Source: Candidatus Shapirobacteria bacterium
GTDB taxonomy: Bacteria; Patescibacteriota; Microgenomatia; UBA12405; BS750m-G30
Direction: 5' to 3'
Assembly: GCA_043817235.1 (NCBI GenBank)
Contig: JBDRHA010000011.1
Span: 191,769 to 255,768, forward strand
DNA: 64,000 nucleotides
Part shown: piece by piece, positions 1-64,000 of the stretch
Layout of the letters: the number at the start of each line of letters is the position of its first letter
How positions within the stretch are numbered: the stretch's first letter is position 1
The notes under the pieces: generated by a model
What the model saw: the letters and a program-made list of their open reading frames with translations, nothing else
The model's database searches: none
Told to the model about the DNA's origin: nothing
Made by a program: the position numbers and the translations under genes

Positions 1-51
1 TTATTGCCGCAAACGTCGCAGGCAAAATCTTCTTTTGTCTTAAAAAAGCCA

Positions 52-975
52 TTATTTTTGTTGAAGATAGCCAAAGATGTCCCGAGCGGCTTGGGCTCCT
101 TGCGAACAAGCCGTAATAATCTGGCGAAAGCCCTTAGAGGCAATAACTAAGTCTCCGGCGGCCCAAACGCCATCAACATTAGTTCTTCCGGCCGAACTAG
201 TTTTTATATACCCATCCTCATCCAGCTCTAATCCCAGCATTTGGCTTAATTTTCGGTTAGGTTCGCCGCCAATTTCAACAAAAAGTCCATCACAAGCAAG
301 TTCTTTTTTACCAGCAAACTCACGATCTAAAATAACTGCTTCTAGTTTATTTTTGCCTTTTAATTGAATAATATTGCTATTATAAATTGCGGATATATTT
401 TTCTTAGCATTAAACAGATTAATCCAAGCCGGCTCCGCCCTTAGCTTTTTCCCCCGATAAATTAAATAAACTTGAGGGCAAATCTCACTAAAATATAAAG
501 CGGCGGTAATCGCTGCATCACTCCCTCCCGCCACAGCAACTGTCTTGCCTTTAAAAAACATCCCATCGCAAGTAAAGCAATAAGATACTCCTTTACCTAA
601 ATATTCTTGCTCGCTAGCTAAATTAAGCTGGCGATGCTCCATGCCGGTAGCCAAAAGAAGAGTTTTTGCCTGATATTCTTTACCTGCTTGAGTATTAATC
701 TTAAAAAAATTCTTATCTTTTTCTATTGCTGCCACAATTCCACTCTTTATTTGCGCGCCAGCTATTTTGGCGTGTTCTTGGAATTTAACTGCCAATTCCC
801 GGCCAGATATCTTAGACCAAGAAGGATAGTTGCATATCTGGTGGGCTTTGCTAAGTGTACCGCCCAAAACCGAGGAAACAATTAAGGTTTTTAATTGGTA
901 ACGAGAGGCATATATGCCTGCGGTTAGGCCCGCCGGGCCTGACCCAACAATCAAAACATCATATGTCGAGCTCAT
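52..975 (-). CDS. trxB: thioredoxin-disulfide reductase (FAD-dependent pyridine nucleotide-disulfide oxidoreductase)
   Basis: N-terminal VGSGPAG FAD-binding motif, redox-active CFTC (CxxC) motif, C-terminal GDLV FAD motif; 307 aa typical length; translationally coupled to downstream thioredoxin. Confidence 0.85.
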   Translation of the reverse strand: MSSTYDVLIVGSGPAGLTAGIYASRYQLKTLIVSSVLGGTLSKAHQICNYPSWSKISGRELAVKFQEHAKIAGAQIKSGIVAAIEKDKNFFKINTQAGKEYQAKTLLLATGMEHRQLNLASEQEYLGKGVSYCFTCDGMFFKGKTVAVAGGSDAAITAALYFSEICPQVYLIYRGKKLRAEPAWINLFNAKKNISAIYNSNIIQLKGKNKLEAVILDREFAGKKELACDGLFVEIGGEPNRKLSQMLGLELDEDGYIKTSSAGRTNVDGVWAAGDLVIASKGFRQIITACSQGAQAARDIFGYLQQK

Positions 976-1301
976 TTTTCTCTTAATAGCAGGGCAATTT
1001 GTTCCAAAAGCCCTTCTTTTGGCTGAATCCCGATTAACTGCTTTTCCACTTTACCATCTTTGAAAATAAAAATTGCCGGAATACTCATAATATTGTATTT
1101 TTGAGCGATCTCGCCTGCCTCGTCCACGTTTACCTTAACTACTTTTACTTTCCCTTCCGTTTCCTTACTAAAGTCTTCTAAAATAGGAGCCATTAACTGG
1201 CAAGGACCGCACCAGGGCGCCCAAAAATCCACCACTACTATTCCTTTTTCTGCCAACACCTCTTTTTCAAAATCACCCTCGCCAACATTTAAAACAGACA
1301 T
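972..1301 (-). CDS. trxA: thioredoxin
   Basis: 109 aa with canonical WAPWCGPC active-site motif. Confidence 0.9.
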   Translation of the reverse strand: MSVLNVGEGDFEKEVLAEKGIVVVDFWAPWCGPCQLMAPILEDFSKETEGKVKVVKVNVDEAGEIAQKYNIMSIPAIFIFKDGKVEKQLIGIQPKEGLLEQIALLLREK

Positions 1302-1371
1302 TAATCCCCCTTTTTTTAAAAACTAATTTCTTAATTTTACTAGATTTAATCGCCCTTGAAAATATCCAAAA

Positions 1372-2574
1372 TTACTCATATCTCAATGCCTCGAGAGGCG
1401 AAAGCCGAGCGGCGCGGCGAGCAGGGATAACGCCAAAAACTATTCCAATCAAAGAAGAGACACCGAAAGCCAAGGTTATCGCCCACCAAGTAACCTGAGC
1501 CGGAAAAAACGGTTTAATGGCCAAAGTCGCCAGCCAGCTTAAAAGTACGCCGATAATTCCTCCAAACAAAGAAACAACTACCGACTCCAGTAAAAACTGC
1601 CAAAGAATATCGGAAAAAGTGGCTCCTAAAGCTTTGCGCAAACCAATTTCTTTAATCCGCTCGGTCACCGAAACAAACATGATATTCATAATCCCTACTC
1701 CGCCCACCAATAAGGAAATTGCCGCAATGCCTGCCAGCCCTAAAGTTAGAGTATTTAAAATATTACCAATAGTAGAAAGCAAATCCGCCTGATCAATCAC
1801 CGAAAAATCCTCTTCTTCATAATTCTTAAGCAAAATTTTTTTAATCTCTTCTTTTAGCTCAGGGATTGACTCTTTGTCTATAGCACTAACCGTAAAAAAA
1901 TTAAAATCTTTATTCCCTGCCAACTTCCAAACTGATATATAGGGCAAATAAATTTGGCTGTCAATGTCATTGCCTAAGCCCCCGCCTTTTTTAATCACAC
2001 TGCCGACCACCTCAAAAGTCTCTTCGTCTATTTTTACTTTTTGCCCTACAGGATTGATTTCTCCAAAAAGTTCTTCTTTCACTTCTCCCCCCAAAACTAC
2101 TACATCCTTGCCTCGAGCTTCCTCAGAATTAGTAAAAAAGCGACCAAAGTCAAATTCCAAACTCATACTTTCAACAATATCAGCCGTACAACCTAAGCCC
2201 TGAGCCAAGAATTCTCCAGAGCGAAAATTAACCAAAGCAGAAAAATTAGCCATAGGCACTACGATTTTAGCTAATTTGGCTCTTTTCAAATCAGCAAAGT
2301 CCTCTAAGTCAAAAGTGGTGGCTGACCCAGGCGAAAAACCACCCCCTTGTCCTTGGAGTTGAGCTTCGGCTACCGGCATAATATAAACCATGTTACTGCC
2401 CAAAGACTCAAACTGTTCATTAACATAGCCTTTTAAGCCATTGCCAATACTGATAAGTAAAATAACACTAGCCACCCCAATAATCATCCCCAACATGGTC
2501 AAAAAAGAGCGTAGCTTATTTCTTTTTAGCTGATCAAAAGCAATTTTTAAAAACCCAAGTTTAGTAATTTTCAT
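1372..2574 (-). CDS. ABC transporter permease, MacB/FtsX-like (N-terminal TM, large periplasmic domain, C-terminal FtsX 3-TM bundle)
   Basis: 400 aa; MacB-like topology and C-terminal FtsX-type hydrophobic segments; lies in an operon with an ABC ATPase and a HlyD-family adaptor. Confidence 0.75.
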   Translation of the reverse strand: MKITKLGFLKIAFDQLKRNKLRSFLTMLGMIIGVASVILLISIGNGLKGYVNEQFESLGSNMVYIMPVAEAQLQGQGGGFSPGSATTFDLEDFADLKRAKLAKIVVPMANFSALVNFRSGEFLAQGLGCTADIVESMSLEFDFGRFFTNSEEARGKDVVVLGGEVKEELFGEINPVGQKVKIDEETFEVVGSVIKKGGGLGNDIDSQIYLPYISVWKLAGNKDFNFFTVSAIDKESIPELKEEIKKILLKNYEEEDFSVIDQADLLSTIGNILNTLTLGLAGIAAISLLVGGVGIMNIMFVSVTERIKEIGLRKALGATFSDILWQFLLESVVVSLFGGIIGVLLSWLATLAIKPFFPAQVTWWAITLAFGVSSLIGIVFGVIPARRAARLSPLEALRYE

Positions 2575-3276
2575 CTAATCTCTTTCTTCCTTTTCAATTT
2601 TCCCATCTTTCAAATAAATTCTTCTTTTTCCCGATCTAGCCAGATTAAGATCGTGGGTTACCAAAACAACTGTTTTCCCTTCTTTTTTATTCAAGTCTAA
2701 CAAGATTTTGATTATCTCTTTGCCGGTCTTAGAATCTAAGTTGCCTGTCGGCTCATCGGCAAAAACTATTTTAGGATCAGCGATTAAAGCTCGGGCAATC
2801 GCTACTCTTTGCTGTTCGCCTCCAGATAATTGATTAGGAAAATGGCTTAACCTCTGGCCTAAGCCCAATTCCGAAAAAATTCTTTTCGCTCTGTTTGTCG
2901 CTTGGTCAAAACCGAGAGAATCGTGATACCAGATCGGGAGAAGAACGTTATCCAAAGCGCTAGTGCGCGAAAGCAAGTTAAAAGACTGGAAAACAAAGCC
3001 GATAGTTTGATTGCGCAGTTTTGCCATCTGCTCATCTGTTAAGCTTCGTGTATCTTTGCCAAGATAAACTACTTTCCCTTTACTCGGCCGATCAAGCAAG
3101 CCCAGTAAATGAAGCAGCGTTGATTTTCCAGATCCCGATGGGCCGACAATAGTAAGCAACTCTCCCTTTTTTATTTCCAGCGAAACTTTATCAAGGGCCC
3201 TAACCACCACGCCATCCATAGAATAAACTTTTTCTGCTTTTTCCAGGCTCAAAAGCGAAGTGTTTTTGCTCATCAA
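2575..3276 (-). CDS. ABC transporter ATP-binding protein (MacB/LolD-type)
   Basis: Walker A GPSGSGKST, ABC signature LSGGEQQRVAIARAL, Walker B IVFADEPTGNLD. Confidence 0.9.
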   Translation of the reverse strand: MMSKNTSLLSLEKAEKVYSMDGVVVRALDKVSLEIKKGELLTIVGPSGSGKSTLLHLLGLLDRPSKGKVVYLGKDTRSLTDEQMAKLRNQTIGFVFQSFNLLSRTSALDNVLLPIWYHDSLGFDQATNRAKRIFSELGLGQRLSHFPNQLSGGEQQRVAIARALIADPKIVFADEPTGNLDSKTGKEIIKILLDLNKKEGKTVVLVTHDLNLARSGKRRIYLKDGKIEKEERD

Positions 3277-3282
3277 AAAATC

Positions 3283-4305
3283 TTAGTCTACTAAAACTGC
3301 TTCTCCTAAATTCAACCCTTCTGTCACCTCTGCATAATCATCCGTAACCAAACCGATTTTTATTTCTCTTTTTTCTTTGTCCCAGTTTTGATTAACCACA
3401 TACACCCAGTCTTCATTTGCTCCCTGAAGGGCCTCTATTGGTATATACAAAACTCCAGACACCGAGGCTAAAAGGATTTGCGCCTCCCCTTCCATTTCCA
3501 GTCTTAAAGCCAAATTGGTATTATCCAGTTCCTCAAAGTCAAGATCTATTTGATAATTGGGACTGCTGCCCGAACTAATTGGAACAAAACTGATTCGGGA
3601 CAATGTAGCTTCAAGCTGTTTTTCGGGATAGGCGTCCAAGATTATTACTGCTTGTTTTCCTTCTGCTAAATCAACTACCTCCTCCTCATCGGCTTGAGCG
3701 GAAAAATAAACTGTACTGGGGTTTACTATTTCAAAATCAGCAGTAGCCGGTGTAATATTCACGCCGGCATAAGGCGCATCTACCACTGTCACGATTCCCT
3801 CAATCGGAGTAACCAACGTGGCATACTTCACGGCTAAATTCGCTAGCTCCACATCTAAAACCGCCTTATTAAGATCATTCTGATTTTTATCCAAAATCCG
3901 CTTTACCTCATCGGAAAGCTCAAACCACTTGTCTACGGCTTGATAATCATCCTCTCCCTGCTCAAAATCATTTCTTTCATTTAAATAATCGTACATTTCT
4001 TTTTCGAAAGTCTTTTGCAGTTCCCGTTTATCCAACGAGGCAAGAGCCTGATACTTTTTTACCCAATCGCCCTCTTTCACTCCCACCCAAGCCAGAAGAC
4101 CGGATGCTTGAAACCGAAGGGTTATTTTTTGGCGCGCATGAACTTCTCCAGACAGAGAAAGTAATTTCTCTAAATCTCCTTTTTTTACTTGAGCAGTTTT
4201 TTGCTGCTCTTTTTCAATAATTTCTTTTCTTTCTCTATTTCCCCAAACCAAACCCGCCACTATTAGTAAAATTAAAAGAAAAACAAACCACTTTTTCCTG
4301 GCCAC
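3283..4305 (-). CDS. efflux transporter periplasmic adaptor subunit (HlyD/MacA family membrane fusion protein)
   Basis: N-terminal TM anchor, coiled-coil rich middle, position upstream of the ABC ATPase/FtsX permease pair. Confidence 0.7.
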   Translation of the reverse strand: MARKKWFVFLLILLIVAGLVWGNRERKEIIEKEQQKTAQVKKGDLEKLLSLSGEVHARQKITLRFQASGLLAWVGVKEGDWVKKYQALASLDKRELQKTFEKEMYDYLNERNDFEQGEDDYQAVDKWFELSDEVKRILDKNQNDLNKAVLDVELANLAVKYATLVTPIEGIVTVVDAPYAGVNITPATADFEIVNPSTVYFSAQADEEEVVDLAEGKQAVIILDAYPEKQLEATLSRISFVPISSGSSPNYQIDLDFEELDNTNLALRLEMEGEAQILLASVSGVLYIPIEALQGANEDWVYVVNQNWDKEKREIKIGLVTDDYAEVTEGLNLGEAVLVD

Positions 4306-4410
4306 AATAAGTTTCTTAATTTTTTTTAAACATTTTCAGAAAATATTATAGCTTATTTTGTTAGCTCTAAACAAACTTTCCCAATGCTCCGCAACTACGT
4401 GATTGAGGGG

Positions 4411-4495
4411 TCTTTGTCATTCCCGACTTGATCGGGAATCTATATAATAATTCCCGATGTTGCAAGGGCAGTCAACTCCCGAGGTTGAAGTTTGC
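4411..4495. repeat. composite intergenic repeat: hairpin GTCATTCCCGACTTGATCGGGAAT followed by 36-nt motif TCCCGATGTTGCAAGGGCAGTCAACTCCCGAGGTTG
   Basis: hairpin is near-identical in structure to 22543-22570; the 36-mer recurs exactly at 37843-37878 and partly at 19055-19085. Confidence 0.7.
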
Positions 4496-4522
4496 CCTGA
4501 CAACAACCCCATTAATCTCTTA

Positions 4523-4837
4523 TTAGCTTCCGAATATGAGCCCGGGATGAGGCAAATTGTCTCTGACGATAATTGTTCCCTGATCTTCCTCTAGATCTTT
4601 AATTGGTTTTGGTTTTTCCCAAGCATGAGATCCTAACTCTTCTGCTGACATCCTCGGCCGTTCTATTAAAAGGTGAGAGTCACTGCCATCATGAGGTGTG
4701 CACCAATTTACTTCTACTCCATCGCCGACCTTTTGGAAGAGGGTAGTATTAGGATGGAGAGAACAACCAATAACTTTTCCCTTAGGATCAAAAATAGCCT
4801 CTCCTCTTAATGATTTTCGTTCTTGTTCAGCTGACAT
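4523..4837 (-). CDS. hypothetical protein (His/Cys-containing, no recognisable domain)
   Basis: 104-aa ORF between two repeat/terminator elements; slightly GC-richer than neighbours. Confidence 0.35.
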   Translation of the reverse strand: MSAEQERKSLRGEAIFDPKGKVIGCSLHPNTTLFQKVGDGVEVNWCTPHDGSDSHLLIERPRMSAEELGSHAWEKPKPIKDLEEDQGTIIVRDNLPHPGLIFGS

Positions 4838-4862
4838 AAACTTTTCACCTTCTTTCTTTAAA

Positions 4863-4901
4863 GAATTTTATTTTAAAACAAAAACTGCCCTCAAGGCAGT
4901 T
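4863..4901 (-). terminator. rho-independent terminator (stem AACTGCC/GGCAGTT, loop, T-tract on minus strand)
   Basis: perfect 7-bp stem followed by TTTGTTTT on the minus strand, 30 nt downstream of the stop of the 4934-5431 gene. Confidence 0.6.
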
Positions 4902-4933
4902 AGGTTATTAATAGCACCAATTAAGCCTCCTTG

Positions 4934-5431
4934 TCAATCCTCACAGGAGAAGCCCAGCTCCTGAGCAATGCTTTTAATATCTTCTCTAACCGAATCTAAA
5001 CGGCAAGCTTTGGCAATCGCTAACCGGGATTTTTCCTCATCTCCTTTTTGGTACCAAAGAAGACCGAGAGCAACCCAAGCGTCCGGATAAGAAAAATCAG
5101 CCACTATCCTTTCTTTCCAAAATCTAATTTCGTTTTCCCGTTTTTGAGAATCCAAAGCTCTTAAACGCCGTTGATAAACTTCAGCTTGATCGGCCAGAAT
5201 CAGATTTTCCTGATAAGTAATAGCCGTGTTTATTGCCTCAAGCTTTTCTTCTGCTTTTTCAAATTGCTTATTTTCTAGATAGCATCCGGCTATTTTTAGA
5301 TCTAAATCTACGTTATTTCCCTTTCCAGACACCCGAGCCAAGAGTCGACAGCCCCCAGAAAAAACTAGGACTAGGACGGAAAAAATAAGAATAAAAAATA
5401 GAAAAATTAACCAGAATCTTTTTTTGGCCAT
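4934..5431 (-). CDS. membrane-anchored TPR-like repeat protein
   Basis: N-terminal hydrophobic helix then helical repeats (AWVALGLLWYQKGDEEKS... pattern); overlaps valS start by 25 nt. Confidence 0.45.
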   Translation of the reverse strand: MAKKRFWLIFLFFILIFSVLVLVFSGGCRLLARVSGKGNNVDLDLKIAGCYLENKQFEKAEEKLEAINTAITYQENLILADQAEVYQRRLRALDSQKRENEIRFWKERIVADFSYPDAWVALGLLWYQKGDEEKSRLAIAKACRLDSVREDIKSIAQELGFSCED

Positions 5432-7662
5432 GAGGCGGTCATTAAATATTCAGATTTAAACAAAGAATTATCTTTTAATTCCTTCCTAAAGTTTTGATAA
5501 ACAGCCTCGGTCACGAAAGGAGCAAAGGGATGAAGAAGTTTTAGACTTGCTGTTAAAACTTTTAGCAAGACAGGCAGAGCTTCAGCTTTTCGCTTCTTGG
5601 CTTTTTCCAGATATAAATCGCAAAACTCGTGCCAGAAAAACTGATAAATCATTTCCAAGGCCTGGCCATAGCGATACTTTTGCAAGTGCTGGTCAACTTC
5701 AACAATTAGATTATTTAGCTTTCTTAAAATCTCTTGATCGTCTTTATTTTTTTTACTTTTCTTCAGTTTCCAGCTTTCTTCTTGGCCGATAAAATGAATA
5801 AACCGAGCCGCATTCCAAATTTTATTGGTAAAATTGCGCATCGCTTCAATCTTTTTATCGGAAAGGGCGATATTGCTGGCCGGCCCTACTCCGTAAATTA
5901 AGGCCATGCGCAAAGCATCGGCGCCGTATTTTTCAATTGCCTGGCTGGGGTTTAAGACATTGCCCTTGCTTTTGCTCATTTTTTGCCCTTGCTCATCAAC
6001 CACCTTTGCGTGAAGATGAATCAGTTTAAACGGAGTTTTTTTAGCCAAATAAAAACCGAAAATCATCATTCTGGCCACCCAGAAAAAAAGAATATCCCAG
6101 AGAGTATCTAAAACACTTGTGGGATAAAAGTAGTTAAAGTCTGCGCTATTCTTTTCGGGATTTTGGACATTAAAACCTAGGGCAGTCAGCGGCCACTGGC
6201 CGGACAAAAACCAGGTATCAAAAGTATCTGTTTCCTGCAACAATTTCTTGCCTTGGCATTTTGAGCAAACTCTGGCTTCTTTTAATTCATATCGGGCCTC
6301 AATCGGGGCGCTTAATGTTTGCAATCCCTTTTTTATTTCCGAATAAGAATATTTATTTTTAAATTCTTGATATTTGCCGCCAATAAGCTCGCCTTTTTTA
6401 TCCAAAAAATTAAGCTGGATTTGAGGATTACAGTCCAAGCAATACCAGGCCGGAATTTGTGGCCCCCAAACAATTTGCCGGGAAATATTCCAATCCCGAA
6501 TATTTTCAAGCCAATCAAGATAAACCCTTTTAAACCGGAACGGAAAAACTCTGGTTTCTCCTTTTTTAATCGCGGCAATTACTCCTTTAACCAAAGGCTT
6601 AGTTTTTACAAACCACTGGGGAGTAGGTAAGGGCTCAATAGTTGATCCACAGCGGTAGCAAACACTCAAAGTATGGTCAATTGCTTCGGTTTTGATTAAC
6701 TTTCCCGCTTTTTGAAGCTTTTCAAGAGTGATTTCTCGAGCTTTTTCTATTTTCAGACCATTTATTCCCGGCAGGGCATTAACTATCTTCCCTTTAAAAT
6801 CCAAGCACGCAACTAAAGGCAAATCATGCTTTTTTCCTATTTCAAAATCAGTTGCGTCATGAGCCGGAGTAATTTTTAAAGCACCGGTGCCAAAATCTTT
6901 ATCCACCAAGTCGTCAGCGACTATGGGTATTTTTTTATCGATCAAAGGAACAATTGCTTCTTTCCCAACGAGTTTTTGATATCTTTTATCTTTAGGATTA
7001 ACTGCCACTGCCACATCAGCAAAAATTGTTTCCGGCCGGGTGGTGGCAATTTTAATTATTCCATAATCAAGACAATAAAGTTCTCCTTTTTCTTCTTGAT
7101 GATCAACTTCTAAATCCGAAAAAGCCGTACCGCAAGAAGGGCAGTAATTAACTACTCTTTGCGCCCGATAAATCAAACCACCTTGATGAAGTTTTCGGAA
7201 AGTGGTCAAAATCTGCTTCACAATTCCCGGCTCCAAGCTATAGTGATAACGAGACCAGTCTAGGGCAAAACCAAGTTCTTTCATCTGGAAAATATTAATT
7301 TTCCGGTTTTTTTCCACAAAATTCCAAATCATTTGGTAAAGGGTTTGGCGGTCATAATCAAATCGGCTTTGTCCCTTTTTCCGAAGCTCTTTTTCAAAAA
7401 CAAACTGGGTTTCAATCCCGGCATGGTCTGACCCGGGCAGCCAAAGAGTAATTTTGCCGCGCATCTTTTGATAGCGAATCATGATATCTTCAATCACAAA
7501 CATCGCGTGGCCCATATGCATCGGGTCATTAGCATTAGGAAGCGGCAGAATGATGGTAAAAGGCTTTTTCTTTTTGTTTATTTTGGGAGTAAACAAACCC
7601 TTTTTCTCCCACTCATCATATATCTTTTGCTCAAATAATTGGGGCTGATATTTTTTGTCCAT
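5407..7662 (-). CDS. valS: valine--tRNA ligase (class I aaRS, compact form lacking C-terminal coiled coil)
   Basis: HMGH (HIGH) and KMSKS motifs; LWLPGSDHAGIETQ motif typical of ValRS; 751 aa. Confidence 0.8.
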   Translation of the reverse strand: MDKKYQPQLFEQKIYDEWEKKGLFTPKINKKKKPFTIILPLPNANDPMHMGHAMFVIEDIMIRYQKMRGKITLWLPGSDHAGIETQFVFEKELRKKGQSRFDYDRQTLYQMIWNFVEKNRKINIFQMKELGFALDWSRYHYSLEPGIVKQILTTFRKLHQGGLIYRAQRVVNYCPSCGTAFSDLEVDHQEEKGELYCLDYGIIKIATTRPETIFADVAVAVNPKDKRYQKLVGKEAIVPLIDKKIPIVADDLVDKDFGTGALKITPAHDATDFEIGKKHDLPLVACLDFKGKIVNALPGINGLKIEKAREITLEKLQKAGKLIKTEAIDHTLSVCYRCGSTIEPLPTPQWFVKTKPLVKGVIAAIKKGETRVFPFRFKRVYLDWLENIRDWNISRQIVWGPQIPAWYCLDCNPQIQLNFLDKKGELIGGKYQEFKNKYSYSEIKKGLQTLSAPIEARYELKEARVCSKCQGKKLLQETDTFDTWFLSGQWPLTALGFNVQNPEKNSADFNYFYPTSVLDTLWDILFFWVARMMIFGFYLAKKTPFKLIHLHAKVVDEQGQKMSKSKGNVLNPSQAIEKYGADALRMALIYGVGPASNIALSDKKIEAMRNFTNKIWNAARFIHFIGQEESWKLKKSKKNKDDQEILRKLNNLIVEVDQHLQKYRYGQALEMIYQFFWHEFCDLYLEKAKKRKAEALPVLLKVLTASLKLLHPFAPFVTEAVYQNFRKELKDNSLFKSEYLMTASWPKKDSG

Positions 7663-7722
7663 AAACTTAGGTATATTTTAACAAACTTTCTTTCAGAACT
7701 AAATTAGGTTATCTTAAAGAAG

Positions 7723-8349
7723 ATGAACAAGGCGGTTCTATTAAAAGAAATTGCTGACAAGATCGGGCACTGCCAGCTTTGCCCGCTTTATAAGCAAGCC
7801 ACTAATCCAGTTCCCGGAGAAGGAAATTCGGAAGCTCAAATTGTTTTTATTGGCGAAGCGCCGGGTTACTGGGAAGACCAAAAAGGCATCCCTTTTTGCG
7901 GCGCGGCTGGAAATTTACTAAACAAACTTCTTTCGGAAATAAATTTAAAGAGAGACGAAGTTTTTATCGGCAATATTTTAAAACACCGGCCGCCTAATAA
8001 CCGCGACCCCCTACCCAATGAGATAAAGGCTTGCACCCCTTATCTTAAAGAACAGCTCCTGATTATTAAACCGAAAATTATTATTACCTTAGGAAGATTT
8101 GCCATGAATTATTTTTTACCCGGCGCCTATATTTCCCACACTCACGGACAACTAAAAAAAATAACTTGGCAAGAGTTAAATCTTTTTCTTTATCCGCTTT
8201 ATCATCCGGCCGCTGCTTTGAGGAATGGCCAGGTGATGAATGAGTTAAGAGCTGATTTCTTAAAAATCCCCCAGATTCTGAAAAATTCAGAAGGGCCACC
8301 TCCCGCCCCCCAACCCGCTTTCCAGCCTAAGCAAGAAAACTTATTTTAA
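7723..8349 (+). CDS. udg: uracil-DNA glycosylase, family 4
   Basis: CQLCPL Fe-S cysteine cluster, GEAPGYWED and FCGAAGNLL motifs characteristic of family 4 UDG. Confidence 0.8.
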   Translation: MNKAVLLKEIADKIGHCQLCPLYKQATNPVPGEGNSEAQIVFIGEAPGYWEDQKGIPFCGAAGNLLNKLLSEINLKRDEVFIGNILKHRPPNNRDPLPNEIKACTPYLKEQLLIIKPKIIITLGRFAMNYFLPGAYISHTHGQLKKITWQELNLFLYPLYHPAAALRNGQVMNELRADFLKIPQILKNSEGPPPAPQPAFQPKQENLF

Positions 8350-8352
8350 GTT

Positions 8353-8913
8353 TTAACTTTTTCGGCTAACGTATTCGCCGGTTTCCGCATTGACCACTAT
8401 TTCTTCACCCTTTTTAATAAAAAGAGGAACTTTAACAACCAAGCCATTATCAAGTGTGGCCGGCTTAGTGGCCGCCGAAACTGTATCGCCTCGAACACCC
8501 TTTTCAGTTTTCTCTACCTTAAAAGCAATTTTTTTCGGTAAGCTTATCCCTACTACCTGGCTTTCCCAAAACAAAAGACCGTAAGTTTCACTTGTCTTTA
8601 AATATTTTTCCTCCTCCTTAATAATTTTTCTTTCCACGCTGATCTGGTCGAAGCTTCCAGGATTCATAAAGACTGCTTGAAAACCATCAAAATATAAAAA
8701 TTGATAGTGCTCATTAGTTACCTCAATTTCTTCCACTTTATCATCTGTAATTAAAGTTTCTTTAATTACTTTGCCGGTTTTTAAATTTTTCAATTTTAAT
8801 CTAGTTACGGCATGGCCACGGCCCGGATTAAAAAATTCTTTAGCCACGATTACCACTGGTTCACCTCGCCAGTTTAAAAAAGAGCCTTTGTTTAAGTTTC
8901 CTGCTTTAGTCAT
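8353..8913 (-). CDS. efp: elongation factor P
   Basis: 186 aa, three-domain EF-P with the KPGKGxA-like loop (NPGRGHA) near the N-terminus. Confidence 0.85.
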   Translation of the reverse strand: MTKAGNLNKGSFLNWRGEPVVIVAKEFFNPGRGHAVTRLKLKNLKTGKVIKETLITDDKVEEIEVTNEHYQFLYFDGFQAVFMNPGSFDQISVERKIIKEEEKYLKTSETYGLLFWESQVVGISLPKKIAFKVEKTEKGVRGDTVSAATKPATLDNGLVVKVPLFIKKGEEIVVNAETGEYVSRKS

Positions 8914-8916
8914 TTT

Positions 8917-9660
8917 TCATTCGCCTATCAGTAACTTCAAGCCATATATTACACCCGCTCCTGCCAAAAACAAAGCCAAAGTTAAAAAAGACCTAGCAAT
9001 ATCTTTTTCCTGGCGAATCTCCGGAAGCAAATCACAAGCCGCGATATAAATAAACCCGCCCGCTGCCAGAGGCATTAAGTACGGGATAAAAGCTTGGCTT
9101 TCTTTGGTAAACAGGTAGCCCACTATGCCTCCAAGAACGACAGTTAAAGCGACCAAAAAATTAGCCAAAAGTGCTTTTTTCTTTTGCCAGCCGGAATAAA
9201 GGAGAACCCCGAAATCACCAATCTCTTGAGGAATTTCATGTAAAGCAACCGCTAAAGAAGTGGCTATCCCCAAATTAAAATCAGCACTAAAAGCAGCAGC
9301 AATAATTAACCCATCTAAAAAGTTATGGATACTGTCCCCAATTAAATTTAAGTAGCCAATATTGCGCGCCAGGCACTTATTATCATGACAATGATGATAA
9401 TGAAATATTTTTTCCAAAATCAAGAAACAAAATAAAGAAAAAAAGGTCAGCAAAAAAACTAAATCAGGATCGAGAAATTCTAAAGCCTCGGGCAAAAGGT
9501 GAAAAAAGGCACCAGCTATCAATGCCCCCGCAGAAAAAGAGACTAAGGACAAAATAATTTTATCCAGCAGCTTTTCTTTTATTGCTAAAGTGAAAACACC
9601 AGCCAAAGCTCCCAAGCTAATTAACAAAGTGGAAATTATTACTAAAGCAAAAGTAGACAT
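8917..9660 (-). CDS. ZIP family metal (zinc) transporter
   Basis: multiple TM helices, His-rich HYHHCHD loop, HNFLDG and HEIPQE metal-binding motifs. Confidence 0.8.
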   Translation of the reverse strand: MSTFALVIISTLLISLGALAGVFTLAIKEKLLDKIILSLVSFSAGALIAGAFFHLLPEALEFLDPDLVFLLTFFSLFCFLILEKIFHYHHCHDNKCLARNIGYLNLIGDSIHNFLDGLIIAAAFSADFNLGIATSLAVALHEIPQEIGDFGVLLYSGWQKKKALLANFLVALTVVLGGIVGYLFTKESQAFIPYLMPLAAGGFIYIAACDLLPEIRQEKDIARSFLTLALFLAGAGVIYGLKLLIGE

Positions 9661-9684
9661 ATTACCTATTTTACCAGAAAAATA

Positions 9685-9933
9685 TTACTTTCTCTTTCTG
9701 ACTTTCCCGATAATGTGCCGCAGGAGTTTAATGTCCACGATAATCTCGCTAATAAATGCAAAAGGCAATGCTACTAAAAAAGCAACTTTAAAAGTGCGCC
9801 AAGTAATGGGATCATCGGTCGCAAAATAGATCGCTAAAATATCTTCAATAATACCCATTGCCAAACCAATTAGAAAAAACTCTAAAAGATGAGAATAAAT
9901 AATTTTTTTTTCGCGACGAGTAAGTAAAGACAT
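9685..9933 (-). CDS. small membrane protein, hypothetical
   Basis: 82 aa, two predicted TM helices. Confidence 0.4.
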   Translation of the reverse strand: MSLLTRREKKIIYSHLLEFFLIGLAMGIIEDILAIYFATDDPITWRTFKVAFLVALPFAFISEIIVDIKLLRHIIGKVRKRK

Positions 9934-9944
9934 CTTTAATTTTT

Positions 9945-10190
9945 ATCATAAAAGAAAGCCTGAAGACTTACAAGCGGAAGAATAAATCCTCCCCTTCGCT
10001 CCAGGCTACTCCTGCATCTATTCCTCCTCAGGGAAACTATGCGCAAGATTTGAAAGTGCAAGATAAGCCTATTTTATCATAGAAAAAGGCCTGAAGATTT
10101 CATAAGTCGAAGGTTTCCCCTCGCTAACTTCAGGCCCCCTGCACCCTCCTGGCAAACTCATCCGCAAGATTCCAACTGGCCTTCATGGGT
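9945..10190. repeat. two imperfect tandem copies (~115 nt each) of a structured intergenic element
   Basis: unit 1 approx 9945-10060 and unit 2 approx 10075-10190 align (tcataaaagaaagcctgaag... / tcatagaaaaaggcctgaag... both ending ...gcgcaagatt / ...ccgcaagatt); each contains an inverted repeat (GGCCTGAAG...CTTCAGGCC in unit 2). Confidence 0.6.
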
Positions 10191-10204
10191 TTCTTCCTTT
10201 AGTT

Positions 10205-10769
10205 TTGATCATCTCAAGCAGCCGCAAAGGCAACTCGAGATATAGAAGAGCGACTCTAGAACAACTCGTAGGACTTTCCGACCAAGAGAGGCGCTCATCT
10301 CTCCTCCTTCTAGGAGATTACTCCCAGTCTGCTCCTGACCCAAAATGCTATTTCCAGGCCAAGAATGAAGTCTCACTTTTAAAAGAACCGCGCGGTGCAT
10401 TTGTTACTTTATATAAAAATAACAATCTAAGAGGCTGTGTTGGCCACTGCAGCCGCCACTCAAGACAATCGTTTTTCACCGGTCAAAATAGCCGAACTAC
10501 CCGAATTAAAGATTGAAATTTCTGTTTTATCGCCTAAAAAGAAAATTTCTGATTGGCGCGAAATTGTCTTAGGTTACGATGGGGTAGTTATTGAAAATCA
10601 AAACCGAAGCGGCACTTTTTTACCCCAGGCAGCCACAGAAGCAAACTGGACTTTAGAAAAATTTTTAATTGAGCTTTGTACCCAAAAAGCCGGCTTGCCA
10701 GCCAATTGTTATTTGGATCCCCAAGCCAATATTTATACTTTCCAAGCTCAGATTTTTAGTGAGCCCTAA
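10205..10769 (+). pseudogene. AMMECR1-domain protein, disrupted (frame change/deletion near 10437-10445)
   Basis: frame 2 encodes RGAFVTLYKNNNLRGCVG (AMMECR1 hallmark) and frame 0 continues LATAAATQDNRFSPV...GYDGVVIENQNRSGTFLPQ (AMMECR1 C-terminal half); the two parts overlap where ~15 aa would be expected between them. Confidence 0.6.
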
Positions 10770-11187
10770 ATCCTCTCCCCCAACTTTTTTTAAAACCAAA
10801 AAGATAATAAGAATCAATATTATTATCTTCGGCCCATTTTTCTAGCTCCTCTTTTCCACTTTGCCAATTTTCCTGCCTTTGCCCTCTTAATTCCTCTCTT
10901 TTTTGCAAAATTAATTCTTTTTGCTCAGCTGTTATTTTTCCTTCAGAAATCGCTTGGCCTAGTCTTTCATTAAATCTGTTTTGCATTTCTTGTTGATGAT
11001 CTTCTCTGACCTCGTCAAAAACCGCTTTCACCTCTTCTTTATCAAGGCTAAACCTTTCCACTAAGCGCCCTATAATGGGTGGATATTTATTATTACTACC
11101 CTGAGCATAAACCACAGCCGTCCGATAAGCAGCCAGAGTGACAATAGCTAAACAAAGGGTGATTGGGATCAGTGTTTTGTTTTTCAT
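10756..11187 (-). CDS. secreted hypothetical protein with signal peptide and LTxxQ-like motif (possible Spy/CpxP-like periplasmic stress protein)
   Basis: probable start at MKNKTLIPITLCLAIVTLAAY signal peptide; ITAEQKELILQKREEL segment; directly downstream of an ECF sigma/anti-sigma pair. Confidence 0.4.
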   Translation of the reverse strand: MKNKTLIPITLCLAIVTLAAYRTAVVYAQGSNNKYPPIIGRLVERFSLDKEEVKAVFDEVREDHQQEMQNRFNERLGQAISEGKITAEQKELILQKREELRGQRQENWQSGKEELEKWAEDNNIDSYYLFGFKKSWGRGFRAH

Positions 11188-11194
11188 ACTAATA

Positions 11195-11617
11195 TTACAA
11201 ACCCCGAGAAGGTTTTCTTTCAAGAATTCTTTCCCGGTAAAAAGGCTGGAGGTGCTTAATACGACAGGCTCTTTCATTAACTCGAAGCAAGTTCAGGAAA
11301 AGACCCAGCAAAAAAATTCCTCCCACCAAAGCTAGAACTAAAAAAAGAAAAGGCTTTTTGTAGGAAAAATCGTATTTTTTAAGTAAAACAAAACCTAAAA
11401 AAATGCTGGCTACCATTACCAAAAATGGCAGCCAAGGAAAATAAAAAGAGCGCATTCTTAAGTGAAAAAACAAAACATTTATGAAAAAAACAGCAAGAAA
11501 AATCGCCAAAATAAAACCAAAGCTTAATATAATAGACTCAAAAATAAAATAGATTCTTGGCCGCATTTTTAAATGCTTGCTTTTTATCTCTTTCATTACT
11601 TTTTTACTTAAGTCCAT
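11195..11617 (-). CDS. membrane protein, putative anti-sigma factor
   Basis: 140 aa, three TM helices, overlaps the stop of the ECF sigma factor gene by 14 nt. Confidence 0.4.
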   Translation of the reverse strand: MDLSKKVMKEIKSKHLKMRPRIYFIFESIILSFGFILAIFLAVFFINVLFFHLRMRSFYFPWLPFLVMVASIFLGFVLLKKYDFSYKKPFLFLVLALVGGIFLLGLFLNLLRVNERACRIKHLQPFYRERILERKPSRGL

Positions 11618-12179
11618 GTTCTTTTCCTCTCTTTTTTTCTACAATTTTTTTAAGCAATTTCTTTCCTCTGCTAATTAAGGTCCCCACTGTTCCTAAGGGT
11701 TTACGCAAAATATCGCCGATCTCTTCGTAAGAATACTCTTCCAAATAAAAAAGGGCCAGAGGCGAGCGATATTTTAGAGGCAGTTTTTTTAACGATGTTT
11801 TGACTAATCTTCTAATTTCTTTTTGCTCAAATTCCGCTTCCACATTAGATTTGCTTTTAAAAATTTCTTCAATCCAGGAATTGTCTTCCAAAGAAACTTC
11901 TCTTTTTTTCTTTTTAACCAGATTCATTGCCTCATTATGGGCAATTCGATAAATCCAGGAGGAAAATTTTCTTTTGACATCAAATCCCTGAAGATTAATA
12001 TAAGCCTTAAGAAAAGCTTCCTGGGCAGCGTCTGCCGCCAAATACTCATCACCTACTAAAAAAGTTAGATAGCGAATTAGCTTCTCTTGATAACGAAGAA
12101 CAATCTCCCGATAAGCATCAGAATCCCCCACCCGAACTATTTTGACTATTTCTTCATCGCTTAATTTATCCAAGCTCAA
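11604..12179 (-). CDS. RNA polymerase sigma factor, ECF (sigma-70 region 2 and region 4)
   Basis: 191 aa; conserved FLKAY..L and region 4 helix-turn-helix (SYEEIGDILRKPLGTVGTLISRGKKLL). Confidence 0.8.
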   Translation of the reverse strand: MSLDKLSDEEIVKIVRVGDSDAYREIVLRYQEKLIRYLTFLVGDEYLAADAAQEAFLKAYINLQGFDVKRKFSSWIYRIAHNEAMNLVKKKKREVSLEDNSWIEEIFKSKSNVEAEFEQKEIRRLVKTSLKKLPLKYRSPLALFYLEEYSYEEIGDILRKPLGTVGTLISRGKKLLKKIVEKKRGKEHGLK

Positions 12180-12562
12180 TGATCGTGTTCCTCTTCTTCT
12201 GCAGCCATTGCGTCCGCCCTCGTAGCATGAATTGTCCCATCCGGATGATTAGGAGGAGAGTAAACAGTATAAAGCTGTAAATTCTCTGTTCCTGTATTAA
12301 TTACATTATGCCCTGAACCAGCCGGAACAATTACAGCATCCCCATCTTTTACCTCATATTCCTGCCCATCAATAATCACTTTCCCCTTGCCGGCTTCAAA
12401 GCGGAAAAACTGGTCAACGTGATCATGAACTTCTGATCCAATATCTTCACCTGCCTTGATACTCATTAAAACTAACTGTGCGTGCTTGCCGGTAAAAAGA
12501 ACCTGGCGAAAATTAGTATTTTCCAAAGTATCTTTCTCAATTTTGGCGTAAAATCCACTCAT
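12176..12562 (-). CDS. cupin domain protein
   Basis: 128 aa; cupin motifs G(x)5HxH (EVHDHVD) and GxxxxxPxGxxH (VIVPAGSGHNV); His/Glu-rich C-terminus. Confidence 0.7.
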   Translation of the reverse strand: MSGFYAKIEKDTLENTNFRQVLFTGKHAQLVLMSIKAGEDIGSEVHDHVDQFFRFEAGKGKVIIDGQEYEVKDGDAVIVPAGSGHNVINTGTENLQLYTVYSPPNHPDGTIHATRADAMAAEEEEHDH

Positions 12563-12598
12563 TATTTTCCTCCTTCTTTCTTTTCAAAATTTAATCTA

Positions 12599-14572
12599 TT
12601 AATATCCTACCACATCACCAAACGAGGGCGAAAGCTCTATCTGAGTAAATATTTCCTCCCGGCTCTGTCGAAACTCGTCCACTTTACTTTCTAGCTCTGC
12701 CTCTAAGCTTTCCACTACTTGGGAATAGAAAGGAGCCATATTATTTAAATTAGCAGGATCTAAAACAAGATCGTAAAGTCGATTTTCCCCGGTAAAATAG
12801 TCATGAATTAATTTCAAATTCCCCCTGATAATCGCTCTTCTTTCTGATCCGTAACCCGTTCCCTCCGAAATAATATCTTTAGCAGGCAACTCTTCTCCTT
12901 TTAAAATCGGCTTTAAACTTTGACCCTGAAGAAATTGCGGTTGCTTTCCACCCGCTAAATCAATAATCGTCGGGTAAAGATCAGCTAAAGAAACATTGCT
13001 TATTGTTCTTTGAGCAGAGATTTGCGGGCCGACAACTACTAAAGGTATTTTGATTGTTTCGGTGTAAAAAGTTTTGCCGTGGCCCAAGCCGCCATGATCC
13101 CAAAATTCTTCACCGTGGTCAGCGGAAATAATTAAAATTGTGTTCTGAGTCAAGCCCAAGTCTTCCATTTTTTGCCAAATTTCTCCAACTGCTGCATCAA
13201 CCAAACTAATATCCCCATCATATAGAGAAACTAAAGCCTGACGATCAATTTCCCGCCAGCGGATACGATCCGGGTTATGAGCTGATGCCTCGCGCAATTC
13301 CGTTTCCCGGCCCGATTCTAAAGCAGAAAGATTCGGACTAAAATCCTCTCCCGGATCATAAGGGGCGTGGGGGTCGATATAATGCAACCAAAGAAAAAAG
13401 CGACTATCCGCATAATTTTCTAAAAAAGGCAGAGCCCAACGATTAATTTCCCAAGCCCGGGTTTCAAACTGTTTTGGCCCAGAAGGACCAGTAAAAAAGG
13501 TATAAAGTTTTTCCAAGCTCCTTTCTGCCCCGGGAATTCGATTAACCAGCAAGGTTAAGGCCATAATTTTAAAATGAAATTGATAGTGATAGGGCATTAG
13601 TTTTTCTAAATTAACAAAGCCGTCAAAACCTTGGGAAAACCCCCGGTCAGCGGCCAGAAGCTCATTAGTTAAAATGGCCTGAGTATTATATCCTAGAGTT
13701 TGCATCCTTTCCGCCAAGGTCTCTACTTGGGAGGTCAGAAAATTACTGTTCTCTATTTGGCCGAAAGAAAGATTGTCAACGCTGATTTTTAGCTCGGTAG
13801 GCAAACGGGAAGAATTGAGAGTTGCCAGCGAGGGCAAGGTCCAAGGCGCGTTGGTAAAAGTATTCTCAAAAACAACTCCCTTTTTTGCAATTAGATCTAA
13901 ATTCGGGGAAATATTGTTTTCGTATCCCATAAAACCTAGGTGGTCGGCTCGCAAAGCGTCAATGGTAAGCAAAACAATATTCGGGCTTCCCAAACCAGCA
14001 GACTGATTAATCCGCGGTTTTTTGGGCAACCCCGGCAAGCCGCTTAAATGATGATTTAGCGCAATAATTAGCAAACTTGAAAAAAGCAAACCAAAAAGAG
14101 AAAAAGAAAAGATCGCCAGAGTTTTTTTTAATTTCCCAAAAATCTTTTTTTTGTTTTGCAGGAAAAGAACGGCTGGATAGATTAATAGTCCAGATATCCC
14201 CCCAAGGCCTAGGCTGACAGAAAACAACAAAAGCTTGACAGGAATTTTGAAAAATACACTTTGAAATCGGCCGAAAAGGAAAACAAAAACCACCAGACCA
14301 AAAGCAAAGCCAAAACTTAAAGAAATAATTATCTCTTCTTTTCGGCTTTTTTCTTTGAAAAAAACTCTTGTTAAAAAACCAAATCCCAACCCCGATAAAC
14401 CAAAAAATAAGACATGAAAAAATAAAATAAAAATTATGGCAATAAGGGAATTTTTAGGGAAAACAGCCAGATCATGAAAAGAAGAGAGCAAGATTGAAAT
14501 AGATTGCTGGCTTGCAAACACTAAGCCCGCCAGGGAAGCGGAAACAAAACCGGTAATTAAAGTTTTCTTCAC
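12599..14572 (-). CDS. sulfatase/LtaS-family membrane protein (N-terminal multi-TM, C-terminal alkaline-phosphatase-superfamily sulfatase domain)
   Basis: about six N-terminal TM helices; NIVLLTIDALRADHLGFMGY sulfatase N-terminal motif; DHGEEFWDHG metal-binding region. Confidence 0.7.
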   Translation of the reverse strand: MKKTLITGFVSASLAGLVFASQQSISILLSSFHDLAVFPKNSLIAIIFILFFHVLFFGLSGLGFGFLTRVFFKEKSRKEEIIISLSFGFAFGLVVFVFLFGRFQSVFFKIPVKLLLFSVSLGLGGISGLLIYPAVLFLQNKKKIFGKLKKTLAIFSFSLFGLLFSSLLIIALNHHLSGLPGLPKKPRINQSAGLGSPNIVLLTIDALRADHLGFMGYENNISPNLDLIAKKGVVFENTFTNAPWTLPSLATLNSSRLPTELKISVDNLSFGQIENSNFLTSQVETLAERMQTLGYNTQAILTNELLAADRGFSQGFDGFVNLEKLMPYHYQFHFKIMALTLLVNRIPGAERSLEKLYTFFTGPSGPKQFETRAWEINRWALPFLENYADSRFFLWLHYIDPHAPYDPGEDFSPNLSALESGRETELREASAHNPDRIRWREIDRQALVSLYDGDISLVDAAVGEIWQKMEDLGLTQNTILIISADHGEEFWDHGGLGHGKTFYTETIKIPLVVVGPQISAQRTISNVSLADLYPTIIDLAGGKQPQFLQGQSLKPILKGEELPAKDIISEGTGYGSERRAIIRGNLKLIHDYFTGENRLYDLVLDPANLNNMAPFYSQVVESLEAELESKVDEFRQSREEIFTQIELSPSFGDVVGY

Positions 14573-15960
14573 TTTTTCCTTAAGCCTATTCTATGCAAAA
14601 TCCAGCCAAAAGTCACTCCAGCAAACAAGCCTACGCCCACCTGCCATCTTAAAATATCCGCCCAAAAACCAGAACTTAAGCTCATTTGATCAAACCAAGC
14701 TGTCCCTGGCCCATCTTGAACCAGCCAAAGATTGACGGACGCGGTTTTTTCCGGAACCTGAAAATCAAGCCGGAATTCCTGCCAATCGGAGGTTTTTAAA
14801 CAGCCCGAAGAAGGAGCGGAAAGGCCAATCTGTCCACCCAACTCATCTAAAAAGATCACTTCGGCCCGCGCTTCTTTTTGGAGATCTTGGCATTTATAAT
14901 AACCGGCCAAAAGATAATTTTTTCCCGGCTTTAAATCCAGATATTGATGGGTAAAAAGCATTCCCTTGCCCGCATATTCTAGCTTCAAGCTTTGCTTGCC
15001 TTGATAAAAAACATTTTTGTCTATTCCAAACTGATAAGCTTCGCCTTCGGTGAGCAAGTCTCCCTTTTGCCAACCGTCGGGGAAGTTGTCTTGATCTTGA
15101 TCTTTCTCAAAACCAGTATTAGTAAAATTGGAATATTGCGGAAGCGGGCTTTCTCCATACTGCCAAATAATTTCTCCTTGGCTATTTACTTCCACTACCC
15201 GCGCTTGAGAAGAAACAGAGATTAAAATATTACCGTTTCCTAAATAATCTGCCTCATAAGGAAAGCTTAAAAAGCCCTTAAATTCTTTTACTGTTTCCCC
15301 TTGGTCGTCAATTTCCACTACTCGCTGATTTTTAGAATCAGTAATCAGATAATTATTATTGCCAAATAAATCTATATCTCGCGGCCAATAAAGGGCAGAA
15401 TCTTTGCTTCCATACTCCCAAACAATTTCTCCTTTTAGATTTACTCTAATGACTTTATTTCTTTCCGAATCGGAAATCAAAGTATCGCCGTTTTCTAGTC
15501 GATCTGCATTATGGGGCCGATTTAAATCAGTATATTGCCAATAAACATTTCCCTGCCGGTCAATCTCGATTACTCGATTATGATTCCGGTCAGTTACCAA
15601 AAAATGGCCGTTTTCTAAAATATCAACGTCATTAGGATAAGAAAGAGAAAAATTAGATTGCCAGACAAGCTCTTTGTCCCTATTCACTTCTATCAAACGG
15701 TTATTGCCGGTATCAGCAATAATCAAATTACCGTTAGACAAAATTTTGGCGCTATGAGCAAAAACCAAGCCATCTTCATAAGTCCAAACAACTCCGCCCT
15801 TTTCATCTACTTCTATTACCTTGCTTCCTTTTTTTTGCCAAGCCCGGCCGCCAGCGTCAGCAATCAGGGTATGGCCATTTCCCAATCTTTCCGCTTCCAT
15901 TGGCCGCTCTAAAGTAATTTCACTAGCCCAAAGCAAACCAAGCAAAAGGGAAATCATCAC
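14569..15960 (-). CDS. beta-propeller repeat protein with C-terminal carbohydrate-binding-like domain and TM anchor
   Basis: repeated ~45-aa blades (G..L..D.....V.E.D..G..VW); C-terminal segment FPDGWQKGD...QGKQSLKLEY resembles a CBM4/9-like beta-sandwich; terminal hydrophobic helix. Confidence 0.4.
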   Translation of the reverse strand: MMISLLLGLLWASEITLERPMEAERLGNGHTLIADAGGRAWQKKGSKVIEVDEKGGVVWTYEDGLVFAHSAKILSNGNLIIADTGNNRLIEVNRDKELVWQSNFSLSYPNDVDILENGHFLVTDRNHNRVIEIDRQGNVYWQYTDLNRPHNADRLENGDTLISDSERNKVIRVNLKGEIVWEYGSKDSALYWPRDIDLFGNNNYLITDSKNQRVVEIDDQGETVKEFKGFLSFPYEADYLGNGNILISVSSQARVVEVNSQGEIIWQYGESPLPQYSNFTNTGFEKDQDQDNFPDGWQKGDLLTEGEAYQFGIDKNVFYQGKQSLKLEYAGKGMLFTHQYLDLKPGKNYLLAGYYKCQDLQKEARAEVIFLDELGGQIGLSAPSSGCLKTSDWQEFRLDFQVPEKTASVNLWLVQDGPGTAWFDQMSLSSGFWADILRWQVGVGLFAGVTFGWILHRIGLRKK

Positions 15961-16193
15961 GCTAATATAGCATAAGCCCTCCTTGATTTGTCAAACCTAA
16001 TAAACTAAAATTGGCCCATGTTTGACCAAAATGATTTCCCTTTTGCTCTTTTTCTTGTGGCCGGCTATATTGATTTGGGCACCACTCAAAACGTTGTTTC
16101 ATCATTAGGACCAGTTATCGCTACTGCTTCTGCTTTTTTCTTGGGTTTTTTTGGCTTTTTTTTCACCCGGATTAAGAAATTCATCAAAAAAAT

Positions 16194-17864
16194 ATGGCCG
16201 TTCAAAAAGTCTTAGTTCTCTGTATTGATGGGCTGGAACCCAAAATAATCAATCGCTTGCTTTCCCAAAACAAACTGCCTAATTTTAAAAAACTAAAATA
16301 CTACTCTTCACTAAGAACTACTATTCCGCCGCAATCGCCGACGGCCTGGGCTTCTTTTATCACTGGTTTATCAGCTCAAGAGCATCAACTGGTTGATTTT
16401 GTCAAAAGAAAACCAAAAAATTACGGACTATATTTGGCTCACTCTCCCCGAGATAAAAATCTACCATTTCAGGGCAAGCCTTTTTGGGAAAAAAAGAAAG
16501 ATATTAAAACTAAAGTTTTATTTTTACCAGATACTTTTCCTGCGCCTCAAAACACCAAAACTCAAATAATTTCCGGCCTAGGAACCCCAGATATTTTAGG
16601 AACCGAAGGCAGTTTCACTCTTTTTAGCCAAAAGAAAAGCGAAGTCGAATTAAATCGCGGTCAAAAAATAATTCTTTCTCAATCCAAAAAAATTAACACT
16701 TTTCTTCCCGGACCGGACTTTCAAATTTTAACCGGAACGAAAAAAAGCAATCTTCCGCTTTTATTAGAAATTAATAAAAATAACTTAAAAATCAAATTAT
16801 CTAATCAGAAAATTATCTTAAAGGAAAAAGAATTTTCCCCTTGGATCAGGCTTTCTTTTCAAAAAGGCTTTAAAAGGGTTTGGGCAATCGCTAAGTTTTA
16901 CTTGGTTTCTTTAAAACCCTTAAAGCTTTATCTTTCGCCCCTGCAAATTGATCCTTTAAAACCGCTTTATCTTATTTCTTCACCTTTTTCTTTTTCTAAA
17001 AATTTAGCATCAAAATATGGATCATTTGCCACCCTAGGCCTTCCCCATGATGCTTGGGCTTATGACCAAAATATTTTTTCCCAAAAAGCCTTTTTATCAC
17101 AAGTTAATGATCTTTTTCTTGAGAGAGAAAAAATCATCTTAGGCGAGCTAAAAGATTTTTCGGCCGATTTATTCGTCGCTTACTTGGGCACAATTGACAC
17201 TATTCAGCATATGTTTTGGGGCAATAGAGAAATTATTAATCATTATTACCAAAAAATAGACGAGCTTCTTGGATAAATACTCAGCCTTCTTCAAAATAAC
17301 GACCGGCTTTTTATCCTCTCTGATCACGGTTTTGGCCCTTTTAATTGGGAATTTAATTTAAATACTTGGCTGAAAAAGAATAGTTTTCTTAGCCTTAAAA
17401 ATAATAAAAAAAGCGGCAGTGAGCTATTAGCAGATATAGACTGGAGTAAAACCCAAGCTTATGCCTTAGGCTTTAATAGTCTTTATTTAAATTTAAAAGG
17501 CAGAGAAGGAAAAGGAATAGTCAGCCCACAAAGCAAAAATGATCTATTAAAAGAGATAAGAAAAAAGCTTTTAGCCCAAAAAAATCCGCAGACTAAGAAA
17601 TTTATCATAAAAAACGTTTATCAAGGACAGGAATCGGATTTAATCATCGGCTATTTTACCGGCACTCGGGCCTCCTGGGCCACGGCGGCCGGTGCAACGC
17701 CAAAGAAGATTTTAGTTAAAAGAAAAGGCCAATGGCAAGGTGATCATCTTTTTGACCAAACCGAAGTTCCCGGAGTCTTGTTTGCTAACTATAATTTAAA
17801 AATCAAAAACCCTCAAATTACCCAAGTAATGAATCTAGCTTTAAAAGAGTTACCAATAGCCTAA
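16194..17864 (+). pseudogene. alkaline phosphatase superfamily protein (type I phosphodiesterase/nucleotide pyrophosphatase-like) interrupted by an in-frame TAA at 17274-17276
   Basis: N-terminus VLVLCIDGLEP...TIPPQSPTAWASFITG (Phosphodiest family); reading continues in the same frame after the stop as ILSLLQNNDRLFILSDHGFGP... to a TAA at 17862-17864. Confidence 0.65.
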
Positions 17865-17962
17865 GTTTTTAAGGCGTTTTTTTACTTCTTCGTCAGAGTC
17901 TTCTTTTTTAAAGCAAGAAGAACAAAATATTTTTTTGATTTTCGCTATTAATTTTTTGAGCA

Positions 17963-18328
17963 TCAGAAAATAAGCATTAAGAGAATGAAAAGAAAGACGA
18001 ACAAAAGCGCCCAAAGGGCTGTATAACCCACCAATCTTAAAGCTTGTTTGGTTTCTTTTTTTTCCCAAAACAAATAAAAGGGAAAGCTAAAAACAATAAG
18101 CCCGCAAATTAAAGCGGAAACCGCAAATAAAAGCAAAACAAAAACCGGGCCAAAATAGCCAGGGGCAGCAAACCAGCTATTTCCTTTCCAAAAGATTATA
18201 CCTACCAAACCACAATAACCCAATAATGCCAAAGCCTGATAAAGGGCGATTTTTCGCAACGGATAATCTTTCTTCCGAAACCAGCGAAACATAAAAAGAT
18301 TATAGCAAAGAAGATACTTGACAAGCAA
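17963..18328 (-). CDS. hypothetical membrane protein
   Basis: 121 aa with 3-4 hydrophobic helices; overlapping alternative-frame ORFs 17850-18068 and 18202-18417 judged less likely. Confidence 0.3.
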   Translation of the reverse strand: MLVKYLLCYNLFMFRWFRKKDYPLRKIALYQALALLGYCGLVGIIFWKGNSWFAAPGYFGPVFVLLLFAVSALICGLIVFSFPFYLFWEKKETKQALRLVGYTALWALLFVFLFILLMLIF

Positions 18329-18401
18329 ATAGCCACAGGCTCGGACTTGCGCCTTAATAATTTTCTGCTAAACTGAAAATAGTTATTAATTTTAAATAAG
18401 C

Positions 18402-18827
18402 ATGAAGAACAACTCAAACAACCCTGGCCTAATTCTAGTTATTAGTTATTTTTTAATTTTTTTAGCCAATAGTTTAGTAATTATTTTAACTAATCTTCTA
18501 TTTCCTAATTTTATTGTTTTGGGCACTGCTTGCCATACTAAACTCTGGGCAATAATTCAAAGCATGGGCGTTTTAGCTTTAATAAATACTCTTGCAATTC
18601 CCTTAATAAGGGAATACGAAAATAAAAGGGGGAAAATGCTTAATTCCCAAGAGTGGATGCTTGCTTATTTTTTGGTTAATTTTGCCGGCCTTTGGATAGT
18701 AGCCCGATTTGCCAAAAATTTTGGCTTAGGCATTAGTTCTTGGGTAGTCGCTTTAGTTTTAGCCATTGTTCTGGATGCAGTCCAGAGCGCGACCATGATT
18801 AAATTAGAAAAATTCAGAACCAAGTAA
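18402..18827 (+). CDS. hypothetical membrane protein
   Basis: 141 aa, four predicted TM helices. Confidence 0.4.
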   Translation: MKNNSNNPGLILVISYFLIFLANSLVIILTNLLFPNFIVLGTACHTKLWAIIQSMGVLALINTLAIPLIREYENKRGKMLNSQEWMLAYFLVNFAGLWIVARFAKNFGLGISSWVVALVLAIVLDAVQSATMIKLEKFRTK

Positions 18828-19050
18828 GTTAGGTCTTTTGGCCAGCCTCTAGAAAACGATTTCCTTGCCTCATTCAATTTATCCTTCATTCTCTCTAAAG
18901 TAAAACTTAGTAAAATTCTATAACCGCAAACAGAAAATAGTCAAAAAAATGTAGAGTTAGATTTACATGCAGTCCGAAAAGAATGATTTATGCAATTTAT
19001 GACAATTTTGCTATGCTGAAAATATGGCTGAGAAAGGACACAAATTAGGG

Positions 19051-19087
19051 AACTTCCCGAGGTTACAAGGATAATCAACTCCCGAGG
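19051..19087. repeat. partial copy of the CCCGAGGTT repeat family (CTTCCCGAGGTTACAAGGATAATCAACTCCCGAGGTTG)
   Basis: shares the 16-mer TCAACTCCCGAGGTTG with 4475-4490 and 37863-37878; lies 10-60 nt upstream of korA. Confidence 0.55.
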
Positions 19088-19097
19088 TTGTTGAGTT

Positions 19098-20831
19098 TTG
19101 AGTAAAATAAGGGTAGATAGAACAATAAATAGTAGTGTAAAATATAAATTCTTAATGGCAAGTAAAGTAATTACTATTAAAATCGCTGGGCCGGCGGGGT
19201 TAGGCATCAAGAGCAGCGGCCTGGCTCTCTCCCATATCTTGCTCGACCAAGGTTATTATGTCGCTGACTACAGTGAATATCCGTCCTTAATTAGAGGCGG
19301 GCATAATACCTATCAATTATCTTATTCTCTCCAAGAAGTAAAAGCGCCTTACTCTAAAATTGATCTTTTATTTTCGTTAAAAATCGGCCATTTTAAACCT
19401 CATCTTAAGGAAATGAAAAAAGAGGGCTTAATTTTCTGTGAAGAAAAAAATGCCAAAGTAAAATTTATTCCCTTAGAAAAATTAGCGGCCAAAGCAGGCA
19501 ATTCTGTTTTTAAAAATACGATTTGTTTAGGCGTAGCCGTTTATCTTTTGGACTTGGACTTTAAAAAGGCCAAAAACACTCTTAAGCAATTTTTCCCAAA
19601 AAAAACTAAAGAGAATTTAAAAGCATTTCAGCTCGGCTTTAATTTCGCCCAAGAAAATTTTCCTGTCCTAAAACAAAAAATAGAAATAGCAAAAATTAAT
19701 AAAAAAGTTAAAAATATTTTTTGCGACGGCAATGAGGCCTTTGGCTGGGGATTTTTACAAGGCGGAGGAAATTTTTACAGTGCCTATCCGATGACCCCCT
19801 CAACTACTACTCTCCATTTTTTGGCGGCTAAAGCTAGAGATTATAAGATCAAAGTCCGCCACGCCGAAGACGAGATCGGGGTGGCAAACATGGCCGCCGG
19901 CGCGGCTTTTGCCGGTGCCCGAGCGGCAGTCGGTACTTCAGGCGGCGGTTTTGCTTTAATGACAGAATCAATTTCTTTTTGCGGGATAACAGAAATCGGC
20001 TTAGTATATTATTTAGTGCAAAGACCCGGGCCAGCTACAGGCATGCCCACTTGGACTTCTCAAGGCGATCTTCTCTTTTATATTTTTTCCGGACATGGAG
20101 AATTTCCTAAAGTAGTACTGGCACCAGGCGATCAAGAAGAAAGTTTTGAAATGGGACATCAGGCCCTAAATTTAGCTGAAAACTTACAAACACCAGTAAT
20201 TGTTGTTTCTGATAAATATTTAGGCGAATCAGCCCAAACAGTTGCTGACTTTGCTAAAAGCAAAATTAAAATAGATCGGGGAAGATTAATAGAAAGGGCA
20301 AGTGATTTGCCTAAAAATTTCGCCCGCTACAACACTAAACACCAGTGCGGCCGCTCGTTTCGAACTATTCCGGGGGTAAAAAATGGCGAGTTTTTAGCTA
20401 ATAGTTATGAGCATGATAAATTTGGTTTTGTTGCCGAAGATGCAAAAACAGCCCAGACAATGGCCAAAAAAAGAATGCGGAAGTTAAAAACTGCTTTAAG
20501 GCTAACGCCCAAACCAGCTCTTTATGGCCCAAAAAACTTCGAAAAGCTAATTATCAGCTGGGGCTCGACCAAGGGGCCAATTTTGGCGGCCCTGGATTTG
20601 CTCCATAACCAAAAAATTGCTTTTTTGCAAATAAAAACTTTGTGGCCCATCCATCCTGAAGTTGAAAATATTATTAAGAAGGCCAAAGAAAAAATTATTA
20701 TTGAAAATAACCAAACCAGCCAGCTGACTACTTTACTTAAAACCCAATTCGATTTCAAACCCGATAAAAAAATATTAAAGTTTGACGGCCGGCCCTTTTT
20801 TCCGGAGGAACTCAATGACCAGCTTGAGTAA
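19098..20831 (+). CDS. korA: 2-oxoacid:ferredoxin oxidoreductase, fused gamma-alpha subunit (pyruvate/2-oxoglutarate family)
   Basis: N-terminal gamma-domain motif IKIAGPAGLGIKSSG...YSEYPSLIRGGHNTY followed by the alpha-subunit domain; the true start may be the MASKV at 19155. Confidence 0.8.
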   Translation: MSKIRVDRTINSSVKYKFLMASKVITIKIAGPAGLGIKSSGLALSHILLDQGYYVADYSEYPSLIRGGHNTYQLSYSLQEVKAPYSKIDLLFSLKIGHFKPHLKEMKKEGLIFCEEKNAKVKFIPLEKLAAKAGNSVFKNTICLGVAVYLLDLDFKKAKNTLKQFFPKKTKENLKAFQLGFNFAQENFPVLKQKIEIAKINKKVKNIFCDGNEAFGWGFLQGGGNFYSAYPMTPSTTTLHFLAAKARDYKIKVRHAEDEIGVANMAAGAAFAGARAAVGTSGGGFALMTESISFCGITEIGLVYYLVQRPGPATGMPTWTSQGDLLFYIFSGHGEFPKVVLAPGDQEESFEMGHQALNLAENLQTPVIVVSDKYLGESAQTVADFAKSKIKIDRGRLIERASDLPKNFARYNTKHQCGRSFRTIPGVKNGEFLANSYEHDKFGFVAEDAKTAQTMAKKRMRKLKTALRLTPKPALYGPKNFEKLIISWGSTKGPILAALDLLHNQKIAFLQIKTLWPIHPEVENIIKKAKEKIIIENNQTSQLTTLLKTQFDFKPDKKILKFDGRPFFPEELNDQLE

Positions 20832-21444
20832 ATACCAAACCGCAATGACTCCCACTTGGTGCCCGGGATGCAGTAATTATCTTTTAATGCAGGGCTTGCA
20901 AAAACATTTTGCAGAGCAGAAAACCCCTTCCGAAAATATTGTCATTTGCTACGACATTGGCTGTGCTGGCAACATGGCTGACTTTATCCATACTTATGGC
21001 GTACATACTTTACATGGCCGAGTAATCCCGGTCGGTTTTGGCATTAAGATCCATAACCCTAAATTAACAGTAGTCTGCGTTGGCGGAGATGGCGGAATTT
21101 ATGGCGAAGGTCTAAATCACTTAATTACTGCTGTCCGTGCCAATATTGACCTAAAGGTTTTTGTCTCAAACAATTTTCTTTATTCTCTCACCACTGGCCA
21201 AGCCTCACCCACCACGCCCAAAAAAGCTCAAACTAAATCAACTCCTTACGGGGTTGACCTTGTTCCTTTAAATGCTTTAAGTTTAATTAAAAAAGCTAAT
21301 CCTCAAGTTTGGGTTAAAAAGACAACCAGCCAAAAACCGCCAGAATTATTTTCCAAAATCCAGGAAGCTTTTTTTCATCGAGGCTTTAGTTTGCTGGAAA
21401 TAGAAACCGAATGCCTAGCTTTTGGCAAGCAACTTAAAAAGTAA
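20815..21444 (+). CDS. korB: 2-oxoacid:ferredoxin oxidoreductase beta subunit (TPP-binding)
   Basis: PTWCPGCSNY N-terminal motif and GDGG TPP-binding motif; start taken at MTSLSKYQ overlapping the korA stop. Confidence 0.8.
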   Translation: MTSLSKYQTAMTPTWCPGCSNYLLMQGLQKHFAEQKTPSENIVICYDIGCAGNMADFIHTYGVHTLHGRVIPVGFGIKIHNPKLTVVCVGGDGGIYGEGLNHLITAVRANIDLKVFVSNNFLYSLTTGQASPTTPKKAQTKSTPYGVDLVPLNALSLIKKANPQVWVKKTTSQKPPELFSKIQEAFFHRGFSLLEIETECLAFGKQLKK

Positions 21445-21446
21445 CC

Positions 21447-22424
21447 TTACTTCTTTTTAATTTTTATTTTCAAAAACCGGATAATTAAAACCAGAGGCAG
21501 CCAGACGACAGCGTAAACGCCGAGCCAAATTCCTAAAGTTCCCAAAGAGCGCAAGGAAGCAATTAAAGATCGAGTTGCTTGCTTGAAAATAGCAGCTGGC
21601 CGCCAGGGTTGAGCCGGGGCATAAGGCAAAGAAAGTTCGTCCGTGGAGAGATAAACGGTCACCTTGGCATTTTGAGCGGTTTTTTCTAGATAATCAGCTC
21701 TTCCTTTCAAATTATCAATTTGCTCTTGAATATAAATTATCTGCCGCTGGACCTCCAAAATATCTGCCACCTCCGTAGCCTGGTTTAAAATCTCCTCAAA
21801 TTTAGCTTTTGTTTTTTCTAGGGTGGCTATTCTCGCTTCAATGTCTATATATTGATCAGTCACATCGTGGCCAGTTAAACTTTCGGAAACCACCCGAACG
21901 CCTAGAGAACGATAACTTTCTAAGGCCTCATTAAGCTTATTTTGGGGGATGCGGACTGTCACGCTCCCGGAATCAACCCCCAAAGGGGAATTAAGCTGGG
22001 AATCAACCAGATAACCACCCAAGCCTTCTGATTTAGCAATAACTGCTTTTTGCTGCTCACGCACATTTTTTACTAGCAAAGAAAGCCAGGAGCTCTGCAC
22101 TATTAAACGGTCTTCTACTTCCGGGGCTGGCGCCGCTTCCGGATATAGCCCCCCACGGCCAATACTCGCTTCTTCCAGAGACTGAGAAAGACCAATTTTA
22201 GATGATTCAAAACCGATTAAGTCAGTATTATATTGAGGCAAAGAAGGCGAACTTTTTTTTAGGAGCAAAGCAAACAAAGCAACAATAAGTGTCAATTGCC
22301 AGTTTTTCTTCAGCCAAAAAGTTATTTTGCCCACCGGGATTAAGATAACAAAAACAAAGTCAGGATGCAAATTGCTAGAGCATGCCGTTGCGGTCCGCCA
22401 GTGGCGGAGTATCGGTCCTGTCAT
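21447..22424 (-). CDS. DUF4349-like protein (membrane-anchored, coiled-coil)
   Basis: N-terminal TM, central coiled coil, C-terminal TM; the N-terminal 30 aa of the ORF overlap a repeat element, so the true start is probably near 22320. Confidence 0.45.
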   Translation of the reverse strand: MTGPILRHWRTATACSSNLHPDFVFVILIPVGKITFWLKKNWQLTLIVALFALLLKKSSPSLPQYNTDLIGFESSKIGLSQSLEEASIGRGGLYPEAAPAPEVEDRLIVQSSWLSLLVKNVREQQKAVIAKSEGLGGYLVDSQLNSPLGVDSGSVTVRIPQNKLNEALESYRSLGVRVVSESLTGHDVTDQYIDIEARIATLEKTKAKFEEILNQATEVADILEVQRQIIYIQEQIDNLKGRADYLEKTAQNAKVTVYLSTDELSLPYAPAQPWRPAAIFKQATRSLIASLRSLGTLGIWLGVYAVVWLPLVLIIRFLKIKIKKK

Positions 22425-22425
22425 C

Positions 22426-22573
22426 CTTTGTCATTGCGAGCCCCCGAAACTTCGGGGGGCGTGGCAATCTTCCCAACGAGATTGCTTCGTCCTCCCGATG
22501 GCTAAAAATAACATCGGGACTCCTCGCAATGACACGGTCTCTGTCATCCCGCACTTGATGCGGGATGACAGAG
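22426..22573. repeat. MITE-like element: ~107-bp unit with terminal inverted repeats TGTCATTGCGAG/CTCGCAATGACA and internal hairpins, followed by a 30-nt hairpin CTGTCATCCCGCACTTGATGCGGGATGACAG
   Basis: inverted termini and three internal stem-loops are readable directly; a truncated copy sits at 35921-35990, a related hairpin at 4411-4441 and a related insertion inside the 23S at 29347-29415. Confidence 0.65.
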
Positions 22574-22614
22574 AAACAGAAGACGAATTACGATATAATA
22601 TAATCAATCAAAAT

Positions 22615-22691
22615 GGGCGGTTAGCTCAGTTGGCTAGAGCGTTTCTTTGACGTAGAAAAGGTCAGAGGTTCAAGTCCTCTACCGCCCACCA
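22615..22691 (+). tRNA. tRNA-Val (anticodon GAC), CCA encoded
   Basis: manual cloverleaf fold: acceptor GGGCGGT/ACCGCCC, D-arm GCTC..GAGC, anticodon stem TTTCT/AGAAA with loop TTGACGT, T-arm AGAGG TTCAAGT CCTCT; 74 nt plus CCA. Confidence 0.85.
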
Positions 22692-22695
22692 AATA

Positions 22696-23187
22696 TTATT
22701 TTTCCAAAACAATTGGCTCGTCAGTAGGCTCTAAGCGCTTGCCGTTAATTATCACCCAGACCACGCCCCCTTTTGATCCAATATCGGAAACCAAAAAAGA
22801 ATGTTCTTTGGTTTCTTCATTACTAAAGGGAAAAACAGAAAACATTTTTTGACTTTCCGAATCTTGGCATTCTAAACTAGCAAAGACTTGGTTGTTTGTT
22901 TTAAAAGTTACCAAATATTGCCCTTTAATTAAGGGCTTGATCTTTAAGCTCATAATCTCTGTTTCGTTAACTGCCTGGGAAAGCCAATTCTTGGGAGTAA
23001 AAACCTGACTGCCGGCGGCTAATAAAGAAAAACCTACTAACAAAAGAATAACTAACTTGCCCTTTTTTTCTTGCCAATCTTTGCCGCTGCCTACACCAAA
23101 AAGTAAAACCATTATAGCAGCGCTTACTAGCGCAAAAAGAAGAAGAAACAAAAAAATCTTAAACCAAAAACTAGATATTATTTCCAT
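22696..23187 (-). CDS. hypothetical signal-anchored protein
   Basis: 163 aa, N-terminal TM helix, no recognisable motif. Confidence 0.35.
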   Translation of the reverse strand: MEIISSFWFKIFLFLLLFALVSAAIMVLLFGVGSGKDWQEKKGKLVILLLVGFSLLAAGSQVFTPKNWLSQAVNETEIMSLKIKPLIKGQYLVTFKTNNQVFASLECQDSESQKMFSVFPFSNEETKEHSFLVSDIGSKGGVVWVIINGKRLEPTDEPIVLEK

Positions 23188-23209
23188 ATTTGAAAAACTT
23201 TATCACTTT

Positions 23210-23995
23210 TTAGCTGCTGGCGCTAGTGTATTTTTTCAAAGACCAAAACCAGAATTTCAAAGAAAAATAGGAAGCAATAATCCCCAAGAAAAAACTTAAT
23301 AAAATTATTTCTGGCCTTAATAATCCCAAAAGCACTTTAGCGGGAACGGTAATAAGAACAATCACTGGCACAATGAAAGTTAAGGCAACCCGTGCCCCCC
23401 GAGAGTAAATATCGGTTGGAAATCGAGCCATACTGGTCAAATCTCGATAAATCCAAACCAGGTGATCTACCTCCGTGGTTAAAATACCCATACTGCAAAC
23501 AAATAAATGAAAGGCAAAGCCAAGTAAAATGCTATTAAAAAGTAAAACGATAAACAAGACAAAAGCCAGCGTGGAAACTACCAGCTGATGACTAAAAATA
23601 TACCAAAAAGAAAATATCAGTAAAGGAATCAGAGTAATTAAATCTAAAATATCGGTCCAGCCAAAGAGAGGGCGGAAAAAAGAAGGTAGGGGTTTTAATA
23701 AATCCAAATCATAATTGCCAGAAATAATAAGCGGCCGAAAAATATAAACCCCTCTAAATAAAAACTGAATCACTATATCCACGATATTAAAAACCAGAAA
23801 GAAGAATATTACTTCTTCCCGAGAATATCCAGCAAGTGAGCCGACTCCGGATAAAACAGAATAAAGAAAAACAAAAAAGAAAATAAACCTTATTATTTTC
23901 CCAATTAAAAAAAGCAAACCTCCTTTAGAAGTTAAAAGCTGAGACTGAGCGGCAATTCCTGCCATTTTCAGCCAAATTCTAATTATTCTTCTCAT
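23210..23995 (-). CDS. ABC-2 family transporter permease (six TM)
   Basis: 261 aa polytopic protein; paired with a paralogous permease; no adjacent ATPase. Confidence 0.5.
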   Translation of the reverse strand: MRRIIRIWLKMAGIAAQSQLLTSKGGLLFLIGKIIRFIFFFVFLYSVLSGVGSLAGYSREEVIFFFLVFNIVDIVIQFLFRGVYIFRPLIISGNYDLDLLKPLPSFFRPLFGWTDILDLITLIPLLIFSFWYIFSHQLVVSTLAFVLFIVLLFNSILLGFAFHLFVCSMGILTTEVDHLVWIYRDLTSMARFPTDIYSRGARVALTFIVPVIVLITVPAKVLLGLLRPEIILLSFFLGIIASYFSLKFWFWSLKKYTSASS

Positions 23996-24020
23996 TCCTG
24001 TTTAAAAAACTATTTACTTT

Positions 24021-24821
24021 TTAATTTCCATAAGCAGCAAATCTTTTCATGCCTCGCCCCCAAATTCTCTTTCTTAAAAATAAAGCAGCCAGCAACCAAA
24101 AGAATAAAATTCCTATAATTTGAAATGTTTCCGTGCCAACTACTCCCTGATTCCAAATCTTTAGAGGATAATAAATTAAATAAGGAAAAGGAGTAAAAGA
24201 AATTACTTTAGTGAGAGTATTCGGCAAAACATCCAAAGGAAAAAATACTCCGGACATAAACTCCAAAAAGATAATTCCAAAAAGCCAGCGAGTCGCCCAA
24301 ACATCCTCGGTCCAAAAAGCAAAACAGGCAACCAGGTTACCGATCAGAAAATAAAGCAAAGCAGACAGACAAATAACTAAAGTAAAAACAAAATAAACAG
24401 CTAATTGCCCAGGAAAATATAAATTTAAACCTAATATTTTAACCACTAAAAATATTTCCAAAAATACGAAGAAAACATCCAAAAGCTTTGTTCCCAAATC
24501 TCGAGAAAAAAAGTAGCGAAAAATACTAATTGGTTTAACTAACCACTGGCTTAAATTGCCCTGAATAATTGACCCTGGCAAGTCATTAAAACTCCGCGAA
24601 CCCAAGACTATTCCTCGCAAAAAAGCAACTCCAATGACATAAGCAAACATTTGGGATTGGGTATAACCAAATAAGGCTTCTTTGCTCGCATAAATAGCTT
24701 GCCAGAAAAAAACCAAGGTTAAAAAAAAGACAAAACTGCGAAAACGCCAAAGAAGAAAATTTAAGCGGTAAACAAAGTAGTCTTCTAAAGTCAGTTTAAA
24801 GACCAACCAATATTTTCTCAT
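24021..24821 (-). CDS. ABC-2 family transporter permease (paralog)
   Basis: 266 aa polytopic protein with similar topology to 23210-23995. Confidence 0.5.
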   Translation of the reverse strand: MRKYWLVFKLTLEDYFVYRLNFLLWRFRSFVFFLTLVFFWQAIYASKEALFGYTQSQMFAYVIGVAFLRGIVLGSRSFNDLPGSIIQGNLSQWLVKPISIFRYFFSRDLGTKLLDVFFVFLEIFLVVKILGLNLYFPGQLAVYFVFTLVICLSALLYFLIGNLVACFAFWTEDVWATRWLFGIIFLEFMSGVFFPLDVLPNTLTKVISFTPFPYLIYYPLKIWNQGVVGTETFQIIGILFFWLLAALFLRKRIWGRGMKRFAAYGN

Positions 24822-24848
24822 CCTTATCCATAGTATAATCTATTTTAA

Positions 24849-25595
24849 ATGAAATTAGCGCAAAGTTGGCTTAAAAAACTAGAAGATCAGCTTTTTCCTA
24901 AAGAAGAAAAAAAATATTTTCAAATCCATCAGGCTAGATATTTATTCATTCTCCAACAATTAATCAATTACTTTCCGAGCCAAAAACTCAAGATTTTAGA
25001 TGTCGGGTGTTTTCCATATCATATAGCTAAAATACTGGAAGACCTTGGTCATGAAGTCTGGGGCATTTGCTCCCCTCACGAACCACTGGAGAAAAAAAAT
25101 GTCAAGATTCTTAATATTGAAAAAGAAAAATTCCCCTTTCGGAAAAATTTTTTTGACCTCGTGCTTTTTAACGAAATTATTGAGCATCTTTCTTGCTCAC
25201 CAATTCCTGCTTTAAAAGAAAGTCTACGGGTAACCAAGAAAGGCGGCCTATTTTTCCTTACTACTCCCAACGTCGCTGATTTATTTAACCGCCTGGCCTT
25301 GCTTTCGGGTAAAAACATAATGTATTCCCTTGACTATTTCCGGGAAAATAATGGAGAAGGGAGCAATATTTATCACCGCCATAATCGCGAGTATACACCC
25401 GGAGAAATAACAAAACTTCTAGCAGAAACTAATTGGAGAATAATTAAAAAAAAGTTTTTTATCAGCTATCATCCCTTTAGAAAAGGAAAAAAAGAGCAAT
25501 CAGTAATTTTAAAAGGAGCCAAAATAGCTAACTACTTAATTAGCTTGACCTTTCCTCACTTAAGAGATTCATTTTTTATCTGTGCGCGAAAATAG
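24849..25595 (+). CDS. class I SAM-dependent methyltransferase
   Basis: motif I ILDVGCFPYHIAKIL, acidic motif II, motif III LVLFNEIIEHL. Confidence 0.75.
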   Translation: MKLAQSWLKKLEDQLFPKEEKKYFQIHQARYLFILQQLINYFPSQKLKILDVGCFPYHIAKILEDLGHEVWGICSPHEPLEKKNVKILNIEKEKFPFRKNFFDLVLFNEIIEHLSCSPIPALKESLRVTKKGGLFFLTTPNVADLFNRLALLSGKNIMYSLDYFRENNGEGSNIYHRHNREYTPGEITKLLAETNWRIIKKKFFISYHPFRKGKKEQSVILKGAKIANYLISLTFPHLRDSFFICARK

Positions 25596-25609
25596 ACAAA
25601 AGACTAGTC

Positions 25610-26725
25610 TTATTTATAACCAATTGGCTTCCCTGTTGGCGCCAATTCCAAACTCAATCTTCTTCGCGGTTTATCAACATGCTCAATAAAGCATTTAACT
25701 TTTTGGCCCACATCCAGCTTAGCATTAGGAGGAATTTTGCTAATATGGATTAGCCCCTCAATTCCTGGTTCCAAATTAACTAAAGCGCCAAAGTTAGTAT
25801 TTTCTACTATTGTTCCTGTTATTGCTGTTTCCGGCTGATATTTCTTTTCAATGTCAGCCCAGGGATCTTTCTCCAGTCTTTTGATAGAAAACTGCAGTTT
25901 TTCTCCTGCTTTATTTAGCAAGACAACCTTAGCCTTATCGCCTATTTTATAGAGTTGTCTTAAATTTGCTATTTTTTCCCAAGATACCTCAGAAATATGA
26001 ACTAGGCCCTCCAGCTCCAGGTCTTCTTTATCTACTGGCACAGCAATAAATAAGCCAAAAGGTTCTACCCGAACAATTTTAGCCTCAAATTTCTTTCCCT
26101 CTTTTAAATCGCCTACTAATTTCTTCTCTTTGGCAACTACTTTAGGCTCAGAAACCATTCTTTCTGAAAACACTAAGCGATTTTTGGCTTGATCTACTTC
26201 TAAAACCCTTGCTTCTATCTGCTGGCCAATCAGATTTTCTGGATTTCCCTCATATTTTTTCCCAATTTGCGACCCGGGAATAAAGCCAAAAAGGCCAAAA
26301 GGAGCAGAAACCACTACCCCGCCGCGATTAATTTCCTTACCCCTTACTCTAATATCCTTCTTTTCTTTTAAAGCATTTTCAAAAAACTCCCACGACTGCT
26401 CAAAAGCGGCCTTTCTTAAGGAAAGTAAAGTTTGGCCCCGCTCATTTTCCAAAACCCGGATTTGAGCTCTAACCTCATCTCCAACTTTTAACTGAGAAAC
26501 AAAATCCTTTACTAAGCCTAATTCCTTGCCGGTAATAATGCCCTCAGTTTTCCCGCCAATGTCTAGAAACAGGGTCTTGGGTTTCATTTCCACTACCGTG
26601 CCGGTCACAAATTCACCTCGGGAAAAAGTTTTTAGTGGCGTTGAGGATAAAGTCAACAGCTCCTCCATAGATTTAGGAGCTAACTTGCTTTTTTTATTTT
26701 TCTTTTGTTTTTTGATAACTGGCAT
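25610..26725 (-). CDS. rpsA: 30S ribosomal protein S1 (four S1 RNA-binding domains, short form)
   Basis: repeated S1-domain pattern (G..V.G.V......G.FV.L..G..GL.H.S); 371 aa. Confidence 0.75.
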   Translation of the reverse strand: MPVIKKQKKNKKSKLAPKSMEELLTLSSTPLKTFSRGEFVTGTVVEMKPKTLFLDIGGKTEGIITGKELGLVKDFVSQLKVGDEVRAQIRVLENERGQTLLSLRKAAFEQSWEFFENALKEKKDIRVRGKEINRGGVVVSAPFGLFGFIPGSQIGKKYEGNPENLIGQQIEARVLEVDQAKNRLVFSERMVSEPKVVAKEKKLVGDLKEGKKFEAKIVRVEPFGLFIAVPVDKEDLELEGLVHISEVSWEKIANLRQLYKIGDKAKVVLLNKAGEKLQFSIKRLEKDPWADIEKKYQPETAITGTIVENTNFGALVNLEPGIEGLIHISKIPPNAKLDVGQKVKCFIEHVDKPRRRLSLELAPTGKPIGYK

Positions 26726-27015
26726 AATTCATATTTCTCCTTTCAATATATTATTGACCAAAAAATCAGATTGCTGAGTGTTTAAAGAAAAATCTTGTTC
26801 GGTTTTTAGGTACAGCTTGGCTAAAACCATTGCTGGTCTTACACCGGCTGCCCATACCCAGTAGTCTCCTGGGAACCTAATAATGATTCCTTATCTTGGG
26901 GTGGGCTTCCCGCTTCAGATGCTTTCAGCGGTTATCCTTTGGAAACATAGCTACCCGGCAATGCTCTTGACAGAACAACCGGTACACCAGAGGTTTCCCC
27001 AACTAGGTCCTCTCG

Positions 27016-27772
27016 TCAACGATCCTCCCATTGCTGGGAGGGTTAGACTATATCTTCATCCCCCGAATACTCGGGGGAGCTTGCCTTATTATGGAGGCTT
27101 TAATTTGCTTTATTTATTAAAGATAAAACACATCCTCCATCTCGTCCCGCAGCTGCGGGACTCAGTCGTTAAAGGGGTATAAGACCTCTTTTGAGAAACT
27201 CCTTGCGAACGTATTCGCAATTATATTTCTTTTTGACAGTTGCATAATTTATCGAAGACAATCTATCTGAAAGTTGACAAACTTCCAGAAATTTCTTCGG
27301 CTTTGGTTTTTTTTGCATAATTGAAATTGCCCTAAGCATTATTTCAACCTGCTTTCTCTTAAAAATGATATAAGGGGTCAACTCTTTAAGGGTTGACCCA
27401 ACAGCTTTGTAGCCTTCAATTCTCAGCTCGGTAATATGATCTTTTCTTCTAGAAAGATAACCAATTCCCAGTTTCTTTCTGATCCAAATAAGACCTTTTT
27501 CGTGCCGGGTATCTTGATAAAAACATATTACGGTTTTTACCCGAAAGCCAAAGCTTACCACCTTACGTGGCTTTAACTGAAGCATAATACTTCCGTCGCC
27601 ATATAAAAAACCAGCAATATATGCTTTTTCTTTTCCTGTCATTGTCAAAAAGTCTTTAACCTTCCCTTGGTATTACCCTCTAAGTCACAAGGACCAACGA
27701 GTTTAATTTTAAAGGGCTTCACCAATTTTAGCAAGTGTGACCTTGGCAATTACTTACCAAGGCAGCATTTAT
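27016..27772 (-). mobile_element. self-splicing (group I-like) intron in 23S rRNA carrying a homing endonuclease ORF
   Basis: exon sequence ...CTACAGT | ACGAGAGGACC... is contiguous in E. coli (AGU/ACGAGAGGACC, approx position 2656/2657) but separated here by ~757 nt; boundaries approximate. Confidence 0.75.
27169..27648 (-). CDS. LAGLIDADG family homing endonuclease (intron-encoded)
   Basis: 159 aa; classic LAGLIDADG motif YIAGFLYGDGSI near the N-terminus; lies entirely within the 23S interruption. Confidence 0.85.
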   Translation of the reverse strand: MTMTGKEKAYIAGFLYGDGSIMLQLKPRKVVSFGFRVKTVICFYQDTRHEKGLIWIRKKLGIGYLSRRKDHITELRIEGYKAVGSTLKELTPYIIFKRKQVEIMLRAISIMQKKPKPKKFLEVCQLSDRLSSINYATVKKKYNCEYVRKEFLKRGLIPL

Positions 27773-30760
27773 CTACTGTAGTCAGCTCCCCTCAAGAATC
27801 AGCGGTTACTGCGGATAGAGACCGAGCTGTCTTACGACGCTCTGAACCCAACTAATGCGGCGCTTTAATGGGCGAACAGACCAACCCTTGGCCACTTCTT
27901 CATGGCCAGGATGCGCCAAGTCGACATCGAGGTGCCGAACCGGGCCGTCTATGTGGACTATCGGGCCCGACCAGCCTGTTATCCCCGGGGTAATTTTTAT
28001 CCGTTAAGCCCCATGTTTAACCATCCAAGCATGGGGGATCACTAAGACCTGCTTTCGCATCTCCTCGCCTTGACGGCGGGTGGTATCACCTTAAACTTTT
28101 CCAGTTCAAATGAGTGAAAAAATAAAAGGATTAACCAGCTCGACTTGTAAGTCTCGCAGTTAGGCTAGCTTTTGGCTTTGTCCTTACGGCTCGGTTTCCA
28201 TCCGAGCTAAGCTAACCTTTGTACGCTCGCGTTACCTTTTAGCAAGCGGCTGCCCCAGCCAAACTGACCACCAAACACTGTTCCCGTCCGAGTGTGCATC
28301 GGACTCAGGTAAGACGTAAACTTGATAAAGGGTGGTATTCCACTGGTGGTCCGACGTAAAGTCGGACCTCCCACCTATTCTCGACAGTTACCAAATTCTT
28401 GTCAATGTTAAGTTTCAGTAAAACTCCACGGGGTCTTTTTGTCCTGCAGTAACTAACCGGCATCTTCACCGGTATTTCAATTTCGCCGGATAAAGGGTCG
28501 AGACAGTTGCTCGGTCGTGAAGCCTTTCATACTGGTCTGAACTTACCAGACAATGGACTTCGCTACCTTTGGATCCTTAGAGTTAGGACCGTCGTTCACC
28601 GGGGCTTCGGTTTGAGGCAGTCCAAGTAAACTTGGATACCCCGCTCCTTGACCTTCCGGCACCGGACAGGCTTCAGCCCCTATACTTCCCCTTACGGGTT
28701 TGCAGAGACCTGTGTTTTTGCTAAACAGTCGCCGAGCAATCTTTCGCTGCGTCCCGCCCAAAGGCGGGAAAGGCATCTCCCTAAGTTACGCCTAGCTTTT
28801 TTGCCGAGTTCCTTGACCCTCCTTCTTCCGATCGTTTTAGTTTACTCAACTTGTCCACCTGTGTCGGTTTTCGGTACGAATATTATTTTTTCTCCCAACG
28901 AAGCTTTTCTTGGTATCTGAACCCAGCGGGATTTCCCAAAACAAGTTTGGGATTCCGGCAAGTCTCACTTAAAACGAAATGGCGGATTTGCCTACCACTT
29001 CTGGCTCAACTAACCGATGCGGCAATTTCACTCACCACACCCCACCTCTCCTGATACGTCCCTCCCTTGGTTATAACGAAAAAATAACAGGGCTGGAATA
29101 TTAACCAGCTGTCCATCCACTACTCCCGACGTAACGTCGGGACTTATGTTAGGATCGCCTAACCCTCAGACGACAAACGTTGCTGAGGAAACCTTGGACA
29201 TTCAACGGTCCAGTTTCTCACTGGACTTACGCTACTCATGCCGGCATTCTCGCTCCCGCCAACTCCACTCCGATTCACATCGGAACTTCACTGTAAGCGG
29301 GACGCTCCCCTACCAACCTCGCCTCCTGGGCAAGAAAATCCTAATTTCTAACCCTTTGTCATCCTGAGCATAGCCGAAGGATCTTTTACTCCCAAAGATT
29401 CCTCGACTTCGCTCGGAATGACAAGGCACAATATTATTTAGAATTTCCCTGTCCAAGAGACAAGATTCTCCGTTGTCGGTGGCCTGCTTTAGCCTCGGTA
29501 AATTTTCGGCGCAGCCTATCCATATCGACCAGTGAGCTGTTACGCTTTCTTTAAAGGGTGGCTGCCTCTAAGCCAACCTCCTGGCTGTCTAGGATCGACT
29601 ACCTCCTTCCCCACTTAGCAAGACACTTAGAGACCTTAAACGGGAGTCTGGGTTGTTTCCCTTTCGCCCAACCAGCTTAGCCCGGCTGGACTGACTGCCT
29701 GATTAATTTACCTGGTATTCGGAGTTTGGTTGAACACCGGAGATTGCTCCCCAGATGCTCATCCAGTCGCTCTACCCCCAAGCAAAACAATATCAGGCGC
29801 TATACCAATATATATTTCGGGGAGAACCAGCTATTTCCGAGTTCGATAAGCATATTACCTCTAACCACAGGTCATCCAAAGAGTTTGCAGCCTCAACTGG
29901 TGCGGGCCTCCGGTCGACTTTCATCGACCTTCACCCTGCCCATGGTTAGCTCACTCGGTTTCGGGTATTCCGCCAGCCGCTAAACGCCTTATTCAGACTC
30001 GGTTTCCCTACGCCTTCCCCCGCAACTGCGAGGTTAAACTTGCGACTAAGACGAAAACTCGCCGGCTCATTCTTCAATAGGCACGACATCAGTCCGACGT
30101 AACGTCGGACCTCTGTCTGTTTGTTAGCAAATAGTTTCAGGTTCTATTTCACTCCCCTCCCGGGGTTCTTTTCACCTTTCCCTCACGGTAATATACGCTA
30201 TCGGTCAGCAAGAGTATTTAGCCTTTCCGGATGGCCCCGGAAGATTCCCACGAAGTTTTGCGTGTTCCGTGGTACTCAGGTGCTCTGGCTCAAACTTAAT
30301 CAAATTTCACCTACAGGGCTTTCACCTTCTTTGGCAAGCCATTTCCAGGCTTTTTGGCTATTTTTTCAGCTCAAGACTATCAGAGTCCTACAACCCCCCG
30401 ACGTTACGTCGGGGTTTGGGCTACTCCCTTTTCGCTCACCGCTACTAAGGGAATTATGGTTATTTTCTTTTCCTCTGGGTACTAAGATGTTTCAGTTCCC
30501 CAGGTTATCCCCCCGCAAATGCGGGGTTTCCGAAATTAACTTCGGAAGGGTTGCCCCATTCGGAAACCGCCGGATCATAGGTTGCAGACACCTACCCGAC
30601 GAGTATCGCCGTCTGCCGCGTCCTTCTTCGACTCTTACCGCCAAGGCATCCACTATTTGCCTTACTACAAGATTTTTTCTTTAATATCAACAATCTGATT
30701 CTTTAGTCAATTACTTTCTAATAAGTTGTCAAGGTGCAGCCTGCCTCACCGGCAGGTGGG

Positions 30761-30835
30761 TGGACCGAAAGGGGTTTGAACCCTTGACCTCCCGGATGCA
30801 AACCGGGTGCTCTAATCCAGCTGAGCTATCGGCCC
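30761..30835 (-). tRNA. tRNA-Ala (anticodon TGC), no encoded CCA
   Basis: manual fold: acceptor GGGCCGA/TCGGTCC with the diagnostic G3:U70 pair, anticodon stem CCCGG/CCGGG with loop TTTGCAT, T-loop TTCAAAC; sits ~60 nt upstream of the 23S 5' end. Confidence 0.85.
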
Positions 30836-31075
30836 GCATTCTAAAACATTAAAAAACCGGGGGGTTAACCCGGCTTCTAATTTCCTAAAATAAAGTCTCT
30901 CTTACATAACCAACATTCTTTTTTTCAAAAAGTTAGTTTGCTTTCTCATTAAGTTGAATTTATTGGCTTTTTATTAGAACCGGGCTCTCGCCCAATTTCC
31001 TTTTTTAAAAAGGATAGCCAATTATATCTAGCTTAAGTTAAATTGTCAAATAGTCTATTTATGCTAGAATGAGGC

Positions 31076-31834
31076 ATGGAATTAAAAGAGATCTTGGCCC
31101 AAAAAACCCTTTTTGCCTTTAATCTGGACGACTTCACCATTTTTAAAGGCATTATCCGTGCCTTAGAGGAAAAAAAATCTCCCGCTATTATCCAATTATC
31201 GGCGGGCGAAGCCAGTTTTTGGGGACTAGAAAATTTTATTCGCTTGGCTAAACCTCTAAAGGATAAAAAAATATTTTTAAACATTGACCACGGCAAAAAT
31301 CTTGAGTTGCTTAAAAAAGCGATTGATTTGGGCTTTGACATGGTTCATTTTGACGGCTCGGCTCTTTCTTGGGAAGAAAATATTAATCTTACAGCCAAAG
31401 CAAGCAAACTTGCTCATTCTCAGGGAGTAATCGCCGAAGGAGAGCCAGAAAGCCAAAATACTAATCCCGCTAAAGTTGCTGAGTTTGTCCGAAAAACCAA
31501 AGTTGACTTGGTCGCTGTTTTCTGCGGCAATAAGCACGGCTTTAACTTGCAAAAGCCGGAAAATCTTAATTTTGAACGATTAAGAGAAATAAAAAAGGCT
31601 GCAAAGCCTGCTCTGCTTGCCCTGCATGGCGGCTCAGGAGTACCCGAAGATCAGATTAAAAAAGCAATTAAAGAAAAACTGATTGCCAAAATTAATATTA
31701 ACAGCGTTTTAAGAGATGCCTATTTTAAAACCCTGAAAAAACAGCTTTCTTGCTATAAGGGAAACAAGGCTTATGATCTTCTTGGGCTGGTAAGCCAGGC
31801 AGTTTCCGAAAAAGCAAACAGTCTGTTAGCATGA
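31076..31834 (+). CDS. fba: class II fructose-bisphosphate aldolase family protein (short form)
   Basis: metal-binding motifs NIDHG, VHFDGS, LHGGSG; TGA stop overlaps the ATG of the downstream pfkB. Confidence 0.75.
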   Translation: MELKEILAQKTLFAFNLDDFTIFKGIIRALEEKKSPAIIQLSAGEASFWGLENFIRLAKPLKDKKIFLNIDHGKNLELLKKAIDLGFDMVHFDGSALSWEENINLTAKASKLAHSQGVIAEGEPESQNTNPAKVAEFVRKTKVDLVAVFCGNKHGFNLQKPENLNFERLREIKKAAKPALLALHGGSGVPEDQIKKAIKEKLIAKININSVLRDAYFKTLKKQLSCYKGNKAYDLLGLVSQAVSEKANSLLA

Positions 31835-32769
31835 ATAATAATTTTGATATTATCGTCTTTGGCTCAGCCACTGTTGATTTTTTTTTAACAAGCAAGTGGT
31901 TTGATCAAAATTTTCACTTGGAAAGCGATGCTAAAATAGATGTTGAGCAAAAACTAGTTTCCGGCGGCGGTGGAGGAACAAATGTAGCCGCAGGCTTATC
32001 TCGTCTGGGTCTAAAAACAGCTTTGGTAGCCCGACTGGGCCAAGATCAGTTTTCTTCCCTAATCTTAGATGAGCTGAAAAAAGAAGGGGTATGCCATCGA
32101 CTAACCAGTGTCTTATCTGGAGAAAAAACTGATTCTTCAATTATTCTGGTTAATCAAAAAGGGAAAAAAGTAATTCTTGTCTCTCGCGGCTTCACTCGTC
32201 TGGAAGCTGAAAATATAAATTGGGAACAGCTAGATGCTTCCTGGTTTCATCTTTCCTCTTTGGAAGGCAATTTAAAGCTTGCCTCTGCCCTGATTAGCTA
32301 CGCCAAGACTAACAATGTCAAAGTTTCCTGGAACCCCGGCTCAAGAGAGCTTCTCCAGAAAGAAAAACTAGCCTCGCTTTTAACCAAAATCCAAATTCTG
32401 ATCTTAAATCAAAAGGAAATAGAAGATTATCTGGATCTAAAAATAACTAATTCTAAATTTTGGCCAGAAGTTTATAAAATAGACTCTCCTTTGATTGCTA
32501 TCACTCAAAATCAAAAAGGCTGTTTTCTAGTCTTTACGAAAGAAAACAGAAAAATTCATCTTGCCGCTGTAAAAACAAAAAATATTGAAGCTACAGGCGC
32601 CGGTGATGCTTTTTGCTCGGGAATAGTGGCAGGCTTATATCATCAAGCGCCTCCCCGGAAAGCAGCTCTTTGGGGACTGGCCAATGGTGCCTCGGTAGTT
32701 TCTTATTTTGGCGCAAAAACCGGCCTGCTTACCAAGAAGGGAATAAAAAAATGGTTGAAAAAACTTTAG
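31831..32769 (+). CDS. PfkB-family carbohydrate kinase (ribokinase-like; possibly a phosphofructokinase given the adjacent aldolase)
   Basis: N-terminal GG-dipeptide region GGGGTNVAAGLSRLG and C-terminal ATP-binding motif ATGAGDAFCSGIVAGL. Confidence 0.75.
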   Translation: MNNNFDIIVFGSATVDFFLTSKWFDQNFHLESDAKIDVEQKLVSGGGGGTNVAAGLSRLGLKTALVARLGQDQFSSLILDELKKEGVCHRLTSVLSGEKTDSSIILVNQKGKKVILVSRGFTRLEAENINWEQLDASWFHLSSLEGNLKLASALISYAKTNNVKVSWNPGSRELLQKEKLASLLTKIQILILNQKEIEDYLDLKITNSKFWPEVYKIDSPLIAITQNQKGCFLVFTKENRKIHLAAVKTKNIEATGAGDAFCSGIVAGLYHQAPPRKAALWGLANGASVVSYFGAKTGLLTKKGIKKWLKKL

Positions 32770-33740
32770 CCTTTGCCAAAGAAAAACTTAATGGCAATAA
32801 AAAAATAGACAAAACAAAAAAGAAAAAAGAAGATCCGGTTAAGGAAAGAAAAATCATTAGCCTGGTTCTTACTGCTTCTATTTTCCTAAGCGTCTTTTTT
32901 TATTTAACCGCTCATTGGCCCAATCTTCGTCTTGATCTTAGTCTTCCTTCTTTGCCTCGGTCATTGCCCAGAATCATCGCCCCTTCTGCTCCTCTTGAGA
33001 GTAAAATAGACAACATTGTTCTTGGCCGCCTTGGTGAACAGAAAAATAACTGGGCTGTTTGGATAGAAGACTTAAATAGCGGATTTATCTGGTCTTACCA
33101 AGAAAAGGAAATTTTCCCCTCAGATTCTTTGGCAAAACTAGGGGCCGCTGCTACTCTTTACCAGCAGGCAGAAGCAGGGGAAATTAGCTTAAGCAGCAAA
33201 GTGATTTTAACCCAAGAAGACTTTCAGGGCGGAAGTGGTAATTTGAAAGATAGCCCCGTCGGAAGCGAAATCAGTTTAAATGCAGCTGCCATGCTTTGTC
33301 TTTCCCAGTCGGATAATACTTCTTTCAATCTTATAACAAGGTTCTTGAGCGAACAGCTAATTTCCCGCAATATATTTTCCCAAGGAATGATCAACACCTC
33401 CTTGGAAAACAAAACTACCACTGCCGCCGACCTGGCTTTATTTTTTCAAAAGCTTTATCGCAATCAACTGCTTTCTCCTGAATTCAAAGAGGAAATGCTA
33501 AATAATCTAGCAGAAGGCGCTTTTGCTGACTATCTTCCCAAAAACTTGCCTCAGGGAATTAAAACTGCTCATCAAGTAAGCGAGGGCCTTAATAGTTTAT
33601 CTGATGCAGGCATTGTTTTTGTTCCCCAAAAACCAATTCTCCTGATTTTTCTGGCCAAAAATATCCCGCCTGATCAGGCTAAAGTAATCATCGCCGACTT
33701 AAGCAAAGACGTTTATTGGTTTTTAGTTGCACCAAGGTGA
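32751..33740 (+). CDS. class A beta-lactamase-like serine hydrolase with N-terminal TM anchor
   Basis: SxxK (SLAK), SDN and KTA(G) motifs in the correct order and spacing; start taken at MVEKT because the longer ORF overlaps pfkB. Confidence 0.55.
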   Translation: MVEKTLAFAKEKLNGNKKIDKTKKKKEDPVKERKIISLVLTASIFLSVFFYLTAHWPNLRLDLSLPSLPRSLPRIIAPSAPLESKIDNIVLGRLGEQKNNWAVWIEDLNSGFIWSYQEKEIFPSDSLAKLGAAATLYQQAEAGEISLSSKVILTQEDFQGGSGNLKDSPVGSEISLNAAAMLCLSQSDNTSFNLITRFLSEQLISRNIFSQGMINTSLENKTTTAADLALFFQKLYRNQLLSPEFKEEMLNNLAEGAFADYLPKNLPQGIKTAHQVSEGLNSLSDAGIVFVPQKPILLIFLAKNIPPDQAKVIIADLSKDVYWFLVAPR

Positions 33741-35857
33741 TCTTTTTCAGCTAAAAACCAGGAAGGTGAACACTGATTTTTAGGCGCAGTATTTTCTAGA
33801 AAGTATTCTTGGCCAGTTTGTGGACAACCCTCACAAGGCAAGGTTCCGGTAGACCTGCAAATTACTGTTTCAGCCACGTTGCCGGGCTTTTTCCATCCGG
33901 TTTCAGGGTAGGATTCTAACATTAGATCGGTTATTTTCCGCCAGATAGGAGTAGCGCCGGTAATGCCCGAAGCAATTCGGCTCATGGGCCTATTATCATT
34001 ATTGCCCACCCAAACGGCTACCAAAAACTCTGGCGTATAGCCAATAGCCCAATTATCCCGTAGATTATTACTCGTACCGGTTTTAACTGCTACTTTGTGA
34101 TAAGAAATATTAAGCAAAGAGTGGAGACCAAAGCCCTGCGCTCGAGCAGAGCTGTCGGAAAGAATATCATTAAGCAAAAAAGCCACCCCCGGATCTAAAA
34201 CTTCTTTTGCCGACGGCTTTACATCCAAAAAGGGATTTAAATCCACCTTTTCCCCCAAATTAGCCAGCACCGCATAGGCCTGAGCCAAATCAATCATTTT
34301 TATTTCCCCCCCGCCCAAGGTTAAAGAAAGACCAAAGCGGGAGCGCTCCTGCCAAGTAGTAATTCCCATAAGCTCGCCTTGGCTAATCATCCGGTCCACC
34401 CCAAGAGCGGAAAGAACTTTTACCGCCGGCACATTAAAGGACGAAGCTAAAGCCGTACGCAAAGAAACATTGCCATGAAAACGGCCATCATAATTTTGGG
34501 GAGAATAAGGATCTTGATAAGGTTTTTGAAAAGTAATCGGCGTATCGGGAATAATTGTGGCCGGAGTAAATCCATTTTGCAAAGCCAGGGAATAGGTAAT
34601 TATTTTAATAGCCGATCCGGGAGGACGAGGCCTTAAAGTCACATTCACATTGCCATCATGATCAAAATCATAGTAGTCTTTACTCCCGACCATCGCCAAA
34701 ATTTCTCCGGTTTTTGGCTTAATTATCAAAGCCGCTCCATTGCTTACCCCCAAAGGCGCGGCCTTAACAAGCTCCTCCTGAATAATTTTTTCCACTTTTT
34801 TTTGCAAGTTCAGGTCCAAGCTAGTCTTAACTTCTAATCCTCCCTCTTCTACAATCTGCTCGCCCCATTTTTGGGCCAGGAGATCTTTAACATAAAACAC
34901 GAAATGAGGTGCCTCAATAGAATTATTCTGCATATTAAAGCGAAGGGGCTCCTGCGCAGCTCTTTGTTCCTCCTGTTCTGTTAAATAACCGCTTTTTGCC
35001 ATTAGAGACAACACCTGCTTTTGTCTCTCTTTGGCCAAGTCCGGATAAGCAGAAAAAGGAGAAAAGCGGGTAGGCCCGGCTGGCAAACCAGCAAGCAGTG
35101 AAGCTTCAGCCAAATTTACTTCCCGAACCGACTTACCGAAATATTTTTGGGCCGCCTCCTCAATGCCATAAGCCATGCCGCCATAAGGAATCTCGTTAAA
35201 GTACATCTGCAAAATTTCTTCTTTGGAAAAGCGCATTTCCACCAAAACACTTAAAATCACTTCTTTAATTTTCCGCTCCCAGGTCTTTTGCGAACCCAAA
35301 AGAGCATTCTTAACCAACTGCTGAGTAATGGTTGATCCGCCAATTGGCTCTTTATCAGGATTAGTTAAATTATGCTTGATCGCTCTTAAAATCCCTCGCC
35401 AAGAAAGACCTTTGTGCTGCCAATACTCCCGATCTTCAACAGCAATTGTCGCCTCGATCGCTCTCTTTGGTATTTCTTCTAAAGGGATTAAAGTCCGATC
35501 CTGTTCACGGTAAATTTTGTAAAGAAGATTGCCGTTTCGGTCGTAAATCTTAGTAGTTAAAGCTAGAGGACGATTAATTAATTTTTCCGGAGAAGGCAAG
35601 TCTTTTAAAATCGCTAAATAAAAACCATAAAATCCTGTCACCAGAAAAGTAAAAAAGGTAGCCAAGAAAAGCCAGCGAAACCTAAACCTAAAAAGATTAA
35701 TTTTTTTGATCAACAAGATAAGATTAGTAAATTTCTGGAAGGATAAAGATAAAAAATTTTGAACGAAATTAAAAAGCGCAGCTAAAGATAAATAAAAAGG
35801 TCTGCCTAAATAGTAAAAAAATTTAAACAAAAATAGAAAATATTTTGAAAAAAGCAT
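33713..35857 (-). CDS. penicillin-binding protein 1A (bifunctional GT51 glycosyltransferase/transpeptidase)
   Basis: GT51 motifs EDREYWQHKG and GGSTITQQLVKN; transpeptidase SxxK/SxN/KTG region; N-terminal TM. Confidence 0.85.
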   Translation of the reverse strand: MLFSKYFLFLFKFFYYLGRPFYLSLAALFNFVQNFLSLSFQKFTNLILLIKKINLFRFRFRWLFLATFFTFLVTGFYGFYLAILKDLPSPEKLINRPLALTTKIYDRNGNLLYKIYREQDRTLIPLEEIPKRAIEATIAVEDREYWQHKGLSWRGILRAIKHNLTNPDKEPIGGSTITQQLVKNALLGSQKTWERKIKEVILSVLVEMRFSKEEILQMYFNEIPYGGMAYGIEEAAQKYFGKSVREVNLAEASLLAGLPAGPTRFSPFSAYPDLAKERQKQVLSLMAKSGYLTEQEEQRAAQEPLRFNMQNNSIEAPHFVFYVKDLLAQKWGEQIVEEGGLEVKTSLDLNLQKKVEKIIQEELVKAAPLGVSNGAALIIKPKTGEILAMVGSKDYYDFDHDGNVNVTLRPRPPGSAIKIITYSLALQNGFTPATIIPDTPITFQKPYQDPYSPQNYDGRFHGNVSLRTALASSFNVPAVKVLSALGVDRMISQGELMGITTWQERSRFGLSLTLGGGEIKMIDLAQAYAVLANLGEKVDLNPFLDVKPSAKEVLDPGVAFLLNDILSDSSARAQGFGLHSLLNISYHKVAVKTGTSNNLRDNWAIGYTPEFLVAVWVGNNDNRPMSRIASGITGATPIWRKITDLMLESYPETGWKKPGNVAETVICRSTGTLPCEGCPQTGQEYFLENTAPKNQCSPSWFLAEKDHLGATKNQ

Positions 35858-35920
35858 CGCGGCTATAAAAGAGCTTCTTTCTCATTATAGCCTTCGCCAA
35901 AAAAAAATAATATAGGGAAT

Positions 35921-35990
35921 TTGTGTCGTTTGTCATTGAGAAATTTTTTGTCATTGCGACCCCGCAGCGGCGGGGGAAGCAATCCCGATG
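35921..35990. repeat. truncated copy of the TTTGTCATTGCGA element (TTTGTCATTGAGA + TTTGTCATTGCGACCCCGCAGCGGCGGGGGAAGCAATCCCGATGG)
   Basis: shares left terminus, GC hairpin, GCAATC and CCCGATGG blocks with 22426-22500. Confidence 0.55.
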
Positions 35991-36132
35991 GAACATAGAT
36001 CAATTGCTTTAGTTAAGCTCAAAATATCTTGAGGATTAGCATGAATAATTGCAAAAGGAATTAGTTGACTGACGCGACGTAACTAAAGAAAAATTATCAG
36101 GAATATAAAGGGCTAATCTTTCAGGCGCTTCT

Positions 36133-36522
36133 TTAATAATTTTGCGCCCGTGGATATTGTTGATCGCGATAGGTTCCACGACAGAGCTTAAACCAGATTG
36201 GGCAATACCGAAAATTAACTTTGGTTTCTTTTTTTGTATCAAAGCACATGCCCTCAGATACATGACCCATCATTTTTTTTGACTCAAGATTAATTACAAA
36301 TAGCGCCTGTTTGCCTTCTACCTCTCGCGGATTATCTCTTTCCTTTTTCATACCCACAATAATATTTCTTTTATGGTCGCCAAAATCAACAACTAGCTTG
36401 ACCAATTTATCCGACTCGGGAATATCTTCAACTTTTTCAATGGTACCAACTCGAATATCAACCTTATCTAGAACCTCGTAACCTATGACTGATTTTATTG
36501 GCGCTGGAGTTACTTTACCCAT
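36133..36522 (-). CDS. tRNA-binding domain protein (CsaA/Trbp111/EMAP-like OB fold)
   Basis: IRVGTIEKVEDIPESDKLVKLVVDFGD...IIVGMKK matches the MetRS C-terminal-like tRNA-binding domain; the C-terminal ~25 aa run into a repeat and may not be real. Confidence 0.6.
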   Translation of the reverse strand: MGKVTPAPIKSVIGYEVLDKVDIRVGTIEKVEDIPESDKLVKLVVDFGDHKRNIIVGMKKERDNPREVEGKQALFVINLESKKMMGHVSEGMCFDTKKETKVNFRYCPIWFKLCRGTYRDQQYPRAQNY

Positions 36523-36706
36523 ATTTTAATTTTAGCAAGTAGAAAGAGGTATTTCTGGTTCTGGTTTGGTATTTTTTGGCTGGGAAACAGAACTTTGATG
36601 AGCCGGGCTAGAAAATGACTCATCTGTTTGCATATTATTTTCAATATAGCATATTTTCAACAAAAAATATCCTGAAAATAATTCTTCATAAAACTTAGCA
36701 TCAGTT

Positions 36707-37057
36707 TTATGCGCCTTTCTTATTCTTGCTTTTTCGATAAAGTAGATACAGCAAAGCCGACAGGAAATAATAATATCCTAAAACAAGAAAGAGGACTAGG
36801 GCTATAGTCACCGGACGAGCTGATCCCAAATTAATAATTAATCCCAGTGGTGGGAAAAAAACAAAACCAATTAGAGAAATAATTAGGAAAAACAATAATA
36901 AAAAGGCATTAACCACTCCCGGCAAATGTGAATCGCCACTCATTCCCATAAGCCCAAGAATCAGCCAGGCATAAAATAAAAGAAGAACGCCGATAATTGT
37001 TAAAATGAAAAAAACAATCTTTTGCTTGGTCGGCCTGAAAATCTCTTTCAGGTTCAT
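36707..37057 (-). CDS. hypothetical membrane protein
   Basis: 116 aa, three TM helices. Confidence 0.35.
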   Translation of the reverse strand: MNLKEIFRPTKQKIVFFILTIIGVLLLFYAWLILGLMGMSGDSHLPGVVNAFLLLFFLIISLIGFVFFPPLGLIINLGSARPVTIALVLFLVLGYYYFLSALLYLLYRKSKNKKGA

Positions 37058-37776
37058 TTTTTAATTCTTTTAACCTCATTTATTAAAAGCCAGGGAAAAA
37101 GGAGAACTAAAAAATTAAAGATTGTGGATATCATAAAAAATGAAATTGACGAAATTAAAAAAAGATCGTTCGAGCCTCTTTCATAACCAGAATTAATCAA
37201 AGATTCATAAACAAACTCATAAGGCCGGAAATATACTTTTATAATTAGATCTGGCGGCTGTTCTTTGCTTATCCCGTAAAACCAGATAAGCAAGCTCACA
37301 ACAAAAAGAAAAGCTAAACCAAAAATTAATAATAATTGTTTGAAGGTTATCTTTTTTGACTTTAGTTGTCTTTTCGCCCAATAAAGTTCAAAGAAAATAA
37401 ATAATAAAATTAAAAAATAATAGAAGCGATAAAAGAGAATCTTAAGATAAAAGATAGTTATTCTCGCAATCTGTTTAGCGCTAACTAGCCGGCAACCGGC
37501 CCAACCTCCTATTTCCATCTCTAGCAAACTTTGCTGGCTACCATCCGAGCAAGAACAGCTCAGGGGATCAATGACTATTGAATCAAGAAACAAAACTTTA
37601 AAAGATACTTCTTGTAAACTTCTATCATTTAACTGGCCTCCTGTTTTTAAGCAAGACCAGATTGCTTCCTTGCTAACTTCTTGCCTATATATACTTAGAG
37701 CTTCTGCTCTAGTTAACAAGACGAAAAATATTAAAGCAGATAAAAGGAGACCGGAGCAAAGTCTTATTATCTTCAT
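37054..37776 (-). CDS. hypothetical membrane protein
   Basis: 240 aa; N-terminal signal/TM, Cys-containing extracytoplasmic segment, several C-terminal TM helices. Confidence 0.35.
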   Translation of the reverse strand: MKIIRLCSGLLLSALIFFVLLTRAEALSIYRQEVSKEAIWSCLKTGGQLNDRSLQEVSFKVLFLDSIVIDPLSCSCSDGSQQSLLEMEIGGWAGCRLVSAKQIARITIFYLKILFYRFYYFLILLFIFFELYWAKRQLKSKKITFKQLLLIFGLAFLFVVSLLIWFYGISKEQPPDLIIKVYFRPYEFVYESLINSGYERGSNDLFLISSISFFMISTIFNFLVLLFPWLLINEVKRIKK

Positions 37777-37842
37777 CAGATCAGAAATTTAAAATAATTA
37801 TAACAAAAATAATTAAAAATGTACCCAGGGCAACTTATTCAT

Positions 37843-37878
37843 CCCGATGTTGCAAGGGCAGTCAACTCCCGAGGTTGC
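37843..37878. repeat. exact 36-nt copy of TCCCGATGTTGCAAGGGCAGTCAACTCCCGAGGTTG
   Basis: identical to 4455-4490; intergenic, upstream of the 37054-37776 operon. Confidence 0.75.
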
Positions 37879-37886
37879 TAGCTATA

Positions 37887-40121
37887 TTATTCCCCAACTC
37901 CTGGCGCAAGGAAAGGCTCGCGGTTGCCAGAAACGTAAATATTGGTCGTCGGCCAGGGCTGATCTTGGTTTTCAATATTGGCCGGGCAATCAAAGCAAAA
38001 AATCGTGCCCAAAGGATCACGCACAGCCGAATGGTCCTGCCATTCTAAATTCTCCTTTTCCTCTCCGGGCTGAACCGGCTGGCTGGTATCTTTATCTACG
38101 AGCACCGGCTGGCGCAATGCAACGCTGTGGCCCGGCTCTGTGCCTTTAATAAAATATTCATAGCGAGCTGAACAACCTTCTTCGGGAAGTAGAAATCCCG
38201 TTTGGTTGCAAACTGTTTTGCCCACCACTGTATCTGGGCGAGCCGGCAATCTGGGAGCTTGGTTTTTTAGAACCTCGCTGATAACCGTATTCCAAATAGG
38301 AGAAGCACCAGTAACGCCCGAGGCCACAGCACTCATAGCGGAATTATCGTTGTTCCCTACCCAAACAGTTACGACATAGTCCGGAGTATAGCCTACCGTC
38401 CAATTATCCCGCTTATCATTAGTGGTCCCCGTTTTCACCGCTACTTCCGGATGATCTTCCACTGCTAAAAGAGAGCGAGAACCGAAAGCAGCAGAACGCG
38501 CCCCATTGTCGCTTAAAATATCAGAAATCAAATAAGCTACCTCCGGAGGTAAAACTCTTTTCCCCTGAACAAACTTCTTTTCTTCCAATATCTGACCAGC
38601 CCTGTCCTTAATTTCTAAAATAGAAACCAGATCCTGGCGAATACCGAGGTTAGCCAAAGTACCGAAAGCCGTGGCCATTTCCGTCATTTTCACCTCTCCA
38701 CCGCCTAAAGTAAGCGATAATCCATAATTATCCGGGGCAGAGAAACTTTCAATGCCCATAGCCGAAGCGGTAGCAATGAAACTTTCCAAGCCATTGATAG
38801 CCAGCATCTTTACCGCCGGCACATTAAAAGAATTGCCTAAAGCATAGCGTAATTGAACTACCCCGTGGAAAAGACCATCATAGTTGCGCGGGCAATAAGG
38901 TTTTTGGCCGGGAACTAAAAAACAGGTAGGAACGTCATTAAAAATAGTGGCTGGCGTTACTCTTCCGGTAACCAAACCAGTTGCGTAATTAATGGGCTTA
39001 ATGGCCGATCCCGGCTGGCGCAAAGCGGTAGTCACATTAAATTTTCCATCAATATCCGAAGCAAAATAATCCTTGCTTCCCACCATAGCCAAAACCTCGC
39101 CGCTTTTAGGCTCAGTTACCAAAGCTGCTCCGTTGGAAACATTTTGCCTGCTGAGTTTGGCGACCTCCGAAGCCACTGTTGCTTGGCTAAAATCCTGAAG
39201 ATCCAGATCTAAAGTCGTTCTTACCCGCAAACCTCCCTGGTCCACTACGGCTTGGCCATACTTTTCTACTAATTGCTCTTTAACATAAAAAACAAAATGA
39301 GGCGCCTCAATTTTTATTGCCGGTGAGGCGAAATTTAAATCTTCATCCTTGGCTTCTTGAGCCTCTTCTTTGTTGATATAGCCGCTTTCCGCCATTTGGT
39401 CTAAAACCAGGTGCTGGCGACTTTTGGCCACATCCGGATGAATAAAAGGAGAATAGCGCGTCGGCGAAGCAGGCAACCCGGCTAGCATCGCGGCTTGGGC
39501 CAAGCTTAAATCGGCCACGCTCTTGTCAAAGTAAGTGTTAGCTGCTGCCTGAGCCCCCCAGGATGTCCCCCCGTACGGGGTTTGATTGAAATACATTTCT
39601 AAAATCTGATCTTTGGTGTAAATTACTTCTGCCGCTAAGGTTAAAACTGCTTCCTTTATTTTCCTCTCCCAAGTGCGCTCGGGAGTTAGTAAAGCATTTT
39701 TCACCAACTGCTGGGTAATGGTTGAGCCGCCCTGAAGCTTTTTTCTGAAAATTATATTATAAACAGCTCGGGAAATACCCCTAAGGTCAAAGCCAAAATG
39801 CCGGTAAAAATTCCGATCTTCAATTGCCAAAGTTGCCCAAACTAGAGATTCGGGCACCTCATCAAGTTTAACCGGCACCCGATTTTTTTCGCTATAAATC
39901 TCATAAAGCAGTTTGCCATTGCGATCATAAATTAAAGTAGAGGCCGGGTAAGGAAAAGTGCTAAGTTTTTTGGGCGAAGGCAAAGAAACAATACTAAAGC
40001 CAATAACAACCAGCACGAAAACAAGAAATCCAAAAAATACTATCTTTTTAATTTTTCTGGGAATTTTTTTTCCCCACTTTTTAAAAAAGAAAGACTGCTT
40101 TTTCTTTTCTCGCGGACTCAT
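37887..40121 (-). CDS. penicillin-binding protein 1A, second paralog
   Basis: GT51 motifs EDRNFYRHFG and GGSTITQQLVKN; transpeptidase domain; ~45% identity by eye to 33713-35857 in conserved blocks. Confidence 0.85.
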   Translation of the reverse strand: MSPREKKKQSFFFKKWGKKIPRKIKKIVFFGFLVFVLVVIGFSIVSLPSPKKLSTFPYPASTLIYDRNGKLLYEIYSEKNRVPVKLDEVPESLVWATLAIEDRNFYRHFGFDLRGISRAVYNIIFRKKLQGGSTITQQLVKNALLTPERTWERKIKEAVLTLAAEVIYTKDQILEMYFNQTPYGGTSWGAQAAANTYFDKSVADLSLAQAAMLAGLPASPTRYSPFIHPDVAKSRQHLVLDQMAESGYINKEEAQEAKDEDLNFASPAIKIEAPHFVFYVKEQLVEKYGQAVVDQGGLRVRTTLDLDLQDFSQATVASEVAKLSRQNVSNGAALVTEPKSGEVLAMVGSKDYFASDIDGKFNVTTALRQPGSAIKPINYATGLVTGRVTPATIFNDVPTCFLVPGQKPYCPRNYDGLFHGVVQLRYALGNSFNVPAVKMLAINGLESFIATASAMGIESFSAPDNYGLSLTLGGGEVKMTEMATAFGTLANLGIRQDLVSILEIKDRAGQILEEKKFVQGKRVLPPEVAYLISDILSDNGARSAAFGSRSLLAVEDHPEVAVKTGTTNDKRDNWTVGYTPDYVVTVWVGNNDNSAMSAVASGVTGASPIWNTVISEVLKNQAPRLPARPDTVVGKTVCNQTGFLLPEEGCSARYEYFIKGTEPGHSVALRQPVLVDKDTSQPVQPGEEKENLEWQDHSAVRDPLGTIFCFDCPANIENQDQPWPTTNIYVSGNREPFLAPGVGE

Positions 40122-40135
40122 CCTGGTATTATACC

Positions 40136-41977
40136 TTAAGACTGATTTGAAGAAGCGGCCTCTTGTTCCTTTTTTCTTTCTAAAAGCTCTCGGGGGTCGG
40201 AAGTAATCAGTTTATGCTCCTGGGGCGAAGCAATTACTTTAATAGCCACATGATTTTGGCCGGCAAAGAAAATTCCCTCCCCTATATTTGCCGCCAGTAA
40301 ATACTGCCTTTCTCCCTGAGAAAGGTAAAAAAGATCTCCTACTTGGTCAATAGCTGCCGCATGTTGTTTTAGTAAAATTTGAATAGATGAATTCTTAACA
40401 ATTGCCCCGCCATATTTGGAATTAATAAAGTCGTCCACGTCTTGAGTAATCGTGGTTAAGCCTAAATAATACTTTCGCGCCCTTTTGGCAATACCGTAAA
40501 GAAAAAGAGCTGAGTCCGGATAGCGCATCAAATACCAAGCCTCATCAATTACTAAAACTCTTTTTTTCATCTCTCGCCGGATTTTATTCCAAATAAAATC
40601 CAAAATGATATGCATGGCAATCGGCCGCAAGGCTTCTTCTAGGTCTCTAGTGCCAAAAACGACCAGTTTGTTTTGAATGCTAATATTTGTTTGGGTATTA
40701 AAAAGGCCGGCAAAAGCACCCTTAATAAATTTTTCTAGTCTTGCGGCCAAGGAAGCGGCCAAGTCTTCCTCCATGCCAATAAGTACTTTATAAAGATCTT
40801 CAATTAAGGGCATCTCTTTGTCTTTCTGAGTATCCGGATCCAAAGTTATCCCTTGGTTTTTATATGTAGCTACTAAAGCGCGATCCAAAATTGCTTCTTC
40901 TTGAGGAGACATTTTGCCCATGATAATCCTAAAGAGAGCGTATAAAGAAAGAATTTTCCGTGTCAGCTCATTTTCTCCTTCTTGGGTTTGCACTAGCTCC
41001 AAATCAAAAGGATTAATTTTGGCCTGAGAACTAAAGCCAAAGGTAATATATTGGCCGCCGAGCGCCTGACATAGGGTCTCATACTCATTTTCCGGGTCAA
41101 TAACCATCACCTCTGTATCAAACATCAAAGAGCGCAAAGTTTCTAGTTTAACCAAATAGCTTTTGCCAGCACCGGATTTAGCAAAAATTATACTATTAAA
41201 ATTCTCCATAGAAAAACGGTCAAAAACCACCAAAGAACCATTATGCTGATTTAAACCGAAAAGCACTCCTTTATCATCTGAAAGCTCGGAAGAAACAAAG
41301 GGGAAAGTAGTAGACAAAGTTGAGGTAGGCATATTGCGAGTGACATTGAGCTCGTCTTTACACAAAGGCAAAATAGTTTTAAAGCCCTCCTCCATTTCCA
41401 AAATTGCGGCTTTAGGGATAATCATTAAAGCTCCCAGGGAAGCTTGAAGCTCTTTGCTCATTCGCTCCAGCTGGGCCAAAGAATCAGCCGAAACAGTGAT
41501 ATAGAGCCCAAATTGGAAAAACTTTTCTACCCCCTTGGCCAGCTTTTCCTGAATAGCTAAAGCGTCTTCTAATTTTGCCTGAGTAGTCGGGTCAACTACT
41601 TTTCCCCGTTGAATGTCGGTGGAAATTTCCGCCTCCATCCGGGCAATGGTTTTGCGCATCTCGTCTAGGACTCCCCGGCCCTCTACCGGATAAATATACA
41701 TCGCAATATCCAGCTCCTGGTCAAAATTAACCAAGGGCGAGAGCCAATTAGGCGAAACATAACGAGGGTAATTAACTACATAAAAAGTGCGATAATATCG
41801 GCTATTAATCCGCAAAGTAGTCCAATCTACTTCAACAGCCGAAGGAGCAATAACATCTTTAATGCTCACCAGTCCCGGGGACATCGGTGTAGCTTCCGCT
41901 TGCTTTTCGGGTGCTTCCTTTTGCTGGCTGATTTTTTTTATTTGCTCGCTAGCCTTTTTCCAAAAATCAAGCTTCAT
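40136..41977 (-). CDS. VirB4/TraC-family type IV secretion ATPase (AAA-like, DUF87)
   Basis: Walker A FAKSGAGKS, Walker B VLVIDEAW; N-terminal region YYRTFYVVNYPRYV resembles the CagE/TrbE/VirB4 N-domain; 613 aa. Confidence 0.7.
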   Translation of the reverse strand: MKLDFWKKASEQIKKISQQKEAPEKQAEATPMSPGLVSIKDVIAPSAVEVDWTTLRINSRYYRTFYVVNYPRYVSPNWLSPLVNFDQELDIAMYIYPVEGRGVLDEMRKTIARMEAEISTDIQRGKVVDPTTQAKLEDALAIQEKLAKGVEKFFQFGLYITVSADSLAQLERMSKELQASLGALMIIPKAAILEMEEGFKTILPLCKDELNVTRNMPTSTLSTTFPFVSSELSDDKGVLFGLNQHNGSLVVFDRFSMENFNSIIFAKSGAGKSYLVKLETLRSLMFDTEVMVIDPENEYETLCQALGGQYITFGFSSQAKINPFDLELVQTQEGENELTRKILSLYALFRIIMGKMSPQEEAILDRALVATYKNQGITLDPDTQKDKEMPLIEDLYKVLIGMEEDLAASLAARLEKFIKGAFAGLFNTQTNISIQNKLVVFGTRDLEEALRPIAMHIILDFIWNKIRREMKKRVLVIDEAWYLMRYPDSALFLYGIAKRARKYYLGLTTITQDVDDFINSKYGGAIVKNSSIQILLKQHAAAIDQVGDLFYLSQGERQYLLAANIGEGIFFAGQNHVAIKVIASPQEHKLITSDPRELLERKKEQEAASSNQS

Positions 41978-42716
41978 TTTCCTCCTTTTCCTCTCCTTCT
42001 TTTTTCTTTTTATCTCTCATTAAAACTAGAGGAACTTCGCCTTCCTTTAAGGGGAGCTCCGAGGTATTAATTTTTTCCTGATTATAAATACTGTAGAAAA
42101 AACCTACTAACTGAGCAGTAGTCAACTGTCGAGCGCGCAGCCCCAAGCTTCCTAAAGCCCGAACAACATGCTCTTTTTTGGGCTCCAAATTTGCTTTGGC
42201 TCGTTCAATAATCGCTCTTTTTTCCAAAGGCAAAGCCTGCACTTCTTCCTTGGGCTTAAAAAAAGAAAAAAGAGGAATACTGTTTTTGGCCGCGGCCAGC
42301 CCCAGCTCCAGACTGGAAAAAGGAACAGCAACATAAAAAGACTTGGTCAAAACATTATTTTTCTCTACCATCTGAGAAACAAACTGGCGGTAATGGGCAA
42401 TTTGTTTTCTCGCTAAAGAATCGGTCTTTTTTTGCTCCCAAGAAAGGAGATAATCAAGGTAAGAACTAACATCTTTAAGTGCCGAGTGAATGAAAATTTG
42501 CAAAGGAAAAGACAAGGAATTGAGCAAGGAAGCATAAGCATAAATCATTGCCTCCTGCTCTCGCTCAGAAAGGAGGTCAAAATTAACAGAGGACACTTCA
42601 AAAACATAAGCACAAGAGCCATCTTTAAGAATGACCATATTTTGAGCAATATCCTCAATCGGCAAATATTCTTGGGTAGTTCCTTTAAGAGCTTTTTTCT
42701 TTAAATCCATGGGCAA
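41967..42716 (-). CDS. T4SS-associated protein resembling a VirB4 N-terminal domain (possible split VirB4 or accessory subunit)
   Basis: segment MVILKDGSCAYVFEVSSVNFDLLSEREQEAMIYAYASLLNSL matches the CagE/TrbE/VirB4 N-domain pattern; overlaps the ATPase start by 11 nt. Confidence 0.4.
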   Translation of the reverse strand: MPMDLKKKALKGTTQEYLPIEDIAQNMVILKDGSCAYVFEVSSVNFDLLSEREQEAMIYAYASLLNSLSFPLQIFIHSALKDVSSYLDYLLSWEQKKTDSLARKQIAHYRQFVSQMVEKNNVLTKSFYVAVPFSSLELGLAAAKNSIPLFSFFKPKEEVQALPLEKRAIIERAKANLEPKKEHVVRALGSLGLRARQLTTAQLVGFFYSIYNQEKINTSELPLKEGEVPLVLMRDKKKKEGEEKEENEA

Positions 42717-42725
42717 GTTTTATTT

Positions 42726-43580
42726 TTATGCCAACGCCGTCTTTTTCGCTTGAATCTGTAATGGGGGAATAATTTTCCCTTTGGTCTCAATTTTAATTAT
42801 AGCAAAAGAAAAAGGCTCTTTTTCCACCAAAACTAAATATTGACCATTTGGCAAGGGGGTAGCTGTTTGAAACTGTCCTAAAGAATTAGAGCGCATTGCT
42901 CTAATTGGATTGCCCTCTAAGTCTTGAATCTCCACAATTGCTCCCTCCAAAGTCCTGCCTTCCAGATCCATTATCAAACCATTAATTATATTGGGAACCG
43001 TGGGAGTAGCCGGAAGAGATATTTTTAAATACTCCGGAGAGCTGGACTCCAGTTTTTGCTTTGGTGTATTTTTCCTAATCATTTGAATGATTTCGTCCGA
43101 AGAAGGGCTCCCCTCTTTTTCTGAAGGTGGCAAAATTGTTTCTTGTTTTTCTTTTTCCTGAACGACTGGGGCGGGCGGAATAACCCTTTTTTCCGGTACT
43201 TTTGGCGTCTTAGCCGGATTTTCTACCGGAGTAGAAAGAACCTGGCTAAAAACCGGCACAGGGGTCGGCTTGTAAAAAGAATATTTGGGGAAAAAGGGCT
43301 TTTTCCAAATAAATACAGTGGGAGAATAAGCCGCCCGAAAAAAAGAAACCAGCCAGTATTCCAAGGGCCTGTCGTTAAAAGGCAGAAAGGCTGTCCCTAT
43401 CCCCAACAAAAGAATAGCCAAGCTCAAAGGAAAACGCAAAACAGAAGTCAGGCCAGAATGAAAAAGCAAATAGGCAAAGACAACCCCCGCTGCTAGTTTT
43501 AAAAATTGGTTTAAAGTCATGCTTCCTACTAAACGAAATTCGTAAGAGGATATTTCTTGTGGTATTGGGTACTGGTTCAT
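42726..43580 (-). CDS. VirB3-like membrane protein with Pro/Thr-rich linker and C-terminal carboxypeptidase-regulatory-like beta-sandwich domain
   Basis: two N-terminal TM helices immediately upstream of VirB4 (position typical of VirB3/PrgI); C-terminal LEGAIVEIQDLEGNPI...GQYLVLVEK resembles a CarbopepD_reg fold. Confidence 0.45.
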   Translation of the reverse strand: MNQYPIPQEISSYEFRLVGSMTLNQFLKLAAGVVFAYLLFHSGLTSVLRFPLSLAILLLGIGTAFLPFNDRPLEYWLVSFFRAAYSPTVFIWKKPFFPKYSFYKPTPVPVFSQVLSTPVENPAKTPKVPEKRVIPPAPVVQEKEKQETILPPSEKEGSPSSDEIIQMIRKNTPKQKLESSSPEYLKISLPATPTVPNIINGLIMDLEGRTLEGAIVEIQDLEGNPIRAMRSNSLGQFQTATPLPNGQYLVLVEKEPFSFAIIKIETKGKIIPPLQIQAKKTALA

Positions 43581-43645
43581 CTTTAAACTAATACTACAGC
43601 AAGCTCAAAGCTGATTCAATAATAATCTAGTGTTAAAATACAAGT

Positions 43646-44546
43646 ATGAGTAATTCCTTGCTGATTATTGATGCTCATGCGGTTCTGCATCGGGCCTTTC
43701 ATGCCCTGCCTCCTCTAACAAATAAACAAAGAGAGCCTGTGGGGGCAGTTTTTGGTTTTTTTTCGGTTTTACTTTCCACCTTAAAAAAAATTAAGCCCCG
43801 AAAGCTGGCTATTTGCTTTGACTCTCCCGGGCCAACTTTCCGCCACAAGCTTTTTATCGGCTACCAATCTAAAAGACCGATCACCGAAGACCGCCTGGTC
43901 AGCCAAATCAAAAAAACAAGAAAGTTAGTGGCTGAATCTGGTCTGGCCTATTTTATCAAAAGCGGCTTTGAAGCAGACGACCTTGTCGCTTCTTTGGCTA
44001 AAAAAAACCAAGCCTCAAAAATTTATATCCTAACTGGCGACAAAGATCTAATGCAATTAGTAGATAAAAAAGTTAACTTGCTGCTTATGGGCCGGCAGAT
44101 GAATAAACTTACGAAAGTTAATTCCCAGGAGGTAAAAAAAAATATTAGGAATCAAGCCTTCGCAGGTAGTTGATTTTAAAGCCTTAAGCGGTGATCCTTC
44201 AGATAACTATCCGGGAGTTTATGGAGTTGGCCCAAAAACTGCTTCCAGCTTGTTGGAAAAATTTCAAAATTTTGACAATGTTTATCAAAACCTAAACAAA
44301 CTACCGGATGCTCTTAAAATGAAACTAAAAAAAGGCAAAGAAGCGGGCGAGCTTTCTTATAGGTTAGCTAAAATTGATAATCAAACGCCAATCAAACTAA
44401 AAGGCAAGCAATTAGCTTGGAAAAATGCTAAAATAAAAGAGTTAAAAGAGGTTTTGGCAAAGGAAAGCTTTCCCTCTTTAGTCAAAAGAATAGAAAAAGA
44501 CTTTGGCTTAATAAAGAAAGAAAACTGCCAGCAGAAACTACTGTGA
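43646..44546 (+). pseudogene. 5'-3' exonuclease (Pol I N-terminal/FEN-like), +1 frameshift next to an A9 tract near 44128-44142
   Basis: frame A encodes LLIIDAHAVLHRAFHAL...DDLVASLAKK...ILTGDKDLMQLV; after GTAAAAAAAAATATTAGG the H3TH continuation IKPSQVVDFKALSGDPSDNYPGVYGVGPKTA... is in another frame; removing one A restores a ~300-aa protein. Confidence 0.7.
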
Positions 44547-45451
44547 AACAAAAATCAATTAGGGATGCTTTTGGCCAAGAACTGCTCAAGGTTGCCGCTA
44601 AATATTCTAATATCGTGGTTGTCAGCGCTAATCTTGCCGCGTCGCTTCGCGTCAAAGAATTTGCCAGACTCTATCCGGAGCGTTTTTTTGAGGTTGGGGT
44701 AGCCGAACAAAATGCCACTTCGGTAGCCGCCGGGTTGTCTTTGGGCGGAAAAATTCCCTTTTTAGTATCTTTTGCCTGTTTTTCGCCCTATTTAACCTTC
44801 GGCCAGATCAGGCAAAGTATCTGCTTAAACAAGACTAACGTTAAAATTATTGGCTCGCACGCCGGTTTATCTACCGGGCCGGATGGAGCCGTTCATCAAG
44901 CCCTGGAAGATATTGCTTTAATGAGAGCGCTTCCTAAAATGAAAGTTTTTAGTCCTTTAGACTTTAATGAAACCAAAAAAATAGTCCGAAGCTTAGCCAA
45001 AATTGATGGCCCTTGCTACTTGCGCCTAAGCCGGCCACCAACATCCGTTTATCCCTCTCATCCTTTTAAAACAGGCGAAGCACAAATATTAAAAAGAGGG
45101 TCAAAGATGAGCTTGGTCGGCCATGGGCCGCTATTGGCCGAAACCATTAATTACTTCAAAAGAGAGCTGGCTGGCGTGGAAATTATTAATTGCCCCACCC
45201 TAAAACCCTTAGATAAAAACAGAATCGCCCATTCGGCCGGAAAAACTAAAAAGATAATTACTTTGGAAGATCACCAAATTATTGGCGGCCTGGGAAGCGC
45301 GGTAGCGGAAATAATCGCCGAAAATAAAATCAATGCTCGGCTAATTCGTATTGGCATGCCGGATAAATTCGGCCAGTCCGCCCGCGACTATAAAGAACTT
45401 TGGGAAAAATATTACTGGCAACCACTAAAACAGGCCCTGGACCAAGACTAA
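44543..45451 (+). CDS. transketolase C-terminal subunit (pyrimidine-binding and C-terminal domains of a split transketolase)
   Basis: GVAEQNATSVAAGLSLGG and GSHAGLSTGPDGAVHQALEDIALMRALP motifs; N-terminal TPP-binding subunit not adjacent. Confidence 0.7.
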   Translation: MKQKSIRDAFGQELLKVAAKYSNIVVVSANLAASLRVKEFARLYPERFFEVGVAEQNATSVAAGLSLGGKIPFLVSFACFSPYLTFGQIRQSICLNKTNVKIIGSHAGLSTGPDGAVHQALEDIALMRALPKMKVFSPLDFNETKKIVRSLAKIDGPCYLRLSRPPTSVYPSHPFKTGEAQILKRGSKMSLVGHGPLLAETINYFKRELAGVEIINCPTLKPLDKNRIAHSAGKTKKIITLEDHQIIGGLGSAVAEIIAENKINARLIRIGMPDKFGQSARDYKELWEKYYWQPLKQALDQD

Positions 45452-45463
45452 AAAAAAGGAACA

Positions 45464-46699
45464 TCACTCCTCGCTGGCAATTTTGCCTAACTGGATATAG
45501 CCCCATGTTCTTCGCGGATGATCTTTATTGAATTTCTTTACCCAAGCTAAAAAATCATGACTGTCGCCATAAACCAATACCCTAAGATTGCCTTCAGCTT
45601 CCGAATCAGTGACTCGTCTGATTGCTTCAATTTCCCGTCGCTCAAATACATAATTTCTTTTATTTTTATTAAAAGCAGACACAGTCTCATTAAATTGCCT
45701 AATTAAATCTTTGTTTGCGGGATCGGAAGCTAAATTTCTTTTTGCGTCTAACATATCCTGAAGCAGTTTTACCGCTTGCTCGTTTAGTTCTGTTGACTCT
45801 GCAGGCTTGACATTAATTTTACCATCCATGTGTAGCCTAGTTGTTGCCAATAATGAAGAACGCACATCCTGAAAGCCGTACCGAGATAAATATTGACCAA
45901 TATTTTTTAAGGCTTCTCCTATATAATTCCTAACATGTATTATAGGCTCAACAATTTGTTCATTAGCTCCTGATATTTTATTCAAAGGAGGAATTTCTAA
46001 ATCTGGATTATTATTTATAAAATTTTCGGCCCGAGCAAGATAGTCTTCGAATGCATAGTAAACAGCCCCCCTCAAATAACTATATGGTTCCTCTGCCAGG
46101 CCTGTAATGTCTTTGGAGACTGCAGCTGAGGAAAACAGTTGCAGCTCAATTCTTTTTAAATATTCTAACCGATGATATATAGAAGCAATATCCAAATTTT
46201 CTGTTTCCAAGACCTGCTTAAGCTCCCTTAATAAATCTAAATCAGTAATCGAACTATCAGATACGCCTTCGGAAAAGACTGTTTTTATTCCTTTATTTCT
46301 GATAATTTCTGCAATTATATTTTCAATAATATTTTGGGAGCTCATGAATTCTGCATTGCCACTTTTATGCACATCTTGAATAAATGGATTATAATGTGTT
46401 TGGCCAATAACCAAGATATAATCACTGCCCCCATTCGGATTATGTTCAAAATTTTCTATATTAAAGCCGCTTTTTTGTAGTTCTTTTTCATCTAAGCCGG
46501 TAATCTCGCTAAATGATCTTGTGTTTACAGCTTCAGCTGTGGAGGCACCCACAGGTCTAGCCAGCTGAGGAATTAGAGCTAAAACAGCAAAATCTCTTGC
46601 TATATGAAGAAACTGCCTTCTAGATATTTTTGGCAATTCCCGAGAGGCTCCATTTGCAGTATTAGCTGAAGAAGTGCTTTCGTTACCAATCTCAGACAT
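45464..46699 (-). CDS. secreted hypothetical protein with twin-arginine (Tat) signal peptide
   Basis: ISRRQFLHIARDFAVLALIP matches the S/T-R-R-x-F-L Tat consensus followed by a hydrophobic h-region; 411 aa; no recognisable catalytic motif. Confidence 0.45.
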   Translation of the reverse strand: MSEIGNESTSSANTANGASRELPKISRRQFLHIARDFAVLALIPQLARPVGASTAEAVNTRSFSEITGLDEKELQKSGFNIENFEHNPNGGSDYILVIGQTHYNPFIQDVHKSGNAEFMSSQNIIENIIAEIIRNKGIKTVFSEGVSDSSITDLDLLRELKQVLETENLDIASIYHRLEYLKRIELQLFSSAAVSKDITGLAEEPYSYLRGAVYYAFEDYLARAENFINNNPDLEIPPLNKISGANEQIVEPIIHVRNYIGEALKNIGQYLSRYGFQDVRSSLLATTRLHMDGKINVKPAESTELNEQAVKLLQDMLDAKRNLASDPANKDLIRQFNETVSAFNKNKRNYVFERREIEAIRRVTDSEAEGNLRVLVYGDSHDFLAWVKKFNKDHPRRTWGYIQLGKIASEE

Positions 46700-46738
46700 A
46701 GCTTAATTATGAAGCAAGTTTTTAAAAATTGTCAAATA

Positions 46739-47161
46739 TCAGGCAGAAATAATTTTTTTTGGCTCCAGTCTTTTTATTTTCAGCTTATCAAAATCCTTGT
46801 CATAAGAAACAATTGTCCATTTTCCCGTTTGGATTTCTTTAATCGAAGCAAGTAGAGCATCAATGTATTTAACCTTCTTGCTCTCAAATAACTGCAAAGC
46901 CAATAAATGATCATACTTATCCATAATATTTAAACCCTTCAGGTTCAATATTCCCCTTACCGACAAAGCTACTTTTCTCGGAGCAAATTCATAGTATGAA
47001 GAAAGCGCCCAAGCAATTTCCGCTAAAACCAAACTGGCAGTTATGGCTTTAATCTTGCCCGCTTTTACCTTTTGCAAAAACCGCAGGCAATCATTAAACA
47101 CAGCTTCATTCTCTTTTATTAAAACTCTAAGAAATATATTAGTGTCAATAAAATATTTCAT
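46739..47161 (-). CDS. vapC: PIN-domain toxin VapC
   Basis: start taken at MKYFIDTNIFL (conserved Asp of PIN domain); ~140 aa; immediately downstream of an AbrB/SpoVT-type antitoxin gene. Confidence 0.7.
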   Translation of the reverse strand: MKYFIDTNIFLRVLIKENEAVFNDCLRFLQKVKAGKIKAITASLVLAEIAWALSSYYEFAPRKVALSVRGILNLKGLNIMDKYDHLLALQLFESKKVKYIDALLASIKEIQTGKWTIVSYDKDFDKLKIKRLEPKKIISA

Positions 47162-47162
47162 A

Positions 47163-47405
47163 TTAAAAGCGCTTATAAATTTTCTCCATCTTGGAGCGTG
47201 CTTCAAGAACCCCTTTTTTCTTGGAAGATTTAAGCGAGCCAGCTAAGTCTAAAATATCAATTTTCTTTTTAATTCTAATCAATTTTTTCTTTCTATCTAC
47301 CAGCTCCAATAGAAAACTGCCCGGTTCCTTAAGATCCAACAAATCCCTTATTTCCTTGGGTAAAGTCATTTGCCACTTTTTGGTAATCGTAGTACTTTGC
47401 AACAT
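47163..47405 (-). CDS. vapB: AbrB/MazE/SpoVT-family antitoxin VapB
   Basis: 80 aa; swapped-hairpin motif TKKWQMTLPKEIRDLLDL. Confidence 0.65.
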   Translation of the reverse strand: MLQSTTITKKWQMTLPKEIRDLLDLKEPGSFLLELVDRKKKLIRIKKKIDILDLAGSLKSSKKKGVLEARSKMEKIYKRF

Positions 47406-47602
47406 AGTAAGTCATTCTACTAGCGTATTACGGACTTGTCAAGTATTAACTCCCCCGATAAGTTTTTTTTGGTAGAATTTGGAATTAGAATGATTAATTC
47501 GAGTAAACTTTATGATTTATATTTGAAGCTATATAAAAAACACAGTAATCCAGAGAAGTATTGGCCTCAAGTGGTGCTCAAAGAGTAATCTATCTCTCTT
47601 TT

Positions 47603-47628
47603 GTTTTAATGTTTTAAAACATTAAAAC
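47603..47628. repeat. perfect 26-bp palindrome GTTTTAATGTTTTAAAACATTAAAAC
   Basis: self-complementary; 20 nt downstream of the aldehyde dehydrogenase stop and ~200 nt upstream of vapB. Confidence 0.6.
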
Positions 47629-47646
47629 AATACGATGGACGCGCCT

Positions 47647-49026
47647 TTATTTCTCAAAAGCGACAACTTTTATCTTGCAAAGATCACGAAGACCATATTT
47701 TCCATGTTCTCGGCCAATACCCGATAATTTGTTTCCGCCGAAAGGATTACAAGGAAGAAGATAACTAACGGAATTAATATTTACCATGCCGGTATTAATC
47801 GCTTTCGCTACTCTTTCCGCTCTTCTTTTATCTTTGGTAAAAATATATCCCCCTAAGCCATATTGGGTGTCATTTGCTAAATCAATGGCCTCTTTTTCAG
47901 TTTTAAAAGGAACAATTGGCAAAACTGGCCCAAAAACTTCTTCTTGCCAAACTTTCATCTTTTTATTTACTCTTGTTAATAAGGTAGGTAGATAATAAGC
48001 GCCTTTTAATCCTTTTGGCTTATTGCCTCCAGTTATTACTTCTGCCCCTTTATTCAAGGCGTCTTTAACTTGCTCTTCCAGCGTTTTTAATTGCTTTCGA
48101 GAGACTAAAGGACCGATTTCGGTAGCGGGATTCTGTGGGTCACTGACTTTTTTGTCTTCCAGCATTTTCTTCAAGGCTTTAACTACTTGATCAAACTTAC
48201 TTTGGTGAGCAATTAATCTTTTTAAGCCGTCACATATCTGCCCGCAATTGCCAAATCGATTAATCCAGACTGACTCTACTACTTTATCAATATCGGCATC
48301 AGCAAAAACTATTCCAGGAGCAGAACCGCCCAATTCTAAAATTACTTTTATAAATTTTTTGGAGGCTACTTGATAAAGATATTGCCCAACTTTGGCACTC
48401 CCGGTAAAGCAAATTAAATCTATGCCCTGATGAACCAAAAAGTTACCAACTTCACCGTCGCCATAAATTTCTGAAAATACCCCCTTGGGTAGTTTGCACG
48501 ATCTAATTATATTTTCGTAAAGTTTTCCAGAAAGGGGACATTCTTCAGAATGTTTAAATATAACAGTATTGCCAGCTATTAAATTAGGGATAACTCCCCA
48601 GATGAAATTACAAAAAGGAAAATTCCAGGGAACAATAACTCCCGCTACTCCTATTGGCTCAAAAAAAACCTTATGGACCGCTCTTTTATCTTCAAAAGTT
48701 ACTTCGGGAGCAAGATATTTTTCGGCGTTATCCAAATACCACTTAAAGTAATCCAGACCCGCGTTTATATCAATAACTTCCCTATCTTGGAACATCATCC
48801 CTATTTCTCTGGTAGCCAATTCTCCAATCTCCGCTTTCTTTTTAGAAAAGGCAACATAGATTCGCTTAAGAAATCTTATCCTCTCTTTTACACCTAAGCT
48901 TTTCCAATTATTATGTGCTTTTTCCGCTTGGTCAACCTTTTGCTTTATTTCTCTCTTTGAAGATATTTCTATTTCCCCAACAATCTCGTAATTCCTCCCG
49001 GGGTTAGCGGAAACTAATTTAGCCAT
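47647..49026 (-). CDS. NAD(P)-dependent aldehyde dehydrogenase
   Basis: 459 aa; ALDH catalytic region ELGGSAPGIVF (Glu active site) and FGNCGQICDGLKR (catalytic Cys). Confidence 0.8.
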   Translation of the reverse strand: MAKLVSANPGRNYEIVGEIEISSKREIKQKVDQAEKAHNNWKSLGVKERIRFLKRIYVAFSKKKAEIGELATREIGMMFQDREVIDINAGLDYFKWYLDNAEKYLAPEVTFEDKRAVHKVFFEPIGVAGVIVPWNFPFCNFIWGVIPNLIAGNTVIFKHSEECPLSGKLYENIIRSCKLPKGVFSEIYGDGEVGNFLVHQGIDLICFTGSAKVGQYLYQVASKKFIKVILELGGSAPGIVFADADIDKVVESVWINRFGNCGQICDGLKRLIAHQSKFDQVVKALKKMLEDKKVSDPQNPATEIGPLVSRKQLKTLEEQVKDALNKGAEVITGGNKPKGLKGAYYLPTLLTRVNKKMKVWQEEVFGPVLPIVPFKTEKEAIDLANDTQYGLGGYIFTKDKRRAERVAKAINTGMVNINSVSYLLPCNPFGGNKLSGIGREHGKYGLRDLCKIKVVAFEK

Positions 49027-49053
49027 TAGATTATTTTATCATGGCAAAAAAAG

Positions 49054-49127
49054 TGGACGCGCCAGGACTCGAACCTGGGACCTCTTGCTCATAAGGCAAG
49101 CGCTCTCACCGACTGAGCTACGCGTCC
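49054..49127 (-). tRNA. tRNA with anticodon TAT (UAU; tRNA-Ile reading AUA), no encoded CCA
   Basis: manual fold: acceptor GGACGCG/CGCGTCC, D-arm GCTC..GAGC, anticodon stem CTTGC/GCAAG with loop CTTATGA, T-arm CCAGG TTCGAGT CCTGG; 74 nt. Confidence 0.7.
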
Positions 49128-49177
49128 AAATAACGAATTAGCTTCGTGTAATCCTTCGGATTATATCAAATTTTAGC

Positions 49178-49206
49178 TTGACGAATAGATATTTTTAGGT
49201 TATCAT
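49178..49206 (+). promoter_or_regulatory. candidate sigma-70 promoter for 16S rRNA: -35 TTGACG (49178-49183), 17-nt spacer, -10 TATCAT (49201-49206)
   Basis: consensus-like hexamers with optimal spacing ~110 nt upstream of the 16S 5' end; a second weaker TTGACA at 49242. Confidence 0.45.
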
Positions 49207-49314
49207 AAAGATACTTCGGTTAGCAGTTACTAGAAAGCACCTTGACAATTTATAGGCATTAATTTTTTGAGCACAGATTATCTGCAGCAGGAAGTCAAAT
49301 TTGTAATTAGTTTT

Positions 49315-50782
<1,468 letters not shown>

Positions 50783-50895
50783 AAAGGATTTTCCCCGCAG
50801 TTGCGGGGCAGACTTCTCTGCTGCAGGTAATTTGTGAATTTCAAAAATTAAAAATAAAATGCCCAAAAAAAAAACGGGTTGGTCAGTTTTACTCC

Positions 50896-51591
50896 TTGGA
50901 TCCCGAAAATATTCCCCAGCACATTGCAATAATTATGGACGGCAACCGCCGCTGGGCGAGAAAAAAAGGATTAACCCCCACGCAAGGCCATCGGGCTGGC
51001 GCCAAAAACTTAGTCGATTTAGTTGACCATTGCGAAAAACTCGGCGTCAAACTTCTAACGGTCTATGCTTTATCTACGGAAAATTGGAAAAAGAGAGCCA
51101 AACAAGAGGTCCGAGGCATTTTTGGCTTGCTGATTAAAATTGCCGAAGAAAAAAAAGAAGATTACCAAAAAAGAGGAATTAGATTTTTTGTTTTAGGCAA
51201 TTTCCAGGCTTTTCCCTTAAAAGTCAAACGGGCCATTAGCGAAATTCTTAATATTGTTAAAAAACACGAACGATTAAAGTTTAACGTTGCCCTAAATTAC
51301 GGCGGGCGGGACGAAATAGTCCGGGCGGTTAAAAATATTGTTAAAGACGGGGTACGGCCGAATAAAATAAACGAAAAATTAATTGCCAAATACCTATATA
51401 CTAACGGCCAGCCAGACCCGGATTTGGTAATCAGAACCGGCGGGGAAATAAGAATTTCTAATTTCCTGCTTTGGCAGCTTTCTTACTCCGAGCTTTATTT
51501 TACTAATGCTTTATGGCCGGATTTTGGGCCAAAAAGACTGGAAGAAGCGATTAAAGAATACCAAGAAAGAAGCCGGAGATTTGGTCAGTAG
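50896..51591 (+). CDS. uppS: undecaprenyl-diphosphate synthase (cis-prenyltransferase)
   Basis: HIAIIMDGNRRWA and RTGGEIRISNFLLWQLSYSELYF motifs; 231 aa. Confidence 0.9.
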   Translation: MDPENIPQHIAIIMDGNRRWARKKGLTPTQGHRAGAKNLVDLVDHCEKLGVKLLTVYALSTENWKKRAKQEVRGIFGLLIKIAEEKKEDYQKRGIRFFVLGNFQAFPLKVKRAISEILNIVKKHERLKFNVALNYGGRDEIVRAVKNIVKDGVRPNKINEKLIAKYLYTNGQPDPDLVIRTGGEIRISNFLLWQLSYSELYFTNALWPDFGPKRLEEAIKEYQERSRRFGQ

Positions 51592-51599
51592 GTTTTTCT

Positions 51600-51902
51600 T
51601 TAGCCGGTAAGAATACTAATCCCAAAAATCACTTCGATAGCCCGGATAATAAACCAAGATAAAAATACTACTACAAAGCCCACAATTCCCATCATTACTC
51701 TGCTCCGGCCGCTGGCTACTTTCTCCGGGTTGCCCCCGGAAACCATCATTTCAAACCCGCCAAAAATAATCATTACTAACATAATTATTCCCGCCAGAGG
51801 AATGATATATTTCCACAATTCGGTAAAAACACCCGCAATATCAGTAAATTTAGCAGATACTGTAGAGCTTGGAATATCAAAATTAGCGGCATGAACTTTC
51901 AT
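51600..51902 (-). CDS. VirB2/TrbC-like two-helix pilin-family protein (paralog 1)
   Basis: 100 aa; hydrophobic helix - loop SGGNPEKVASGRSR - hydrophobic helix ending IRAIEVIFG; same architecture as seven other ORFs in the window. Confidence 0.55.
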   Translation of the reverse strand: MKVHAANFDIPSSTVSAKFTDIAGVFTELWKYIIPLAGIIMLVMIIFGGFEMMVSGGNPEKVASGRSRVMMGIVGFVVVFLSWFIIRAIEVIFGISILTG

Positions 51903-51911
51903 GTTATTAAT

Positions 51912-52670
51912 TTAATAATTTAATCCCGGCAAGCTTAATAAATCTACTCCAATGAATCTTAACAGAAAAAGAGAAAAAATCATAAAAAGCAGGCCGGAAA
52001 TTGCGCTTGTTACATAAGCTTGGCCTTGTTTTACTTTCTCCGGGTTGCCGCCGGAGGTAATAATCTGAAAAGCGCCAAAAATCATCAAAAGCAAAGCAAT
52101 TCCGCCGGCAATCCCCATGAAATTCCCAAAAAACCAATTAACAAACTCACTGGTATTATTAATCGGAATACACCCCAAAGCAGTATCAATACCGGTCTCA
52201 CCATTACAAAACCCAGGAAAAAAAACCGAAGTTCCTGGCGTTGGGGTAGGGGCAATAGTGAACATGCTTGAAATTTCGCAGGTATGGTCGTGAGTATCAC
52301 AAACCAGACCAGAAGAACATGTTCCACCTGGGCAGCAATTGTCGCCTACCGACATACCGCAAGCTGGCGTTGGGGATCCGTAATGACAGCCCACGCAAGT
52401 TGTAGGGGTTGGCGCAGGAGTTGAGACAGAAGTTGGCGATGGAGTTGGAGTTATTACTAAGGGAGGAGTAGGTGTATTAGCCGGAGGTTGACAATAGTGT
52501 TCGAAACAAGTAAATGCTGGCGCACCGCAACAAGGCACATTACCATCTCCACAATCATGATAATTATCTATACAATCTGCAGCGAAAGATTTCAGGGGAG
52601 AAATAGAAGCTACAAATAAAAAAAGCGCAAAGAAAAATATCTTTCTAATCACAATTTTTAAATTACTCAC
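51912..52670 (-). CDS. pilin-family protein with N-terminal signal peptide, two Cys-rich modules and Pro/Thr linker fused to a C-terminal two-helix pilin domain (paralog 2)
   Basis: signal peptide; CIDNYHDCGDGNVPCCGAPAFTC... and CVGCHYGSPTPACGMSVGDNCCPGGTC... modules separated by TPTPP repeats; C-terminal GAFQIITSGGNPEKVKQGQAYV...LLRFIGV pilin-like domain. Confidence 0.55.
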   Translation of the reverse strand: MSNLKIVIRKIFFFALFLFVASISPLKSFAADCIDNYHDCGDGNVPCCGAPAFTCFEHYCQPPANTPTPPLVITPTPSPTSVSTPAPTPTTCVGCHYGSPTPACGMSVGDNCCPGGTCSSGLVCDTHDHTCEISSMFTIAPTPTPGTSVFFPGFCNGETGIDTALGCIPINNTSEFVNWFFGNFMGIAGGIALLLMIFGAFQIITSGGNPEKVKQGQAYVTSAISGLLFMIFSLFLLRFIGVDLLSLPGLNY

Positions 52671-53547
52671 TCTTTTTAGATTTTTCTTTTAAGTATTTAA
52701 CTATTAATTGGGCAATGTCTAAATTGGCACGCTTTTCCATCACATAAAATTCCGGGGCTTGGTTCACTTCAATTACTACCGGCTTGTTATTTCTTTTATC
52801 CATCACCAAGTCAACACCGGCAATTTCCACACCCAAAATTTTAGCTGCCTTTTCGGCTTCGGCAGCCACATCCTCAGGGATTTTTTCTAAAATTTGGGAG
52901 CTGCCCGCCGAGCGATTCAAAATCAATTGTTTTTCTTTAGCCTGGCGTTTAAAACCGGTAATAACTTTATAACCGACTAAAAACAAGCGATAATCGCCAT
53001 CATTGGGAATATAATCTTGAATTAAAAAGTTAATACTTGTCCGACCTTGCAAAACTCTATTTAACGCTAAATCGTCCTCGATTAAAAAGGTTCCTTGGCC
53101 ATGCCGGCCGGCCGTAGATTTTATAACCACCGGCTTCGGCTCAGCTTCCACCACTTTTTTAAGATCTTCCCGGTCAGAAACAAAACTGCTTTTCGGATAA
53201 CTCACTCCAGCCCGCAGCAACATTATTGCCTCCGAAGATTTTCTTTTTCGAAAAGCGCCGCCTAATTTGTTCAAATAGTCATCAACTATCGGAATTTTAT
53301 GCTCTTTGGCATATTCCAAAAGCAAAGGCAAGTGCTCATTTTTATCTCCCACTGAGCGAAAATAAAATAAAGAAAAATCCTTTAAAGGCTGGTCTTGAAA
53401 ATAGATCTCCCATTCTTTTTGGATTCCCTCAATTTTAAGAGCTGAATAATGAATAGGAACAAGATCAATTTCTTCTTTTTTAGCCGCCTTAACTAACTTC
53501 TCACCGGAATCAGTCCAGGCCGTATAAAAAAAGGCAATTTTTTTCAT
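52663..53547 (-). CDS. RimK-family ATP-grasp ligase (alpha-L-glutamate ligase-like)
   Basis: 294 aa; ATP-grasp core VVIKSTAGRHGQGTFLI...DYRLFLVG...GVDLVMDKRNNKPVVIEVNQAPEF. Confidence 0.7.
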   Translation of the reverse strand: MKKIAFFYTAWTDSGEKLVKAAKKEEIDLVPIHYSALKIEGIQKEWEIYFQDQPLKDFSLFYFRSVGDKNEHLPLLLEYAKEHKIPIVDDYLNKLGGAFRKRKSSEAIMLLRAGVSYPKSSFVSDREDLKKVVEAEPKPVVIKSTAGRHGQGTFLIEDDLALNRVLQGRTSINFLIQDYIPNDGDYRLFLVGYKVITGFKRQAKEKQLILNRSAGSSQILEKIPEDVAAEAEKAAKILGVEIAGVDLVMDKRNNKPVVIEVNQAPEFYVMEKRANLDIAQLIVKYLKEKSKKSE

Positions 53548-53585
53548 TTGTTGATTATTATTTATTTCATTCTAACACAAAGCCT

Positions 53586-54914
53586 TTAAACTGCAGGGCC
53601 GGTAGTCACCGGCTCCGGCTTGACCAAAAATCCACCCAGATCCCGCCGGCCAATAAGCATTGGCGTATTTAGATGCGAGCGCTTGGTTACATTGGCTGCG
53701 GTTTTAATTTTCCGTCCCTTTAAGTAAAAGGTCAAAGCAATCACCGGCCGCTCGTGTTTGCGAGCTAAAGCCGAGCGATAGTGCCGATAAAAAAGAATAT
53801 TATCCGGATCAAGCAAGCCCAATCCCTTAGCAAAATCCTCGTCAATTGAAGAGCGTAGAGCGCCAGTATCAATTTTGGCCAAAAGCTCGTGACGCTTGCC
53901 CTTTTTCCCTTTAATTTTAACGGTTTCCAAAACTTCTACAACTTTAATCCCCTCTTCCGCCTTTACTTTATCCACAAAGCTTTCGCCAAATAGAGTTTGG
54001 GCAATTTTTACCGCATGATCGACATTCCTGACCTTCAAGCCTTCGGCTTTTTCCAAACGAATGCGCAATCCTGCCCGATTACTTATTTGAATCGATAACC
54101 CCGGCCGAGCATTAAGCTCCACCACCATTGGCCCTTTATCTTTATCCAAAAAAATATCCGCCCCAAAGTAACTCAACCCTTCTATAGCAAAAGAGCATTC
54201 TATGCTCGTTTGCAAAATTCTTTTCCACTCAGGAATTTTAATGCCATTAACTTTTATCCACTTTTTTCTTTTTAAATCAAAGATTTTCGTTATTATTTGC
54301 TGTTTTCCCTGCACACCATAAGTAGTAATGCCGGTGGCTAAATCAATACCTAAACCAATCGCCCCCTGCTCCAAGTTAGCCTTGCCGCGTGATTCCTCGG
54401 TAGGGATGCGCATCATGGCCATCACCGGAATTTTATTGTAAACTACTACCCGAATGTCCGGGGTGCCGGTTTTGGTAAAGCGCAAAAACTTGGGATGAAT
54501 TTTTACTCGCTCTTCCACTAACACTCGATCAGGAAAACCACCTAAGCTATACCGGCCTTCTAAAATATCTAAACAATGATAATGCAAATCAGAGATGCCC
54601 ACTTTTGTGCCATCCGCCAAAAACCATTCTCCGGCAAACTTGCCTTTTTTCTTGACTACCCACACCCCCTGCCCACCCGAACCGGAAGTTGGCTTAACAA
54701 CAAAGCTTGTGTCTGCCTCCTGCCAAGAAAAGCCGCTTACCTGGCGCGGATTTTTAAAAAGAGCAATTAGTTTGGGAACCGGAATACCGGCTCTGGCAAG
54801 CACTTTTTTGGTCCAGGCTTTAGAATTAGCAATTGACCGGCCGCGCGAAGAATTTTTGCGCAGATAAGTCATGGAGCGAATATTTTTAGTAAGAACTTCG
54901 TTTTTAGAAGCCAC
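53586..54914 (-). CDS. ATP-grasp ligase fused to a C-terminal retropepsin-like (DUF785-type, D-T-G-A) protease domain
   Basis: N-terminal ATP-grasp FVVKPTSGSGGQGVWVV...DIRVVVYN...GPMVVELNARPG; C-terminal LLAKIDTGALRSSID aspartic-protease-like motif. Confidence 0.6.
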   Translation of the reverse strand: MASKNEVLTKNIRSMTYLRKNSSRGRSIANSKAWTKKVLARAGIPVPKLIALFKNPRQVSGFSWQEADTSFVVKPTSGSGGQGVWVVKKKGKFAGEWFLADGTKVGISDLHYHCLDILEGRYSLGGFPDRVLVEERVKIHPKFLRFTKTGTPDIRVVVYNKIPVMAMMRIPTEESRGKANLEQGAIGLGIDLATGITTYGVQGKQQIITKIFDLKRKKWIKVNGIKIPEWKRILQTSIECSFAIEGLSYFGADIFLDKDKGPMVVELNARPGLSIQISNRAGLRIRLEKAEGLKVRNVDHAVKIAQTLFGESFVDKVKAEEGIKVVEVLETVKIKGKKGKRHELLAKIDTGALRSSIDEDFAKGLGLLDPDNILFYRHYRSALARKHERPVIALTFYLKGRKIKTAANVTKRSHLNTPMLIGRRDLGGFLVKPEPVTTGPAV

Positions 54915-54919
54915 GCTTT

Positions 54920-55807
54920 TTACCTTTCTAAAACCGCCTTAAATCGTTTGTGCTCCAGCAAACGCCAGCCCGTGTATTTGCCAATAAGCAAATTCAAAAC
55001 CAAAACAGCCAAAAAAGAAAGTTCCGGATTAAGTAAAACCAGCTCTTGAAGTTTTTCCCAAGCCATTAAAGAAGCACCTAAAATGGAAATTACTAAGGTG
55101 CCAATAGTTAAGCTCATCGCGCTTCTTTTAGATTTTCCCAGCTGAACGCGGGTAAATTCTTCGGAAAGCAAAATAAGAAAGAGGATCGGGAAAATAGAAA
55201 TTTGAGTTAAATCAAGAAGGCTCAAAGAAGGAGAAACTGCCAAAAAGCCAAAAGTAATTAAAGAAATAATCATTAAAGTAATCGCTCTTCTTGGCCAGTA
55301 AAAGATTTTTACTTTTTTCAAGCTCCGGCCGGCCAAAACCGTAGAAATTAAAATTACCGCAAAAAGAAAAAGGCCGCCGACAATTCCGGTGGCCAAAAAA
55401 GTAATGGCAATCATCGCCGGCATAAAAATGCCAAAACCAGGAACGCCAATGCCGTACTGAACTGCACCCACCAGAGCCCCTACCAAAGGAAGAAGTAAAA
55501 TCAAAATAATAGTGTTAGCCGGCACACCGCGGCTAACGGCAAAACGAACACTGTATTTTAAAAAGTTATCTAAAGAAAGCGGCCCTAGATTTTGCTCGTC
55601 TAAAAGCGCTTCCAGCTTGCCTTTGGTTTTTATATTCTTAGGCTCAGTAATATTTTCTTTAACAGCTACTGTAGTAGGTATTGCCGAAGCAGTTGATTCC
55701 TGTCCTTGGGGCTCAAGACTAGGGTTAGGAACAATAGTGACCGCGCCAGCCGGCAAAGCGAAAAGAAAAAACAAAGCAAGAAATAGCACTAGTTTTTTAG
55801 TAAGCAT
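54920..55807 (-). CDS. 7TM-type membrane protein with N-terminal signal peptide and extracellular domain (7TM-receptor partner of ATP-grasp systems)
   Basis: signal peptide, ~90-aa extracytoplasmic region, then about seven hydrophobic helices; first gene of the three-gene operon with the two ATP-grasp enzymes. Confidence 0.5.
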   Translation of the reverse strand: MLTKKLVLFLALFFLFALPAGAVTIVPNPSLEPQGQESTASAIPTTVAVKENITEPKNIKTKGKLEALLDEQNLGPLSLDNFLKYSVRFAVSRGVPANTIILILLLPLVGALVGAVQYGIGVPGFGIFMPAMIAITFLATGIVGGLFLFAVILISTVLAGRSLKKVKIFYWPRRAITLMIISLITFGFLAVSPSLSLLDLTQISIFPILFLILLSEEFTRVQLGKSKRSAMSLTIGTLVISILGASLMAWEKLQELVLLNPELSFLAVLVLNLLIGKYTGWRLLEHKRFKAVLER

Positions 55808-55891
55808 GGGCTTATTTTATCAGGAAACAGGCAAAAAAACAGTAATTTGAAGATTTTTCGACAAAAATATTCCTTGGGCATTAGCATAAGC

Positions 55892-55922
55892 TTAGCAAAT
55901 TCCAACCACTTATGCTATAATT
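55892..55922 (+). promoter_or_regulatory. candidate promoter -35 TTAGCA (55892-55897) / -10 TATAAT (55917-55922) giving a leaderless or near-leaderless mRNA for the 55931 ORF
   Basis: perfect -10 hexamer 8 nt upstream of the ATG; no Shine-Dalgarno sequence. Confidence 0.4.
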
Positions 55923-55930
55923 TTGGCTAA

Positions 55931-57859
55931 ATGACAAGCGAAAGAGACGGCCTTCCCCCAGACGAAATTCTTTCTCGGTATGCCGATGAAGAGGACAGAG
56001 GAGGGAAAAAGGGTAAAGAGCATTTCAGAACTTCTATTGGAACCCACGTCGAAGGAGCAATTGATCACTTTAATCGGATGACCACGGAAGAACTGGCGTC
56101 CAATGAAGAAATACTTTCTGCGTTTAGAGAAACTGTATTCGACGCGATTGCTTTTTACGAGGGTCTTCCCGGAACAAGCGGGTATAATTTTGATCGTCCA
56201 GCTCTAGATGCTGAAGCCCGAAGAAAGTTATCAGGAGAAGAGCGGAAACAAATTGAGCAACAAATCAGAAGGTCAAGACTACAAACAATGCTTTTTGAAC
56301 GCTTGTTTCTTTCCCGCGAAGGATCCCGCGAAAGACCTTATTCCTATGTCTCGGCAAAAATAGAAGAAGCAACTTTTGAAAGACGCTGGCGAATAGATCA
56401 AGAAAGAAAAATACGAGCCCGAGAAAAAGATAGGGGGCCGATCAGCAGAGAGCAACAAAAGGCAGAGGAAAATTTAGAAACAGAGCTTTTTGCTCTTTAT
56501 CTTCATCATGAGGCGCGAACACTAATAGACGAGGCTTTTAAGCAAAGACAATTTTATGCTGAAGATTCTGGCTCTACTAAAGAGGCTTTAAGCCGAGGAA
56601 AAACTATTGATTGGCGAATTCCTATTTATCCCGATCGAGTCGATTGGGCCGCTGCCTTCACTGAAATTGTCGCCAGCAAATTCGGCGATAAGGTCGATAA
56701 AACATTGCGAAAAATAGTTGATATTGGCGAACGCGGGCTTAAGAAAAATGGAGAAACCTTAATTGAGCACCCATACGCTGAAGGAATTGTTAAAACCGAG
56801 CACTTTACTGAATTTATCAAACAAATTTATGAGGCGGCTGATCAAGATATGGGCGCTGCCTGGTTAAGTTGGCGTTTAGCTTTGCTCTGGGAAATACCCA
56901 GTAAGTATGGAGTAGCTATTAAGAAAAAGCCGCTAACGCTTCCAGACGGGAGAGAGATAGAGGGATATATTCCGGTAGTCGGCGACGCTCCTTTGACCGC
57001 AGATTGGTATTCCAGTACAGCATTCTTGGATTTTGAACGATTTATTGAAGGCGGCTGGTATATTGATCCCAAGGACGAAGCCGGCAAAAAAAAACTTGAG
57101 GCTTCTCTTCAGGATCCGGCTAAACTAAGAGAGCTCCTTACAGCTCATCGCCACTTGGTAGAAATGTTTTACAACAAGATTGGCCTGCCTCTAAACCTAG
57201 GCAGAATCGGCTCCATTGCACCGGCCACCTACTTAGAGAGCGCCAAAGGGAAATTCGCCAAGAAGGACGGTAATGGCAATATTATTAGAAACCAAAATGG
57301 AGAACCGGTACTTGAAGATAAGCCCACCAGTTTTTGGCAAAAATGGAGAGAAGGGGTGCCATTAAAAGATCTGCCTTGGTGGGAAACGGAGCAAGTGGCT
57401 ACAGGAACCGAAGAAGCTACGCCTACCGGCTCCTTTCAGTTTTGGGCTTTTGTCAACCGTATCCGCGCTCTCTCGATTGCTGATCTGGTCACCAACATGC
57501 CCGGTCCTCAAGATTTAGTAGATTTTAAAACTTGGAAAAGTCTAGCGAGAAACTGGTCAAAATTAAAACTTGACCAAGACGCAAGGAAATGGCTAATTCT
57601 TTCCTGGATTTACCCCTACGTCGGCTTAATAAATAACTATGGAACTAAAGAAGCGGAAAGAGATCTTGGAGCTAGAGTCTTAAATATGGGAGAGCAAATG
57701 GGAGATTATCCCTTAACAAACGCAAAGCCCGGCATGCCAACCATAGACTCCGCTCTAGCAAACGCTTTCAGGGCTAAATTTATTACCAAAGAAGATATTG
57801 ACTGGATAAAAAAGACTATCTCGAAAAAACCAACCGAGATAGTTTCCCTCAGAGATTAA
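55931..57859 (+). CDS. large hypothetical cytoplasmic protein, Arg/Glu-rich, no recognisable domain
   Basis: 642 aa, no signal peptide or TM; higher GC and Arg content than surrounding Lys-rich genes; only plus-strand gene in a 13-kb minus-strand block. Confidence 0.5.
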   Translation: MTSERDGLPPDEILSRYADEEDRGGKKGKEHFRTSIGTHVEGAIDHFNRMTTEELASNEEILSAFRETVFDAIAFYEGLPGTSGYNFDRPALDAEARRKLSGEERKQIEQQIRRSRLQTMLFERLFLSREGSRERPYSYVSAKIEEATFERRWRIDQERKIRAREKDRGPISREQQKAEENLETELFALYLHHEARTLIDEAFKQRQFYAEDSGSTKEALSRGKTIDWRIPIYPDRVDWAAAFTEIVASKFGDKVDKTLRKIVDIGERGLKKNGETLIEHPYAEGIVKTEHFTEFIKQIYEAADQDMGAAWLSWRLALLWEIPSKYGVAIKKKPLTLPDGREIEGYIPVVGDAPLTADWYSSTAFLDFERFIEGGWYIDPKDEAGKKKLEASLQDPAKLRELLTAHRHLVEMFYNKIGLPLNLGRIGSIAPATYLESAKGKFAKKDGNGNIIRNQNGEPVLEDKPTSFWQKWREGVPLKDLPWWETEQVATGTEEATPTGSFQFWAFVNRIRALSIADLVTNMPGPQDLVDFKTWKSLARNWSKLKLDQDARKWLILSWIYPYVGLINNYGTKEAERDLGARVLNMGEQMGDYPLTNAKPGMPTIDSALANAFRAKFITKEDIDWIKKTISKKPTEIVSLRD

Positions 57860-57867
57860 GGGCTTGA

Positions 57868-59520
57868 CTAAACACCAAGCTTTTTTCTCATCCCGCCAAC
57901 AAAACCAGTCATTGTCTCTTTTACTGCAGTCCTTCTGGCACCAGCGCCAGCACCGACAACTCCTGCTGCTCTAGGATACTTGGCAACAAGTTTATTGAAG
58001 AATGCATCTTGAGCTCCTTGGCTTTCGGCATAGGAAGCTGCTGCACTCATTGCTGTTCCCCCCATGATCTTTACCGGAGCAAAAGCCGCGCCGATCATGC
58101 CGCCAATGCCAGAGTCCTTAATTCCAAATGCTCCTCGAACAATGTCGGGCACATTAGGAAGAATCAAAAGAAACCCAATTCCAATAATTGACTTCACAAA
58201 AGCCCCCGCAACCGCTCCGCTAATTGCGCCAAAAATCGGAAGATCCGGCGGACCCATCAAGGGCGGGTACCACATAGCTCCACCTTGCACAACACTAAAA
58301 CTAATCGCTGAACCAATAATAATGACCAGGATAACAGCCGGGAAAACTAAGATATTGGCGGCCAAGTTTTTGAGCCAAGAACCAAAGCCTCCTGGTGATC
58401 CGGGAATGACCCCAACAGCAATTAAAACCGGCGAAAAAATTATCGATAAAACAATGTTAATGTAGGTTTTTATTAAAGCAATTAAAAGCTTGAAGAAAAG
58501 AAAAATAGCAATAAGAATCCAGGCCAAAGCAAAGAGCAAGCCGCCGAGACCCGCGGTAGCAAGACTTGGAAAAATAGTAGCTCCAATTATGGCACCCAAT
58601 AGAGAGAAGAAAGGGAAACCACCTATCAAAGCGCCAAATACCGCTACAAAACCTCCTTGTGTTGCCATCCAATTAGCCGCTGTCTGATTCACAAGGTAAG
58701 GACTCATTATCCCGCCTCCGGCAGAAGACCTTAGAATAGCAATGCTTAAAGCAATAACCACGTACATTAAATCAATCATAAATCCGGCAATCGCGTAAGA
58801 GAAGGTAATAAGGACCAAAACTCCTATCAGTCGAGGCAAAGCGTTTTCTACCGTTAAAACAGTCTGAGGAGAAATCTTGACTCGAAACATAATCATTAAG
58901 CCCACTATTAGCATCGCCACAGCGAAAATAGAATAAGCCACATTACGAAATGCTTGCCAGATAGGCAAAATTGGTTCCAATCCCGCAAAACCAATCCCAT
59001 TGGCCGCGTAAGCAGGAGCGGCTCCTAAACGATGCAAAAGATTATAAGCATAATATACTCCGGAAGCAGGAGGATTTTGATACATAGAGGCGATCAGCTT
59101 TGTGGTGACCCCCATCGCTCCGCCGGAAAAATACCAATCACCAGGAGGCATTAATAGCGCGCCAGGAGGTAAAGAAGAGGGGTTGCTTGCGTTGTTGGGA
59201 TCATAGGTCTCCTCTGCTGTGCCAAGCACGGCGGTAATCAAGGCCTTAGCAGCTAACAGCATTAATCCTTCGCTTTCAAATTCCTCCCCTCCATCTACCA
59301 TTCGGCCCACTAACCAATGGGCCAAACTCGGAACTGGATCCCTTAGAAAACCAGTAAACTTTGTGAATTCCTCCTTAATGCCTAAAACCTCTCCTTGGCT
59401 GGCCTGAGTTGAAGAAGAGGGTAAACTCGAAACTGCATCTGCTTTCCTCGTTAAGCCAAAAAATAAAAAACCCAGGCTTAAAAAGAGCAAAGCTATAAAC
59501 AGAAGTATTTTTTTTCTCAT
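57868..59520 (-). CDS. VirB6/TrbL-like polytopic membrane protein
   Basis: 550 aa; signal peptide, ~200-aa periplasmic domain, then at least six Gly/Ala-rich TM helices; located between the pilin-like gene arrays. Confidence 0.4.
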   Translation of the reverse strand: MRKKILLFIALLFLSLGFLFFGLTRKADAVSSLPSSSTQASQGEVLGIKEEFTKFTGFLRDPVPSLAHWLVGRMVDGGEEFESEGLMLLAAKALITAVLGTAEETYDPNNASNPSSLPPGALLMPPGDWYFSGGAMGVTTKLIASMYQNPPASGVYYAYNLLHRLGAAPAYAANGIGFAGLEPILPIWQAFRNVAYSIFAVAMLIVGLMIMFRVKISPQTVLTVENALPRLIGVLVLITFSYAIAGFMIDLMYVVIALSIAILRSSAGGGIMSPYLVNQTAANWMATQGGFVAVFGALIGGFPFFSLLGAIIGATIFPSLATAGLGGLLFALAWILIAIFLFFKLLIALIKTYINIVLSIIFSPVLIAVGVIPGSPGGFGSWLKNLAANILVFPAVILVIIIGSAISFSVVQGGAMWYPPLMGPPDLPIFGAISGAVAGAFVKSIIGIGFLLILPNVPDIVRGAFGIKDSGIGGMIGAAFAPVKIMGGTAMSAAASYAESQGAQDAFFNKLVAKYPRAAGVVGAGAGARRTAVKETMTGFVGGMRKKLGV

Positions 59521-59558
59521 TCCTTTATATTAAAAACTAAATTCCATTCAAAATCAAG

Positions 59559-61745
59559 TTACCACCCGGGCGGGGTGAGAATATCAAACATATAATTATA
59601 AGTATCGTCTTCTCCTTTAGTTCCATAATTTGTGCCTTTCTTTCTGCCTGGCTGATCAGAATACTCAATTTCTATTTCCGCCGCCTCATATTCATGAGCC
59701 TCGCCTGGCAGTGTAAAAGGCATAGATACCGGCTGGCGGTAAATAATTTCCGCTGATTTTGTCCAGGGCGTATGGATAATTGGAATAATAACATAAGTAT
59801 TGCTTTCGAAAATGGGCTTTAAGATATTATTAATAAGCTGCGTTACCCAATCTCCCCAATCTAAAATGATCCTTAAAGCTCCTCCAACAGAAACCGGTTG
59901 TTTATCCATTATCCCTCCCAAATCATAAGCGCCTATCTCGCAAGTTGGCGGATCAGGCATAGGAATATCCTGAGCTCCAGTAAAAGAACAATTGGTCTCT
60001 CCCGCTACAACAGTACAATTACTGCCAATAGCCGGGTGGCCTGACGGGTACTGCACTTGATCATCAGAACCATAGTTATAATTAACTACTTCTAGATTAA
60101 ACGAGCAGTTTTCTCCTAAAGGGCAATTGAAAGTATGCGAATAAACATTAGGCGCCGCACCCGGGCCAGGAACCGCATTAATGCCTAAAAACTCACCATT
60201 CATACTCACCCACATATGGCCATTTCTTACGTTACCGTTAACACTAACCGTGCAGGTAACACTGGATCCTGAACGAGAACAACTGGATGAAGAGTCAAGA
60301 ATAAAATTAAATTCGCCGGAATTTCCCGGAGCCAGCAAAACATATCCTTCCTGTTTTTCTTTTTGACTGAAGCTGCTTTTCTGGAAAAGTCCTGCGCTAG
60401 CACTTAAAGGATGGGCAATGTTCATTCCTGGTAAGGAAAAATAATCGCCTACCTGATAATTAGCCGTAGCCATCTGCTGGTAATAAGCAGGAGCTTCAAA
60501 CCAAAGCATTTCATCACCCAGCTTTCGAGGCCATTCTTTTTCATCCTTTTTACAATAATAAAATTCCACAAAGCCTTTGCTTTTTTCTATTTTCGTCTTA
60601 TTTTCTTCCTCCGGCAAAATTATTTTTTTTAAAGCTTCATCCGAAGAACTGCCAACCGGTTTAATATTGGCTACTTCGAAATATTCCAACATTAATTCTT
60701 TCACTGTTTCTTTAAGATCCCCTTCACTTCCGCTAATTTCAAAGGCCTCACCCAAAGTCTTGCCATAATCGTCGCCCAAGCCCAAGCCTCCCGGACCGGA
60801 GAGGCCGATTAAGGAAAAGTCGCCGTATTCCGCTACCTGCCAGTTGCCATTGGCATCCTTGTACATAAAATACTGTTTGCCGGTTTGATCATCCATAAAC
60901 AAGAAAGTAATCGCATCCGCCGGTATTCCCGCTGCTTCCAGCTTTGTCGCAAATTCCCGAGCACTATTAAGGCGCGACTGAATATCTACTCCCGGGTTTA
61001 AGCCAGCCTCAGGAATAATAAAAGTTTTTCCGGCCAAATTAACTCCCAAGCTTTCTAGACTGGACCGGAAATTATTAAATTGATTAACAAAATCAGCGAC
61101 GGCCGCATCCATATTTCCGCCGCTGTAATCAGCGTAAAAACTGCCGGCCCAAACCGGAATCTGGTTTAAGCAATCACCAGAGCAATAAGATTGAACTTGG
61201 CGCAAAAACTCCACATACTGATACATCGATCCGCCAAAGGGGTTTCCACCCGTAGGATTACTGGTATTAAAATTAGTAGTGCCAACAGGCACGCTGATTC
61301 CGTTCGCCGGGTTTAAAGCCATTTCCAAAATCCGAGCATATTCTTGAGGATTGCCGCCAAAATAATTATATTCTGTAAAAAGACTGATTGTTCCCGTGTT
61401 TATTTGGGAAAGCTGGGGCAGCCAGTAGCTTTGAAACTCTGAAGCCGAAGTCGTGTGCCAATCTTCCGGCTGCCAAATTATTTCTACATTATATTCAGCG
61501 GCCGCTCTTTCAATATTTTCAATTAAGCCCGGAAAGGCTCTAAGCTCCGAGGAAACTAATCGAACCGTAGCCGATCCATTTTGCAAACGCTCAAAGGCCG
61601 CCGTGTTAAAAGTGCCATTAGGACTGTAAAAATTGTTGACAATATTATAGCCAAAGTCATTGACGCTATCTGCTAAAGCCAAAGAAGGAAAAGCAAGGGG
61701 TAAAAAAGATGCCACAATAAAAACCAAAACCCAGAGTTTTCTCAT
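59559..61745 (-). CDS. secreted Cys-rich hypothetical protein (N-terminal half possibly glycoside-hydrolase-like TIM barrel)
   Basis: 728 aa; clear signal peptide MRKLWVLVFIVASFLPLAFPSLALA; many Cys in the C-terminal half (CSRSGSSVTC, CPLGENC, CTVVAGETNC). Confidence 0.45.
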   Translation of the reverse strand: MRKLWVLVFIVASFLPLAFPSLALADSVNDFGYNIVNNFYSPNGTFNTAAFERLQNGSATVRLVSSELRAFPGLIENIERAAAEYNVEIIWQPEDWHTTSASEFQSYWLPQLSQINTGTISLFTEYNYFGGNPQEYARILEMALNPANGISVPVGTTNFNTSNPTGGNPFGGSMYQYVEFLRQVQSYCSGDCLNQIPVWAGSFYADYSGGNMDAAVADFVNQFNNFRSSLESLGVNLAGKTFIIPEAGLNPGVDIQSRLNSAREFATKLEAAGIPADAITFLFMDDQTGKQYFMYKDANGNWQVAEYGDFSLIGLSGPGGLGLGDDYGKTLGEAFEISGSEGDLKETVKELMLEYFEVANIKPVGSSSDEALKKIILPEEENKTKIEKSKGFVEFYYCKKDEKEWPRKLGDEMLWFEAPAYYQQMATANYQVGDYFSLPGMNIAHPLSASAGLFQKSSFSQKEKQEGYVLLAPGNSGEFNFILDSSSSCSRSGSSVTCTVSVNGNVRNGHMWVSMNGEFLGINAVPGPGAAPNVYSHTFNCPLGENCSFNLEVVNYNYGSDDQVQYPSGHPAIGSNCTVVAGETNCSFTGAQDIPMPDPPTCEIGAYDLGGIMDKQPVSVGGALRIILDWGDWVTQLINNILKPIFESNTYVIIPIIHTPWTKSAEIIYRQPVSMPFTLPGEAHEYEAAEIEIEYSDQPGRKKGTNYGTKGEDDTYNYMFDILTPPGW

Positions 61746-61763
61746 GCGCTAATTTTAGGGTAT

Positions 61764-62114
61764 TTATTGAGGGATGGCAAATTCAGTGACCTCAACGCCA
61801 GTAAAATTCTTAATAAATACTAAAATAAACCAGGCAAGAATCGCTAACACTAGGCCAAAAATAGCCATAGTAAACGTTCCTCTGGCCTTTTGCGCTCCTT
61901 CTTGGCTGCCGCCGGAAGTCAAAAGCTGAAATCCGCCAACAATAATCATTACTCCGACAGCCAAGCCCAGCAGACGCAACGCAACTCCCAAGATATTTTC
62001 GACCATCCCTTCAATATGCGCAAAAGTTGCCACATCCGCTTGAGCCCAGACCGAAGAAGCGCCAAAAGCCAGGTAAGCCACTAAGCATAATAGCCAAGCT
62101 TTAGTTTTTTTCAT
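61764..62114 (-). CDS. VirB2/TrbC-like pilin-family protein (paralog 3)
   Basis: signal peptide plus two hydrophobic helices flanking the loop TSGGSQEGAQKARG. Confidence 0.55.
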   Translation of the reverse strand: MKKTKAWLLCLVAYLAFGASSVWAQADVATFAHIEGMVENILGVALRLLGLAVGVMIIVGGFQLLTSGGSQEGAQKARGTFTMAIFGLVLAILAWFILVFIKNFTGVEVTEFAIPQ

Positions 62115-62153
62115 CTTGCCAATAATTGGAACTAAATTCCCTAATCTAATCGC

Positions 62154-62507
62154 TTAGAAGACTGTTGGGAACGTCAAAGTCTCCAAAAGATCAATTCCAA
62201 AGACCGCTTGAATTAATCTTAAGATAGCCCAAGCGCTAAATACTACAACCAAGCCAACTAAGGCATTTTGTACTTGGCCCTGAGCTGTCTTGACTTTGGT
62301 CTCATCACCCTCGGACATGATCCACTTAATTCCGCCTAAAACCAGCATTACAAAAAATATTAGACCGGCGCCAATCAGCAGAAAATTAATTACGCCTTTA
62401 ACTAAATTAGAAACGTTTACCTGATCAAGTTTGTCAAATTGGTTAGGCGCATTTAAATCAATAGTCTTGTCGTCAGGAGCAGCCAAAACTTGATTTACTA
62501 AAGACAT
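62154..62507 (-). CDS. VirB2/TrbC-like pilin-family protein (paralog 4)
   Basis: two-helix architecture, loop MSEGDETKVKTAQGQVQNAL. Confidence 0.55.
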   Translation of the reverse strand: MSLVNQVLAAPDDKTIDLNAPNQFDKLDQVNVSNLVKGVINFLLIGAGLIFFVMLVLGGIKWIMSEGDETKVKTAQGQVQNALVGLVVVFSAWAILRLIQAVFGIDLLETLTFPTVF

Positions 62508-62592
62508 TTTATTCTTTCACCTCCTCTCGATTTATAATTTATTTACTTTTTAATAATAACGAGATAATTCTTGCTTTGCAATTAGCAATTTA

Positions 62593-62943
62593 TTAAATAA
62601 GCGGAATTAGCGGAATACCTAAGCCTTGCAACTGGCTAATCCCAAAAATAAAGCCAATCAGCTTAATTAAAGCATAAACGGAAAAAATAATCACTAAGCC
62701 AATTAAGGCGTTTTGGACTTTATCGCGAGCCGCTTTTACTTTAGTCTCGTCCCCTTCAGAGCCAATCCAGGAAATTCCGGCTAGTAAAAACTGGATAAAA
62801 AAGAAAATAATCGCCACCGTTAAAAAAATGCCAATAACCCCGCTAATAATTTTATTTTGAAAAAGATCAGCAGCTGCCGTATGATCCGGCGTTCTTAAAG
62901 GGTTAGCATCCGGAATTAAAGGATTTTCAAGTCTGCCAGCCAT
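62593..62943 (-). CDS. VirB2/TrbC-like pilin-family protein (paralog 5)
   Basis: loop GSEGDETKVKAARDKVQNAL; ~70% identical to paralog 4 in the C-terminal half. Confidence 0.55.
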   Translation of the reverse strand: MAGRLENPLIPDANPLRTPDHTAAADLFQNKIISGVIGIFLTVAIIFFFIQFLLAGISWIGSEGDETKVKAARDKVQNALIGLVIIFSVYALIKLIGFIFGISQLQGLGIPLIPLI

Positions 62944-62945
62944 GT

Positions 62946-63311
62946 TTAAAAATCAAAAAACGTAGTAATAATATTAAGATCAAGCAAATCAATTCCGCCC
63001 AGCAAATAGCCAAGCAAGCCGACAAAAGCCATAGCCAAGAAAATAATCGTAATCCCTAAAACACTTTGCCAAAGCGTTTGCTGGGCGGCCTGCACTTTTT
63101 GAGCATCTCCGCCAGCCGTCATCCAGCCAAAGCCAGCCAAAACAATCCTGATCACAAAATAGACTACGGCCGCTAAGGTAATAAAGCCAATTACTCCGGA
63201 AAGGACTGTGGCTGTTCTACCCACCGGATTATTGGTAGGCTGGCCAATATCACCCGCCCCCCGGAAGGGAGTGAAAAACACTTCATCAACTGTCGCCAAA
63301 AGCTTATTCAT
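62946..63311 (-). CDS. VirB2/TrbC-like pilin-family protein (paralog 6)
   Basis: loop TAGGDAQKVQAAQQTLWQSVLG. Confidence 0.55.
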   Translation of the reverse strand: MNKLLATVDEVFFTPFRGAGDIGQPTNNPVGRTATVLSGVIGFITLAAVVYFVIRIVLAGFGWMTAGGDAQKVQAAQQTLWQSVLGITIIFLAMAFVGLLGYLLGGIDLLDLNIITTFFDF

Positions 63312-63313
63312 TT

Positions 63314-63700
63314 TTATTGTGGTCTATAAAGTCTAGGAACCAGTAAAAAGCTAGTGTCCTTGAAAATAATTTGGCCGATCAAGCCAGCCAAAATAAAAGA
63401 AGAGGCAACAATGACTAGACCTAATAAACTTTGCCAGATTTTGGCCCATGCCGCCTCAATTTGATCAGAATTGCCACCGGCACTAATAAAGCCAAAGCCG
63501 GCAAATATTAGGTTAAACAAAGTAAAAATTCCCGCGCCGAAAATAAGCAGTTTAATAGCAATGCCAATAAAATTAAATAAACCAGCTGGTGTGCCCGTAT
63601 CTCCTCCAGATAAAGGTGCGATTGCCGCCGGCGGCTCAATATTGCCAATAGTTGCCGCAAAAAAAAGATTTCTATATTTTTCCAGTTTCAACCTTTTCAT
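63314..63700 (-). CDS. VirB2/TrbC-like pilin-family protein (paralog 7)
   Basis: loop SAGGNSDQIEAAWAKIWQSLLG. Confidence 0.5.
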   Translation of the reverse strand: MKRLKLEKYRNLFFAATIGNIEPPAAIAPLSGGDTGTPAGLFNFIGIAIKLLIFGAGIFTLFNLIFAGFGFISAGGNSDQIEAAWAKIWQSLLGLVIVASSFILAGLIGQIIFKDTSFLLVPRLYRPQ

Positions 63701-63704
63701 TCTT

Positions 63705-64000
63705 TTAAAGCCCGGAGTTAATAATACTTGCTCCGGTAATTACCTCTATCGCTCTTACTATAAAATAACTTAAAATTATTAAAATAAAGCCTAAAAGTGC
63801 CGCCCCAATTGCTTTCCCCCCTTGCTGAACTTTGCCACTGTCTCCACTGCCAGCTCCTACAATCATACCCCAGCCCCCAATAATAATCAAAATCAAGAAA
63901 ATTAAGGCGGCAACAGCATAAGCATTAGCAATAAGAGTGGAAACTAAGTGGCCAGGATCGGTAAACTTTACCTTGTAAAAAGTGCCAATATTAAAAGCCC
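63705..64000 (-). CDS. VirB2/TrbC-like pilin-family protein (paralog 8), 5' end beyond window
   Basis: the reading frame stays open upstream of the listed TTG start to the window edge (..DPGHLVSTLIANAYAVAALIFLILIIIGGWGMIVGAGSGDSGKVQQGGKAIGAALLGFILIILSYFIVRAIEVITG). Confidence 0.5.
   Translation of the reverse strand, partial: AFNIGTFYKVKFTDPGHLVSTLIANAYAVAALIFLILIIIGGWGMIVGAGSGDSGKVQQGGKAIGAALLGFILIILSYFIVRAIEVITGASIINSGL

Follow-up and report, generated by a model that had tools for sequence, protein, structure and literature searches.

A doublet of (C/T)GTC-tagged palindromic repeats in a Candidatus Shapirobacteria genome, probably a non-autonomous satellite of the CGTC-REP/SRM class

CGTC-tagged REPs form a superfamily that includes dRS3 of Neisseria and RPE-4 and RPE-6 of Rickettsia (Di Nocera et al., BMC Genomics 2013, PMC3733652). 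They are defined by an unpaired tag, CGTC, TGTC or CCTC, on one side of the palindrome, a stem of 8-9 bp, a loop of 4-5 nt and an unpaired 3-nt tail with the consensus CCA; the partner enzyme was left unknown by these authors (PMC3733652). Ssn proteins are small single-domain GIY-YIG nucleases (cd10448) which cut ssDNA only (Chenal et al., Nat Commun 2025, PMC11893778). Binding by SsnA depends critically on the C after the palindrome, and cleavage on the 3 nt upstream; the identity of the loop is irrelevant, the loop can be extended, and the RNA form is not bound (PMC11893778). The repeats described here belong to the class of CGTC-tagged REPs, which includes Neisseria dRS3/NTS and Rickettsia RPE-4/6 and for which Ssn-related motif (SRM) is another name.

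The window is the whole stretch of DNA that was analysed, 64 kb in length. It comes from a MAG of Candidatus Shapirobacteria, a candidate-phylum (CPR) bacterium with a tiny genome. It contains approximately eight half-units. A half-unit consists of an unpaired (C/T)GTC tag, a stem whose first pairs are A-T and T-A, a free loop, and a C directly after the stem; every unit in the window has the tag TGTC and a stem of the form AT...AT. The conserved GTC tag and trailing C are the positions that are critical for SsnA.

The main copy is a head-to-head doublet of two ATTGC-type tagged half-units, 106 nt in length, at 22429-22534. A sequence-only reading had placed a repeat at 22426-22532, with inverted ends, three internal hairpins and a further hairpin next to it. 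The repeat is real, but its true start is 22429. Its ends, TGTCATTGCGAG (22429-22440) and CTCGCAATGACA (22523-22534), are complementary at 12/12 positions, and all three inner stem-loops are present: CCCCCGAA/TTCGGGGG at 22441-22458, GCAATCT/AGATTGC at 22464-22485, and TCCCGATG/CATCGGGA at 22493-22519. The half-unit finder and the sequence itself delimit a left half-unit at 22429-22469 on the plus strand and a right half-unit at 22480-22534 on the minus strand. The left one has TGTC at 22429-22432, the stem arm ATTGC at 22433-22437, GA and an inner hairpin at 22440-22460; it closes with GTG, the stem arm GCAAT at 22464-22468 and C at 22469. The right one, on the minus strand, is composed of TGTC, ATTGC, GAGGAG, the inner hairpin TCCCGATG..CATCGGGA (22493-22519), GGACGAA, GCAAT and C. 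Both have a 5-bp outer stem, and their structured loops are 26 and 40 nt long. The inner stem GCAATCT/AGATTGC has as its loop the spacer between them (22470-22479), which varies in length and sequence among family members. Folded as ssDNA, 22427-22576 reaches -55.4 kcal/mol (shuffles -19.9 +/- 2.7; z = -13), and the predicted DNA fold of the doublet is a 4-way junction.

The hairpin next to the doublet (22538-22574) is formed by two 16-nt arms that pair perfectly and a loop of 5 nt. It is a simple unit of the form TGTC-ATCCCGCA-CTTGA-TGCGGGAT-GACA and, because it is fully palindromic, it is tagged on both strands. Its core (22542-22570) has an 8-bp stem starting with AT and the 5-nt loop CTTGA, which fits the CGTC-REP definition. 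The doublet is bracketed by a direct repeat (14/15 nt) on the plus strand. The left copy, CGGTCCTGTCATCC at 22413-22426, consists of the 5' flank, the TGTC tag and the first stem bases of a simple unit, and its segment CTGTCATCC is found again at 22541-22549; the right copy, CGGTCTCTGTCATCC at 22535-22549, overlaps the start of the simple unit.

Several further copies occur in the window, as had been reported. Recurrence within the window is weak evidence when taken alone, as the 13-mer at no more than 2 mismatches gives 6 matches where 2.1 are expected. The simple hairpin recurs on the plus strand at 4415-4442 as TGTC-ATTCCCGA-CTTGA-TCGGGAAT-CTA, again with an 8-bp stem and a CTTGA loop that fit the CGTC-REP definition. 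A truncated partner arm, ATTCCCGA, lies 10 nt downstream at 4450-4457. The neighbours of this unit are an HlyD-like gene, with its 5' end towards the unit, and a 104-aa ORF, with its 3' end towards it. The copy with a duplicated terminus, reported near 35921-35990, is made up of a degenerate extra terminal box, TTTGTCATTGAGA (35929-35941, plus strand), and a solo ATTGC-type half-unit (35949-35984, plus strand) that reads TGTC-ATTGC-GA-[CCCCGC AGCG GCGGGG]-GAA-GCAAT-C. Its inner hairpin has the same position as that at 22440-22460 and a different sequence. Duplication of the terminal box is also common in external copies.

Two of the three earlier statements on gene context were wrong in detail. 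The doublet had been placed inside the 5' end of a DUF4349 ORF; the real gene excludes it. The homologue in a relative begins at window residue 31, so the GTG at 22334 is the likely DUF4349 start. The ATG at 22424, a spurious start that yields a 325-aa ORF, derives from a remnant of the GTCAT tag, the CAT of 22413-22426. The copy at 35950 is not upstream of a tRNA-binding protein gene, as had been stated; it lies between that gene, which encodes a tRNA-binding domain (36133-36522, minus strand), and a PBP gene, downstream of the former and upstream of the latter. The main copy is upstream of two divergent genes. Tagged units explain recurrent spurious ORFs (with peptides such as ...DCFV...PRND and VIASE...), false start codons and broken metagenome assemblies.

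Intervening sequences in helix 45 of 23S rRNA are known in Salmonella, Leptospira, Campylobacter and others. The window has one of these in its own 23S rRNA gene: in a cmscan alignment to RF02541, 132 nt (29323-29454, minus strand) are inserted after model position 1218 and before 1219, in the loop at the end of helix 45. As in the known cases, the terminal loop is replaced and the helix is prolonged as a single long hairpin (predicted RNA fold, z = -7.3). It differs from them in that its tip is a doublet of tagged hairpins which belong to one repeat family with the intergenic copies. This doublet (29357-29423) is heterodimeric and head-to-head, with GAGCNNAGNCGA-type loops, an ATCCT/AGGAT half on the plus strand and an ATTCC/GGAAT half on the minus strand, as delimited from the sequence and by the half-unit finder. 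It was absent from the earlier list of copies. Among four relatives compared, one has no helix-45 insertion (L283) and two have different ones (L162 and L287). We know of no report of a tagged-hairpin doublet at the tip of a helix-45 intervening sequence, and the copy is a concrete example of how rRNA intervening sequences may arise.

Relatives of these units number in the thousands in environmental viral or prophage-like contigs; the family is established because hundreds of copies occur outside the window. The order of modules is TGTCATTGCGAG, a variable segment, CG(AA/TG)GCAATC, a loop, GATTGC(TT/CA)CG, a second variable segment and CTCGCAATGACA, and it recurs in 32 and in more than 120 external loci. 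Most external copies come from pattern-ascertained 'viral' contigs whose hosts were not identified, so the count of 908 versus 147/119 half-units is partly circular; the unbiased support comes from a covariation scan with GTCATNHNGAGCGNAGCGA, in which the 3' arm was left free, and from shuffles. The scan reveals strong covariation in at least 8 stem variants. The exact 3' complement is present in 36/43 copies with the stem ATTCT, 25/38 with ATCCT, 9/10 with ATCCC, 8/8 with ATTCC and 4/4 with ATGCT; matches to the wrong stem complement amount to 6/2772. There are 69 double-change cells versus 20.4 +/- 7.3 in shuffles, and 0/500 shuffles reach 69. Pairing is 86% at the true register and 21-52% in slid controls. 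A comparison of G-T with A-C mismatches, which bears on one- versus two-strand selection, has just 9 single-mismatch units and is a small sample.

The positions around the stem are conserved as well. In the perfect units of the unbiased set, GTC is preceded by T 56 times, by C 13 times, by A once and never by G. A C directly follows the stem in 756/908 half-units (83%); tails include CTC, CTG, CTT, CCC and CTA, with CCA in some units of CPR relatives. In alignment A1, which has AT on the 5' side and a free 3' side, the two outermost stem pairs are A-U (77/112 sequences) and U-A (89/112), counts which include chance non-family matches. Nearly all tagged hairpins in the 36 GIY-YIG-fetched loci, a set independent of GTCAT, start with AT; a few start with AC. 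The loop consensus is GA-GCGNAGC-GA with a free N (A 25, C 23, G 16, T 6). GCGNAGC is an extraordinarily stable mini-hairpin as DNA and is far weaker as RNA (PMC13037366).

BLAST of a canonical doublet against PLSDB returned only Halomonas, Methylosinus and Methylocystis plasmids, and BLAST against GenBank phages gave two partial matches. As sequence words in the literature, the ATTGC termini and the GAGCGAAGCGAAG loops led to primers only; GTCATTCCCGCG was the sole sequence word to lead to the Ssn paper (PMC11893778).

Doublets with tags outward (189, of which 148 are homodimers and 41 heterodimers) outnumber those with tags inward (27) and in tandem (33). Solo half-units, heterodimers and tandem single-box arrays are all common. 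As the sequence-only reading had proposed, the units are a true repeat family, non-coding, non-autonomous and rich in hairpins, whose termini are conserved; they are gained and lost between related genomes. One locus has a clean 82-nt doublet which its counterpart lacks (L139 versus L074), and another has a 48-nt solo half-unit which its counterpart lacks (L010 versus L032). Three orthologous sites differ among the Shapirobacteria relatives, some of which have zero units in 77 kb. Two assemblies of the closest relative have one SNP inside a unit and no insertion difference. The tRNA-Val synteny at the main locus is absent in GTDB relatives (DUF4349 identity no higher than 58%). As the closest relatives (S1 77-82% identical) differ in gene order, presence or absence of units was scored per intergenic region only.

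In other genomes tagged hairpins are associated with Ssn-type genes. They lie within 300 nt of a GIY-YIG homologue in 17/36 loci, and their density is 2.34 per kb near the GIY-YIG gene and 0.15 per kb elsewhere. Five of these loci contain exact published NTS sequences. The association extends to the ATTGC type: a 98-aa GIY-YIG gene (PF01541, E = 9.5e-15) in L023/L290 has ATTGC-type doublets on both sides, and its product is 100% identical to a protein of Flavobacterium beibuense. Neither the 64-kb window nor approximately 490 kb of related CPR loci yielded a GIY-YIG ORF, and the small ORFs which adjoin units at 4523-4837 and 26883-27182 have no GIY-YIG features.

The units resemble NTS/SRM (PMC11893778) in having GTC 5' of a palindrome that starts with AT, a C directly 3' of it and a free, extendable loop. 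They also share the occurrence of hundreds of copies, often clustered, and, in 17/36 loci and for the ATTGC type in F. beibuense, the SRM-gene-SRM layout. They differ in their 5-bp outer stem and in their loops: where SRM has 3-5 nt, they have tandem G-A with a GCGNAGC mini-hairpin, or else a variable hairpin nested inside. The published SRM pattern, HGTCWYN(0-2)YYVSBRHN(0-5)WNVSBRGN(0-2)RNCYNB, matches canonical NTS and has 0 matches on either strand of the window; the ATTGC, ATTCT and ATCCT families also fail it. The window contains no ssn gene, and neither a CPR host nor the many copies on viral contigs are mentioned in the main text of that paper. With CGTC-REPs (PMC3733652) the units share the tag CGTC, often TGTC, a stem that opens with complementary A and T, and a tail that starts with C. 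Head-to-head dimers, both homo- and heterodimers, predominate in both, and neither has a linked Y1 transposase. The units at 4415 and 22542 fit the definition exactly. The ATTGC-type half-units fail its size criterion, with a 5-bp stem and structured loops of 12-49 nt, and Patescibacteria are not among the phyla listed in PMC3733652. The ATTGC type is thus outside both published definitions.

Other kinds of mobile repeat have a comparable appearance. The doublet had been called MITE-like. A classical MITE would be derived from a DDE-transposase IS by internal deletion, and a cut-and-paste mechanism acting on its 12-bp terminal inverted repeats would move it; the perfect inverted ends with their TG start and CA end, the length of approximately 100 nt and the intergenic position agree with this. 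However, the same ends are also found on lone half-units, in tandem arrays and in heterodimers whose stems differ. Covariation lies inside each half and not from end to end, and the 'terminal inverted repeats' are the tags and outer stem arms of two independent head-to-head half-units. Twenty long L..R end pairs enclose phage structural genes, with no transposase and no parent IS. Gains have no consistent flanking direct repeat that could be a target-site duplication: the gain in L139 relative to L074 can be read with TTATTC on both sides, but the other gains lack a duplication, and the 14/15-nt repeat in the window is part of the neighbouring unit. A MITE is extremely improbable. A REPIN-like doublet moved in trans by an HUH/Y1 transposase (RAYT or IS200/IS605-type TnpA), with recognition of the ssDNA hairpin and cleavage at the tag in the manner of GTAG REPs, is an improbable reading. 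A fixed 4-nt tag beside a variable stem and singlets are REP/REPIN-like (PMC3733652). REPIN/RAYT systems (GTAG-tagged REP doublets; Bertels & Rainey 2011, cited from PMC3733652) share with the units the two inverted hairpins which make a larger hairpin, singlets as decayed copies, the lack of target duplication and ssDNA-based recognition. The tag, on the other hand, is (C/T)GTC and not GTAG, and CGTC repeats flank no Y1 transposase gene (Di Nocera et al., PMC3733652). The genes flanked by units are GIY-YIG and not HUH/Y1. A search with the E. coli RayT query (phmmer and jackhmmer) found two RAYT-like ORFs in 2.6 Mb of fetched loci (L220 and L247); neither is flanked by units, and there is none in the window or the CPR loci. 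The 64-kb window has no Y1 transposase gene.

Alternatively, the units could be a structured RNA that acts at the RNA level, as sRNAs, terminators or elements for processing or stability, and the covariation could reflect RNA pairing. The strength of the covariation in the stems is compatible with this, and at least one copy, that in 23S rRNA at the tip of a long helix, is certainly transcribed. Most REPs elsewhere follow genes, and REPs can stabilise mRNA (PMC3733652). Against it, no Rfam family was matched above the gathering threshold; in a search of 22380-22620 up to E = 10, matches were at chance level, from E = 0.065 upwards. Units are seen in both orientations and the doublets are symmetric, no U-tract follows the units, and the main copy is upstream of two divergent genes. 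With its free N, the GNA triloop is a motif that confers stability on DNA and is weak in RNA form (PMC13037366), and SsnA does not bind the RNA form (PMC11893778). The possible sRNA family of the first reading is accordingly not favoured, given also that the sole partner enzymes characterised for this class act on ssDNA but not RNA (PMC11893778), and we give an RNA-level role a low probability. If the hairpins act as ssDNA, they might still serve another host or phage function, as hairpin promoters, as sites for primase or single-strand initiation, or as targets at which IS110-type recombinases or filamentous phages integrate. GCGNAGC occurs at ssDNA priming origins and in the hairpin promoters of phage N4, and it excludes SSB (PMC13037366); Neisseria dRS3 is targeted by a phage recombinase (PMC11893778), and many copies here are on viral or prophage-like contigs. 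Yet no association with such genes was seen in the analysed loci, and copies are scattered among structural genes and not at single origin-like places. The tag and trailing C are conserved as Ssn recognition demands. Such a role is very improbable.

The flagged doublet is probably a pair of (C/T)GTC-tagged palindromic repeats of the CGTC-REP/SRM class, and would be a target of an Ssn-type nuclease and a non-autonomous satellite. The tagged strand would form its hairpin when the DNA is single-stranded, as in replication, DNA uptake or phage DNA metabolism. A single-domain Ssn-family GIY-YIG nuclease would bind the stem and the trailing C and would nick a few nt 5' of the tag; an enzyme of this type may act on the copies in the Shapirobacteria host. 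Repeat-flanked nuclease genes could then be regarded as minimal insertion sequences, with copies such as the flagged doublet as their non-autonomous satellites. Copies may be gained and lost through nicking-stimulated recombination or copying, and the mechanism of copying is conjecture. A wider proposal, which we consider unlikely, is that tagged hairpins with GCGNAGC or nested-hairpin loops are a very large undescribed branch of Ssn targets across Patescibacteria, Bacteroidota, Proteobacteria and their phages. The orphan copies in ssn-less CPR would then be served by a phage-borne or unknown enzyme or be kept for host use, and the hairpins could colonise the helix-45 loop of 23S rRNA and thereby give rise to intervening sequences. 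If that were true, a selfish ssDNA-hairpin element would be connected both with rRNA fragmentation and with the control of incoming ssDNA in organisms that depend on DNA uptake.

On the satellite reading, surveys with the published SRM pattern would undercount the system, because a structurally distinct type of hairpin escapes the pattern. For ssDNA-specific nucleases, which are of interest to biotechnology, the ATTGC, ATTCT and ATCCT families are candidate natural substrates that differ in their stems. If the satellite reading is true, the Ssn/SRM partnership described in 2025 would reach a candidate-phylum bacterium and many environmental viral contigs.

The element at 22429-22534 is a member of a real repeat family. 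Its 12-nt inverted ends are perfect (TGTCATTGCGAG and CTCGCAATGACA), and it contains the three internal stem-loops described in the sequence-only reading. The second hairpin claimed to follow it is found at 22538-22574; it too is perfect, with 16-nt arms and a 5-nt loop. As ssDNA, the region 22427-22576 is predicted to fold into a four-way junction plus the second hairpin, at -55.4 kcal/mol; dinucleotide shuffles give -19.9 +/- 2.7 (z = -13). A copy proposed near 35921-35990 consists of a degenerate terminal box (35929-35941) and then a half element (35949-35984), and a simple hairpin proposed near 4415 is present at 4415-4442. The window holds about eight half-units, plus tag remnants; each half-unit comprises a (C/T)GTC tag, a stem starting with AT, a loop, the complementary stem and a C. 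They include those at 4416 (+), 22430 (+), 22533 (-), 29358 (+), 29422 (-) and 35950 (+), and the palindromic unit at 22543. Three inner hairpins are found in the window copies: GCCCCCGAAACTTCGGGGGGC, TCCCGATG..CATCGGGA and CCCCGCAGCGGCGGGG. The terminal 13-mer has six matches in the window at up to two mismatches, which is weakly above the 2.1 expected by chance, and self-BLAST of the window gives no longer repeats; the evidence for a family thus comes from outside the window.

Outside the window, both ends occur 60-90 nt apart at 32 IMG/VR loci, and a scan for the left end with GCAATC and GATTGC gives at least 120 loci, which bears out the claim of a repeat family with conserved termini. All copies share one architecture: TGTCATTGCGAG, a short spacer or arbitrary-sequence hairpin, CG(AA/TG)GCAATC(T/C)C, a variable loop, GAGATTGC(TT/CA)CG, a spacer or hairpin, and C(T)CTCGCAATGACA. 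Given this mirror arrangement, the element is two inverted half-units; solo half-units are also found. Tandem arrays of single terminal boxes repeat every 24-26 or 39 nt, and arrays of the box alone (..CTCGCAATGACA) adjoin full units. Examples are at L032 2179-2212, 8108-8141 and 8836-8869, L050 6152-6209, L020 4628-4689 and L082 68-194 (all fetched loci); slippage and repeated nick-repair are possible origins. The external loci, which carry portal and capsid genes, are phage or prophage-like; within them the elements are intergenic.

The two box cores vary together elsewhere (ATTGC/GCAAT, ATTCT/AGAAT, ATCCT/AGGAT). Covariation was scanned non-circularly with the pattern GTCATNHNGAGCGNAGCGA, which places no constraint on the 3' arm and does not match the ATTGC type. 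The 3' arm is the exact complement for 36/43 ATTCT, 25/38 ATCCT, 9/10 ATCCC, 8/8 ATTCC, 4/4 ATGCT and 2/2 ATACT stems; the wrong complement appears in 6 of 2772 cross-comparisons. In an alignment of 112 sequences (A1), both sides change in 69 cells against 20.4 +/- 7.3 when shuffled, a value reached by none of 500 shuffles. Pairing in A1 is 86%, and 21-52% when the partner is slid by 1-3 columns. The compensatory base changes between copies that the sequence-only reading had proposed looking for are thus found in the stem arms, and the half-unit hairpin is under selection for pairing. In perfect units the unspecified base preceding GTC is T in 56 and C in 13. The base after the stem is C in 756 of 908 half-units (2.3 Mb); these were ascertained by pattern, so part of their excess over controls (147 and 119) is inherent in the selection.

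Doublets are mostly tags-outward (189, of which 148 are homodimers and 41 heterodimers) versus 27 tags-inward and 33 in tandem. Heterodimers pair perfectly within each half and not between halves, so the conserved structure is the half-unit hairpin and not the long "TIR" stem. This counts against a classical MITE, which is less well supported (the sequence-only reading called the element MITE-like); in addition, long end pairs enclose phage structural genes, with no transposases between them. A RAYT-REPIN origin, with a Y1/HUH transposase as partner, is likewise less well supported: only two RAYT-like ORFs are found in the fetched loci, but neither is flanked by units. These two ORFs (L220 1170-1817 (-) and L247 1410-2165 (-), HUH/Y1) are related to each other, and both have the palindrome TGTCATGAT(A/T)NGTGACA within the 5' portion of the open frame; in L220 it sits at the start codon. 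An sRNA family is also the less well supported reading; Rfam has no matching family. The doublet of tagged hairpins is bracketed by a direct repeat of 14/15 nt, CGGTC(T)CTGTCATCC (22413-22426 and 22535-22549). This repeat is made up of the neighbouring simple unit's tag and the 5' flank preceding it, which suggests insertion into pre-existing units or recombination between them.

The short-form loop is GA-GCGNAGC-GA, in which N is free (A 25, C 23, G 16, T 6). The "mini-hairpin DNA" consensus comprises GCGNAGC and GCGNNAGC; in DNA form the Tm is 76.5 °C, against 39 °C for the measured RNA counterpart r(GCGAAAGC) (PMC13037366). In the ATTGC type, GA starts the loop in 225 of 248 distinct loops. 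These loops are 7 to 49 nt long, and many long ones have an arbitrary-sequence hairpin inside. The fold would be an outer 5-bp stem followed by tandem G-A pairs that lead into either a mini-hairpin or a longer nested hairpin.

Two published classes resemble these units. CGTC-REPs carry the tag CGTC, often replaced by TGTC, stems of 8-9 bp almost invariably opening with complementary A and T, loops of 4-5 nt and a 3-nt tail; they are mostly HH dimers (tags outside) and have no linked transposase (Di Nocera et al. 2013, PMC3733652). Neisseria dRS3 and Rickettsia RPE-4/6 belong to this class, for which the phyla listed are Proteobacteria, Chlorobi, Bacteroidetes, Spirochaetes and Thermotogae (PMC3733652). 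The simple units at 4415 and 22542 fit this definition exactly, whereas ATTGC half-units lie outside its stem and loop lengths. The NTS is a 28-nt hairpin, CGTCATTCCCGCGMAVGCGGGAATCYRG, that includes dRS3; NTS-like "Ssn-related motifs" (SRMs) flank small single-domain GIY-YIG genes (cd10448), and the Ssn system modulates transformation in Neisseria (Chenal et al. 2025, PMC11893778). SsnA acts on the motif as ssDNA only, binding it and cutting a few nt upstream, and not on dsDNA, RNA or the reverse strand. Most critical are the C right after the palindrome for binding and the three bases preceding it for cleavage; the loop is dispensable and extendable (PMC11893778). These determinants are exactly the invariant features of the half-units. 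The published SRM pattern matches no unit in the window.

All ORFs of the fetched loci were searched with a GIY-YIG profile. L023 has a 98-aa single-domain GIY-YIG gene (PF01541, E = 9.5e-15) with ATTGC-type doublets and half-units on both sides; the protein is identical to one from Flavobacterium beibuense. Alignment of its homologues led to 36 further loci, 17 of which have tagged hairpins within 300 nt of the GIY-YIG gene; hairpins number 2.34 per kb close to the gene and 0.15 per kb elsewhere. Exact published NTS sequences occur in five loci, where they surround genes that share 42-47% identity with the Flavobacterium protein. No GIY-YIG or Y1 ORF is found in the window or in ~490 kb of loci from CPR relatives. 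Many close homologues of the small GIY-YIG proteins (protein matches P0122-P0360) are on contigs of only 0.5-1 kb in public assemblies, as expected if the gene is flanked by assembly-breaking repeats or is multi-copy. A low-GC (36%) viral contig (L295 2460-2980) has a 97-aa GIY-YIG gene followed by a cluster of AT-rich simple units, e.g. CGTCATTCCGAACTTGGTTCGGAATCTT, closely resembling those of Microgenomates loci.

Units are patchy among Shapirobacteria relatives. Upstream of tRNA-Ala/23S, three are present in the closest relative (S1 79% identical) and none in the window; the PBP-upstream site has one in the window and none in that relative. No unit occurs in 77 kb from three other Shapirobacteria contig sets. 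Elsewhere, comparison of related contigs reveals clean gain or loss of an 82-nt doublet (in L139, absent from L074) and of a 48-nt solo half-unit (in L010, absent from L032), as well as accretion beside existing units.

At the main locus, synteny breaks at the element (window 22334-22700 versus 14889-16735 in L162 and 17902-18773 in L287, both from relatives). The doublet occupies the tRNA-Val to DUF4349 interval, which in relatives holds an AP-endonuclease gene upstream of DUF4349, with NIF3 (L162) or without it. In the window, the repeat cluster instead adjoins tRNA-Val and a 163-aa membrane ORF. The element had been placed inside the 5' end of the DUF4349 ORF; the likely start is about 95 nt away, and the 30-aa N-terminal extension of the ORF as called (21447-22424, -) stems from an ATG inside GTCAT. 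DUF4349 relatives are Microgenomates. The repeats yield spurious ORFs and false starts or ends (window 22327-22650 (+) and 21447-22424 (-); L050, L125 and others). The spurious 107-aa ORF reads ...CHCEPPKLRGAWQSSQRDCFV...PRND..., and phage ORFs running into units end in ...SPSAPRND.

In the 23S rRNA gene (27773-30671), the helix 45 terminal loop carries a 132-nt insertion (29323-29454, -), and a heterodimeric doublet (29357-29423) forms its tip. As RNA, the insertion is predicted to lengthen helix 45 as one long hairpin (z = -7.3). One relative has no insertion at this site; two have a different one of ~150 nt, with a base resembling the window's and a tip without units. Immediately 3' of the 23S gene is a LAGLIDADG endonuclease-like ORF (27169-27648, -). 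The 16S gene (49315-50780) is on the opposite strand, ~19 kb away, and adjoins tRNA-Ile (anticodon TAT, 49053-49127); no 5S rRNA was detected in the window. In the closest relative (L162 6412-9872) the 23S gene is 3461 nt long and, compared with that of the window, has four additional insertions of 34-226 nt; a 174-aa ORF is called within it.

The element is best described as two (C/T)GTC-tagged ssDNA hairpins joined head to head in a doublet, belonging to the CGTC-REP/Ssn-related-motif class. The sub-type with a 5-bp stem and long structured loop falls outside both published definitions. From the conserved determinants, and from the gene association in other genomes rather than in this organism, we infer that a nuclease-based mechanism would underlie the family.

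Follow-up and report, generated by a model that had tools for sequence, protein, structure and literature searches.

The window, by which we mean the whole 64,000-nt stretch of DNA analysed here, carries on its minus strand, at 26786-30671, a 23S rRNA gene (Rfam LSU_rRNA_bacteria, RF02541, 2160 bits), the only 23S gene in the Rfam scan of the window. We found that this gene is interrupted within the sarcin-ricin loop, between the positions of E. coli U2656 and A2657. In the Rfam alignment, 768 nt stand where the LSU model has the 10 nt CGAGAGGACC, immediately 3' of ...CUACAGUA. On sequence reading, the 5' exon closes with ...GACUACAGU, its last base being 27775, and ACGAGAGGACC opens the 3' exon at 27016, so that the insertion spans 27774-27017 (758 nt). 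An A on both junctions gives a one-base ambiguity in the boundaries, which is settled by the group I rule that a U precedes the 5' splice site and a G is the last intron base. The E. coli numbering was taken from an rrl copy in which AGTACGAGAGGACC begins at 2654, and the split is therefore U2656|A2657. A sequence-only reading of this DNA had proposed an rRNA intron of '~760 nt' at 2656/2657. The Rfam alignment and the rrl numbering bear out its site, and its length was right, but its boundary at 'about 27772' was 2-3 nt out.

With the insertion removed, the 23S sequence aligns with E. coli 23S (MAFFT), and the joined exons match the intron-less 23S of close relatives. L059, which carries the intron-less allele GAGGGGAGCTGACTACAGTACGAGAGGACCTAGTTGGGGAAACC, is identical to the joined exons over the about 45 nt compared. 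Thus, the junction mapping against relatives called for by the sequence-only reading gave a canonical 23S sequence, and the contrary outcome, which it had named as a refutation, did not occur. Correct annotation of this 23S gene requires the removal of 27774-27017. Near E. coli 1157-1182, the same 23S is also longer by about 130 nt, and this segment is a candidate unligated IVS. The features of the locus are collected in Table 1.

Table 1. Exons, intron elements and endonuclease gene at the interrupted 23S locus (window positions, listed in the direction of transcription)
Feature	Position	Strand	Evidence or partner
23S 5' exon, E. coli 1-2656, ends ...GACUACAGU	27775..30671	-	RF02541 2160 bits, junction reading, numbering
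Predicted group I intron, 758 nt, between U2656 and A2657, sarcin-ricin loop	27017..27774	-	
P1: exon CAGU (27778-27775) and intron A1 (27774) with internal guide UGCUG (27767-27763)	27763..27778	-	
P2 hairpin, CCUUGGU / GCCAAGG	27741..27762	-	
P3 5' strand, CUUGC	27731..27735	-	partner 27084-27080
P4-P5 domain: P4 UUGGU/ACCAA, P5 CCCUUUAA/UUAGAGGG, short P5	27667..27725	-	
P6 5' strand (GGG..G in GGGAAG, 27666-27661) and P6a 5' strand (AAGAC, 27656-27652)	27652..27666	-	
LAGLIDADG homing endonuclease gene, 157 aa, ATG 27642, in P6a loop	27169..27642	-	ORF, Pfam, PDB matches
P6a 3' strand (GUCUU, 27185-27181) and P6 3' strand (CCCC, 27177-27174)	27174..27185	-	
P7 5' strand, GACUG	27163..27167	-	partner UAGUC, 27050-27046
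P7.1 (27161-27144) and P7.2 (27140-27091) hairpins, between P7 and P3 3' strand	27091..27161	-	
P3 3' strand, GCAAG	27080..27084	-	
P8 hairpin	27059..27078	-	Rfam Intron_gpI alignment
J8/7 and P7 3' strand (UGAAGAUAUAGUC), conserved group I core element	27046..27058	-	Intron_gpI match
P9 hairpin, GCAA (GNRA) tetraloop	27024..27041	-	
Terminal G (omega G), 3' splice site	27017..27017	-	sequence reading
23S 3' exon, E. coli 2657-2904, starts ACGAGAGGACC	26786..27016	-	Rfam model positions about 2690-2925

The insertion contains an intact LAGLIDADG gene on the rRNA strand, as had been claimed, and this is confirmed by the open reading frame and by Pfam and PDB matches. The 159 aa previously given for it are correct from a TTG at 27648, but the likely start is the ATG at 27642, because the homologues are 157 aa long. 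The protein has the motif YIAGFLYGDGSI and matches Pfam LAGLIDADG_1 in one stretch (28.1 bits; cut-off 23.1), with one motif per chain. In the PDB, it matches I-CreI (E 8.8e-18, residues 9-147), I-MsoI (E 5.8e-15, residues 3-157) and I-CvuI over nearly the full length, with E-values of about 1e-17 to 1e-14. Homologues of the 157-aa endonuclease show 59-74% identity. Residues D16, Q43 and K95 are invariant in the family and align with D20, Q47 and K98 of I-CreI, which we take to be its catalytic residues, while R51 of I-CreI is H in the window endonuclease. This protein has Y14 where all 16 aligned homologues have D (FLDGDGS), a change that, judged from the alignment, could reduce endonuclease activity. 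Its last five codons contain the 3' strands of P6a and P6, and its stop codon UAA (27171-27169) falls in J6/7. A palindrome scan of the joined-exon DNA for a likely cleavage centre gave no more than 4 of 9 symmetric positions around the junction, too few to point to one. This weak symmetry is below expectation for the target of a homodimeric enzyme.

Its predicted fold marks the insertion as a group I intron of IA-type architecture, recognized by the P7.1/P7.2 feature as defined in PMC1995217. An Rfam scan of the kind suggested by the sequence-only reading points to group I, not group II. Intron_gpI (RF00028) matches locally at 27024-27133 (36.4 bits, E 2.3e-7), covering P8, J8/7, P7' and P9. 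This is under the Rfam gathering score of 50, because a 483-nt L6 insert splits the core; ORF-less members of the family found at this site do exceed it (53.3 bits for L055 and 58 bits for L038). The sole group II match is at chance level and lies inside the ORF (E 7.1, 21.4 bits against a cut-off of 90). The fold shows the P3-P8 core topology, including the P3/P7 pseudoknot. Its 5' splice site follows a U that forms the U.G wobble of P1 (CAGU|A with UGCUG), its last base is an omega G, and P7.1 and P7.2 lie between GACUG and GCAAG, as in IA-type introns. We projected the window structure onto 13 homologues in a MAFFT alignment (A1) for a covariation test. The proposed structure has 85.3% of cells paired, against 40-46% with the partners slid. 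Both-side changes occur at 41 pairs, and none of the 500 shuffles reached the observed value. The pairing of 59-80% in P7.1, P7.2, P8 and P9 understates the structure, as A1 is out of register there.

We examined the elements one by one. P1 is 100% paired in A1, and exon position -4 covaries with its guide base in 40 of 44 introns (U-A in 23, C-G in 17, with 4 exceptions); some members carry the guide GCUA. Both-side changes are found in six of the seven P2 pairs (96.7% paired), and compensatory changes in P4 (98.5% paired) and P5 (99% paired). P5 could instead be drawn as GGUCCU/AGGACC, which suits L001-like members, not the window. P3 is 100% paired with one covarying pair (UA/AU/GC), and more divergent members have UCGGC/GCCGA and CCGAC/GUCGG in its place. 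P6a covaries in the family, for example as ACAAA/UUUGU, AAAGC/GCUUU and AUAGC/GCUAU, and ORF-less homologues retain CCCCGUAACGACU. P7, which is invariant in the family and hence gives no covariation, and most of P1, P3 and P6, also invariant, rest on conservation and topology. The P7.1/P7.2/P8 segment, when each member was folded alone, forms exactly three hairpins in 42 of 44 members, and compensatory changes are seen in P7.1/P7.2 in A1. L9 is likewise GNRA in 42 of 44. A placement of P3' or P7 in the 5' segment (UGUGAC / GACUUA) was ruled out by the ORF-less homologues, in which P3 is CUUGC/GCAAG and P7 is GACUG after the stop codon. The 3' end of the intron reads ...CGUUG, followed by ACGAGAGG, and homologues found via the protein, independently of any DNA pattern, likewise end in ...UUG before ACGAGAGG. 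A P10 pairing was sought between the guide region and the 3' exon ACGAGA and was not found. The intron termini are not paired with each other.

A pattern scan recovered this intron, inserted at the identical position, from 49 species genomes, nearly all of them CPR. The scan pattern demanded the terminal G and the P7' motif, so the uniform ends of the scanned members are partly circular evidence, and the 5' junction calls of L005, L006, L012, L016 and L056 were corrected or dropped. The same-site copies include intact, truncated and absent ORFs, and their spread over these genomes is a signature of mobility. The CPR host implied by the sequence-only reading is confirmed by the neighbouring S1 protein: a Candidatus Shapirobacteria MAG encodes a protein with 100% identity to it. 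In four syntenic relatives with the same gene order, whose S1 proteins are 68-79% identical, the loop is uninterrupted. In L001, the endonuclease is 74% identical, against 45% for the S1 protein.

The comparison with catalogued sites proposed earlier leads to position 2657 (23IS14), which is described in the available text of Tsurumaki et al. 2024 (PMC11270868) as a frequent CPR site of group I introns with LAGLIDADG_1. The window intron agrees with 23IS14 in gene, site, group-I-like RNA, single-domain LAGLIDADG_1 ORF and CPR host. The text available from that study gives the site statistically, whereas the junction, secondary structure and ORF placement come from the present analysis. Our literature searches for L2656, L2657 or mL2656, and for sarcin with LAGLIDADG and intron, returned nothing relevant beyond it. 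The L2593 introns (the Chlamydomonas chloroplast Cr.LSU with I-CreI, and cyanobacterial introns; PMC1995217) share with the window intron a short P2, a short P5, a P7.1/P7.2 extension of roughly 65-70 nt and a single-motif endonuclease of ~160 aa, and the nearest solved relatives of the window protein are I-CreI, I-MsoI and I-CvuI. However, the window intron is inserted 63 nt further downstream, in helix 95, and not like them in the peptidyl-transferase region, the window protein is roughly 30% identical to I-CreI-derived chains (read off the alignment, not computed), and its presumed DNA target is unrelated and less symmetric. The I-ShaI and I-KazI introns of CPR 23S (23IS7) are alike in their CPR host, group-I-like RNA and single-domain LAGLIDADG_1, but they occupy another 23S site and encode endonucleases of another, I-CeuI-like lineage. 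I-ShaI was shown to cleave its own insertion site and to dimerise, whereas such activity of the window enzyme is a prediction. The P7.1-P7.2 domain is part of the IA architecture, and the type IA introns of phage Twort and T4 td have this peripheral domain between P7 and P3 as well. In contrast, they lie in protein-coding genes and have GIY-YIG or HNH endonucleases, and no sequence relationship of the window intron to them was detectable.

These observations are very probably best explained by a mobile IA-type group I intron that resides in 23S and brings its own homing endonuclease with it; its splicing, endonuclease activity and cleavage site are what we infer from the sequence. In the pre-rRNA, the intron would fold into the P1-P9 core, and an external guanosine would attack just 3' of the U in the U.G pair of P1. 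In a second step, the released 5' exon would attack after the terminal G, rejoining AGU to ACGAGAGGACC and restoring the sarcin-ricin loop, which is needed by elongation factors. The 157-aa protein may act as an I-CreI-like homodimer that cuts intron-less 23S genes at the DNA encoding this loop. Repair from an intron-bearing copy would then insert the intron at the cut (homing).

Alternatively, the insert might be an IVS excised by RNase III without ligation, leaving the mature 23S fragmented at the sarcin-ricin loop. A single alpha-sarcin cut in this loop inactivates ribosomes, and a permanent U2656/A2657 break would fall inside its bulged-G motif. Unligated IVSs do exist in bacterial 23S and, from the available text of PMC11270868, probably in CPR at other sites, and the about 130 extra nt noted above are a candidate for this class in the same 23S. 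Nevertheless, the insert has a complete group I core with covariation, unlike a plain elongated helix, there is no pairing between its two ends, and it lies within the loop motif rather than at a helix tip as an RNase III-excised IVS would. We consider this reading very improbable. An unspliced expansion segment kept in the mature ribosome, which the sequence-only reading had offered as its other refutation, is harder still to credit and can be practically dismissed. Lineage-specific extra segments occur in CPR rRNAs, but nothing specific speaks for one here. The insert is protein-coding, has ribozyme architecture, sits inside a universally conserved 12-nt loop sequence, and is missing from the four close relatives with otherwise identical flanks. 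We found no point in favour of the gene being a defunct rRNA pseudogene or a chimera made in assembly, which would be extraordinary given the full-length LSU match with canonical exons in the sole 23S gene of the window. In addition, independent assembly of a sequencing run yielded a protein identical to the window endonuclease (P0001), and many independent assemblies have the same architecture.

A further reading is that the intron self-splices poorly and depends on a protein helper, perhaps with the LAGLIDADG protein it encodes serving as maturase, or that the endonuclease is dead through the D-to-Y change, with vertical inheritance only. Fungal mitochondria have bifunctional LAGLIDADG maturases, D14Y is unique among the 17 aligned homologues, and truncated and lost ORFs in the family indicate that endonuclease decay is common. 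On the other hand, the sixth LAGLIDADG motif position is variable across the wider superfamily, and the window ORF has its full length and, apart from this residue, good conservation that extends to the equivalents of the catalytic Asp, Gln and Lys. Dependence on a maturase is also made less likely by the completeness of the ribozyme core and by the survival of copies that have no ORF. Thus, we regard this reading as unlikely, and retain that of a mobile intron with its own homing endonuclease.

The window intron is a cleanly resolved addition to the many group I introns with endonuclease genes in CPR rRNA genes; since its site was already catalogued in 2024, it adds little new biology. With the exact junction, secondary structure and family alignment in place, assays of splicing and cleavage have a ready substrate, and the presumed target, DNA encoding the near-universal sarcin-ricin loop, could interest meganuclease engineers. 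It is conceivable, if very improbable, that the intron is not purely selfish and serves as a splicing checkpoint tying ribosome activation to guanosine-nucleotide supply and, separately, that its endonuclease has an unusually broad potential host range. Such a checkpoint is possible because a 50S subunit with unspliced 23S cannot activate EF-Tu or EF-G and because group I splicing consumes guanosine; if real, it would operate in slow-growing, genome-reduced CPR cells. The broad host range would follow from recognition of the DNA for the most conserved rRNA stretch. The endonuclease gene is overlooked when a pipeline calls no genes within rRNA, and the identical protein was on record only from the raw-read assembly.

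We found the 23S rRNA gene to be interrupted inside the sarcin-ricin loop. Bacterial LSU rRNA was matched at 26786-30671 on the minus strand in an Rfam scan of the window, and in the local alignment the model's ...UAGUA is followed by 768 nt in the window versus 10 nt (CGAGAGGACC) in the model, after which normal LSU alignment resumes through the 23S 3' end. Read directly on the strand, the 5' exon runs up to ...GAGCUGACUACAGU at 27775 and ACGAGAGGACCUAGUUGGGG at 27016 opens the 3' exon, with an insert of 758 nt between them (27774-27017, minus strand). In one E. coli rrl copy, AGTACGAGAGGACC begins at position 2654, in agreement with the textbook numbering (bulged G, G2655; ricin site, A2660). 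The split is therefore U2656/A2657, the very place (approximately 2656/2657) that the sequence-only reading had proposed. Once the intron is removed, the rRNA (3128 nt) can be aligned with E. coli 23S from one end to the other, and its loop region is canonical. Intron-less relatives bear out the exon junction: GAGGGGAGCTGACTACAGTACGAGAGGACCTAGTTGGGGAAACC of one of them (L059) is identical to the joined exons of the window. The E. coli copy used for numbering (NZ_CP083701.1) reads GCTGCTCCAGTACGAGAGG at positions 2640-2680; the usual E. coli loop, ...CUCCUAGUACGAGAGG, has an extra U before AGUA relative to this copy, and this difference leaves the A2654-A2660 numbering unchanged.

The insert is a group I intron. 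Its class had earlier been left as group I or possibly group II, and the Rfam scan (relaxed threshold) gave a local Intron_gpI match at 27024-27133 (36.4 bits, E 2.3e-7), spanning P8, the J8/7-P7' element UGAAGAUAUAGUC and P9. The gathering score of 50 is not reached, since the long insert parts the two core halves; two ORF-less copies of the family attain it (L055, 53.3 bits; L038, 58 bits). A group II intron was without support in the same scan. The intron core and the position of the ORF were delimited by comparison with ORF-less copies, and the resulting ribozyme architecture is listed in the table. Projected onto 13 family members aligned with MAFFT, it gives standard pairs in 85.3% of cells, versus 40-46% with the partners slid by 1-3 columns. 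In this alignment both sides change at 41 pairs, the observed pairing values are attained by 0 of 500 shuffles, and P1, P3, P4, P5 and P6 are 98-100% paired. P7 is invariant in the family, so all of its backing comes from conservation and topology. The L2593 introns described by Haugen et al. (PMC1995217) have a matching P7.1/P7.2 extension and likewise a short P2 and a short P5.

Features of the intron and other rRNA and tRNA features of the window
Feature	Position	Strand	Description
P1	27778-27763	minus	exon CAGU + A1 with UGCUG, U.G at splice site
P2	27762-27741	minus	CCUUGGU / GCCAAGG
P3	27735-27731 and 27084-27080	minus	CUUGC with GCAAG
P4	within 27725-27667	minus	UUGGU / ACCAA
P5	within 27725-27667	minus	CCCUUUAA / UUAGAGGG
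P6	27666-27661 and 27177-27174	minus	GGG..G with CCCC
P6a	27656-27652 and 27185-27181	minus	AAGAC with GUCUU
P7	27167-27163 and 27050-27046	minus	GACUG with UAGUC
P7.1	27161-27144	minus	hairpin
P7.2	27140-27091	minus	hairpin
P8	27078-27059	minus	hairpin
P9	27041-27024	minus	hairpin, GCAA loop
Terminal G	27017	minus	omega G
tRNA-Ile, anticodon UAU	49053-49127	minus	anticodon loop CUUAUGA read directly
23S extra segment vs E. coli	29319-29475	minus	101 + 31 nt near E. coli 1157-1182, spliced alignment
23S extra segment vs E. coli	28075-28149	minus	75 nt near E. coli 2357, spliced alignment
23S extra segment vs E. coli	30362-30395	minus	34 nt near E. coli 291, spliced alignment

The same element was found at the same junction, ...CAGU/A...UGCUG...GUUG/ACGAGAGGACC, in all contigs encoding homologues of the endonuclease. 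A genome scan (one genome per species) for ATAGTCTAA, a gap of 12-42 nt and then GACGAGAGGACC matched 49 genomes, a family preselected for P7' and the 3' junction, both of which the pattern fixes. From the scan genomes and the protein-derived loci we took 44 distinct introns. In these introns the base of the guide that faces exon position -4 tracks the host (U-A in 23, C-G in 17, four exceptions), exactly three hairpins (P7.1, P7.2 and P8) form in 42 of the 44 when each is folded singly, and L9 is GNRA in 42 of the 44. Intact ORFs occur in introns of 685-879 nt, truncated ones in two introns (438 and 459 nt) and a broken one in a 759-nt intron, while ORF-less introns measure 268-385 nt. Endonuclease remnants lie inside four introns (L052, L020, L008 and L049; 438, 459, 759 and 385 nt): some are N-terminal fragments of 45-50 aa still with ...AYIAGFLDGDGS, one is 100 aa long, and in L049 the motif is kept in the DNA, out of frame. 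These remnants are snapshots of ORF loss within L6. Related 23S genes contain tandem introns within about 3 kb, with three LAGLIDADG ORFs in contig L003 (1537-4474) and four in contig L005 (602-3906); one such intron stops directly before UCGGUCUCUAUCC, at a point ~50 nt upstream of the intron in the sarcin-ricin loop.

The endonuclease ORF (minus strand) sits in the P6a loop and encodes 157 aa if read from the ATG at 27642, or 159 aa if read from the TTG at 27648. The 3' strands of P6a and P6 are drawn from its five final codons, GGU CUU AUA CCC CUU, and its UAA stop falls in J6/7, so the C-terminal residues do double duty, for the protein and for the RNA structure. An intact LAGLIDADG ORF on the rRNA strand had been noticed from the sequence, and this identification holds: Pfam LAGLIDADG_1 is matched above the cut-off, and the solved I-CreI, I-MsoI and I-CvuI chains are matched at near full length (E 1e-14 to 1e-17). 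The equivalents of the I-CreI active-site residues D20, Q47 and K98 are kept and are invariant across 17 family members. The sole blemish is a single-base change at codon 14 (27601-27603, minus), which encodes Y in the window copy versus D in 16/16 aligned homologues (FLDGDGS to FLYGDGS). This motif position is variable across the wider LAGLIDADG superfamily, so we do not read the change as inactivating; it may mark the onset of endonuclease decay, may be tolerated as a variant or may stem from an error in the assembly. The sarcin-ricin-loop-site enzymes share at least 47% identity, whereas an endonuclease encoded at a nearby 23S site of L003 has only 30% identity and a third endonuclease is barely related. 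The enzymes of this site thus form their own lineage. The exact protein (27169-27642, minus) is recorded only from a 926-nt raw-read assembly (database record P0001, source lgn), unlike the neighbouring S1 protein, which is recorded from an NCBI MAG; apparently, the gene inside the rRNA was not called by MAG annotation.

The S1-domain protein gene (25610-26725) directly downstream of the 23S gene encodes a product 100% identical to a Candidatus Shapirobacteria MAG protein. This places the host in the Microgenomates group of the CPR bacteria, consistent with the CPR setting invoked earlier. In four relatives that share the 23S-S1 gene order and have 68-79% identical S1 proteins, the sarcin-ricin loop is uninterrupted. 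Contig L001 encodes an endonuclease 74% identical to that of the window and an S1 protein just 45% identical. A homing cycle predicts just such a pattern: the intron is patchily present, it is more similar than its host, and its ORF is found intact, truncated and lost. A caveat is that the two proteins may evolve at different rates. By established group I biology, guanosine-initiated splicing would restore the sarcin-ricin loop; by established LAGLIDADG biology, a homodimeric enzyme would cut intron-less rDNA, and repair would then copy the intron into the site. I-ShaI, a single-motif LHE from CPR with a different site in 23S, is described as cleaving its own insertion site and dimerising (PMC11270868), which supports the proposed homing by analogy.

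Neither an RNase III-type IVS nor a retained expansion segment is compatible with the ribozyme core; moreover, a break or insert in the bulged-G motif of the loop would inactivate the ribosome. The full-length, canonical exons and the independent assemblies likewise contradict a pseudogene or an assembly chimera. That the group I intron is decayed, helper-dependent or immobile seems quite unlikely to us.

Some intron-bearing contigs (L011/L001 (OZ246397.1), L023, L038, L039, L045 and L051) are labelled Gammaproteobacteria (including a 615-kb 'chromosome'), Anaerolineae, Acidobacteriota, Nevskiaceae, Aenigmatarchaeota or Omnitrophota. The rRNA of L045 fits the bacterial LSU model. These cases probably reflect mislabelling or mis-binning of rRNA contigs rather than true hosts; if any non-CPR label is genuine, the intron exists outside CPR.

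Tsurumaki et al. 2024 surveyed 348 CPR 23S genes; they place position 2657 (23IS14) among the sites with frequent group I introns carrying LAGLIDADG_1 ORFs and call it unreported in other bacteria (PMC11270868). On that account, the window intron is a well-resolved addition to a known class. The present analysis adds to that record the exact junction, an IA-type structure whose ORF lies in L6a and overlaps P6, relatives without an ORF, and alleles without the intron. No use of the name L2656 was found in a literature search.

Three other segments of the 23S gene are extra relative to E. coli, and none has a group I match in the Rfam scan; the one near 1157-1182 coincides with a known place of RNase III-type intervening sequences. 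The 16S gene (49315-50780, plus strand; 1466 nt, without a large insertion) is unlinked to the 23S gene, lying ~18.6 kb away on the opposite strand, and no 5S rRNA was detected within the 64-kb window. The tRNA-Ile (UAU) gene adjoins the 16S gene on its upstream side in divergent orientation; in most bacteria, AUA is read by a lysidine-modified CAU tRNA instead.

Follow-up and report, generated by a model that had tools for sequence, protein, structure and literature searches.

Complete dispersal of rrs, rrl and rrf, each with a separate promoter, occurs in Leptospira interrogans and likewise in the archaeon Thermoplasma; both are unrelated non-CPR organisms that are not known to carry rRNA introns, and their 5S locus is known. 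[quoted passage not shown] 2020), so that the initial annotation of the present locus, which had presented the separation of all three rRNA genes as notable, overstated the case. In CPR genomes of this kind, several kilobases that include protein genes separate 16S from 23S, tRNA-Ala remains beside 23S, and the two rRNA genes sometimes occupy opposite strands (Brewer et al. 2020; PMC8172020); the locus described here shares all of these features. The 5S gene in the PMC8172020 data set is nearly always found 55-314 bp from 23S, and all three genes are unlinked in one of the 36 genomes of the S1 Table, a Microgenomatia genome (2,882 bp). In the reduced or host-associated genomes of Rickettsia, Wolbachia, Buchnera and Helicobacter pylori, 16S is transcribed separately from 23S (PMC8172020) and there is a separate processing stem for each precursor (H. 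pylori maturation, PMC6582327), as would be the case at our locus; however, these bacteria retain the 23S-5S pair, whereas here rpsA directly follows 23S. LAGLIDADG_1 introns at 23S position 2657 also occur in CPR (Tsurumaki et al. 2024, PMC11270868). Previous publications have described the unlinked CPR rRNA genes (Brewer 2020; Lui 2021) as well as site 2657 as an intron position (Tsurumaki 2024), and the sole new detail, a modest one, is the clade-wide loss of 23S-5S linkage.

Organization of the 16S and 23S rRNA loci

The window, i.e. the whole 64-kb stretch of DNA that was analyzed, originates from a MAG of Candidatus Shapirobacteria (CPR/Patescibacteria, Microgenomates), which bears out an earlier reading of the sequence as that of a reduced, symbiont-like lineage. 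The S1 and UppS proteins of the window are 100% identical to the NCBI proteins MFH1602156.1 and MFH1602175.1, both from a MAG of Candidatus Shapirobacteria in which a single contig of 336,659 bp encodes them. The set of five Shapirobacteria-like genomes compared here includes the window and L038, L040, L047 and L046, whose S1 proteins are 79%, 73%, 68% and 62% identical to that of the window, respectively. A more distant CPR genome, L041, has a 16S gene with merely 74% identity to the window 16S.

The ancestral rRNA operon has very probably been broken into independent units in this genome. The first unit, on the minus strand, consists of a promoter-like site, tRNA-Ala(UGC), a boxA-like element and 23S, followed by rpsA. 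The second unit lies 18.6 kb away on the plus strand in divergent orientation and consists of a promoter-like site, a boxA-like element and 16S, followed by uppS. The genes of both units and their neighbor are as follows:

25610-26725, minus strand: rpsA (ribosomal protein S1), Pfam S1 domains; 73 nt past the 23S 3' end
26799-30671, minus strand: 23S rRNA locus, 3.9 kb
30759-30835, minus strand: tRNA-Ala(UGC), ARAGORN and Rfam (65.7 bits); 87 nt upstream of 23S and co-oriented with it
49053-49127, minus strand: tRNA-Ile(UAU), ARAGORN (anticodon tat) and Rfam tRNA (77 bits); divergent from 16S
49315-50780, plus strand: 16S rRNA, uninterrupted, 1360.7 bits over positions 1-1533 of the Rfam model SSU_rRNA_bacteria
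50896-51591, plus strand: uppS (undecaprenyl diphosphate synthase), Pfam Prenyltransf (E 2.7e-81)

The 5' ends of 16S and 23S, on opposite strands, are separated by 18,643 nt, which contain about 18 protein genes in either orientation. Unlinked genes were defined by a 16S-23S distance of more than 1.5 kb (Brewer), or by a distance above 2 kb that includes genes of the other strand, or by location on opposite strands (Lui), meaning that genes too distant or wrongly oriented cannot share a transcript; in both distance and orientation, the window pair is unlinked. The two units would be transcribed separately, with each precursor cut at its own stem.

Most gene positions given in the initial annotation were recovered. 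It had placed 16S at 49315-50782 with uppS about 110 nt further on, and we found 50780 as the 16S end and a uppS start 115 nt past it; for 23S (26795-30700, minus strand) the coordinates were essentially right, with the 3' end set at 26799 by a sub-window Rfam scan. The 16S 3' end bears the anti-Shine-Dalgarno sequence CCUCC, the uppS product and the 231-aa protein annotated at NCBI are identical, and the 16S-uppS adjacency is kept in L043, L044 and L045. ARAGORN, Rfam and the sequence itself, in which the G3:U70 pair is seen, agree with the annotated tRNA-Ala ahead of 23S, and its position next to 23S is kept in L038, L040, L047 and L041. The 240 nt upstream of tRNA-Ala, annotated as empty, indeed contain no rRNA or tRNA gene, and the FBA gene, divergent from tRNA-Ala, starts at 31076. 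The reported lack of tRNA-Ile stands for the operon-type tRNA-Ile(GAU), which is absent across the 64-kb window by ARAGORN and Rfam, but not for tRNA-Ile(UAU), which lies within the span, 187 nt upstream of 16S on the opposite strand, and has an identically positioned counterpart in L044.

Ribosomal RNA genes are well known as places where metagenome assemblies break or are misjoined. Given that the window derives from a MAG and that related contigs break inside rRNA genes (L043 terminates within 16S), the separation might be an artefact of assembly or binning that conceals one linked operon in the true genome. We regard this as very improbable, because both junctions were also found in assemblies made independently from different samples and species: L037, L038 and L039 share the PBP-Bla-PfkB-FBA / tRNA-Ala-23S-S1 junction, and L044 and L045 share the VirB4-TraC-PrgI-exo-TK / tRNA-Ile(TAT) / 16S-uppS junction. 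Misassembly, raised as an alternative in the initial annotation, is therefore excluded at both rRNA junctions. Furthermore, each rRNA has its own processing helix with strands that flank that gene alone, and the 23S-S1 spacer is too small for a 5S gene in all five Shapirobacteria-like genomes.

Loss of 23S-5S linkage

As annotated previously, the window has no detectable 5S gene: Rfam at the gathering score, Rfam at E<=5 and an nhmmer --max profile gave no match in 64 kb, including the 33 kb upstream of 23S (Rfam, nhmmer). None was detected in the 26.7 kb that follow 23S or the 13.2 kb that follow 16S, and a 5S gene would have to be separated from the respective 3' ends by more than these distances. 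With any 5S more than 2 kb from 23S, the genome would belong to the subtype 'Unlinked 16S, 23S and 5S' (Lui et al. 2021). The 23S gene adjoins rpsA without 5S, at a spacer of about 70-90 nt, in all five Shapirobacteria-like genomes, and the flanks of 23S (about 10 kb) in L038, L040, L046 and L047 also lack 5S. Separation of 23S from 5S is the less common part of the arrangement, and here it is a clade trait; both the absence of 5S within 26.7 kb in the window and the 23S-rpsA abutment in five of five genomes set this group apart from the genomes of PMC8172020. L041 has its 5S between 23S and rpsA. The 5S-binding protein bL25 is encoded in L046, which argues that the clade still possesses 5S, and the gene would then sit elsewhere in the genome. 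Absence of 5S from the window and from the flanks of about 10 kb in the relatives suggests three separate rRNA loci.

A 5S gene beside 23S or elsewhere in the window could have diverged or shrunk beyond what the models detect, since CPR 5S is often shortened to 105-110 nt (PMC9297842), yet there is very little chance of this: the Rfam model scores the 5S of L041, itself a CPR sequence, at 63.5 bits and detects nothing in the window at E<=5, nhmmer --max matches the L041 gene alone, and most of the 73-nt 23S-S1 spacer is taken up by one strand of the long processing helix (its 3' strand) and the S1 ribosome-binding site. The initial annotation had assigned this spacer to the processing helix entirely, which is largely so apart from the ribosome-binding site.

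Possible origin of the arrangement

Gene order in L041 is 16S-[one ORF]-tRNA-Ile(GAU)-tRNA-Ala-23S-5S-S1. The order 16S-Ile-Ala-23S-5S-rpsA, kept in this distant genome, is probably ancestral. An intermediate state is represented by L040/L043, where 16S-uppS-...-tRNA-Ala-23S-S1 lie on a single strand, 16S is about 9.0 kb away from 23S, and the flanking genes have homologues in the window. In the S1 Table of PMC8172020, several Microgenomatia genomes have 16S and 23S 8-9 kb apart, which matches the 9.0 kb of L043. Starting from 16S-tRNA-Ile-tRNA-Ala-23S-5S-rpsA, genes would have been inserted between 16S and tRNA-Ala, and the ancestor of the Shapirobacteria may have lost 5S from between 23S and rpsA or moved it away. 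In the window's own sublineage, a single inversion could then have turned the blocks of 16S and 23S against each other, a scenario that depends on the region upstream of 16S, where the L040-type contig ends.

A probable group I intron in the sarcin-ricin loop of 23S

The 23S locus reaches 3.9 kb because it includes a probable group I intron of 758 nt with a LAGLIDADG homing endonuclease ORF. This intron (27017-27774) had been overlooked, so that the earlier reading of the whole span as rRNA does not hold although its coordinates do. The locus is composed of the following parts, all on the minus strand:

27775-30671, minus strand: 23S exon 1, from the 5' end through U2656 (E. coli numbering), Rfam LSU_rRNA_bacteria (2160 bits)
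27017-27774, minus strand: probable group I intron, 758 nt, splitting the sarcin-ricin loop at U2656/A2657
27169-27642, minus strand: LAGLIDADG homing endonuclease ORF, 157 aa, single motif, inside the intron
26799-27016, minus strand: 23S exon 2, A2657 to 3' end, sub-window Rfam and BLAST

The 23S match of the whole-window Rfam scan ends at 27773, and the exon 1 terminus (...GACUACAGU) was set by alignment to the intronless 23S of L038 and L040. BLAST alignment to the same two genes picks up again at 27016, and the LSU match of the sub-window Rfam scan reaches 26799, equivalent to model position 2912 of 2925. Intron boundaries were set by four intronless alleles, which read ACAGT|ACGAGAGGACC (L038, L040, L046 and L047), and by a homologous intron of 756 nt at the same insertion site in L041. 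When joined, the exons give ACAGUACGAGAGGACC, an exact match to the four intronless relatives. The 5' exon ends in U (...CAGU), the intron ends in G (...GUUG), and intron bases 9-12 (GCUG) are able to pair with the exon CAGU as a candidate P1 helix. The Rfam model Intron_gpI (RF00028) covers 27024-27133 with 36.4 bits (E 1e-6), below its gathering score of 50, with a good fit both at P7/J8-7, GAUGAAGAUAUAGUC, and at the P9 hairpin.

The intron ORF is a predicted single-motif LAGLIDADG homing endonuclease. It matches Pfam PF00961 (LAGLIDADG_1) with 28.1 bits versus a cut-off of 23.1, carries the motif YIAGFLYGDGS, and has more than 1200 homologues, many of them named Patescibacteria or Parcubacteria LAGLIDADG endonucleases. 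Homology to I-CreI and I-MsoI is full-length, the best single-copy chains giving E-values of 1e-17 (I-CreI) and 1e-16 to 1e-14 (I-MsoI). The ORF thereby resembles the homodimeric enzymes I-CreI, I-MsoI and I-CvuI of green-algal chloroplast 23S introns, which are about 155 aa long with one LAGLIDADG motif. Their target site is L2593, while the window intron lies at 2656/2657, so that the predicted enzyme must have another target specificity. The intron position matches the CPR insertion site '2657' (23IS14), where introns likewise are group I-like, interrupt U2656/A2657 and carry an ORF of about 157 aa with one LAGLIDADG_1 domain (PMC11270868). I-ShaI of Shapirobacteria, which was assayed biochemically, belongs to 23IS7 (PMC11270868), in contrast to the predicted enzyme of the window at 23IS14.

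With the sarcin-ricin loop, the most conserved loop, broken by 758 nt and the Rfam intron score under its gathering score, this 23S copy might be taken for a decaying pseudogene with a functional copy elsewhere. Such decay is hard to reconcile with two exons that match the model over their full length, as they do the intronless relatives at 78-92% identity, or with a base-precise insertion that follows a U at -1, ends in G, offers a candidate P1 pairing and has a conserved GAUGAAGAUAUAGUC core. The insertion retains an undamaged endonuclease ORF, both the processing helix and the tRNA-Ala/rpsA context are intact and conserved, and the insertion site has already been catalogued as a CPR 23S intron site (PMC11270868), which leaves the pseudogene a most unlikely explanation. 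For a functional 23S, the intron would have to self-splice to restore the loop needed by elongation factors, and it may spread through endonuclease-driven homing.

Promoter-like sites, boxA-like elements and processing helices

Each unit is equipped with its own set of putative transcription and processing signals:

31021-31049, minus strand: promoter-like site TTGACA-17-TATAAT of the tRNA-Ala-23S unit, 12/12 consensus matches
30852-30878, minus strand: terminator-like GC hairpin and U run from a pattern scan, between the promoter-like site and tRNA-Ala
30726-30737, minus strand: boxA-like element GCACCTTGACAA, between tRNA-Ala and 23S
30673-30712, minus strand: 23S processing helix, 5' strand, pairs with 26752-26793
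26752-26793, minus strand: 23S processing helix, 3' strand, pairs with 30673-30712
49178-49206, plus strand: promoter-like site TTGACG-17-TATCAT of the 16S unit, 10/12 consensus matches
49237-49248, plus strand: boxA-like element GCACCTTGACAA, in the 16S leader
49271-49312, plus strand: 16S processing helix, 5' strand, pairs with ~50796-50837 (core 49283-49297 with 50811-50826)
50796-50837, plus strand: 16S processing helix, 3' strand, from duplexfold

Both promoter-like sites were assigned by consensus alone, and the one upstream of 16S is in line with the separate 16S promoter proposed in the initial annotation. The boxA-like element GCACCTTGACAA or close variants occur in all ten leaders examined, ahead of both 16S and 23S. 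Exact copies or variants with 1-2 changed bases are located 47-84 nt upstream of 23S in L038, L040, L046, L047 and L041; in the 16S leaders, the motif is identical to that of the window in L044 and L045, and L041 has the variant TGTTCTTTGACAA. These elements resemble the E. coli rrn boxA, TGCTCTTTAACAA, and would recruit Nus-type antitermination, in which boxA binds NusB/NusE to suppress termination.

The flanks of 23S pair with a predicted energy of -42.4 kcal/mol compared to -11.4 +/- 2.7 in shuffles (RNA duplexfold), and those of 16S with -48.6 compared to -19.4 +/- 3.4 kcal/mol (duplexfold). Judged by their pairing, these long flank helices, one per rRNA, appear to be of the kind that RNase III cleaves. 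Equivalents of the 23S helix were found in L038, L040 and L047, and the 16S helix is conserved in L044.

rRNA and tRNA genes of the window

The whole window contains five Rfam matches, comprising one bacterial 23S rRNA, one 16S rRNA and three tRNAs.

Coordinates, strand and source of the rRNA and tRNA genes
22615-22691, plus strand: tRNA-Val(GAC), ARAGORN
27773-30671, minus strand: 23S rRNA as reported by the whole-window scan, Rfam
30759-30835, minus strand: tRNA-Ala(TGC), ARAGORN
49053-49127, minus strand: tRNA-Ile(TAT), ARAGORN
49315-50780, plus strand: 16S rRNA, Rfam

The initial annotation described unlinked 23S and 16S genes on opposite strands, 18.6 kb apart, with neither a 5S nor a tRNA-Ile. 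The rRNA finding is real and its coordinates are almost entirely accurate; the 23S 3' end, placed there at 26795 and thus ~1 kb past the end of the whole-window match, is reached to within a few bases (26799) when 26600-28600 is scanned alone. The 5S claim also holds for the 64-kb window, where no 5S was detected by Rfam at the gathering score, by Rfam with relaxed filters at E<=5, or by an nhmmer --max search. The nhmmer profile combined the 5S of L041, a distant genome of the CPR (Patescibacteria), with three textbook 5S sequences, and it recovered the L041 5S with an E-value of 6e-28. The AT-rich leader of ~185 nt that separates tRNA-Ala from the consensus promoter was rejected as a degenerate 5S, having neither the 5S hallmark motifs nor a model match. 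The tRNA-Ile, by contrast with that description, is present on the minus strand at 49053-49127 and had been missed.

This tRNA adjoins the 16S and carries the anticodon UAU (Ile, AUA codon), as does its counterpart at 8166-8240 (minus strand) in the related locus L044. The usual AUA-reading tRNA-Ile has a CAU anticodon modified by TilS. Position 37 is G in the window (loop CUUAUGA) and the expected A in L044 (CUUAUAA). Decoding by tRNA-Ile(UAU) has been documented in Mycoplasma mobile, which is without tilS (PMC3575796).

Conservation of the layout and break-up of the rRNA operon

Both rRNA junctions recur in independent assemblies of relatives. Three loci (L037, L038 and L039; S1 79% identical) share the order PBP, beta-lactamase-like, PfkB and FBA, followed by divergent tRNA-Ala, 23S and S1, the rpsA product. 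Two others (L044 and L045; UppS 85% and 16S 90.9% identical) carry VirB4, TraC, PrgI, 5'-3' exonuclease and transketolase; an oppositely oriented tRNA-Ile(TAT) comes next, ahead of 16S and uppS, the gene for undecaprenyl diphosphate synthase. Since these assemblies derive from other samples, the chimeric join that had been raised as an alternative is excluded at either rRNA locus.

Leptospira and Thermoplasma are further known cases in which the rRNA genes are fully dispersed. Patescibacteria have been described as an exclusively unlinked cluster (Brewer et al., bioRxiv 10.1101/705046), and 16S and 23S were unlinked in 27 of 34 circularised CPR genomes (Lui, Nielsen and Arkin, PMC8172020). In the latter study the two genes lay 8-9 kb apart in several Microgenomatia genomes and on opposite strands in two genomes; the 23S-5S distance was 55-314 bp in nearly all genomes, and all three rRNA genes were unlinked in one Microgenomatia genome (2,882 bp; both S1 Table). 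The 16S/23S separation in the window is thus ordinary for the group, and its layout, in a lineage now identified as Candidatus Shapirobacteria, is an instance of a published pattern. The less common part is the absence of 5S near the 23S, and its clade-wide conservation is a modest addition. The finding is mainly useful for annotation and as a lineage marker.

The genomes form a series of states. The 615-kb CPR chromosome L041, only distantly related to the window, has the order 16S, one opposite-strand ORF, tRNA-Ile(GAU), tRNA-Ala(UGC), 23S with two introns, 5S (63.5 bits) and S1, which is close to canonical with rpsA directly after. In L040/L043 (S1 73%) all genes lie on one strand in the order 16S, uppS, two pilin, two ATP-grasp, 7TM_transglut, two ORFs, tRNA-Ala, 23S and S1, with 16S and 23S separated by ~9.0 kb and 5S absent; L047 (S1 68%) has the same layout as far as its contig reaches. 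In L046 (S1 62%) the 23S immediately precedes S1, with no tRNA-Ala and no 5S. The window and L038/L044 contain the same two blocks in opposite orientation. Downstream of uppS the window has two T4SS pilin genes, RimK, ATPgrasp_ST, 7TM_transglut and ORFs of 642 and 550 aa, in the order of the genes found between 16S and tRNA-Ala in L040 and L047. Homologues of 7TM_transglut and of the 550-aa ORF were confirmed by tblastn; no match was obtained for the 642-aa ORF. A single inversion of the block from FBA to the 550-aa ORF would turn the co-linear layout into that of the window, a step that we infer, since the L040-type contig breaks off within its 16S.

The spacer from the 23S 3' end to the S1 start measures ~70-90 nt in the window and in four Shapirobacteria-like relatives, and no 5S was detected within ~10 kb in any of the five. 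Its absence from this spacer in all five indicates that 5S left the spacer before the lineages diverged. Because the 5S-binding protein bL25 is encoded in L046, a 5S very likely persists elsewhere in the genomes of this clade; for the same reason, the extreme version of a clade lacking any canonical 5S is very improbable indeed. The six genomes form a small evolutionary series of rRNA operon decay in reduced genomes, from linked to spaced on the same strand to inverted, with 5S lost from the 23S-rpsA spacer. Profiling based on 16S-ITS-23S amplicons or operons cannot capture this clade.

A group I intron in the 23S sarcin-ricin loop

The initial annotation overlooked a group I intron in the 23S locus.

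Parts of the 23S locus
27775-30671, minus strand: first 23S exon
27017-27774, minus strand: intron, 758 nt
27169-27642, inside the intron: LAGLIDADG ORF of 157 aa, Pfam LAGLIDADG_1 above threshold
26799-27016, minus strand: second 23S exon

When 26600-28600 was scanned alone, the 23S match continued past a long interruption to 26799, corresponding to model position 2912 of 2925. An Intron_gpI match at 27024-27133 scored 36.4 bits (E ~1e-6), below the Rfam gathering score of 50. BLAST alignments with the 23S of L038 and L040 stop at window position 27774 and restart at 27016, at the same base of the relative. The intron span was set by four relatives with an intronless sequence at the site (L038, L040, L046 and L047) and by L041, whose homologous intron of 756 nt occupies precisely this site. 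The junctions read ...GACUACAGU / AGAUAAAUGCUGCC ... GGAUCGUUG / ACGAGAGGACC, the 5' exon ending in U and the intron in G, and intron GCUG can pair with exon CAGU as a candidate P1 helix. When the exons are joined, the universal sarcin-ricin loop sequence AGUACGAGAGGACC is re-formed, with a predicted spliced junction ACAGU/ACGAGAGG. These four features fit a group I intron. In E. coli numbering, the insertion point falls between U2656 and A2657.

The endonuclease has more than 1200 homologues, many of them from Patescibacteria, and gives full-length alignments with I-CreI and I-MsoI, the best single-copy chains of I-CreI reaching E 1e-17. Position 2657 of 23S (23IS14) is one of the CPR sites with LAGLIDADG_1 group I introns (Tsurumaki et al. 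2024, PMC11270868). The window intron matches 23IS14, whereas I-ShaI, a different Shapirobacteria enzyme with demonstrated endonuclease activity, belongs to site 23IS7 (PMC11270868). The window and L041 endonucleases share 74% identity, as against 44.5% for S1 and 74.4% for 16S, values that fit horizontal intron spread by homing. A 3.9-kb CPR "23S" here conceals a mobile intron in the sarcin-ricin loop, and standard whole-window rRNA scans cut the 23S short at it.

Other 23S insertions were also noted. Compared with the Rfam model, the window 23S carries an extra 76 nt at ~28070-28145 (minus strand), near model position 2386; this insertion is common to L038 and L040, absent from L041, and probably an expansion particular to the lineage or an intervening sequence. 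A second group I intron, above the Rfam threshold at 63 bits, is found in L041 at 8874-9119 (plus strand), and in L038 the 5' half contains two shorter insertions (6677-6850 and 7135-7303). Intron content thus varies freely among close relatives.

Promoter-like sites, boxA-like motifs and processing helices

Candidate signals of the two rRNA units
31049-31021, minus strand: promoter-like TTGACA-17-TATAAT of the 23S unit, perfect consensus match
30878-30852, minus strand: strong terminator-like hairpin with U run (GCCGGG...CCCGG), between the 23S-unit promoter and tRNA-Ala
30737-30726, minus strand: boxA-like GCACCTTGACAA, a candidate antitermination motif between tRNA-Ala and 23S
49178-49206, plus strand: promoter-like TTGACG-17-TATCAT of the 16S unit, 10 of 12 consensus positions matched
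49237-49248, plus strand: boxA-like, same motif as in the 23S unit, ahead of 16S

The 23S unit is ordered as promoter-like site, hairpin, tRNA-Ala, boxA-like motif and 23S. The boxA-like motif, which resembles E. coli rrn boxA, occurs unchanged or as a close variant in all ten 16S and 23S leaders examined. As a -35 box, CCTTGACAA upstream of both rRNAs was rejected, no acceptable -10 following it; it is better regarded as an antitermination element because it is kept in all leaders and resembles boxA. The flanks of each rRNA form a long processing helix, at -42.4 kcal/mol for 23S (shuffles -11.4 +/- 2.7) and -48.6 kcal/mol for 16S (shuffles -19.4 +/- 3.4), and equivalent helices are present in relatives.

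Judged by these motifs and predicted folds, the two units probably carry the marks of self-sufficient rRNA precursors. Each would be transcribed from its own promoter-like site, with Nus-dependent antitermination at the boxA-like motifs, RNase III cleavage of each precursor at its own helix and splicing of the 23S intron from the precursor. Terminator-like hairpins resembling that of the window also stand ahead of the boxA-like motif in the 23S leader of L046 and the 16S leader of L041; the window hairpin may serve as an insulator or attenuator, or mark where a short RNA ends.

Protein genes following the rRNAs

Each of the six CPR genomes examined has rpsA directly after 23S (window spacer 26726-26798), or after 5S in the case of L041, an adjacency extending to a genome with only 74% 16S identity; uppS directly follows 16S (window spacer 50781-50895) in four of the six. 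In the 23S processing helix, the 3' strand stops 27 nt short of the S1 start codon. Pattern scans of both spacers revealed no terminator-like site between 23S and rpsA or between 16S and uppS, so co-transcription of the protein genes with rRNA is possible. Together, the adjacencies and the position of the helix end suggest possible mixed rRNA-mRNA transcripts. A cut at the 23S helix would then release the S1 mRNA and tie S1 synthesis directly to rRNA transcription. A fuller reading, which we offer as tentative and rather doubtful, is that the Shapirobacteria clade has dismantled the operon completely, each large rRNA being the first gene of a mixed RNA-protein operon and 5S solitary and far away, with tRNA-Ala-23S-rpsA and 16S-uppS read through as single transcripts and S1 mRNA freed at the 23S helix. 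If rpsA and uppS are co-transcribed in this way, a ribosomal protein and a cell-wall lipid-carrier enzyme would be unusually coupled to rRNA output.

Lineage and gene content

S1 (25610-26725, minus strand) shares 100% identity with NCBI MFH1602156.1, and UppS (50896-51591, plus strand) with MFH1602175.1; both NCBI proteins are encoded on one 336,659-bp contig labelled "MAG: Candidatus Shapirobacteria bacterium". A search of genome contigs with S1 peptide patterns of low complexity yielded distant relatives alone, 25-38% identical, e.g. Akkermansia and Flavobacteriales. The gene content of the window fits a CPR genome, in that type IV secretion-like VirB4/TraG and PrgI occur with many T4SS pilin paralogues, alongside a pyruvate:ferredoxin oxidoreductase, two penicillin-binding proteins of class A and a transketolase with the pyrimidine-binding and C-terminal domains only.

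Two regions of ~1.1 kb each (9661-10755 and 17277-18401) have no Pfam-matching ORF above ~120 aa and no Rfam match. The 5'-3' exonuclease, a single 299-aa gene in L044, occupies two plus-strand ORFs at 43646-44173 (N-terminal domain, 175 aa) and 44250-44546 (SAM-fold part, 98 aa), which could reflect a frameshift, a pseudogene or a sequencing error. The type IV secretion-like regions (40136-43580, 51600-52670 and 61764-63700, all minus strand) flank the 16S block, and this synteny is kept in relatives. The secretion cluster consists of a VirB4/TraG-like ATPase, PrgI and a 249-aa ORF in the position taken by a TraC-like gene in L044. Pfam scoring identified at least four small T4SS_pilin paralogues, and similar-sized ORFs continue up to 63700.
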